A DNA stretch of 32,000 nt from Clostridia bacterium (GCA_030526225.1 JAUNDF010000016.1:1-32000); one strand, 5' to 3'; positions 1 through 32,000 are shown, numbered from the stretch's first letter. Notes: generated by a model from the letters alone, not told the origin. Made by a program: numbers and translations.

Positions 1-85
1 GACTCAATCGCTTTTTTGTATACCTTGCGGTCTCACATCAATTGTAAACCTACAACGAAAGTGCGCCAATTCCCCGGCGGGATGT

Positions 86-115
86 TTGCCAATTAACCTA
101 TTTATATGTTATAAT
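86..115 (+). promoter_or_regulatory. candidate sigma-A promoter upstream of smc
   Basis: TTGCCA (86-91), 18-nt spacer, TATAAT (110-115), about 90 nt upstream of the smc ATG. Confidence 0.35.
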
Positions 116-203
116 TATATTTCCGGGATTTTCCGGAAAACCATGCTTTCCCCCTTCTGCCCCCAAAGGACAGAAGCAAGATACAAGACCCCATGGAGGA
201 GCT

Positions 204-3200
204 ATGAAGCTAAAAAAACTGGAGCTGTACGGCTTTAAGTCGTTTGCCCAGCGGACGGAAATCATCTTTGAAAACGGCATCACCGGCATCGTGGGCCCCA
301 ACGGCTCTGGCAAGAGCAACATCGGTGACGCGGTGCGCTGGGTGCTGGGCGAACAGAGCGCCAAAACACTGCGCGGCGCCAGCATGTCCGACGTGATTTT
401 CAACGGCACCCAGAAGCGCAAGCCCCTGGGCTACTGCGAGGTCAGCCTTGTGTTTGACAACGAGGACCACGCCTTGCCCATGGACTTTGCCGAGGTGATG
501 GTCACCCGCCGGGTGTACCGCAACGGCGACAGCGAGTATTTCCTCAACCGTGCAGCCTGCCGGCTGAAGGACATCATCGACCTGTTCCGCGACACGGGCA
601 TCGGCAAGGAGGGCTATTCCATCATCGGTCAGGGCCGCATTGATGAAATTCTCTCCCGCCGCAGTGAGGACCGCCGTCAGGTCTTTGAGGAAGCTGCGGG
701 CATTGTAAAGTTCAAGGCCCGCAAGGAAGAGGCCGACCGCAAGCTGCAGCACACGCTGGAAAATGCCGCCCGTCTGGATGACATCCTCGATGAACTCAAC
801 CGCCAGCTGGCTCCCCTGGAGGAGCAGGCCAAGGCGGCACGGGAATACATCGAGCTGTCTGCGGAGCTGAAGATTCTGGACATGAACCTGTTCCTCATCC
901 GCTCGGATAAGGCCAAGGAGCGCCTGAACGAGCTGGACGGCGAGCTGATTAACATCCGCGCGGTGCTGGCTAACACAGAAGCGGCCCTGAAGGACAAGAC
1001 CGCCGACCGTGACCGTCTGCAGGAGGAAATCACGGGGCTGGAGGAAAAAATCACCGGTGCCCGCAGCGGCCTGCAGGAATGCATGGCGCTGGTGCATCAG
1101 GCGGAAAACGAGGCCACTGCCCTGTCCAGCCGCCGGGAAACCCGCAAGGAGAACCGGGCGCGCATTGAGGAGGAGCAGGCCGAGAGTCTGCGCCGCCTTG
1201 AGGAGCTGGAACAGATTTTCCGGGAGAGCGAGGAAGCATCCCAGAATCATGAGCAGCTGACGGAAGCGGCCGAGGCTGCGCTGGAGCATGCCCGCAATGC
1301 CGCGGAGCATGCACAGGCCGAGGCCGACCGGGCAGAGGAGGAGCTGGAGAATCACAAAACCGCCCTGCTCAACGCCATGAACCGCCTCAGCGCCGTGCGC
1401 AATGACCAGACCAGACTGAAGACCATGCGCGGTCAGATGGAAAACCGCCTGACAGAAATCAGCGCCTCTGCCCAGCAGATGCAGGATGAAGAAGCGCGTC
1501 TGCAGCAGGAGCTGCAGTCGGCACGTCAGCGGCTGGAGGACGAAAAGCAGCTTCAGCAAAAACTGGAGAGCGAGCTGCAGTCCATCCGCAGTTCCTTCCA
1601 GGAGAAGGATGCCGCGCTGATTGCCCTGCGCCGCGACTATGAACAGAAGAACACCGCCCTGCAGCAGGCCGTATCCCGGCACAAGCTGCTGACGGAAATG
1701 ACCCGGGAAATGGAGGGCTACAACAACTCCGTGCGCCGGGCTGTGCAGTATGCCGCCCAGCAGCGCATGCCCGGCGTTCGCAGTGTGCTGGCGCAGCTCA
1801 TTGAGGTGCCCAAACAGTACGAAACAGCCATTGATATGGCACTGGGCGCCGCCATGCAGAACATCGTAACGGAAACGGAGCAGGATGCCAAGCGGCTGAT
1901 TGATTACCTGCGCCAGAACCGGCTGGGCCGTGCCACCTTCCTGCCCATGAGCACCGTGCGTTCCAAGGTGCTCAACGAACGGGAGCGCAAGGCTCTCGGC
2001 ATGAAGGGCTGTCTGGGCGTGGCCAGCGACCTGATTCGCTATGACGAGCAGTACCGCGGCATTGTGGAAAACCTGCTGGGCCGCACCGTCATCGCCCAAA
2101 CGCTGGATGACGGCATCGCCATCACCAAGGCCTGCGGACATACCTTCCGGCTGGTAACGCTGGAGGGTGACGTGATGCACTCCGGCGGTTCCATGACCGG
2201 CGGCTCCACTCAGTCGAAGATGACCAGCCTCCTGTCCCGCGAGCGGGAACTGAAGGAGCTGACCGCAAGGCTGGAGACCGACCGCAAGGCCATGGCAGCG
2301 CTGCAGACGGAGATTGTGGACCTGCAGAAGGAAAAGGACACCCTGCGCACCCAATCCGCCGATGCGCTGGAGAATCTGCATCAGCAGGAAATTGCTGTGG
2401 CCAGAGAGCAGGAGCGCACCGACAACGCCGCCGCCGAGCTGGAAACCCACACCATGCGCCGGGAGCAGACCATGCAGGCCAGCGTGCAGCTGCAGGAATC
2501 CATTGAAGAGATTGACCGCCAGCTGAACGACACCCTGCTGCAATCCGGCGAGGAGGAAGCCAGCCGGGAGAGCATGGAGGAAAAGACCGAGCAGCTGCAG
2601 CAGAAGCTGTCCAAGGCCCGTCAGGAGGCGGCAAGCACCGGCGATGCGCTGATGAACTGCACGTTGAAGCTGGCTGACCTTCGCCACGAGATTGACAGCC
2701 TGCGCCGGGACAAGACCCGCTTTGAGCAGGATAAGCAGAAGGCCGAGGCGGACCGCATCCGCCGGGAACAGCAGCTGCGTGAAATGGATGAGCAGGACGA
2801 GCGCGATGCCGCCGAGGAAGCCGCTTTGATGGCTCAGGCGGAAATGCGCCGGATTGAGCAGCTGCGGCAGGAGAAAATCATCGCCTCCCTGGAGGATGAC
2901 CGCAACACCCGCCAGAAGAAGCTGGGCGAGACCCTGAAGGAAATGGAAGGCCTGCACAGTGCCTTCAGCCGTGATACCGACCATGTGCACCGCGTGGAAA
3001 TGAGCCGCGCCCGTGTGGAGAGCGATCTGAAGCAGATGCAGGACCGCATCTGGAACACCTACGAGGTGACCTATGCCGGGGCTGAGGAATTCCGCGTGCC
3101 GGCTGAGGAGTTCGACCCCGTGGCCTCCGACCGCCGTGCCGCACAGCTGATGAGCCAGATTCGCGCCCTGGGCTCGGTGAACGTGAACGCGGTGGAGGAG

Positions 3201-3773
3201 TATGCCGCCACCAAGGAGCGCGCCGATGAACTGACCGCCCAGCAGAACGACCTGAAGAAGGCCGAGAAGGATTTGCGCGAGCTGATTGAAATGCTGCTGC
3301 AGCAGATGGAGGTCACCTTTGTGGAGAACTTCACCAAGATGCAGGGCTACTTCTCCGAGACCTTTGAGCGGCTGTTCGGCGGCGGCCATGCGGAGCTTCA
3401 GCTGATGGACCCCTCCGATCCGCTGAACTGCGGCATCGAGGTCAACGCCCAGCCCCCGGGAAAGAAGCTGCAGCTGCTGTCGCTGCTTTCCGGCGGCGAG
3501 CGCGCCCTGACGGCCATCGCCATCCTCTTTGCCATGCTGAAGCTGAAGCCCACCCCCTTCTGTATTCTGGACGAAATCGAGGCCGCGCTGGACGATGCCA
3601 ACATCGGCTACTACGCTGATTATCTGAAGGAGTACAGCAAGGACACCCAGTTCATCGTCGTGACCCACCGCAAGGGCACCATGGAGCGCTGCAATTCCCT
3701 GTACGGCGTGGCCATGGAGGAGCAGGGCGTGAGCAAGATGGTGAGCGTGAGCCTGCAGGACTACAAGGAATAA
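204..3773 (+). CDS. smc: chromosome segregation protein SMC
   Basis: 1189-aa ORF. N-terminal Walker A GPNGSGKSN, very long Glu/Leu/Gln/Arg-rich coiled-coil arms, a central hinge, then C-terminal LSGGE signature and Walker B ILDEIEAALD. GGAGGAG RBS lies before the ATG. Stop is TAA. Confidence 0.97.
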   Translation: MKLKKLELYGFKSFAQRTEIIFENGITGIVGPNGSGKSNIGDAVRWVLGEQSAKTLRGASMSDVIFNGTQKRKPLGYCEVSLVFDNEDHALPMDFAEVMVTRRVYRNGDSEYFLNRAACRLKDIIDLFRDTGIGKEGYSIIGQGRIDEILSRRSEDRRQVFEEAAGIVKFKARKEEADRKLQHTLENAARLDDILDELNRQLAPLEEQAKAAREYIELSAELKILDMNLFLIRSDKAKERLNELDGELINIRAVLANTEAALKDKTADRDRLQEEITGLEEKITGARSGLQECMALVHQAENEATALSSRRETRKENRARIEEEQAESLRRLEELEQIFRESEEASQNHEQLTEAAEAALEHARNAAEHAQAEADRAEEELENHKTALLNAMNRLSAVRNDQTRLKTMRGQMENRLTEISASAQQMQDEEARLQQELQSARQRLEDEKQLQQKLESELQSIRSSFQEKDAALIALRRDYEQKNTALQQAVSRHKLLTEMTREMEGYNNSVRRAVQYAAQQRMPGVRSVLAQLIEVPKQYETAIDMALGAAMQNIVTETEQDAKRLIDYLRQNRLGRATFLPMSTVRSKVLNERERKALGMKGCLGVASDLIRYDEQYRGIVENLLGRTVIAQTLDDGIAITKACGHTFRLVTLEGDVMHSGGSMTGGSTQSKMTSLLSRERELKELTARLETDRKAMAALQTEIVDLQKEKDTLRTQSADALENLHQQEIAVAREQERTDNAAAELETHTMRREQTMQASVQLQESIEEIDRQLNDTLLQSGEEEASRESMEEKTEQLQQKLSKARQEAASTGDALMNCTLKLADLRHEIDSLRRDKTRFEQDKQKAEADRIRREQQLREMDEQDERDAAEEAALMAQAEMRRIEQLRQEKIIASLEDDRNTRQKKLGETLKEMEGLHSAFSRDTDHVHRVEMSRARVESDLKQMQDRIWNTYEVTYAGAEEFRVPAEEFDPVASDRRAAQLMSQIRALGSVNVNAVEEYAATKERADELTAQQNDLKKAEKDLRELIEMLLQQMEVTFVENFTKMQGYFSETFERLFGGGHAELQLMDPSDPLNCGIEVNAQPPGKKLQLLSLLSGGERALTAIAILFAMLKLKPTPFCILDEIEAALDDANIGYYADYLKEYSKDTQFIVVTHRKGTMERCNSLYGVAMEEQGVSKMVSVSLQDYKE

Positions 3774-3797
3774 TCCCCCGCAAAATCCCCCATTGTG

Positions 3798-3827
3798 TTG
3801 GACAAGCAGGGGGAATTGTGGTACACT
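3798..3827 (+). promoter_or_regulatory. candidate promoter upstream of the Mrp-family gene
   Basis: TTGGAC (3798-3803), 18-nt spacer ending in TG, TACACT (3822-3827). Confidence 0.3.
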
Positions 3828-3922
3828 AACTTCCGGCAAGGGTGTCCCTCGGGATGTTCTTTAATCAAGCCGACACACGGATACCCGTTGTGCATAGAAT
3901 GATTTTAAGGAGATATTGCGTT

Positions 3923-4744
3923 ATGTCTGATTGCAATCACGATTGCTCCAATTGCGCAAGCAAGTGCGGCAGTGCGCAGCCTGAAAGCCTGCTGGCACCC
4001 AGCAATGCCTTCAGCAATGTGAAGAAAGTAATCGGCGTTGTCAGCGGCAAGGGCGGCGTGGGCAAGAGCCTGGTCACCGGTTTGATGGCAACCCTGATGC
4101 AGCGCCGCGGCCACAAGGCAGCCATTCTGGATGCCGATATCACCGGCCCTTCCATCCCCAAGATGTTTGGCGTAAACGAAAAGGCCATGGGCTGCGATGA
4201 CGGCATCCTGCCCGCGGAAACCAAGACCGGCGTGAAGCTGATGTCCATCAACCTCCTGCTGGAGCACGATACCGACCCCGTCATCTGGCGCGGCAGCCTG
4301 ATTGCCGGCACCGTGAAGCAGTTCTGGAGCGATGTGCTGTGGGGTGATGTGGACTACATGTTCGTCGATATGCCTCCGGGAACGGGCGATGTGCCCCTGA
4401 CCGTGTTCCAGTCCCTGCCTGTGGACGGCATCATCATCGTCACCAGCCCTCAGGAGCTGGTGGGCATGATTGTGGAAAAGGCTGTGAACATGGCCAGGAT
4501 GATGAACGTGCCCGTGCTGGGTCTGGTGGAAAACATGGCTTACATCCAGTGCCCCGACTGCAGCAAAAAGCTGTATCCCTTCGGCGAGGGCAAGACCATG
4601 GAGGTTGCTCAGGCACACTCTCTGGCCTTCCTGGGTCAGATTCCCATCGACCCCGCCATCGCCAAGGCCTGCGACAGCGGTCTGGTGGAGCTGTTTAACG
4701 AAAATTATCTGGACGGCGCAGTCACCGTGGCCGAGAATATCTGA
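3923..4744 (+). CDS. mrp: Mrp/NBP35 (ApbC-like) Fe-S cluster carrier ATPase
   Basis: Start chosen at ATG 3923, with AAGGAG at 3907-3912. The ORF-track start at 3842 has no RBS. Cys-rich N-terminus CNHDCSNCASKC, deviant Walker A GKGGVGKS, C-terminal CPDC motif. Stop is TGA. Confidence 0.9.
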   Translation: MSDCNHDCSNCASKCGSAQPESLLAPSNAFSNVKKVIGVVSGKGGVGKSLVTGLMATLMQRRGHKAAILDADITGPSIPKMFGVNEKAMGCDDGILPAETKTGVKLMSINLLLEHDTDPVIWRGSLIAGTVKQFWSDVLWGDVDYMFVDMPPGTGDVPLTVFQSLPVDGIIIVTSPQELVGMIVEKAVNMARMMNVPVLGLVENMAYIQCPDCSKKLYPFGEGKTMEVAQAHSLAFLGQIPIDPAIAKACDSGLVELFNENYLDGAVTVAENI

Positions 4745-4761
4745 ATATAACAGAAAGCAAG

Positions 4762-4800
4762 CCCCTCTGTCGGCGTGATGACCGGCAGAGGGGTTTGTTT
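4762..4800 (+). terminator. Rho-independent terminator after the Mrp-family gene
   Basis: CCCCTCTGTCGG (4762-4773) pairs with CCGGCAGAGGGG (4782-4793), one G-U pair, followed by TTTGTTT. Confidence 0.7.
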
Positions 4801-4835
4801 GGCAATAAATATAGAATGTTTCCGTTTTCATGAAC

Positions 4836-4868
4836 AAAAAAGAGAACCGCGGGCAGTCCGCGGCTCTC
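4836..4868 (-). terminator. Rho-independent terminator after uxaC (minus strand)
   Basis: On the minus strand, GAGAGCCGCGG-actgc-CCGCGGTTCTC followed by TTTTTT. Confidence 0.7.
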
Positions 4869-4884
4869 ATGGGTATGGGGTTGA

Positions 4885-6297
4885 TTACTTCTTCTCCGCA
4901 AAGCCGAAGTAGTTCTTGGCATTCTGATAGCTGATGCCGCGGACGATTTCGGTCAGGGCCTTTTCGTCATCGGGATAGAAGCCGTCTTCCACCCACTGGC
5001 CGATGAGGCGGCACAGGATGCGGCGGAAGTACTCGTGGCGGGGATAGGAGAGGAAGGAACGGCTGTCGGTGAGCATGCCCACGAAGCCGGCCAGATAGCC
5101 CAGGTTGCCCAGGCTGGTCAGCTGGTTGGTCATGCCGGTGAAGTTGTCATTGAACCACCATGCAGAGCCGTGCTGAACCTTGCTGACGGCCTCGCTGGAC
5201 TGGAAGCAGCCGCAAATGGTGTCGATGGCCTGATCATCACCGGGGTTGAGGCTGTAGATGATGGTCTTGGGCAGATTGCCGTTCTTGGCCAGGGCATTCA
5301 GGTAGCCGGCCAGCTGATCGACGGGAGCGAAGTTGTTGATGCAGTCATAGCCGGTATCCGGGCCCAGCTTGCCGTACATGATTTCGTTGTTGTCGCGGCG
5401 GCAGCCGTAGTGCAGCTGCATGGTCCAGTTGCACTTGGCGTACTCGGCACCGATGAACACCATGAACTGGGTTTTGAACAGCTCTACCTCCAGGGCATCC
5501 ACATCGCCGCCGGCCAGACGCTTGCGCAGGATTTCGTCAGCCTTTTCATCGGTGGCGGCGGGGTTGTAGGTCACATAGTTCACACCGTGGTCGCTCAGGC
5601 AGCAGCCGTTGGCGGTGAAGTAATCCATGCGGTTGACCAGGGCGGCCTTCAGGTCTTCCCAGGTGTTGATGGCAATGCCGGAAACAGCGGCCAGCTTGGC
5701 GATGTAATCGGCAAAGTCAGGCTTTTCGATGTTCATGGCCTTGTCGGGGCGCCATGCGGGCAGCACCTGAGTCTTGATGGTCTTGTCGGCGGCCAGCTTC
5801 TGATGCCATTCCAGGGTATCGATGGGGTCGTCGGTGGTGCAGATGAGCTCCACGTTGCTCTGCTCAATCAGGCCGCGGACGGACATGTTGGCTTCCTGCA
5901 GCTTGGCGTTGCACAGGTTCCACACTTCCTCGGCGGTGTCCTTGTTCAGCAGACCCTGATAGCCGAAGAAATTGCGCAGCTCCAGATGGGTCCAGTGATA
6001 CAGGGGGTTGCCGATGCCCTTGCCGATAACCTCGGCCCACTTGAGGAACTTGTCATGCTCGGGTGCATCGCCGGTGATGTACTTTTCGTCCACGCCGGCA
6101 CAGCGCATCAGGCGCCACTTGTAGTGGTCGCCGCCCAGCCATACCTGGAAGATGTTGTCATAGCGGCGGTCCTCGTAGATTTCACGGGGGTTGATGTGGC
6201 AGTGATAGTCGATGATGGGGCAGGCTGCGGCCACCTCGTGGTACAGCTTGCGGGCGGTGGGGGTGTTGAGCAGGAAGTCCTTGTCCATGAAAGCCAT
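4885..6297 (-). CDS. uxaC: glucuronate/galacturonate (uronate) isomerase
   Basis: Collinear with E. coli UxaC as I recall it: DFLL..ARxLYH, DYHCH, GDHYKWR, GNPLYHWTHLELR, TTDDP, LPxWRPDKA, MLTDSRSFLSYxRHEYFRRILC. Start set at ATG 6297, with AAAGGAGA 8 nt upstream. Stop is TAA. Confidence 0.95.
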   Translation of the reverse strand: MAFMDKDFLLNTPTARKLYHEVAAACPIIDYHCHINPREIYEDRRYDNIFQVWLGGDHYKWRLMRCAGVDEKYITGDAPEHDKFLKWAEVIGKGIGNPLYHWTHLELRNFFGYQGLLNKDTAEEVWNLCNAKLQEANMSVRGLIEQSNVELICTTDDPIDTLEWHQKLAADKTIKTQVLPAWRPDKAMNIEKPDFADYIAKLAAVSGIAINTWEDLKAALVNRMDYFTANGCCLSDHGVNYVTYNPAATDEKADEILRKRLAGGDVDALEVELFKTQFMVFIGAEYAKCNWTMQLHYGCRRDNNEIMYGKLGPDTGYDCINNFAPVDQLAGYLNALAKNGNLPKTIIYSLNPGDDQAIDTICGCFQSSEAVSKVQHGSAWWFNDNFTGMTNQLTSLGNLGYLAGFVGMLTDSRSFLSYPRHEYFRRILCRLIGQWVEDGFYPDDEKALTEIVRGISYQNAKNYFGFAEKK

Positions 6298-6398
6298 TGG
6301 AATGATCTCCTTTCGGTTGCAGGTCATGGTGTTTTATGATGCAAGAAAGGCTGCCCGTGGGCAAAGCCTTTGCTATCGGGAAGGGAATGATACGGGGG

Positions 6399-7406
6399 TT
6401 ACCGGGTGCTGCCCCGGCGGATGAGGGAACCGGCAAACACGGTGGTCTGCGGTGCCTCCTGCCCGTTCAGGACAGACAGAAGCACGCGGACGGATTCCCG
6501 GCAGATGCTTTGCAGCTTCACATCCACGCTGCTCAGCTCCGGCTCGGTAAACAGGCAGCTGGGGGTGTTGTTGTAGCCGATGATGCTGATGTCTTCGGGG
6601 ATTTTCAGCCCGCGGCTGTTGGCAAACTTGATGGCACCGGCGGCTAATTCATCCTCGGAGGTGAACACGGCATCGAACCGGAGCCCACCGCTGTACAGCT
6701 CCTCCAGCGTATCCCGCACCGCAGGGACGGATACGGCATCCTCGGGGATGAAGCGGATGAGCGCCTCATCGATGGCGATGCCGGCGCGGGTCAGGGCATC
6801 CCTGTAGCCGGCCAGCTTTTTGCGGCCGTTGTGGTTCTGGGAGTGGTACAGGTACAGGATGCGTTGGCAGCCGCTGTCAATCAGTGCCTTCACGGCCTCG
6901 GCGCTGGTGCGCTCCTGATCGCCGATGACGCCGTACACATTCTCCGCAGCCAGCGTGGCATTGAGTATTACAATAGGAAGCTTTTCCGCCGCCTGACGGA
7001 TGTAGGCGTTGTCCTCGTCATTTTCCTCCACAAAGGTGGAGCCCATGAGGATGATGCCGTCCACCTTGCGGCTGACCAGCTGCTCCAGCCCTTCCGCGCG
7101 GCCTGCCAAGGTGCGGCCGCAGCAGGTGAGGAGGCAGTTGTAGTTCTCCGCCCGAAGCTATGACTCCAGAAAGGACAGCGCCCGGGACTGGAAGCTGTCG
7201 GCGGCGTTGGGGCAAAGCAGGCCGATGGTCTGCATGCTGTTCAGACCAAGGCCGCGGGCGAAGGCGTTGGGCACATAGCCGCATTCCTTCATTACCGCCA
7301 GCACACGCTCCCGGGTTTCCTTGCCCACCCGGGGAGAGTTGTTGAGGATGCGGGAAACGGTGGCAATGGAGACGCCGGCTTTTTCGGAAATGTCGTAGAT
7401 GTTCAT
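6399..7406 (-). CDS. LacI-family transcriptional regulator of the hexuronate locus, with one in-frame TAG (a pseudogene under standard code 11)
   Basis: ORFs 7158..7472 and 6399..7109 are in the same frame. The first carries the HTH MNIYDISEKAGVSIATVSRILNN. The second is a periplasmic-binding-protein-like core. They are separated only by TAG at 7158-7160. Read-through gives ...SFLES-TAG-LRAENYNCLLTCCGRTLAGRAEGLEQLVSRKVDGIILMG..., which is collinear with LacI/CcpA/PurR architecture. ATG at 7406 with an AAAGGAG RBS. Final stop is TAA. Confidence 0.85.
7158..7160 (-). other. in-frame TAG codon inside the LacI-family gene
   Basis: Plus strand reads cta, so the minus-strand codon is TAG. The flanking codons on both sides continue the same LacI-family reading frame. 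Confidence 0.95.
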
Positions 7407-7462
7407 GGGCTGGCGGCGGCTCCTTTCGACTGCTTTATCATTGTTTGATAATTGACAGATAA

Positions 7463-7478
7463 ATGTAAACACTTACAT
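7463..7478. promoter_or_regulatory. LacI/CcpA-type operator dyad (cre-like) in the regulator leader
   Basis: ATGTAA-ACAC-TTACAT is a perfect 6-4-6 inverted repeat. The core TGTAAACACTTACA differs from the cre consensus TGWNANCGNTNWCA only at the central G. Confidence 0.5.
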
Positions 7479-7488
7479 ATCCGCATTT

Positions 7489-7517
7489 ATTATACACGAT
7501 AAGCGGGTGCGATGCAA
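7489..7517 (-). promoter_or_regulatory. candidate promoter of the LacI-family gene (minus strand)
   Basis: On the minus strand, TTGCAT (7517-7512), 17-nt spacer, TATAAT (7494-7489). The dyad at 7463-7478 lies just downstream of the predicted start site. Confidence 0.35.
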
Positions 7518-7577
7518 GATGAAAACAGAAAACTTTGGAAAATACGGCAAAAATTTTCCGGAAATCAACAATGGTGA

Positions 7578-7606
7578 TTGACAAACAAACCGGGGGAGAG
7601 TACAAT
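7578..7606 (+). promoter_or_regulatory. sigma-A promoter of uxaB-uxaA-eda-kdgK
   Basis: TTGACA (7578-7583), 17-nt spacer, TACAAT (7601-7606). Confidence 0.6.
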
Positions 7607-7614
7607 GAAAATGT

Positions 7615-7636
7615 GTGTGGTAAAGCACTTACACAC
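7615..7636. promoter_or_regulatory. second cre/LacI-like operator at the uxaB transcription start
   Basis: GTGTGGTAAAGCACTTACACAC shares GTAAA(g)CACTTACA with the 7463-7478 dyad and starts 9 nt after the -10 box. Confidence 0.45.
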
Positions 7637-7678
7637 CATGAAATTCAAAGCTTCCAACCATATTTTAGGAGGATGACC

Positions 7679-9151
7679 ATGGAAAAGATCAACGAAGGCG
7701 GCCGCGCCATTGTCAAGCGCCCGGTCAAGGTACTGCAGTTCGGCGAGGGCAACTTCCTTCGCGCATTTGTCGATTACATGATTGACATTGCCAACGAGAA
7801 GACCGATCTGGATGCCGGCATCGTGCTGGTCAAGCCCATCACCTTCGGCAGCCTGGAGGGCTTCCGCAAGCAGGACAATCTGTATACCGTGATGCTCCGC
7901 GGTCTGGTAGACGGTGTGGCCACCGAGCAGAGCCGCATGATCACCTCCGTGCAGGATACCGTTGATGCCTATGCCGAGTACGAAAAGTACAGCGACTACG
8001 CCAAGCTGGATACCCTGCGCTATATCGTTTCCAACACCACCGAGGCCGGCATTGTGCTGGATGAATCCGACAAGCTGGAGCTGTGCCCGCCCAACACCTA
8101 CCCCGGCAAGCTGTGCAAGTTCCTGTATGAGCGCGCCGAGGCCTTCGACTATGCCGAGGACAAGGGCCTGATTATGCTGCCCGTGGAGCTGATTGACGAC
8201 AACGGCATCAAGCTGAAGGAATGCGTGCTGGCTCTGGCCAAGCTGTGGAACCTGGGCGACAAGTTCATCAACTGGCTCAACACCGCCTGCGTATTCACCT
8301 CCACACTGGTGGACCGCATCGTGACCGGCGCCATCCGCGACGAGAATGAGCGTCAGGCTGCATGGGAAAAGATTGGCTACGAGGACCAGATGCTGGTCAC
8401 CGGCGAGCCCTTCGCCCTGTGGGTCATCGAATCTCCCCGCGACCTGTCCGACGAGCTGCCCCTGCCCCAGTGCGGCCTGCCCGTCATCTACACCGACAAC
8501 CAGAAGCCCTACAAGCAGCGCAAGGTGCGCATCCTCAACGGTGCCCACACCTCCTTCGTGCCCGCTGCCTTCCAGTGCGGCTATGACATCGTGCTCGATG
8601 CCATGCATGACGACCTGATCAAGAACTTCATGCAGAAGACCCTGTATGATGAAGTCATTCCCACCTTGGCCCTGCCCAAGGAAGACCTGATGAGCTTCGC
8701 CGAGGCTGTGACCGGCCGCTTTGAGAATCCCTTCATCAAGCACCGTCTGCTGGATATCTGCCTCAACTCCGTCAGCAAGTGGCGCGCCCGCTGCATGCCC
8801 AGCCTGCTGGGTTATGTGGAAAAGACCGGTGAGCTGCCCGCCCGCCTGACCTTCTCCCTGGCCAGCCTGATGGCCCTGTACCACGGCGGCGAGCTGAAGG
8901 ACGGCGTGCTGGTGTGCAGCCGCAACGGCGAAGCCTACACCCTGAAGGATGATGCCGATGTGCTGGCCTTCTTCGCCGAGGGCAACAGCAAGCCCGCCGA
9001 CGAGCTGGTGCATGCCTTCCTGTCCTCCGAGCATTTCTTCGGCCAGGACCTGACCGCCATCCCCGGTCTGGAGGCTTCCGTGCTGGCCAGCTACAAGGAC
9101 ATCCTCGCCCGCGGTATGAAGGCCGTGATGACCGAAAAGTTCGGAGGCTGA
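7679..9151 (+). CDS. uxaB: tagaturonate reductase (altronate oxidoreductase)
   Basis: Collinear with E. coli UxaB as I recall it: QFGEGNFLRAFVD, SNTTEAGI, STLVDRIVTG, KxRILNGAHT, AVTGRFxNPxIKH, LPARLTF. Start at ATG 7679, 6 nt after AGGAGG. Stop is TGA. Confidence 0.92.
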   Translation: MEKINEGGRAIVKRPVKVLQFGEGNFLRAFVDYMIDIANEKTDLDAGIVLVKPITFGSLEGFRKQDNLYTVMLRGLVDGVATEQSRMITSVQDTVDAYAEYEKYSDYAKLDTLRYIVSNTTEAGIVLDESDKLELCPPNTYPGKLCKFLYERAEAFDYAEDKGLIMLPVELIDDNGIKLKECVLALAKLWNLGDKFINWLNTACVFTSTLVDRIVTGAIRDENERQAAWEKIGYEDQMLVTGEPFALWVIESPRDLSDELPLPQCGLPVIYTDNQKPYKQRKVRILNGAHTSFVPAAFQCGYDIVLDAMHDDLIKNFMQKTLYDEVIPTLALPKEDLMSFAEAVTGRFENPFIKHRLLDICLNSVSKWRARCMPSLLGYVEKTGELPARLTFSLASLMALYHGGELKDGVLVCSRNGEAYTLKDDADVLAFFAEGNSKPADELVHAFLSSEHFFGQDLTAIPGLEASVLASYKDILARGMKAVMTEKFGG

Positions 9152-9152
9152 T

Positions 9153-10634
9153 ATGCGCGACGTGCTGAAAATCAATCCGGCGGATAACGTGGCGGTTTGC
9201 CTGCGTGCCGTATCTGCCGGTGAGGTCCTGACCGTGGACGGCTGCGACATCACTGCCGTGACCGATGTGCCTGCAGGCCACAAGCTGGCTTTGCAGGACA
9301 TCGCCGCCGGCGGCCATGTCGTCAAGTACGGCTATCCCATCGGTGAGGCCAAGTGTGACATTGCCAAAGGCAGCCACATCCATGTGCACAACCTGCACAC
9401 CCTGCTCTCCGGCGAACTGAGCTACGAATACAACCCCACCGGCGTGGATGTGGATGCCATGCCCCACGCCACCTTCATGGGCTATCCCCGCAAGGATGGC
9501 CGGGTGGGTGTGCGCAACGAGCTGTGGATTATGCCCACGGTGGGCTGCGTCAACGACATCGCTCTGGAGCTGGAAAAGGCCGCGCAGGAGCTGGTGGGCG
9601 GCGGCGTGGAGGCCGTGCTTTCCTTCCGCCATCCCTATGGCTGCTCCCAGATGAGCGAGGATCAGGAGAACACCCGCACCATTCTGGGCGACCTGATCAG
9701 CCACCCCAATGCCGGCGCTGTGCTGGTGCTGGGCCTTGGCTGTGAAAACAGCGGCGTGGACATCCTGAAAAACTACATTGCCGAGCCCGACAGCCCCCGC
9801 ATCCGCTATCTGGTATGTCAGGATGTGGAGGATGAAATGGAAGCCGGCATGCAGCTGCTGCGCGAGCTGAAGGCCGAGATGGACGGCGATGTCCGCGTTC
9901 CCTGCGATGCGGATAAGCTGGTCATCGGTCTGAAGTGCGGCGGCAGTGACGGCTTCTCCGGCATCACCGCCAACCCGGTCATCGGTGCATTCTCCGATAT
10001 GCTGGTGGCACAGGGCGGCAGCACCATCCTCACCGAGGTGCCCGAGATGTTCGGTGCTGAAACCATCCTGATGGAGCGCTGCAAGGACGAGGAGACCTTC
10101 CGCAAAACGGTTGCCCTCATCAATGACTTCAAGCAGTATTTCGAGAGCCATCATCAGACGATTTATGAAAATCCCTCTCCCGGCAACAAGGCCGGCGGCA
10201 TCTCCACCCTGGAGGACAAGGCGCTGGGCTGCACCCAGAAGAGCGGCAAGGCCAAGGTCATGGACGTGTTGGCATATGGTCAGCGGGTCACCTGTCCCGG
10301 CCTGAACCTGCTCTCCGCCCCCGGCAACGATCTGGTCGCCTCCACGGCGCTGGCAGCTGCCGGTGCGCAGATTGTGCTCTTCTCCACCGGCCGCGGTACG
10401 CCCTTTGCGTCCCCCGTGCCCACGGTGAAGATTGCCAGCAACACCCCGCTGGCAAAGAAAAAGAGCAACTGGATTGATTTCAATGCCGGCCGTCTGCTGG
10501 AGGACCTGCCCATGGAAGAGGTTGCACAGGGTCTGATGGATCTGGTGCTGGCCGTGGCTTCCGGTGAAGAAGTTTGCTCCGAAAGACGCGGATTCCACGA
10601 TTTGGCTATTTTCAAATCCGGTGTTACGCTGTAA
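9153..10634 (+). CDS. uxaA: altronate dehydratase
   Basis: Strong collinearity with E. coli UxaA as I recall it: VGVRNELWIxPTVGCVN, YGCSQ, HPNAGAVLVxGLGCEN, GGSDGxSGITANP, LTEVPEMFGAE, YENPSPGNKAGGIxTLEDKxLGCTQK, LFSTGRGTP, LAIFKSGVTL. Stop is TAA. Confidence 0.95.
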   Translation: MRDVLKINPADNVAVCLRAVSAGEVLTVDGCDITAVTDVPAGHKLALQDIAAGGHVVKYGYPIGEAKCDIAKGSHIHVHNLHTLLSGELSYEYNPTGVDVDAMPHATFMGYPRKDGRVGVRNELWIMPTVGCVNDIALELEKAAQELVGGGVEAVLSFRHPYGCSQMSEDQENTRTILGDLISHPNAGAVLVLGLGCENSGVDILKNYIAEPDSPRIRYLVCQDVEDEMEAGMQLLRELKAEMDGDVRVPCDADKLVIGLKCGGSDGFSGITANPVIGAFSDMLVAQGGSTILTEVPEMFGAETILMERCKDEETFRKTVALINDFKQYFESHHQTIYENPSPGNKAGGISTLEDKALGCTQKSGKAKVMDVLAYGQRVTCPGLNLLSAPGNDLVASTALAAAGAQIVLFSTGRGTPFASPVPTVKIASNTPLAKKKSNWIDFNAGRLLEDLPMEEVAQGLMDLVLAVASGEEVCSERRGFHDLAIFKSGVTL

Positions 10635-10667
10635 AATAGAGGTATCAAAACAAGGAGGTACAATCCA

Positions 10668-11627
10668 ATGAACGCTGTTCTTGAGCAACTGTCTTTGGCC
10701 GGTCTGGTTCCGGTCATTGCCGTAAATGATGCAAACGATGCTGTGCCGCTGTGCAAGGCTCTGGCCGACGGCGGCCTGCCCGTGGCTGAAATCACCTTCC
10801 GCACCGCCGCTGCCGAGGAGGCCATCCGCCGCGTGCACGAGGAGCTGCCCCATGTGATTCTGGCTGCCGGTACCGTGCTGACCACCGAGCAGGTGGACCG
10901 CGCTGTGGCTGCCGGTGCAGCTGCCATCGTTTCCCCCGGCCTGAACCCCACCGTGGTGAAGTACTGCGTGGAAAAGGGCATCCCCGTATGCCCCGGCACC
11001 GCAAACCCCTCCGACGTGGAAGTGGCCCTGTCCTATGGTCTGGATGCGGTGAAGTTCTTCCCCGCAGAGCAGGCCGGCGGTCTGAAGATGATCAAGGCCA
11101 TGTGCGGCCCCTACACCAGCATGAAGTTCATGCCCACCGGCGGCATTAACGAGAACAACATGCTCGAGTATCTGGCCTTCGACAAGATTCTGTGCTGCGG
11201 CGGCTCCTGGATGGTTCCCAAGGATGCTGTGGAAGCCAAGGACTGGGATCGCATTACCGCCATCACCCGCTCCGCTGTTGCCAAGATGCTGGGCTTTGAG
11301 CTGCGCCATGTGGGCATCAACTCCGCAAACGCTGAGGAGTCCCTGGCCACTGCCAAGCTGCTGGCCAAGCTGATGGGCTGCGAGGTGAAGGAAGGCAATT
11401 CCTCCAACTTCGCCGGCACCGGCTTTGAAGTGATGAAGAGCATTGGCCGCGGCACCCACGGCCACATCGCCATCGCCACCAACTCCGTCAAGCGCGCCAA
11501 GTGGCACCTGGAAAATCAGGGCTACAAGTTCATCGAGGACAGCGCTGTGGTGAAGAACGGCAAGCTGATTGCCATCTATCTGGAAGGCGAAATCGGCGGC
11601 TTTGCTATCCATCTGGTCCAGAAGTAA
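10668..11627 (+). CDS. eda: KDPG/KHG aldolase (Eda) fused to a C-terminal VOC/glyoxalase-like domain
   Basis: Residues 1 to about 205 look like Eda: VPVI, AEITFRT, GTV, VKFFPAE with the Schiff-base Lys, PTGG. Residues from about 210 to 319 (about 11295-11624) form an extra domain with [15 protein letters not shown] and AIHLVQ. AAGGAGG RBS. Stop is TAA. Confidence 0.85.
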
Positions 11628-11638
11628 GCTCACTATTC

Positions 11639-11733
11639 CGGAGACATTCTTCATAAGAATGTTTCCGCGAAGGTTTCCAAAGGGCGAGGGACTTCGTCCC
11701 GCTAAACAGCCCTTTGGTCGCTCCGCAGAGCGA
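11639..11733. repeat. REP-like cluster of nested palindromes in the eda-kdgK spacer
   Basis: A 13-bp hairpin spans 11639-11667. CCAAAGGGC (11677-11685) pairs with GCCCTTTGG (11709-11717) and encloses GGGAC-ttc-GTCCC. TCGCTC-cgca-GAGCGA lies at 11718-11733. No U-tract follows any of them. Confidence 0.5.
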
Positions 11734-11790
11734 AACCCTGAAAACATTGCGACCAATCCACAATTTTTAATAAAGAGAGGATGTTTACCA

Positions 11791-12825
11791 ATGGGTAAGA
11801 TTGTTACTTTCGGTGAAATCATGCTGCGCCTGAAGAGCCCCGCTTTCGAGCGCTTCTTCCAGTCCCCCTCCCTTGAAGCCACCTTCGGCGGCGGCGAGGC
11901 CAATGTGAGCGTTTCTCTGGCCAACTACGGTCTGGATACCGCTTTCGTCACCGTGCTGCCCAAGAACGATGTGGGCGAGGCCTGCCTGCGTGAGCTGCGC
12001 GGCTTCGGCGTGGATGTTTCCAACATCGTGCGCAAGGACGGCCGTATGGGCATCTACTTCCTGGAGACCGGTGCTGTGCAGCGCCCCTCCAAGGTCATCT
12101 ACGACCGTGCCGGCTCTGCCATCTGCGAAGCCAAGCCCGGCGACATTGACTGGGACAAGGTGTTCGAGGGCGCTACCTGGTTCCACCTGACCGGCATCAC
12201 CCCTGCCATCAGCCAGGGCGCTGCCGACCTGAGCCTGGAAGCTGTGAAGAAGGCCAAGGAAAAGGGCATCCATGTGTCCTGCGACCTGAACTACCGCAAG
12301 AACCTGTGGAAGTACGGCAAGACCGCCGATCAGGTGATGACCGAGCTGGTGAAGTACGTTGATACCGTTATCGCCAACGAGGAAGACTTCCAGAAGTCCC
12401 TGCTGCTGAAGGCCGAAAGCACCTCCGACGTGGAAGCCGGCGAGCTGAACGTGGAGCAGTACAAGGCCATCGCCAGCCTGGCCATGGAGACCTATCCCAA
12501 CATCAAGCGCGTGGCCATCACCCTGCGCGAGAGCAAGAGCGCTACCCACAACGACTGGCGCGCCTGCCTGTACAACGGCAAGGATTTCTTCCTGTCCCGC
12601 AAGTACTCCATCACCGACATCGTTGACCGCGTTGGCGGCGGCGACTCCTTCGGCGGCGGCCTGATCTACGGCCTGAACACCTACGACGATGAGCAGACCG
12701 CTCTGGAGTTCGCCGTGGCTGCTTCCTGCCTGAAGCACACCATCATCGGTGACTACAACCGCGTGACCGTATCCGAGGTCGAGAGCCTGATGAAGGGCTC
12801 CGGCAACGGCCGTGTGCAGCGCTGA
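11791..12825 (+). CDS. kdgK: 2-dehydro-3-deoxygluconokinase (PfkB family)
   Basis: Start at ATG 11791 ([14 protein letters not shown]). PfkB motifs GGGEANV and [16 protein letters not shown]. The gene sits with eda, uxaA and uxaB. The upstream in-frame extension to 11569 overlaps eda and the palindromic spacer. Stop is TGA. Confidence 0.9.
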
Positions 12826-12840
12826 TCTGCCAATTGCACA

Positions 12841-12877
12841 GCACCCCTTCCGCAGCGATGCGGGAGGGGTGCTTTTT
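12841..12877 (+). terminator. Rho-independent terminator of the hexuronate operon
   Basis: GCACCCCTTCCGC pairs with GCGGGAGGGGTGC (13 bp, one G-U), followed by TTTTT. Confidence 0.8.
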
Positions 12878-13051
12878 GCTTTGTATGCTTTTTGCACAAA
12901 TATCCACAGACTGCATAAACATAAAAACGAATGAAAAGTTATCCTTGCAGGGGAAATCCAGCTGAAATGCATGAGAATTACCAATCGGGTAAATTATGGG
13001 CAAGAAAATCACAAATTTGAAAGAGATTATGCAGCAAACCATCAAATCAGC

Positions 13052-13105
13052 CGAAAATGAACTGAAAATGAACCGTAAATGAACAAAAATTCACAAAAAT
13101 GAAGG
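13052..13105. repeat. five phased 11-bp tandem repeats (A-tract array)
   Basis: GAAAATGAAC at 13053 and 13064, GTAAATGAAC at 13075, then AAAAATTCAC and AAAAATGAAG. All repeat with an exact 11-bp period. Confidence 0.7.
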
Positions 13106-13206
13106 AATCAAAAACAAAATCACAGATTTTGCATGGAAATAATTGTTTTTTAAGTGTTTTTTGAATCGAAATTGCATTATTTGTCAAAAAATATTCAATT
13201 TCAGGG

Positions 13207-13234
13207 TTGACATATACCATAAGGCTGGTATAAT
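13207..13234 (+). promoter_or_regulatory. near-consensus sigma-A promoter of the amino-acid ABC operon
   Basis: TTGACA (13207-13212), 16-nt spacer ending TGG (extended -10), TATAAT (13229-13234). Confidence 0.65.
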
Positions 13235-13294
13235 GATATACATAAACAAACAATTCACCGCAGCAAAGCGGCGGAAAAAGGAGGAACCCATCTT

Positions 13295-14053
13295 ATGAAG
13301 AAGCTTATCGCGCTCGTTCTTGCCCTCACTCTGTGCCTTGGTGCAGCATCCGCACTGGCTGCAGATTATGTCATCGGTACCGACAACCCCTTTGTTCCCT
13401 TTGAGTGGATTGATGCCGACGGCAATCTGGTCGGTATTGATATCGAACTGATGGAAGCCATCGCTGCCGATCAGGGCTTTACCGTTGAATGGCAGCCCGT
13501 TGGCTGGGACAGCGCCATCGCAGGCTGCCAGGCTGGTCAGTTTGACGCCATGATCGCCGGTGCCTCCATCAAGCAGGAGCGCATTGACAACGGCTGGCAC
13601 TTCTCCGACGGCTACTACAACGCAGGCCAGTCCATGGCTGTTGCCGCTGATTCCGCCATCGCTTCTCTGGACGATATGGCCGGCAAGATGGCCGTGGCCA
13701 AGATCGGCACCGAGAGCGCCGCTTATGCTGACGAGCTGTCCGCCACCTACGGCTTCACCGTAACCAAGGTGGAAGACGATGCCACCATGTACCAGTATGT
13801 GCTGGGCGGTCAGGCTGACGCTGTGTTCAACGACACCCCCATCCTCAACGCCAACATCACCAACGGTGTGGCCCTGAAGGTTGTGGAAGGCACCGCCAAC
13901 GCCGGCGCTGACTACGGCTTCGCCATCTTCACCGCTCCCGGTGAGGACCTGAGCGATGCTCAGCAGGCTCTGATGGACAAGTTCAACGCCGGTCTGGCCA
14001 ACGTAAAGGCCAACGGCACCTACGATGCCATCCTGGCCAAGTACCTGAACTGA
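13295..14053 (+). CDS. polar amino-acid ABC transporter substrate-binding protein (family 3)
   Basis: Signal peptide MKKLIALVLALTLCLGAASALA. Body typical of family-3 binding proteins (FVPFE, GIDIEL, AGASI). AAGGAGG RBS. Followed by permease and ATPase genes. Stop is TGA. Confidence 0.88.
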   Translation: MKKLIALVLALTLCLGAASALAADYVIGTDNPFVPFEWIDADGNLVGIDIELMEAIAADQGFTVEWQPVGWDSAIAGCQAGQFDAMIAGASIKQERIDNGWHFSDGYYNAGQSMAVAADSAIASLDDMAGKMAVAKIGTESAAYADELSATYGFTVTKVEDDATMYQYVLGGQADAVFNDTPILNANITNGVALKVVEGTANAGADYGFAIFTAPGEDLSDAQQALMDKFNAGLANVKANGTYDAILAKYLN

Positions 14054-14073
14054 TAACCGCATAACAAACATCG

Positions 14074-14104
14074 CGGGGCACTCGCCGTGAGTGCCCCGGT
14101 TTTT
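14074..14104 (+). terminator. intra-operon hairpin/terminator between the binding-protein and permease genes
   Basis: CGGGGCACTC-gccgt-GAGTGCCCCG followed by GTTTTT. Confidence 0.6.
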
Positions 14105-14132
14105 CGCACTCTCTGGATTGGAGGATTTGGAC

Positions 14133-14810
14133 TTGGTTAAGATTATTACAAACTACGGACCGCTGCTGATTACAGCCATGGGGCAAACGCTGCTGCTTGC
14201 CTTGCTTGGCCTGTTTTTCGCGTGCATTCTGGGCGTTGTGTTCGGCCTGATGCGCGTGGTGAAAAACAAGCTGTGCAGGGCCGTTGCCGCTGTGTTTGTC
14301 AATGTGATTCGCGGCGTGCCGATGATTGTGCTGGCCTACTTCGTGTTCTTCGGCATCCCCTATATGTGGAACAGCATCCTGAAGATGCCCAACCGCATCA
14401 CGCTGACGGCCCTGACTGCCGGCACCATCTGTCTGGCGCTGAACTGCGGTGCCTACATGGCGGAAATCATCCGCGCAGGCATTGAATCCGTGGACAAGGG
14501 CCAGATGGAAGCAGCCCGCTCTCTGGGTCTGCCCTGGTGGAAGTCCATGCAGCGCGTGGTGATGCCTCAGGCCATCAAGACCATGATCCCCTCCATCATC
14601 AACCAGTTTATCATCACCCTGAAGGATACATCCATCCTGTCTGTCATCGGCTTCCCGGAACTGGTGAACACAGCCAAAAACGTGGTGGCAACCACCTTTA
14701 TGTCCACCCAGACCTATGCCATCGTGGGCGTGATGTACCTGATTGTCATTCTCGCCCTGCAGCAGGTTGCTAAGATTCTTGAAAGGAGGCTGAAGTATGA
14801 ATCAAAATGA
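14133..14810 (+). CDS. polar amino-acid ABC transporter permease (HisM/GlnP type)
   Basis: Multi-pass membrane protein with the EAA-like loop [23 protein letters not shown]. The start is uncertain. TTG at 14133 sits 7 nt after GGAGGA (14120-14125), whereas the ORF-track start 14091 lies inside the hairpin. Stop is TGA. Confidence 0.85.
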
Positions 14811-15537
14811 GGTGAAGATTCATGTCGGTCACCTGAAAAAGAACTTCGGCAAGCTGGAGGTTCTTCGGGACATCAATCTGGATATTTACGCCGGCGAGGT
14901 GGTGGTCATCATCGGCCCCTCCGGCAGCGGCAAGAGTACCTTCCTGCGGTGCATCAACGGCCTTGAGGAGGTCAACGGCGGCGAGCTGCTGGTGGATGGC
15001 GTTGATGTGGTCAATCCCAAAACGGATATGAACAAGGTCCGCGAGCATGTTGGCATGGTGTTCCAGCATTTCAACCTGTTCAAAAACATGAATGTCATGC
15101 GCAACCTGACCCTGGCCCCTGTGGACCTGAAGAAGGCCACCAAAAAGGAAGCCGAGGACCGCGCCATGCAGATGCTCAAGCGTGTGGGTCTGGAGGACAA
15201 GTCCCACTACTATCCCGGGCAGCTGTCCGGCGGACAGAAGCAGCGCGTGGCCATTGCCCGTGCGCTGTGCATGGTCCCCGACATCATGCTCTTTGACGAG
15301 CCCACCTCCGCCCTTGACCCCGAAATGGTGGGCGAGGTGCTGGAGGTCATGAAGTCCCTTGCTGTGGGCGGCATGACCATGGTGGTGGTAACCCACGAAA
15401 TGGGCTTTGCCCGTGAGGTGGCCGACCGCGTCATCTTTATGGATGAGGGCTACATCCTTGAGCAGGGCACCCCTGAGGAGATTTTCACCAATCCCCAGCA
15501 CCCCCGCACCAAGGATTTCCTGAATAAGGTTTTGTAA
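14797..15537 (+). CDS. polar amino-acid ABC transporter ATP-binding protein (GlnQ-like)
   Basis: Walker [11 protein letters not shown]-loop, signature LSGGQKQR, Walker [13 protein letters not shown]-loop VTHEM. Overlaps the permease stop by 14 nt. Stop is TAA. Confidence 0.95.
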
Positions 15538-15544
15538 AATAAAA

Positions 15545-15574
15545 GCCGCGAACCGGATATGGTTCGCGGCTTTT
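15545..15574. terminator. bidirectional terminator between convergent genes
   Basis: AAAA-GCCGCGAACC-ggatat-GGTTCGCGGC-TTTT. Confidence 0.8.
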
Positions 15575-15584
15575 CCATATGATG

Positions 15585-16748
15585 TTACCACCCAATCTCC
15601 ACCGCTTCCGCAGGGACATACCCGCGGAGGGTGCCGGATTGAACGAGGATTTTGTCGGGGTAAATCAGCTGCATGCCGTTTTCGGTGTAGCGCCAGCTGC
15701 TGCGGGGGCGGCTGCCGATGACCTCGGGCTTGTCACCGGGGTACAGACTGCCGATGATGTTGCCCTCGCCGTCGGTTACGGTGCAGGCGGTTCTGATGGA
15801 GCGCTCGCTCAGGTCGGAAAACTGCGGCTCACCGCCCAGTCCCTCCAAAAGCATGTAGCCGTACTGGCCGTCTTTGGCGGCCACATGAGCCCACATGCCG
15901 GTGGTGCCGAGGATTTCCACGCCGTCACCGGGATTGTATTGTCCCACCAGCTGGGAGGTCTTGTCAGGCAGCTGCCGCAGATTCAGGGGAGACCGCAGTG
16001 CGGCGGCCGGAGGCCATGCCTCGAAAATATCGGTGTCATCTGCCGGGACAAGGTACTCGGTTTTCATGTAGCCTGCCACGCCGCCGATGACCACATGGGT
16101 CCATTCGCCGTGGCCGGTGCCGCAGAAAAGCCGGTTGGCGACTGCGCCGCTGTAATACCGACCCAGCACGGTGCTGTCCTTGGTGGGGGCGGCGCGCAGG
16201 TTCAGCCGGAGAGTTGTGTTGCTGCCCATCACATACATCTGCCAGTCCTTTTCCCTGCGCAGGGCGGTGACAGGCACAAAGCCGGTGGTGCTGTCGGGCA
16301 GGAGCACCAGCAGCCAGGCATCATCCTCTGTCATGGCCAGCACACGCAGCGCAAGCCCTGCTTCAAGAGAGGCAAAGGGGGCATCATCCGAAGTAGCGCG
16401 GTATACCGGCTGATACCGCACAGCCCCTACATCCCACACTCGGGCAGGGGTGCCGGTTTCGTCATAGGCGAAGGCACCGTCGTTTTCAGCCAGCAAATCG
16501 GTTTCCTTCAGCCAGCCCTGAAGCCCGCCGCAATCCGCCAGCACATAGCCGCTGCCCCGGTCCAGCACCGACAGGGACACATGGCCGAAGAACCGGGCGA
16601 TGACAGGGGAGCCGTCCGAGGGGGCGGTGTACATGTCAATGGCGGGAGCTTCCTCCGTGCAGGCAATGGTGACGCAAAGGCTGTCCTCTGCCAAAGATGC
16701 GGGCATCAGGCACAAAAGGAGCAGCAGAACCAACAGCAATCGCTTCAT
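15585..16748 (-). CDS. secreted protein with about five bacterial SH3 (SH3b)-like repeats
   Basis: Start at ATG 16748 (MKRLLLVLLLLLCLMPASLA signal peptide, GGGAGGGA RBS). Repeated modules such as LNLRAAPTKDSTVLGRYYSG...WTHV..GGVAGYMKTEYL and LNLRQLPDKTSQLVGQYNPGDGVEILG..GMWAHV...GYML. Stop is TAA. Confidence 0.7.
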   Translation of the reverse strand: MKRLLLVLLLLLCLMPASLAEDSLCVTIACTEEAPAIDMYTAPSDGSPVIARFFGHVSLSVLDRGSGYVLADCGGLQGWLKETDLLAENDGAFAYDETGTPARVWDVGAVRYQPVYRATSDDAPFASLEAGLALRVLAMTEDDAWLLVLLPDSTTGFVPVTALRREKDWQMYVMGSNTTLRLNLRAAPTKDSTVLGRYYSGAVANRLFCGTGHGEWTHVVIGGVAGYMKTEYLVPADDTDIFEAWPPAAALRSPLNLRQLPDKTSQLVGQYNPGDGVEILGTTGMWAHVAAKDGQYGYMLLEGLGGEPQFSDLSERSIRTACTVTDGEGNIIGSLYPGDKPEVIGSRPRSSWRYTENGMQLIYPDKILVQSGTLRGYVPAEAVEIGW

Positions 16749-16761
16749 GCATTCCCTCCCG

Positions 16762-17511
16762 TTAATCATCCAGAATCAGGGTGCCGTCCTGCTGTGCTTC
16801 GGAAAGGGCGGCGGACAAATCAGCCATCAGCTCCTCGCGGCTCAGGGGCGGCTGATGCCCGGGGACGACCACGTCAAAATCCAGCAGACGAAGCTCTGCC
16901 AGCAGTGCTTCAAACCGGCGGCGATGGTAGCATTCGGGCTTGTGGTGCAGATCCTCGTAGGTGATGTCACCCAGATACAGCACCCTTTCCTCGGGGATGT
17001 ACACCACGGTGCAGTCATCCGCGTGGCTGTTTTCCAGGTGCATCAGCTCCGCGTGAACGCCGCCCAGGTCCAGCGTCAGGGAGCCGCTGAACACCACATC
17101 GCAGGGCCGCACCCGGATGGCCTGCGGATCGGGGTATTCCGCCAGAATATGCTCGTGGCAGAAGAGGATATCCTCGCCGGATACCACCCGCTGCTCCATG
17201 GCGGGCAAATCCCAGTGCCAGCGGCTCATGGCCTGAAGGTGTCGCTGTGTGTTTTCACAGCAGACGGCAGGGATATCCGCCGCGCACAGACCATAGGTGT
17301 GGTCCCAGTGGCTGTGGGTGATGGCCACCATCCCCGGCGCGAGCAGGCTGCCCAGCGAATCGCGGAAGGCCGCCAAATGCGCCGGGCTGTTGCCGGCATC
17401 GATTTGCAGGGACATTCTGTCGCCGCGCACATAGCCAAGGGCGGGGCGGTCGGTTGCCTGCTATGGCAGGGCGGCGTAGCAGCGGCCGGTCAGCTGATGC
17501 AGCTTCATCAT
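16762..17511 (-). CDS. MBL-fold metallo-hydrolase with one in-frame TAG (a pseudogene under standard code 11)
   Basis: GGAGGT RBS, then ATG ATG at 17511/17508. Translation reads MMKLHQLTGRCYAALP-TAG-QATDRPALGYVRGDRMSLQIDAGNSP...ITHSHWDH (HxHxDH). The TAG at 17461-17463 is in the same frame as ORF 16762..17430. Final stop is TAA. Confidence 0.8.
17461..17463 (-). other. in-frame TAG codon inside the MBL-fold hydrolase gene
   Basis: It is 16 codons after an RBS-preceded ATG and 11 codons before the ORF-track start. It lies in the same frame as the HxHxDH-containing ORF. Confidence 0.9.
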
Positions 17512-17523
17512 GTACCTCCTATG

Positions 17524-17550
17524 AAAAAAGCCGTCTTCCACAAGACGGCT
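17524..17550 (-). terminator. Rho-independent terminator after the 183-aa gene (minus strand)
   Basis: On the minus strand, AGCCGTCTT-gtgg-AAGACGGCT followed by TTTTTT. Confidence 0.75.
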
Positions 17551-17563
17551 GAAAGAATCAACA

Positions 17564-18115
17564 TCAATAATTCACAACGGCGTTGGGCGTGGTGAAGGGC
17601 TGGTCCATGGTATTGGAGGACACGGTGCGGGCCACGGCGGCATCGAAGGTGAAGCCGTAGGGGGTCAGGGTCAGGCCCTGCATCTTCAGCAGCTCTGCGA
17701 TATCCTCCAGCAGCATGCACAGCCGCCGGGCACAGCGGCCCATCTCATCCCCGAAGGGTGCCTTGGTCAGGTGGGCGATATCGTCGCAGAAAATCAGCGG
17801 ATAGCCGTCCAGCCCGATTTGGGAACGGAAGCGGGTGACATACTGGGGCGGCAATGTCATCTGCTGGGGCACACTGCCAAGCCAGCGGTCGGCCAGCTTC
17901 AGCTCCTCCAGATAGCGCACCCGGAAGGAATCCGTCAGCTGGTACAAATCCTGCTTGATGACATGCTCGCGGCCGTTGAACAGGCTGAAATAAGCCCGCC
18001 CGTCTTCAAACACGGTCAGGGCAAAGCCGTTGTCATCCGGGTTTTCTCGCCATTCAGGGGTCAGGGGCTGATAGCGGTAATAAAATATGGTGCGGGGGTT
18101 TTGATTGTAAATCAT
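17564..18115 (-). CDS. hypothetical protein (183 aa), family not recognised
   Basis: Clean ORF with a GGGAGGGG RBS, host-like codon usage and its own terminator. Stop is TGA. Confidence 0.6.
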   Translation of the reverse strand: MIYNQNPRTIFYYRYQPLTPEWRENPDDNGFALTVFEDGRAYFSLFNGREHVIKQDLYQLTDSFRVRYLEELKLADRWLGSVPQQMTLPPQYVTRFRSQIGLDGYPLIFCDDIAHLTKAPFGDEMGRCARRLCMLLEDIAELLKMQGLTLTPYGFTFDAAVARTVSSNTMDQPFTTPNAVVNY

Positions 18116-18220
18116 CCCGATACCCCTCCCGTCATCATCGATATATGATTTATGATACTATCAAAACAAACAATCGTCAAGGGCATGGGCGAAATCATTC
18201 GGAAATCATGTGGATTTTGC

Positions 18221-18249
18221 TTGACATTGTGACCGTATCGTTATAAAAT
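18221..18249 (+). promoter_or_regulatory. candidate promoter of the PRT-like/NCS1 operon
   Basis: TTGACA (18221-18226), 17-nt spacer, TAAAAT (18244-18249). Confidence 0.5.
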
Positions 18250-18252
18250 TAT

Positions 18253-18392
18253 CAGCAGTACAGAAAAGAGAGGGGGAGACTGCTGCATGCTGCGCAAACA
18301 TACACGGCGGCAGAATAAAGCAGTTTCTTTCGCGACCCTTTTATGACAGCATATGACCGACCGCCCCTGTATGAGGCAGCCGGTCTTTTTTT
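18253..18392 (+). promoter_or_regulatory. structured 5' leader with intrinsic terminator (candidate attenuator or riboswitch, class unknown)
   Basis: The 5' hairpin is CAGCAGT (18253-18259) paired with ACTGCTG (18279-18285), with a purine-rich loop acagaaaAGAGAGGgggag. The terminator is GACCGACCGCC (18355-18365) paired with GGCAGCCGGTC (18375-18385), with 2 mismatches, plus T7 (18386-18392). It abuts the AGGAGG RBS. Confidence 0.5.
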
Positions 18393-18403
18393 AGGAGGCA
18401 TGC

Positions 18404-19501
18404 ATGATGGATTGGCAGAATGTGATGATTAGCCCCGAATTTTGCGATCAGGGCGTGGATTGCTACCGGCTGACCGGCGCGGATTTTATCAACCGCTACT
18501 ACATCGTATCCGAGGCGGAGACCCGCAAGCTGATGAACTTCCCCGAGGTGGTGGGCTATGAGGTATACACCTCCCTGATTAACGCCACCTCCCAGATGAT
18601 GTATCACCTCAAGGAGCAGGGGGAGATTACCAACGCCAACATCCTGTCCATCCTGCGGGGTGCGCTGAACTATCCCCTGGAGGAGAGCTGCTACCGGGAG
18701 CATATCCGGGTGCATGACATCAGCTTCCTGTCCAGCGAGCGCGTGTTTGATGACAAGGGCACCATGACGGGGCTTGAAATCAAGTACAGCAAGCTGGCGG
18801 TGGTCAACAACAGCACATTGCTCATCGGCGACATCATCGCCTCCGGCGAAACGCTGGTAAAGTGCCTGCAGTATGTGATTGATTATTACAAGGCCAAGAA
18901 CGCCCGGCTGCGGAACATCGTGTTCTTCACCATCGGTGCGCGCAAGGGCATTGATCTGCTGGAGAAGCTCACCGAGGACATCCGCAAAGAATGGCCGGAG
19001 TTTGAGGGCTTCATCACCGTGTTCTACGAGGGCATCTTCTCCTGCTATGAGGAGGGCAACAAGGGCGTATCCGGCATCAACCGCGCCAATGTGGACTTCT
19101 ACTGGAAGGGCGGCATCGTGGCCCCTGCCTTCCGCCGCCAGACGCTGTCCATGCAGAACCCCCTGTTTGAAAAGTGCACCATCTATGACGGCGGTGCACG
19201 GCGCTATGAAATCCACGAGCATATTAATGAGGTGCTGGAGTTCTGGATGGGCATTGCCGAGCGCAGCCATCAAATCGACAAAAATGCATTGCTGGAGGAA
19301 AAGCTGGGCCATCCCGCGGATATCTCCTATGAGGACTGGCTGAAGGACTGCCACTACGGTCTGCTGGACCCCCGGAAGACCCGCTGGCTGTACCAGCAGG
19401 AGCGCGGCTTTGTGGCCAGCCTGCAGGATGTATCCCTGGAGGAAATCGCCCGCCAGCGCATCAACGAATTCAAAAACACCCTGCGCAAGTACATTGTGTA
19501 A
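18404..19501 (+). CDS. uracil-PRTase-like phosphoribosyltransferase with a long C-terminal extension
   Basis: ILSILRGAL (compare UPRT ILRAGL) and the PRPP-binding loop TLLIGDIIASGETL fall within the first roughly 200 aa. The last roughly 160 aa have no counterpart in the canonical UPRT of about 210 aa. AGGAGG RBS. Stop is TAA. Confidence 0.6.
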   Translation: MMDWQNVMISPEFCDQGVDCYRLTGADFINRYYIVSEAETRKLMNFPEVVGYEVYTSLINATSQMMYHLKEQGEITNANILSILRGALNYPLEESCYREHIRVHDISFLSSERVFDDKGTMTGLEIKYSKLAVVNNSTLLIGDIIASGETLVKCLQYVIDYYKAKNARLRNIVFFTIGARKGIDLLEKLTEDIRKEWPEFEGFITVFYEGIFSCYEEGNKGVSGINRANVDFYWKGGIVAPAFRRQTLSMQNPLFEKCTIYDGGARRYEIHEHINEVLEFWMGIAERSHQIDKNALLEEKLGHPADISYEDWLKDCHYGLLDPRKTRWLYQQERGFVASLQDVSLEEIARQRINEFKNTLRKYIV

Positions 19502-19568
19502 GGCTTGAGCAAACGCGAGTGCAAAACAATTCTCTGAATCAAAAACAGAAAAGGACAGGTGATTCCCG

Positions 19569-20819
19569 ATGGAAAAGCAAACAACCGTCACCGCGGACAT
19601 TGACTTTGCGGAGGCCGCGGTCCCGCAGTCAAGCCGGCGCAGCGTACTGACCATGTTCATGATTATGCTGGGCTTTACCTTCTTCTCCGCCAGCATGTGG
19701 ACCGGCCAGCAGCTGGCTGATAGCCTTGACTTCGGCGGCTTTGTGAAGGCGCTGCTGCTGGGCGGCCTGATTCTGGGCGCATACACCGGCGCCCTGGGCT
19801 ATGTGGGCGCCCGCACCGGCATGAGCCTTGATCTGCTGTCCCGCAAGGCATTCGGCAGCAAGGGCTCCTATCTGCCCTCTGCCATGATCAGCTTTACGCA
19901 GATTGGCTGGTTCGGCGTTGGTCTGGCCATGTTCGCCATCCCCATTGCCGATGAACTGCTGGGCGGCAACCCCGTGGCCAAGTGGGGCCTGATTATCATA
20001 GCCGGTGTGCTGATGACCGCCTCCGCCTACTTCGGCATCAAATCCCTGACCATCATCAGTTATATCGCCGTGCCCTGTGTGGCCATTCTGGGCGTGGTGG
20101 CTGTGGTGCTGGCTGTGCAGCGCGGTGACGGCACCTTTTTGGAAAACTTCTCCCGTGCCAGCGGCGGTCTGACGGTCATCGGCGGTGCCGGTCTGGTTGT
20201 GGGCTCCTTCGTATCCGGCGGCACGGCAACCCCCAACTTTACCCGCTTTGCCAAGAACGGTGCCGTGGGTGCCATCACCACCGTGGTGGCCTTCTTCATT
20301 GGTAACTCCCTGATGTTCCTGTTCGGCGCCATTGCCTCCATCTATGTACCCGAAGGCGCCCGCAATGACATCTTTGAGGTGATGATTCGTCTGGGCATGT
20401 TCGTCCCCGCCATCATCGTGCTGGGCCTGAACATCTGGACCACCAATGACAACGCCTTGTATTCCGCAGGCCTTGGTCTGGCCAACATCTTCTCCCAGAA
20501 GAAAAAGCCCATGGTGCTGATTTCCGGCATCATCGGCACAGCACTGGCCGACTGGCTGTACTGGAACTTCTGCGGCTGGCTGAACATCCTCAACTGCACC
20601 CTGCCGCCCGTGGGCATCATTCTGGTGCTGGGCTACTTCCTCAACAAAAAGGATTACGACACCGTGAAGACCGCCCGCACGGTCAACTGGTTTGCCGTCA
20701 TCGGTGTGGTGCTGGGCGCTGTGGTGGCCAATGTGGTCGCCTGGGGCATCCCCTCCATCAACGGCATGGCGGTGGCCGCCGTGTGCTACCTCATCGGCTA
20801 CGCAGCGGAAAAGAAGTAA
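19569..20819 (+). CDS. NCS1-family nucleobase (cytosine/purine/uracil/thiamine-precursor type) permease
   Basis: 416 aa with about 12 predicted TM segments, a CodB/CytX-like profile, and position directly downstream of the PRT-like gene. The exact start codon is uncertain. Stop is TAA. Confidence 0.75.
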   Translation: MEKQTTVTADIDFAEAAVPQSSRRSVLTMFMIMLGFTFFSASMWTGQQLADSLDFGGFVKALLLGGLILGAYTGALGYVGARTGMSLDLLSRKAFGSKGSYLPSAMISFTQIGWFGVGLAMFAIPIADELLGGNPVAKWGLIIIAGVLMTASAYFGIKSLTIISYIAVPCVAILGVVAVVLAVQRGDGTFLENFSRASGGLTVIGGAGLVVGSFVSGGTATPNFTRFAKNGAVGAITTVVAFFIGNSLMFLFGAIASIYVPEGARNDIFEVMIRLGMFVPAIIVLGLNIWTTNDNALYSAGLGLANIFSQKKKPMVLISGIIGTALADWLYWNFCGWLNILNCTLPPVGIILVLGYFLNKKDYDTVKTARTVNWFAVIGVVLGAVVANVVAWGIPSINGMAVAAVCYLIGYAAEKK

Positions 20820-20828
20820 TATGAATAA

Positions 20829-20868
20829 ATCCGCAGACAACGATTGTGCTGTCTGCGGATTATTTTTT
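20829..20868. terminator. bidirectional terminator between the NCS1 gene and recO
   Basis: ATCCGCAGAC (20829-20838) pairs with GTCTGCGGAT (20851-20860), flanked by AAA and TATTTTTT. Confidence 0.75.
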
Positions 20869-21595
20869 ATTCCTTCGGGAGCATTTCACTGCCCTTGATG
20901 GGTCTGCCCACGTTCTGCTGTACGTAATCCTTCAGCAGGGTGAAGGGGGCGTATTGCTCCGGGGTGTTGACCCAGCCGGAGGCAGGGGAGGTGAGGGCAT
21001 GGCGCATCCATTTGGCCTGCTCTGCCGCCAGGGGAACGCTGCCGGGTCGGCGGCAGGCTTTGCAGGCAAGGCCGCCCTCCTGCAAATCAAAGGAGACGGG
21101 CTCGTCCTCCGTCAGGCGTTTGCCGCAGGAAACGCAGTGGTTCAGCCGGGGCTTGAAGCCCTCGATGGCGGCAAAGTTGAGCAGGAACCCGGCCAGCAGG
21201 GGCTTCCATTCCTGGGGGGAAAAGGTCAGGCGGCTGAGGGTGTGCAGCAGCAGCATAAACAGCTGCTGGGCCGGTTCGCCGGGCTGAATCACCGCCTCAC
21301 AGCAGCCGAGCAGATACACCCCGCAGGTCAGGCGGTCATAATCACTGCGCAGGGGATAAAAGGTCTCGATGGGGTGGGCGGCGGTCAGGGTCAGGCGGCC
21401 GGATTTTTCATACACCTCAAAATCCGCCAGGGCAAACAGGTCGCTGACGCTCAAAAGCGGCGACTTGGGTCTGCGGCATCCACGGGCCAGCACCTCCATG
21501 CGCCCGCGGGTGGGGCTGAGGAGTGTCAGCATGCGGTCGTTGTCCCGGTAGTTGGCATAGCGCAGCACAATGGCGGTTTGCTCGGTTTGCTGCAT
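20867..21595 (-). CDS. recO: DNA repair protein RecO
   Basis: Start at ATG 21595 (MQQTEQTAIVLRYANYRDNDRMLTLLS), with GGGAGG upstream. N-terminal OB fold, then a zinc-finger-like CVSCGK...CKAC. 242 aa. The ORF-track 5' extension overlaps tcdA. Stop is TAA. Confidence 0.88.
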   Translation of the reverse strand: MQQTEQTAIVLRYANYRDNDRMLTLLSPTRGRMEVLARGCRRPKSPLLSVSDLFALADFEVYEKSGRLTLTAAHPIETFYPLRSDYDRLTCGVYLLGCCEAVIQPGEPAQQLFMLLLHTLSRLTFSPQEWKPLLAGFLLNFAAIEGFKPRLNHCVSCGKRLTEDEPVSFDLQEGGLACKACRRPGSVPLAAEQAKWMRHALTSPASGWVNTPEQYAPFTLLKDYVQQNVGRPIKGSEMLPKE

Positions 21596-21600
21596 GGCAA

Positions 21601-22332
21601 TCAACCTCCCGTGATGGTCTTCACCACATCCGAGGCGATGATCAGCCCCATGACCGAGGGCACGAAGGAGGTGCTTCCGGGGATGCCCCGGCGCTTGGCG
21701 CGCTCCTCCTCGGTCAGGCAGCGGAGGATGTCCTCCTCTGCGGCGCGGACAGCCGGCTCGGTGGAATACGCCACCCGCAGATGCTTCACGCCCCGCTTGC
21801 GAAGCTCTGTGCGCATCACCTTGGCAAGGGGACAGATCTCCGTCTTGTAGATGTCCGTCAGCACGATTTTCGTCGGGTCCAGCTTGTTGCCGGCACCCAT
21901 GGCGCTGATGAGCGGCACGCCCAGCGCTTCGCACCGCACAGCCAGATTGATTTTGGCCGATACGGTGTCAATGGCATCCACCACAAAATCATACCGGGAC
22001 AGGTCCACGGAATCGGCGTTTTCGGGCAGATAGAACATCTCATGGGGGATGATGTTCGCTTCGGGGTTGATATCCAGCAGGCGGTCACGCATCACCTGCA
22101 CCTTGCTTTGCCCAAGGGTGGAGTGCAGGGCGATAATCTGCCGGTTCAGGTTGGTCAGGGAAACGGTGTCGTTGTCAAACAAATCCATGCTGCCGACACC
22201 TGCGCGGATGAGTGCCTCGGCGGTAAAGCCGCCCACACCGCCCACGCCGAACACGGCCACGCGGGCCTTGTACAGCCTGTCCATGGCGGCTTCGCCCAGC
22301 AGAAGCTCGGTTCTGGAAAACTGATGAATCAT
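21601..22332 (-). CDS. tcdA: tRNA threonylcarbamoyladenosine dehydratase (ThiF/E1-like, TcdA/CsdL type)
   Basis: FSRTELLLG, Rossmann motif VFGVGGVGG, SNLNRQ-like TNLNRQ, and a length of 243 aa typical of TcdA. Stop is TGA. Confidence 0.8.
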   Translation of the reverse strand: MIHQFSRTELLLGEAAMDRLYKARVAVFGVGGVGGFTAEALIRAGVGSMDLFDNDTVSLTNLNRQIIALHSTLGQSKVQVMRDRLLDINPEANIIPHEMFYLPENADSVDLSRYDFVVDAIDTVSAKINLAVRCEALGVPLISAMGAGNKLDPTKIVLTDIYKTEICPLAKVMRTELRKRGVKHLRVAYSTEPAVRAAEEDILRCLTEEERAKRRGIPGSTSFVPSVMGLIIASDVVKTITGG

Positions 22333-22341
22333 GTGTATCCC

Positions 22342-22845
22342 TCAATCCAATGTTTTCTTGTAGTAAATGCGGTCGCGGCCGTCATAGGCGGGCTTGATGC
22401 ACACCCGCTTGTACCCGGCCTTTTCCACGGCGGCATAGCTGGGCACGTTCTCGGGGTCCACGGTGCAGTACAGGGCGGTGCAGCCGTTTTGGCGGGCAAC
22501 CTCATCCCAGTGGCGCAGGAAGAAGGACTGAATGCCACGGCGGCGGTAGTCGGGGCCTACCATCACATCACGGTAATCCAGCGTATGGGCAGGGTCTTCG
22601 CCCAGCTTGGCGGCATAGCTGATGTCCGGGGCCTGTTCGCCGAAGCTGGCTAAGGCAAAGGCGGCCAGGGTATCGCCGTCAAAGGCGCCGATGGACAGAT
22701 GATTTTCGATATCATGGCGGAATTCATCCTCCGTACTGCCGAAGTACCAGCGGGGGTTGGGCAGGTGGGCAAAGATGCATGTCTGCATGGCCATCACGGC
22801 GGGCAGGTCGGCTGTGGTCAGGGGACGGAAGGTCAGGCTGTTCAT
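22342..22845 (-). CDS. GNAT-family N-acetyltransferase
   Basis: Start at ATG 22845 (MNSLTFRPLTTADL). Acetyl-CoA motif VGPDYRRRGIQSFFL. 167 aa. Stop is TGA, 10 nt before the tcdA start. Confidence 0.8.
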   Translation of the reverse strand: MNSLTFRPLTTADLPAVMAMQTCIFAHLPNPRWYFGSTEDEFRHDIENHLSIGAFDGDTLAAFALASFGEQAPDISYAAKLGEDPAHTLDYRDVMVGPDYRRRGIQSFFLRHWDEVARQNGCTALYCTVDPENVPSYAAVEKAGYKRVCIKPAYDGRDRIYYKKTLD

Positions 22846-22878
22846 GGCAAAACACCTCGTGTTCGTTGAATTTGTTTC

Positions 22879-22908
22879 TTGACAACCCGTGCGGGGAACA
22901 GGTACAAT
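22879..22908 (+). promoter_or_regulatory. candidate promoter of the HAD hydrolase gene
   Basis: TTGACA (22879-22884), 18-nt spacer, TACAAT (22903-22908). Confidence 0.5.
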
Positions 22909-22937
22909 CCTGATTACATCATCACCGGGGAGGAATA

Positions 22938-23579
22938 ATGAAGATGACCACCGTATTGTGGGACTGGAACGGAACACTGCTGGAGGATACGGAGCTGTCC
23001 GTATCACTGCTGAACGATTCGCTGGTGCAGTATGGCTATCCCACCGTCACGGTGGAGGAATACCGGAAGGTTTTCGGCTTTCCCATCCGGAAATATTATG
23101 AAGCGTTGGGCGTGACCGATGAGGACTTTGACCCCATGGCGGTCATGTGGGCTGACGGCTACGCCGAGGGCTGGCATGACTGTGAACTGCAGCATCAGGC
23201 GGCGGAAACGGTCCGGCGCTTCCGGGAGGCGGGGCTGAAGCAGGTCATCATCAGCGCCTCCAAGCTGGAGGTGCTGAAGGCGCAGGTGGCGGCCTATCCC
23301 GCGCTGGACGGCATGTTTGACGACATCCTCGGGCTCAACGACATCTACGCTCACAGCAAGGTGCAGCTGGGGCTGGACTATCTGCACCAGTCCGGCATCG
23401 ACCCGAAGGACTGTGTGTTCCTTGGGGACACCACCCATGATGCCGAGGTGGCTGCGGCCATCGGCTGCCGGTGCATCCTCGTTTCCGGCGGTCATCAGGC
23501 GGATGAGGTGCTGCGCTCCGCCGGGGTGGAGGTTGCATCCAGCCTGCGCCATGCCGCAGAAATGATGGGGATTGCATAA
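22938..23579 (+). CDS. HAD-superfamily hydrolase (phosphoglycolate-phosphatase-like subfamily IA)
   Basis: Motif I VLWDWNGTL (DxN instead of DxD), motif II IISAS, motif III Lys, motif IV FLGDTTHD. GGAGGA RBS. Stop is TAA. Confidence 0.8.
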   Translation: MKMTTVLWDWNGTLLEDTELSVSLLNDSLVQYGYPTVTVEEYRKVFGFPIRKYYEALGVTDEDFDPMAVMWADGYAEGWHDCELQHQAAETVRRFREAGLKQVIISASKLEVLKAQVAAYPALDGMFDDILGLNDIYAHSKVQLGLDYLHQSGIDPKDCVFLGDTTHDAEVAAAIGCRCILVSGGHQADEVLRSAGVEVASSLRHAAEMMGIA

Positions 23580-23623
23580 AGCCTCCGGATGAAAACCGAT
23601 TGTATTGCTGCGTGTACTCCTTC

Positions 23624-23688
23624 CGTCGGCTTCGCCGATAGCTCCCTCCCCGAGGGAGCTGTCAGCTTTAGCTGACTGAGGGAGTTTT
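23624..23688. repeat. cluster of adjacent palindromes, probably a bidirectional terminator or REP-like element
   Basis: TCGGC-ttc-GCCGA, then AGCTCCCTC-ccc-GAGGGAGCT (23640-23660), then GTCAGC-ttta-GCTGAC (23661-23676), then GAGGGAG TTTT. Confidence 0.5.
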
Positions 23689-23854
23689 ATTTCTGATGAC
23701 GGCTGCGCCAGCACTTGAGCGCCCATTCGGCCAGGGCCACGGCGATGACGTAGAGGGGAATCATCAGGTAGGGGTTCATGTTTTTGCCGCCGAAAACCAG
23801 CATCTGCAGGGCAAAGGCAATGCCCACAAACAGCAGGGTGAAAACAATGCGCAT
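23687..23854 (-). CDS. small hydrophobic protein (55 aa, two predicted TM helices), absent from the ORF track
   Basis: My own translation is MRIVFTLLFVGIAFALQMLVFGGKNMNPYLMIPLYVIAVALAEWALKCWRSRHQK. GAAGGAAG lies upstream of ATG 23854. Stop is TAA at 23687-23689, followed by hairpins. Confidence 0.5.
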   Translation of the reverse strand: MRIVFTLLFVGIAFALQMLVFGGKNMNPYLMIPLYVIAVALAEWALKCWRSRHQK

Positions 23855-23908
23855 AGGCTTCTTCCTTCTTTATTAATCATATTCAGCGTGCGGCGAAACG
23901 GCAGGGAA

Positions 23909-24799
23909 TCAGGCCTGCGTCTGTTCGGCCAGCTGCCGCAGGAGATCGATGATTTCGTGCATCACCGGGGTCAGGTAGTGGCTTTTGCGCCACACGATAT
24001 ACGTATCCCGCACAAAGCCGGGCGCATCAATGGGCCGGGTGGCTACCATGCCCTGCGCGGCCTCCACACTCACCACGCGCTCCGGCAGAATGGAAGCACC
24101 CGCCTGCCGGGCCACGGCATGGATGATGTAATGCACGCTGGTGCTTTCCACCAGCGGGGTGATGTCAACCCCGGCCAGCGCCAGGGCATCATCCACAATC
24201 ATCCGGTTGGCAGAGCCGGGCTCCCGGGCAAAAAAGGGCATGGCGGTCAGGTCCTGCAGGGAGACCTGCTCCTTTTCCGTCAGGGGATGCTTGGGCGGCA
24301 GCACGGCCACGAACCGGTCACTGCCCAGATGGCGGCAGGAGAACAGCTCATGCTCCGGCGCGCTGCCCATGAGAGCGATGTCCAGCTCGTTGTCCATCAG
24401 CATTCTGTTCAGCTGATTGGAGGGCGCAACCCGCGCCAGAATGTTCATCTCGGGATAGCGGGCCTTCAGCTGGGCGATGAGGGAGGGCAGCACCTGCTCG
24501 CTGTTGGAGTAGTTGGTGCCGATGACCAGCCGGTGGTGGTCATTCCAGCGGTGCATGTCCCGCTATAGCAGGTCAAATTCCGAAACAAGCCGCGCGGCGC
24601 GCTCGGAGAAGATGTGCCCGCATTCGGTCAGCTTCAGCCGCTGATTATCCCGCTCGAACAGGCGCAGGTGGTAATAATCCTCCATCTCCCGGATGGCCCG
24701 GGATACGGCAGGCTGGGTCATGTGCAGCGCTTCGGCCGCCCGGGTGGCACTGCCCTGGCGGCATACCTCGGTGAATATCCGCAAATGCTTGATGGTCAT
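23909..24799 (-). CDS. LysR-family transcriptional regulator with one in-frame TAG (a pseudogene under standard code 11)
   Basis: ORF 24563..24811 carries the HTH MTIKHLRIFTEVCRQGSATRAAEALHMTQPAVSRAIREME. ORF 23909..24556 is the LysR substrate-binding domain. Both are in the same frame, joined as ...SEFDLL-TAG-RDMHRWNDHHRLVIGTNYS... ATG at 24799 with a GAGGAAG RBS. Final stop is TGA. Confidence 0.85.
24563..24565 (-). other. in-frame TAG codon inside the LysR-family gene
   Basis: Plus strand reads cta. The codon lies in the linker between the HTH and the effector domain, and the frame is preserved on both sides. Confidence 0.95.
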
Positions 24800-24871
24800 G
24801 GGCTTCCTCACAGGTTATACCAGATTTGTTATGAACAAGTCTATTATAGCATTTTACAGACAGGATATCAA

Positions 24872-24889
24872 TTGTTAATATAATAACAA
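24872..24889. promoter_or_regulatory. candidate LysR-type dyad in the divergent intergenic region
   Basis: TTGTTA-atataa-TAACAA is a perfect 6-6-6 inverted repeat. It lies between the LysR gene and the flavoprotein gene. Confidence 0.35.
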
Positions 24890-24931
24890 CAACTTCGTTG
24901 TGAATTCATAAAAATGTGAGGTATGTTTGTT

Positions 24932-25864
24932 ATGAATATGGATCGCAGACTGTTCCTGAAGAATTCCGCCAAGCTGGCTGCCGCTGCCGCCGCTGTTGGC
25001 TCCGCTGTGATGGCCGTTCCCGCCATTGCCGAAACCGCCGAGGAGACCAAGGCTCCCGTGTATCCCTTCCCCTATGTGGAGGTTGACCCCGACGAAGTGA
25101 TGCAGGCCGCATATGACGGCTACTTCGAAAACGGCTGCTGCTACGGCGCTGCCAAGGCTCTGCTGGGCGTGATGCGGGAGAAGGTCGGCTTCCCCTACAA
25201 CATGATTCCCGCTGAAATGTTCGCCAACGGCAAGGAAGGCTACACCTGCGGCACCCTGTGCGGCGCACTGGGCGGCGCTGTGGGCTTCATCGGCCTGGTT
25301 TGCGAGCCCGAAGCTTCCCGCGAAATCGTAAAGAAGCTGTTTGCATGGTACTGCTCCACCGAGCTGCCCATCTACCAGCCCGAAGGCGAAGCTCCCTGCA
25401 AGACCGTTGCTCCCAGCGTAAACTGCGTGGACTCCGTTTCCACCTTCATGACCGCTGCCAACGTGGAGCGCAAGGACCCCATCCGCAAGCGTCGCTGCGG
25501 CGGCCTGACTGCAGACGTGGCCCGCAAGACCATCGAGCTGCTGAACATCCACTTCGGCTATGCTGAAGAGCCCGTTGAGGTTCCCGTGGAAGAGACTCTG
25601 GCTGCCAATGAATACATCGGTGTTGCTCAGGGCTTTGGCGGCGAGACCAAGGTGAAGGTGACCATGGACGGCGACAAGATTGCCAAGATCGAGGTGCTCA
25701 GCCACAATGACACCCCCGGTGTATGCGATCCCGCCTACAAGACCATCCCCGATGCCATCATTGCTGCCCAGTCCACCAAGGTGGATGTGGCCAGCGGTGC
25801 TACCGTCTCCAGCAACGGCATTATGGCCGCTGTGGAAGACGCCCTGAGCAAGGTCGGCAAGTAA
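24932..25864 (+). CDS. Tat-signal exported redox protein: C_GCAxxG_C_C-family domain fused to an FMN_bind (flavinylation target) domain
   Basis: Twin-arginine signal MNMDRRLFLKNSAKLAAAAAAVGSAVMAVPAIA. Cys-rich domain with ENGCCYGAAKALL and TCGTLCGALGGAVGFIGL. C-terminal GVAQGFGGETKVKVTMDGDKIAKIEV...VDVASGATVSS. Start 24932 is chosen from three nearby ATGs. Stop is TAA. Confidence 0.75.
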   Translation: MNMDRRLFLKNSAKLAAAAAAVGSAVMAVPAIAETAEETKAPVYPFPYVEVDPDEVMQAAYDGYFENGCCYGAAKALLGVMREKVGFPYNMIPAEMFANGKEGYTCGTLCGALGGAVGFIGLVCEPEASREIVKKLFAWYCSTELPIYQPEGEAPCKTVAPSVNCVDSVSTFMTAANVERKDPIRKRRCGGLTADVARKTIELLNIHFGYAEEPVEVPVEETLAANEYIGVAQGFGGETKVKVTMDGDKIAKIEVLSHNDTPGVCDPAYKTIPDAIIAAQSTKVDVASGATVSSNGIMAAVEDALSKVGK

Positions 25865-25892
25865 TTCAGCATCAGAAAAACTTCATCCATCC

Positions 25893-25938
25893 AGAGGCTG
25901 TGAGAAGCGTTCCGGCGCTTCCCGCGGCCTCTTTTTTC
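25893..25938 (+). terminator. Rho-independent terminator after the flavoprotein gene
   Basis: AGAGGC...GAAGCG-ttccgg-CGCTTC...GCCTCT followed by TTTTTT. Confidence 0.7.
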
Positions 25939-25949
25939 TTGATTTACTT

Positions 25950-25966
25950 TTTACCCATCTTTCACA
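25950..25966 (+). promoter_or_regulatory. possible Pho box (PhoP/PhoB-type direct repeats) upstream of pstS
   Basis: TTTACC (25950-25955) and TTCACA (25961-25966) are 11 bp apart and resemble the Bacillus TT(A/T/C)ACA repeat. Only two repeats are seen. Confidence 0.25.
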
Positions 25967-26040
25967 AACGCATCATTTGTTTGATACATGGCCGGTGTAT
26001 GCTTGTCCCGTACCCAAAAGAAACGGAAAGAAGAAAGGAA

Positions 26041-26904
26041 ATGAAAACTATGCGTATTGTGAAGAAGATTGCCGCTCTTGTAATGGCCCTGAGCCTGACT
26101 GCCACCGGCTTTGCCATGGCTGATGAAATCCACGTGTTCTCCCGTGAGGATGGCTCCGGCACCCGCGGCGCATTCATCGAGCTGTTCGGCATCGAGCAGA
26201 AGAACGCCGAGGGCAAGAAGGTTGACTACACCACCGACGACTGCGACATCACCAACTCCACCTCCGTCATGATGACCAGCGTGGCCGGCGATAACGCCGC
26301 CATCGGCTACATCTCCCTGGGCAGCCTGAACGACACCGTCAAGGCCGTGGCCATCGACGGCGTAAACCCCGGCGTTGATACCATCAAGGAAGGCAGCTAC
26401 AAGATTGCCCGCCCCTTCAATATCGCCGTCAAGGGCGAAGTAAGCCCCGCCGCACAGGACTTCATCGACTTCATCATGAGCGCCGAGGGTCAGGCTGTGG
26501 TTGAAAAGAACGGCTACATCACCGTCAACGAAACGGCTGCTGCCTTTGCCGGCGGCACGGCTGAGGGCAAGGTGGTCATCGCCGGTTCCTCCTCTGTCAC
26601 CCCTGTGATGGAAAAGCTGAAGGAAGCCTATGAAGCCATCAACCCCGCTGTAACCCTGGAGCTGCAGCAGAGCGACTCCACCTCCGGCATGACCTCTGTC
26701 AAGGACGGCGTATGCGACATCGGCATGGCCAGCCGCGACCTGAAGGACTCCGAAAAGGAAGCCGGTCTGGAGCCCCTGACCATCGCAATGGACGGCATTG
26801 CTGTCATCGTCAGCCTGGATAACCCCACCGACAACCTGACCGCTGAAAATGTGAAGAGCATCTATGTGGGCGATGTGACCGACTGGACTGAGCTTGGTGA
26901 ATAA
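26041..26904 (+). CDS. pstS: phosphate ABC transporter substrate-binding protein
   Basis: Start at ATG 26041 after GAAAGGAA. Signal peptide MKTMRIVKKIAALVMALSLTATGFAMA. SGTRGAF and GSSSV motifs. Position is first in pstSCAB-phoU. Stop is TAA. Confidence 0.92.
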   Translation: MKTMRIVKKIAALVMALSLTATGFAMADEIHVFSREDGSGTRGAFIELFGIEQKNAEGKKVDYTTDDCDITNSTSVMMTSVAGDNAAIGYISLGSLNDTVKAVAIDGVNPGVDTIKEGSYKIARPFNIAVKGEVSPAAQDFIDFIMSAEGQAVVEKNGYITVNETAAAFAGGTAEGKVVIAGSSSVTPVMEKLKEAYEAINPAVTLELQQSDSTSGMTSVKDGVCDIGMASRDLKDSEKEAGLEPLTIAMDGIAVIVSLDNPTDNLTAENVKSIYVGDVTDWTELGE

Positions 26905-26905
26905 A

Positions 26906-27769
26906 ATGCAGCGCTTCAATGCCCAGACCGTGAAGGAGAATGCGGCGAAAGCCGTGTTCACCCTCACGGCCCTGGTTTCGATTCTGGCCGTGGTGCTCAT
27001 CTGCGTGTTCCTGCTGCTGGGCGGCTTGCCCGGCCTTGAGAAAATCGGGCTTCTGCCCTTCCTGACCGGACAGAAATGGAAGCCCGGGCAGGAGATTTTC
27101 GGCATCCTGCCCTTCATTCTCGGCTCCGTGTATGTAACCGGCGGCGCACTGATCATCGGCGTTCCCGCAGGACTGATGACGGCGCTGTTCCTGTCCCGCT
27201 TTGCATCCAAACGGATGGTCAAGCTGCTTCGCCCGGCGGTGCAGCTGCTGGCGGGCATCCCCTCGGTGGTGTACGGCTTTTTCGGGCTGGTGGTCATCGT
27301 GCCGCTGGTTCGGGACTGCTTCGGCGGCACAGGCCTGAGCCTTTTGACAGCCAGCCTGCTGCTGGGCATCATGATTCTGCCCACCATCATCACCGTGGCG
27401 GAATCGGCGCTGAACGCCGTGCCGTCCTCCTACTACGAGGGTGCGCTGGCCCTGGGGGCAACCCATGAGCGGGCCGTGTTCCGGGTGATGCTGCCCGCGG
27501 CCAAATCCGGCGTGATGGCCGGCATCATTCTGGGCATCGGCCGCGCCATCGGCGAAGCCACCGCCGTAATGATGGTGGCCGGCAACCGGACCGCCATGCC
27601 CAAGGGCCTGCTGGCGGGCATCCGCACCATGACCAGCAACATCGTTATCGAGATGGGCTATGCGGCGGATTTGCACCGGGAGGCACTGATTGCCACGGCC
27701 GTGGTGCTGTTTGTGTTCATCCTGATGATTAACGTGCTGGCAAGCATTCTGAAAAGGAGGCGCAGCTGA
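26906..27769 (+). CDS. pstC: phosphate ABC transporter permease PstC
   Basis: Six-TM permease with the EAA loop YEGALALGATHERAVFRVMLPAA. ATG at 26906, just after the pstS stop. Stop is TGA. Confidence 0.92.
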   Translation: MQRFNAQTVKENAAKAVFTLTALVSILAVVLICVFLLLGGLPGLEKIGLLPFLTGQKWKPGQEIFGILPFILGSVYVTGGALIIGVPAGLMTALFLSRFASKRMVKLLRPAVQLLAGIPSVVYGFFGLVVIVPLVRDCFGGTGLSLLTASLLLGIMILPTIITVAESALNAVPSSYYEGALALGATHERAVFRVMLPAAKSGVMAGIILGIGRAIGEATAVMMVAGNRTAMPKGLLAGIRTMTSNIVIEMGYAADLHREALIATAVVLFVFILMINVLASILKRRRS

Positions 27770-28596
27770 TGGGTGCAAAACAGAAGGCCGCAATCTGCCG
27801 CATCTGTGTATACCTGGGTGCCGCCTTTACAGTGGGTGTGCTGGTGCTGGTGGTGGGGTACATCCTCATCAAGGGAATACCCCATCTTTCGCCGGAGCTG
27901 TTCGCGTGGAAGTACAATTCCGAAAATGTATCCATGATGCCTGCCATCATCAACACGCTGCTGATGACGGTGCTGTCCCTGCTGGTGTGTGTGCCTTTGG
28001 GCATCGGCGCGGCCATCTGGCTGACGGAATACGCACCCCGGGGCAGCCGTCTGGTAAAGGCTGTGCGGATGACGGCGGAGACCCTCTCCGGCATTCCGTC
28101 CATCATTTACGGTCTGTTCGGTGCCTCCTTCTTTGTGGTGGCGCTGAAGATGGGCCTGTCCCTGCTTTCCGGTGCGCTGACGCTGTCCATCATGGTGCTG
28201 CCCACCATCATGCGCACCACGGAGGAAGCGCTGCTGGCCGTGCCGGATGGCTACCGTGAAGGCAGCTTCGGCCTTGGCGCAGGGCGGCTGCGCACCACCA
28301 TGAAGGTGGTATTGCCCAGCGCCATGCCGGGCGTATTGTCCGGCGTTATTCTGGCCATCGGCCGGATTGTGGGCGAAACGGCAGCCCTGATTTACACCGC
28401 AGGCACGGTGGCACAGGTACCCTCCACGGTGTTCGGCTCTGCCAGAACGCTGGCGGTGCACATGTTCACCATTTCCACCGAGGGTCTGTACATGAACCAG
28501 AGCTATGCTACGGCGGTGGTCCTGCTGGCCATGGTGCTTGTCATCAACAGCCTGTCCGCCGTCATTGCCAAAAAGCTGGGAGGAAAGAACCGATGA
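27769..28596 (+). CDS. pstA: phosphate ABC transporter permease PstA
   Basis: The ATG overlaps the pstC TGA (ATGA arrangement). EAA loop [24 protein letters not shown]. Stop is TGA. Confidence 0.92.
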
Positions 28597-29339
28597 AGCT
28601 TGATATCCGAAACCTGAATCTGCACTATGGCAGCTTTCACGCGCTGAAGGATGTTTCCCTGGGCATTGAGGAAAAGGAGATCACCGCCTTTATCGGCCCC
28701 AGCGGCTGCGGCAAATCCACGCTGCTCAAATCCATCAACCGCATGAACGATCTGGTGGCCGGCTGCCGCATTGACGGCGACATCCTGCTGGATGGGAAAA
28801 ACGTCTACCGCGAGCTGGATACCACCGAGCTGCGCCGCCGGGTGGGCATGGTGTTCCAAAAGCCCAACCCCTTTCCCATGTCCATTTACGACAACATCGC
28901 CTTCGGTCCCCGCACCCACGGCATCCGCAGCAAGGCAAAGCTGGATGAAATCGTGGAGCGCAGCCTGCAGGGCGCGGCCATCTGGGATGAGGTAAAGGAC
29001 CGGCTGAAGAAGGACGCGCTGGGCATGTCCGGCGGTCAGCAGCAGCGGCTGTGCATCGCCCGTGCACTGGCGGTAGAGCCGGAGGTATTGCTGATGGACG
29101 AGCCCACCTCCGCCCTGGACCCCATTTCCACCAGCAAAATCGAGGAGCTCTGCCTGCAGCTGAAGGAAAAGTACACCATCGTCATGGTGACCCACAACAT
29201 GCAGCAGGCTGCCCGCATCTCGGATAAAACCGCCTTCTTCCTGCTGGGTGAGGTGGTGGAATACGGCCAGACGGCCAAGCTGTTTTCTGTACCGAAGGAT
29301 GCCCGTACTGAGGCATACATCACCGGCCGGTTTGGCTGA
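28593..29339 (+). CDS. pstB: phosphate ABC transporter ATP-binding protein PstB
   Basis: Walker [10 protein letters not shown], PstB-typical [14 protein letters not shown], signature [14 protein letters not shown], Walker [12 protein letters not shown]. Stop is TGA. Confidence 0.96.
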
Positions 29340-29357
29340 TGGGAGGGAAAAAACGCA

Positions 29358-30014
29358 ATGCGAACCCAATATGACGAACAGCTCCGCGCCCTTGGTCAAA
29401 GCCTGCTGGACATGGGCAGCGGCATCGAGCAGGCCATCCGCCACGCCACCAACGCGCTGGAGAAAAAGGATGCATCGGAGGCCGTGCAGGCCATCGAGGC
29501 GGATATGGTCATCGATCAGGCAGAGCGGGATATTGAGGCCATGTGCCTGAAGCTGCTGCTGCACCAGCAGCCGGTGGCTTCCGATCTGCGGTTTGTCTCT
29601 GCGGCGCTGAAGATGATTACCGACATGGAGCGCATCGGCGATCAGGCGGCGGATATCGGCGAGCTGGTCAGCTACCTGTGCCGGCAGGACAAGGTGCCGG
29701 AGCTGCCGAACCTGATGCAGATGGCGGAAAAGGCCATCGTGATGGTCAACGGCGCGCTGGATGCCTATGTGGACAAGGACCTGTATCTGGCCCGGAAAAT
29801 CATCGGCATGGATGATGAGGTGGATGATCTGTTCGCGGCGGTCAAGGGCGAACTGATTGAGGTCATCCGCAGTGACCACGAGGCGGCCCATCAGGCGCTG
29901 GACCTGATGATGATTGCCAAGTATTACGAGCGCATCGGCGACCACGCGCAGAACATTGCCGAATGGGTGGAATACGCCATGACCGGCAAGCACAAGGGCG
30001 TGTATCTGACATAA
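29358..30014 (+). CDS. phoU: phosphate signalling complex protein PhoU
   Basis: 218 aa with two PhoU repeats: DLERIGDQA-like MERIGDQAADI and YERIGDHAQNIAEW. GGGAGGG RBS. Stop is TAA. Confidence 0.93.
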   Translation: MRTQYDEQLRALGQSLLDMGSGIEQAIRHATNALEKKDASEAVQAIEADMVIDQAERDIEAMCLKLLLHQQPVASDLRFVSAALKMITDMERIGDQAADIGELVSYLCRQDKVPELPNLMQMAEKAIVMVNGALDAYVDKDLYLARKIIGMDDEVDDLFAAVKGELIEVIRSDHEAAHQALDLMMIAKYYERIGDHAQNIAEWVEYAMTGKHKGVYLT

Positions 30015-30018
30015 AAAA

Positions 30019-30053
30019 CAGGGGATGTGAACAAACAGCGTTCACATCCCCTG
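30019..30053. terminator. terminator hairpin between phoU and the convergent AraC-family gene
   Basis: CAGGGGATGTGAAC (30019-30032) pairs perfectly with GTTCACATCCCCTG (30040-30053). It is flanked by AAAAA and ATAATTTT. Confidence 0.7.
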
Positions 30054-30092
30054 ATAATTTTCCGGGAAAAGACAATTGCTTGCTGTACGATG

Positions 30093-30971
30093 TTACAGCG
30101 GCTTGATTGCCTTCAATTCGATATAGCCTCTTTCGCCCCGGGGCTCCAGCTGAATGCGGGGATTGGCATCATCCCACGCATAGCCGATGACTGCGGGGGT
30201 GTACCGCGCCATGGAGGCCTGCACCGCTTCAATTGCCTCACAGTAGTCCTCCTCCCGGAAGGGCTCGCCCTGAAACATCAGGTATTTGGCGGCAGGCAAT
30301 TCGATGATGTCAAACCCATCGGGGATGATGTCGGCGTAATCTGCAGCCACCTCCACACCCTGCACATACTCGGAGGTGTCCGGCTGCCGGTATTGTTCGG
30401 GCAGCCAAAGGCACACCGGCTCGCCGCACAGGGACTTCATGCTGGTCAGCACGCCCCAGACATCACAGCCCACTTCTTTGCAATAGGTCCAGTATTCCTT
30501 TGCTGTTTTGCCGCGTTTGATGATGACCTTTCGCGCCGGCTTATCAATGATTTGGAGAAACACATTCGCCACATGATTCATTGTTTTCCGCTCCTTCCAC
30601 AGTGTTCTGAACTTTACGCCATAGGGAATGAAAAGCGGGAGCGGGACCGGTGATCTGGCATATTCACAGGGGTTGCAGCCAAATGCATGGTGAAACGCCC
30701 GCTGATAGCCGTCCACGCTGTTGTAGCCGGTATCATATGCTGCATCAATCACCCTGCAGCCTTCATCCCGCAACCGCAGTGCAGAACGGGACAGACGAAG
30801 CCTTCTGATGTACTCTGCAGGGGCAAGCCCGGTCAACTCCTTAAAAATCCGCGCGCAATAAAAAGGAGAATAACCGGCTGCATCGGCGAGGTCACACAGC
30901 GTGATTCGCTGTGAAAGATGGGCTGCAATGCAGTCCTGCATTCGTTGAACGGCCAGAATCTTTTCGTCCAC
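30093..30971 (-). CDS. AraC-family transcriptional regulator with GyrI-like effector-binding domain
   Basis: N-terminal double HTH (ITLCDLADAAGYSPFYCARIFKE...DAAYDTGYNSVDGYQRAFHHAFG). The C-terminal roughly 160 aa are GyrI-like. GTG start at 30971 lies 4 nt after GGGAGGAAGG. Stop is TAA. Confidence 0.85.
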   Translation of the reverse strand: MDEKILAVQRMQDCIAAHLSQRITLCDLADAAGYSPFYCARIFKELTGLAPAEYIRRLRLSRSALRLRDEGCRVIDAAYDTGYNSVDGYQRAFHHAFGCNPCEYARSPVPLPLFIPYGVKFRTLWKERKTMNHVANVFLQIIDKPARKVIIKRGKTAKEYWTYCKEVGCDVWGVLTSMKSLCGEPVCLWLPEQYRQPDTSEYVQGVEVAADYADIIPDGFDIIELPAAKYLMFQGEPFREEDYCEAIEAVQASMARYTPAVIGYAWDDANPRIQLEPRGERGYIELKAIKPL

Positions 30972-31030
30972 TTTGCCTTCCTCCCTTCGGACAAGCCCAG
31001 TATAGCAGAAAATGCCGGGAGTACGCTCGA

Positions 31031-31160
31031 CTTTTCTTGCGCTCTTTCCGGATTTGAACGATTTAACAGATTTGGTGTGATTGTTTCCGTGGCATCCTTG
31101 AAATAGAAGGTGATGACCATCTTATCATCATACAGGAAGATGGCATTGGCAAAGATTTGA
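31031..31160 (-). pseudogene. 3' fragment (copy A) of a recombinase-like mobile-element gene
   Basis: Encodes ...FANAIFLYDDKMVITFYFKDATETITPNLLN... It lacks any N-terminal catalytic part. It is a direct repeat of copy B about 196 bp upstream on the minus strand. Confidence 0.5.
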
Positions 31161-31161
31161 T

Positions 31162-31198
31162 AAAAAGAAAAAATCCGAACCAACCGGTTCGGATTTTT
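31162..31198. terminator. bidirectional terminator hairpin between the two recombinase fragments
   Basis: AAAAAGAAAAA-ATCCGAACC-aacc-GGTTCGGAT-TTTTT. Confidence 0.65.
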
Positions 31199-31227
31199 CT
31201 GGTGCACCCAACCAATTCATATCCGAA

Positions 31228-31487
31228 CTTTTTTGCGCCTTTTCGGGACATGAACAATTTAACAAATCCAGCGTGATGGTTTCTGTACCATCCTTGAAAT
31301 TAAAGGTGATGACCATCTTATCATCATACAGGAAAATGGCGTTGACAAAGGTGTCAATCAGCATTTTTCGATGGGCTTGCAGTTTTACATCGAGTTTTCT
31401 GAACCGATGCAGCCAGAATCGCATGAATTCCTCGCTGATGCGGGGCTTTTCCAGTTTCTACAGTTCTTTCTTCTTCAGATTATGCAT
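31228..31487 (-). pseudogene. 3' fragment (copy B) of a recombinase-like mobile-element gene, containing an in-frame TAG
   Basis: Reads MHNLKKKEL-TAG-KLEKPRISEEFMRFWLHRFRKLDVKLQAHRKMLIDTFVNAIFLYDDKMVITFNFKDGTETITLDLLN. This resembles C-termini I recall from small serine recombinases of Firmicute elements. No catalytic domain lies upstream. The TAG is at 31458-31460. Confidence 0.5.
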
Positions 31488-31585
31488 TGAGTAAATCTAT
31501 TTAGCATTTATTATTCAACCTGAATGGTGATAGTTGATTGTTCTGCTATTGCAAGCTATAACAAACTTACAATTGATTTGAACAC

Positions 31586-31891
31586 CTATTTCGTTTCCGG
31601 ATAGTCAAAGTTGCGTTCCTTGTATTGCAGTAAATCTTCAAGGTATTCCTGTGTGCTATAAACTCTGCACATATCAGTTTTTGTCGAAAAGGCACCTTCC
31701 AACTGATGATAATCCCTTGTAAATCCATTCCACCCAATACCGGAAAGGTCAGGGTTGTTCAAAATATCATCCAAATACCCAATCCATAAATGAATATTGA
31801 ATAAAGGATTGGAATCCAAGGAAATAATAACCTCTTCCTCTCCTTCGCAGCCATGATAGTAATCTTTGCTGAATCTCAGGTCGTCAATCAT
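31586..31891 (-). CDS. hypothetical protein (101 aa) in the AT-rich island
   Basis: Clean ORF with an AAGGA RBS. Its AT-rich composition is unlike the rest of the window. It is the only gene here that terminates at TAG (31586-31588). Confidence 0.5.
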   Translation of the reverse strand: MIDDLRFSKDYYHGCEGEEEVIISLDSNPLFNIHLWIGYLDDILNNPDLSGIGWNGFTRDYHQLEGAFSTKTDMCRVYSTQEYLEDLLQYKERNFDYPETK

Positions 31892-31901
31892 GATTTATTC
31901 C

Positions 31902-32000
31902 TTACAGTTTGTTCGCATAATCCTCCAGTTCACTGAAGAACCGTTCCACATATACAGTATCGTCCACAATGCGATAAATCATCAGGTATCGCATAAAGGT
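31902..32000 (-). CDS. partial CDS (C-terminal 32 aa), ParE/RelE-toxin-like tail
   Basis: My own translation is ...TFMRYLMIYRIVDDTVYVERFFSELEDYANKL followed by TAA. The pattern Y-I-Y-x-I..D.V.V.R....DY...L resembles ParE/RelE C-termini. It is truncated by the window edge. Confidence 0.35.
   Translation of the reverse strand, partial: TFMRYLMIYRIVDDTVYVERFFSELEDYANKL

Follow-up and report, generated by a model that had tools for sequence, protein, structure and literature searches.

Sense decoding of UAG is described in the literature up to 2026 for pyrrolysine (Pyl) in a few bacterial enzymes, for recoded phages and for the archaeal Code 34. No genome-wide form has been reported for any bacterium. 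Code 34, in which UAG is read as Pyl, depends on pylTSBCD, and its authors did not observe it in bacteria (Kivenson et al., bioRxiv 10.1101/2024.09.30.615893). A window of 32,000 nucleotides from an uncultured gut Clostridia bacterium, Christensenellales-like, resembles Code 34 in that ordinary, intact genes contain an in-frame TAG while TAG terminators are rare or absent. As in Code 34, gene calling with table 11 shows no loss of coding density, and a change of this kind is therefore easily missed. In contrast to Code 34, however, the homolog columns at the TAGs point to Glu, the window holds no pyl genes and each TAG lies in a hairpin context.

In crAss-like and other phages, code 15 reassigns TAG to Gln by means of phage-borne suppressor tRNAs with a CUA anticodon. 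If UAG is decoded in the clostridial genes, both cases would have amber as an amino acid in the bacterial cytoplasm. The phage codons are found mostly in late phage genes and specify Gln, whereas the genes described here are chromosomal and Gln is nearly absent from the aligned columns.

Amber suppressor strains, in which supE/supF-type mutant tRNAs allow amber alleles to persist, are known from the laboratory and from some natural enterobacteria. They share with this locus a nonsense tolerance that is specific to TAG and mainly concerns dispensable genes, and TAG can still terminate elsewhere. We know of no such suppressors from Clostridia, nor of any requirement on their part for a hairpin or a fixed nucleotide at position -1.

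Intact genes in which a local mRNA stem-loop accompanies an in-frame stop codon are familiar from SECIS (UGA/Sec) and the proposed PYLIS (UAG/Pyl). These elements lie 3′ of the codon and therefore persist while it occupies the A site. Here, in contrast, the codon itself forms part of the loop and stem, and there is no significant downstream structure, as the 120 nt following the TAGs fold no better than shuffled sequence (z = +0.7, 0.0 and -1.1). To our knowledge, no recoding signal has its stop codon within a hairpin.

A further comparison is with ordinary amber pseudogenes, which likewise show a single premature TAG per dispensable gene, TAG being the commonest nonsense outcome under the codon usage of this window. 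The clostridial genes differ from these in a density far above that of relatives, in the lack of decay, in a two-nucleotide change that creates a rare codon and in a common hairpin register.

Three genes with one in-frame TAG each

All three genes are encoded on the minus strand, and each translation is interrupted by exactly one in-frame TAG. The LacI-family regulator gene (6399..7409, 335 codons), which adjoins the hexuronate genes uxaC/uxaB/uxaA, has TAG as codon 83 (7158..7160; context GAG TCA TAG CTT). In the MBL-fold hydrolase gene (16762..17508, 248 codons) it is codon 16 (17461..17463; CTG CCA TAG CAG). The LysR-family regulator gene (23909..24799, 296 codons) carries it as codon 79, in the linker helix (24563..24565; CTG CTA TAG CGG), in a context that contains the perfect palindrome GCTATAGC. 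The preliminary description had reported these splits at the same positions, and the SRR24915835 assembly agrees exactly. Three Logan contigs of that run (L001, L085 and L086), together 7.1 kb long, match parts of the window letter for letter and run through all three TAGs without a break at any site, which means that the assembly has no alternative allele at these positions. All three are genuine features of the organism's DNA and are fixed in it; at NCBI the organism is represented by one MAG contig of 32,214 bp.

Pfam confirms the collinear architecture that had been claimed for both sides of each TAG, with LacI HTH, Peripla_BP_1 and Peripla_BP_3 in the LacI gene, Lactamase_B in the MBL gene, and HTH_1 and LysR_substrate in the LysR gene. 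The reported lack of frameshifts and of in-frame TAA or TGA extends to all 28 genes of the window. Start codons and Shine-Dalgarno sequences are retained in the interrupted genes; the MBL gene has an ATG start, a strong Shine-Dalgarno sequence, a THSHWDH motif and a stop that overlaps the start of the next gene. The TAG-bearing genes are chromosomal and of housekeeping type, and their synteny with relatives is conserved. All are dispensable, being two regulators and one hydrolase, and two of the window's four regulators carry a TAG. Among the 28 window genes, SMC, RecO, Pst and the Uxa enzymes are free of in-frame TAG, and no TAG was found among the approximately 650 Glu codons elsewhere in the window, about 170 of which belong to SMC.

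Interruption by TAG affects 3/28 genes in the window vs 0 of approximately 970 genes from 80 related loci (Fisher P = 2e-5), and the LacI orthologs of the related loci are uninterrupted in 80 of 80 cases. Two other arguments for recoding carried less weight than the preliminary description gave them. It had counted 29 core genes, with 17 TAA, 12 TGA and no TAG terminators; curation gives 28 genes with 16 TAA and 12 TGA, and the zero for TAG stands. As a sign of recoding, however, 0/28 is not significant (P ~0.1-0.25). TAG ends 5-8% of genes among related Christensenellales, and P is 0.11 at the relatives' share of 7.6% and about 0.25 at the share of about 5% in GC-matched relatives. The restriction to TAG, with no TAA or TGA, is not an anomaly either but is expected from codon usage in the window, where TAG accounts for about 62% of the nonsense codons one step away, or 75% if only transitions are counted.

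The plus-strand ORF 20846-21850, although long and terminated by TAG, is spurious, since the opposite strand encodes recO. An orphan ORF of 101 aa (31586-31891, minus strand) also ends in TAG; it lies at the low-GC mobile contig end and is without family support.

ARAGORN detected no tRNA in the window, and neither prfA nor prfB, nor any pyl or mtt/mtb/mtm gene, is found among its 28 genes. Consequently, no component of a decoding machinery is seen there.

Codon context and hairpins at the TAGs

The codons preceding the TAGs, namely TCA in LacI, CCA in MBL and CTA in LysR, are among the rarest in the window. TCA occurs 6 times in 9378 codons, CTA twice among about 950 Leu codons, and the CCA before the MBL TAG is the only one among 348 Pro codons. 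The three sites therefore have in common a rare NNA codon 5′ of TAG and a C 3′ of it. None of the 34 Ser, Pro or Leu four-box (YYN) codons that precede TAC or TAT ends in A, and only 19 of 403 GAG codons are preceded by A. The rare -1 codons thus imply two adjacent changes per site, unlike random recent G-to-T hits.

Each TAG is also enclosed by a hairpin on the sense strand of its minus-strand gene. The LacI hairpin (7151..7170) reads UCUGGAGU-CAUA-GCUUCGGG, with CAUA as the loop and 8 bp in the stem, 4 of which are G.U (dG ~ -7.2 kcal/mol). At the MBL TAG (17457..17470), CCUGC-CAUA-GCAGG forms 5 Watson-Crick bp (dG ~ -7.4 kcal/mol), and at the LysR TAG (24559..24572), CCUGC-UAUA-GCGGG forms 5 bp with one G.U (dG ~ -7.2 kcal/mol). 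A YAUA tetraloop is common to all three, with the U and A of UAG making up its 3′ half, and the stems of 8, 5 and 5 bp are in identical register. Given a background of 1.0% per codon site, this coincidence has P ~8e-5 after correction over 108 registers, a value to be read in the knowledge that neither the hairpin nor the -1 A had been noticed before the data were inspected. Two of the three hairpins exist only on the sense strand because they need G.U pairs.

The inner stem of the LacI hairpin is built from Leu-Glu and Leu/Phe-Arg codons and reaches at least 6 bp in 9 of 75 relatives, all of which hold sense codons in the loop. In part, the LacI stem is an inherited consequence of these conserved codons. 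Among the relatives, the hairpin accompanies 0/74 genuine TAG terminators and about 1% of those with TAA, and 0/107 hairpin-TAGs within 1.3 Mb of their sequence are in frame.

Selection and aligned residues

The LacI protein aligns end to end with 119 homologs, retaining every family-invariant residue. It has 10 window-unique substitutions vs 20 in its 73%-identical relative. In MBL, the 15 residues upstream of the TAG agree with homolog N-termini, and window-unique substitutions number about 21 vs about 16 in relatives. The best full-length homologs of LysR are only about 40-42% identical, and the selection test is uninformative for this gene because it has no close homolog. The earlier observation that decay is not visible thus holds for LacI and MBL, which lack an excess of lineage-specific substitutions. 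LacI and MBL show no relaxed selection, a pattern with which very recent inactivation would still be compatible.

The TAG sites had been described as poorly conserved. This applies to the variable columns of LacI (A 67, S 32, E 9, D 6) and MBL (D 57, S 23, N 18, E 16, in an alignment uncertain by one residue) but not to LysR, where homologs have Glu in 111/119 cases, Asp in 7 and Lys in 1. The closest LacI homolog, the 73%-identical one, has Glu, encoded by GAA, at the TAG position. A single amino acid, Glu, is compatible with every column and maximizes the product of column frequencies by about 7-fold over Asp and at least 45-fold over any other residue. Glu is therefore the residue that fits the TAG columns best, a ranking drawn from three sites, of which the LysR column is strong and those of LacI and MBL are variable. 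In these homolog alignments Trp is absent from all three columns, and Gln appears a single time, in one of them. The aligned residues, Glu, Asp, Ala and Ser, give no hint of a Lys-like residue.

Possible readthrough and its alternatives

A serious alternative, only slightly less probable than the reading preferred here, is that the standard code applies and that three non-essential genes were knocked out or truncated to their DNA-binding heads, too recently for further decay to show. Candidate causes are a substitution-biased mutator lineage, adaptive loss of regulators and a structure-associated mutation process in lagging-strand genes. TAG-only lesions are expected here, at 62-75% of single-step nonsense paths, and if mutation followed a G:C-to-T:A spectrum, GAG would be the source of about 95% of new TAGs, so that the Glu alignment is explicable without recoding. 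In keeping with such alleles, the genes hit are all dispensable and include half of the regulators, all of them are encoded on the minority strand (P = 0.04), the lack of TAG terminators is not significant, and there is neither decoding machinery in the window nor a bacterial precedent for UAG sense decoding. However, they would have to arise at a rate about 100 times that of relatives, with frameshifts and TAA and TGA lesions absent and with LacI and MBL free of relaxed selection, through two adjacent changes per site that yield the window's rarest codons within a single hairpin register. Blind mutation of hairpin loops was rejected as a source of this register, as it predicts about 4 missense A|T junctions per nonsense, whereas other A|T codon junctions occur in such hairpins only at the background rate (2/112). 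Templating repeats were not found near the three sites. Instead of the random position and context expected of ordinary pseudogenes, the TAGs show rare -1 codons and a common hairpin register. Together, the TAG excess, the lack of relaxed selection, the Glu fit, the rare codons and the hairpin mean that random recent nonsense mutation does not account for the three TAGs.

Programmed truncation or gene fission, which we regard as unlikely, would make TAG a functional stop that yields HTH-only proteins, followed by termination-reinitiation downstream with the hairpin tuning the coupling. LacI and LysR regulators reduced to their HTH heads are capable of DNA binding, the halves are annotated as separate proteins by the NCBI and Logan gene callers, and LysR has an ATG 6 nt past the TAG (TAG CGG GAC ATG), directly after the hairpin. 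In LacI, however, no start follows the TAG until a TTG 16 codons on, and in MBL the first ATG, the start of annotated product P0241, is also 16 codons on; both are without a Shine-Dalgarno sequence. Residues between the TAG and those starts are still conserved (Y89, C91, L93 and C95 in LacI), no function is plausible for an MBL head of 15 residues, and genuine TAG terminators lack the hairpin. Less probable still is RNA editing or modification of the hairpin-presented UAG, such as a TadA-like A-to-I change producing UIG, read as Trp, which would remove the stop. The hairpins confined to the sense strand at two of three sites point to RNA and not duplex DNA, and bacterial TadA does edit stem-loop mRNA adenosines, with a target range that is widened in some Firmicutes (PMC11472039). 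Its known targets have a UACG or UAAG core within an anticodon-arm-like loop of 7 nt (PMC11472039), whereas the present sites read YAUAGC (UAGC) in a 4-nt loop, and on inspection no anticodon-arm-like fold could be drawn. The homolog columns, without Trp, also speak against this product. Sequencing, assembly or library error at palindromic sites is similarly improbable. All the evidence derives from a single sequencing run, and the TAG sites centre near-palindromes, which are a known context for low-frequency library artefacts. Such artefacts would be expected at low allele fraction, however, and not as three consensus hits that are solely in-frame TAGs; moreover, two independent assemblers gave identical sequence over the 7.1 kb, with unbroken Logan contigs.

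The reading preferred here, tentatively and at somewhat short of an even chance, is that TAG is decoded or read through at a useful level in this organism. Amber reassignment or suppression, as first proposed from the sequence, has kept the support of the excess over relatives, the lack of decay and the common context, while the terminator and TAG-only arguments count for little, which leaves it plausible but unproven. From these features we infer translation of UAG, the inserted residue and any role of the hairpin. UAG in this context would not simply terminate translation but may be decoded via an amber-decoding tRNA, weakened RF1 action, or both, with Glu as the best match to the homolog columns. 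The scope could be genome-wide reassignment or suppression limited to this context. Because the hairpin is absent while its codon is in the A site, any role it has would be played before decoding or as a mark of permissive context. If UAG is decoded, the LacI and LysR regulators and the MBL hydrolase would remain functional.

Three otherwise intact genes with an in-frame TAG

The window represents nearly all of a 32,214-bp NCBI MAG contig labelled "Clostridia bacterium", with a GC content of ~0.58 and a GC3 of ~0.8. Its curated set of 28 genes includes smc, mrp, uxaC, lacI, uxaB, uxaA, kdgA, kdgK, amino-acid ABC transporter genes, genes for an SH3-domain protein and an MBL hydrolase, two orphan genes, a cytosine permease gene, recO, thiF-like, GNAT and HAD genes, lysR, a gene for a C_GCAxxG/FMN_bind protein, pstSCAB-phoU and araC. 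The nearest genomes are Christensenellales-type MAGs (Ca. Limiplasma, CAG-74 and Aristaeellaceae), in which LacI is at most 62% identical; one unbinned relative reaches 73%. Genes called in 80 related loci (1.3 Mb) form the comparison set.

As the preliminary description had claimed, a single in-frame TAG interrupts each of three minus-strand genes, encoding LacI (6399-7409, TAG 7158-7160), the MBL-fold hydrolase (16762-17508, TAG 17461-17463) and LysR (23909-24799, TAG 24563-24565), and the sequence on both sides of each TAG is collinear with the family. Its statement that frameshifts and in-frame TAA or TGA are lacking also holds, with no such gene in the window. The TAGs are confirmed as real: three contigs of the independent Logan assembly of run SRR24915835 match the window exactly along their whole length, together span the three sites and are unbroken at every TAG. 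NCBI lists the halves of the TAG-split genes as separate proteins, those of the three post-TAG ORFs being MDO4483554.1, MDO4483564.1 and MDO4483573.1. Annotation pipelines split such genes silently, and coding-density screens therefore cannot see them.

Interruption of this kind affects 3 of 28 genes in the window versus 0 of 968 in relatives (Fisher P = 2e-5). Among the ~970 genes of relatives, none is TAG-split with coding signal on both sides, and all 80 LacI orthologs are uninterrupted. Relative-rate counts assign LacI 10 lineage-specific substitutions versus 20 in the 73%-identical relative (8 versus 19 after the TAG) and MBL ~21 versus ~16, which is no excess; the comparison is informative for these two genes only, as LysR is a divergent family member at most 42% identical to its homologs. 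Among 5.8 billion proteins LysR has no homolog above ~42% identity, and on either side of the TAG it differs from the family nearest to it at many positions that are almost invariant there. The deviation load at conserved columns of neighbouring genes was dropped as a mutator test, because the organism's position as outgroup to every relative confounds it. The MBL stop codon and the start of the SH3-domain gene downstream (15585-16769) overlap at 16762-16769, and any translational coupling between the two genes would be lost if translation ended at MBL codon 16.

Two further arguments of the preliminary description fared less well. The absence of TAG terminators stands in the curated set (16 TAA, 12 TGA, 0 TAG), a plus-strand ORF with a TAG end at 21850 having been rejected because it lies antisense to recO. 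Once relatives were measured (483 TAA, 411 TGA and 74 TAG among 968 terminators), this absence was dropped as evidence: TAG makes up 7.6% of their terminators, or ~5% in GC-matched loci, and 0 of 28 has a probability of ~0.11-0.25 at such usage. That TAG is the only interrupting stop is likewise unremarkable when mutational paths are counted. Under the window's codon usage, 62% of single-step nonsense paths lead to TAG, as do 75% of transition-reached ones, so that three of three events being TAG has P ~0.24-0.42.

Several other features of the locus are recorded here. The KDG kinase gene (11791-12825) is 87-90% identical to relatives' orthologs, while its neighbours uxaA, uxaB, uxaC, kdgA and lacI are only 58-79% identical, which suggests that the kinase gene was either transferred recently or is conserved unusually strongly. 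In the 73%-identical LacI relative (Logan contigs L002-L004), lacI is followed only by a 40-residue UxaC remnant (1324-1446) and then an ABC permease gene; that relative therefore has a rearranged or decayed uxa locus. Upstream of the amino-acid ABC transporter genes, a 469-bp AT-rich intergenic region (12826-13294) contains no Rfam match and no convincing ORF. The right end (31000-32000) has a low GC content (0.47) and resembles a mobile-element junction, which is probably the reason the contig ends. It carries a 127-nt direct repeat (31028-31154 and 31224-31350, 82% identical) overlapping two apparent recombinase-like C-terminal fragments, an orphan 101-aa minus-strand ORF ending in TAG (31586-31891), and a RelE/ParE-type C-terminal fragment (31894-32000); the recombinase-like and RelE/ParE-type fragments were assigned by eye and have no family match.

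A shared hairpin and codon context at the TAG sites

Each TAG lies within an mRNA-sense hairpin, in an identical register in all three genes. The loop consists of the last two bases of the preceding codon plus U and A, and the G of the TAG begins the 3' arm. The hairpins are UCUGGAGU[CAUA]GCUUCGGG in LacI, CCUGC[CAUA]GCAGG in MBL and CCUGC[UAUA]GCGGG in LysR, each with a dG of ~-7.3 kcal/mol. Stems at two of the three sites need G.U pairs, so these structures are specific to the sense strand. In this register, stems of 5 bp or more occur at 1.0% of codon sites and 1.5% of GAG codons, and the probability of three random sites having a register in common is 8e-5, summed over 108 alternative registers. 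Of the window's 217 TAG trinucleotides, 7 bear the hairpin, including all three in-frame ones. Among relatives, none of 107 hairpin-TAGs is in frame, and the hairpin was rejected as a general terminator property, being present at 0 of 74 genuine TAG terminators.

The inner stem of the LacI hairpin derives from conserved Leu-Glu and Leu/Phe-Arg codons and also occurs in some relatives whose loop contains sense codons; in this gene the hairpin is older than its TAG. Blind mutagenesis of hairpin loops to "AT" is unsupported. It predicts ~4 missense changes per nonsense change, yet other A|T codon junctions occur in such hairpins at the background rate (2/112), and the loop dinucleotides of the window's 225 sense-strand hairpins have no AT excess. 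The two junctions that lie in a tetraloop hairpin of the same register, its stem 5 bp or longer, are at 9816-9819 (uxaA codon 221, GTA TGT) and 23536-23539 (HAD codon 200, GCA TCC). A downstream recoding structure was rejected as not significant, and the window has no Rfam match. Two small hairpins of the same register, each with an out-of-frame UAG inside, also form by pairing of U-rich tracts with GGAGG, the Shine-Dalgarno sequence of the MBL gene (17515-17533; UUUUU-CAUA-GGAGG) and of the orphan gene at 18404-19501 (18383-18401; CUUUU-UUUA-GGAGG).

The codon preceding each TAG is also unusual. The contexts are GAG TCA TAG CTT in LacI, CTG CCA TAG CAG in MBL and CTG CTA TAG CGG in LysR; among the window's 9378 codons, TCA occurs six times, CCA once (before the TAG) and CTA twice. 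None of 34 Ser, Pro or Leu four-box (YYN) codons before TAC or TAT ends in A, and only 19 of 403 GAG codons are preceded by A. Given these rare A-ending codons, two adjacent nucleotides therefore differ from any likely ancestor at each site. Avoidance of CTAG and TTAG accounts for the absence of C and T before TAG. A general A_TAG_C k-mer effect leaves both the preference for A (three times) over G and the rare YYA codons unexplained. Templated (quasi-palindrome or repeat) mutation was rejected, since no repeat covers the changed bases and perfected palindromes would not yield AT, as was PstI/SfcI-like restriction-site avoidance, CTGCAG occurring as expected (32 versus 31.6). Premature TAGs that combine one hairpin register with a two-nucleotide change are not accounted for by known mutation processes, and with this newly recognized rare-codon and hairpin context the three TAGs go beyond a trivial collection of pseudogenes.

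The window has further compositional biases. CTAG is absent throughout (0 observed versus 32.6 expected under a second-order Markov model) and CTAA/TTAG is depleted (12 versus 39), avoidances that extend to 1.3 Mb of related genomes. C precedes none of the TAA terminators versus 7 of 12 TGA terminators. Codon-pair bias is strong window-wide (e.g. 6399-7409 and 18404-19501), and the otherwise disfavoured Val codon GTA mostly precedes codons whose first base is T or A (GTA TCC 12 times; GTA AAG and GTA ACC often).

Candidate residues and competing explanations

TAG-aligned columns were read across 119 homologs per gene. The LysR column is strong (E 111, D 7, K 1), while the other two are variable: LacI has A 67, S 32, E 9 and D 6, with Glu (GAA) in the closest homolog, and MBL has D 57, S 23, N 18 and E 16, its N-terminal alignment being uncertain by one residue. 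The joint frequency over the three columns peaks at Glu, and the columns contain virtually no Gln, Lys, Trp, Tyr or Leu. These residues fit TAG read as Glu and also GAG-to-TAG nonsense mutations, because GAG accounts for 26% of TAG paths overall, a share that rises to ~95% under a G:C-to-T:A spectrum.

Random recent nonsense mutation fits poorly with the rate, the two-nucleotide changes, the shared structure and the absent decay. The three TAGs may instead be tolerated because UAG is decoded in this organism, the shared context marking permissive sites; this is adopted tentatively, as somewhat short of probable. Decoding accounts for the intactness, the Glu fit, the absent TAG terminators and the context, and the amber decoding proposed in the preliminary description is partly supported. 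It has no bacterial precedent in the literature, where recent surveys state outright that bacteria show no TAG code (among them bioRxiv 10.1101/2024.09.30.615893), no decoding machinery is visible within the 32-kb window, and some role must be assigned to a hairpin that cannot stay folded while its own codon is decoded. The TAGs could also be true knock-outs that arose through some structure-linked process or became fixed because losing a dispensable gene was adaptive. This is a real if doubtful prospect that makes a new code unnecessary. It does not explain the rate, the doublets or why the hairpin is associated with nonsense changes only.

Programmed truncation with reinitiation is improbable: LysR has an ATG 6 nt after its TAG, but the mechanism is plausible for that gene only. 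RNA editing of UAG is very improbable, as motif and loop are unlike TadA sites (PMC11472039) and Trp is absent from the three columns. A sequence artefact can be given equally little credence. Translational bypass of the T4 gene 60 type was rejected, there being no matching landing codon and homology resuming directly after each TAG.

Implications of possible UAG decoding

Natural reassignment of a stop codon to an amino acid is known in bacteria for UGA only, and UAG sense decoding is known only as Pyl in a few enzymes, in recoded phages and in some archaea. The closest analogues are the archaeal code reading all TAG as Pyl (Code 34), the phage TAG-to-Gln code, classical suppressor strains and SECIS/PYLIS-type elements. 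The window fits none of these completely, and its hairpins do not lie where the RNA element of a SECIS/PYLIS-type system is positioned.

It is conceivable, though we regard it as doubtful, that a free-living gut-type Clostridia bacterium translates UAG as an amino acid, most consistently glutamate, either genome-wide or restricted to hairpins. The genome-wide variant would involve a lost or weakened RF1 and a tRNA with a CUA anticodon; in the restricted variant, only UAGs in a YAUA-tetraloop hairpin would be decoded. If the genes are pseudogenes, they would suggest that mutation or selection acted through a mechanism specific to this structure. If UAG is read as an amino acid, this would be the first natural non-Pyl amber sense decoding in a cellular bacterium, and the hairpin-restricted variant would also add a novel type of cis context to those recoding stop codons. 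A bacterium reading UAG as Glu would constitute a new genetic code and natural life with little or no RF1 function, and might supply an orthogonal amber-decoding pair.
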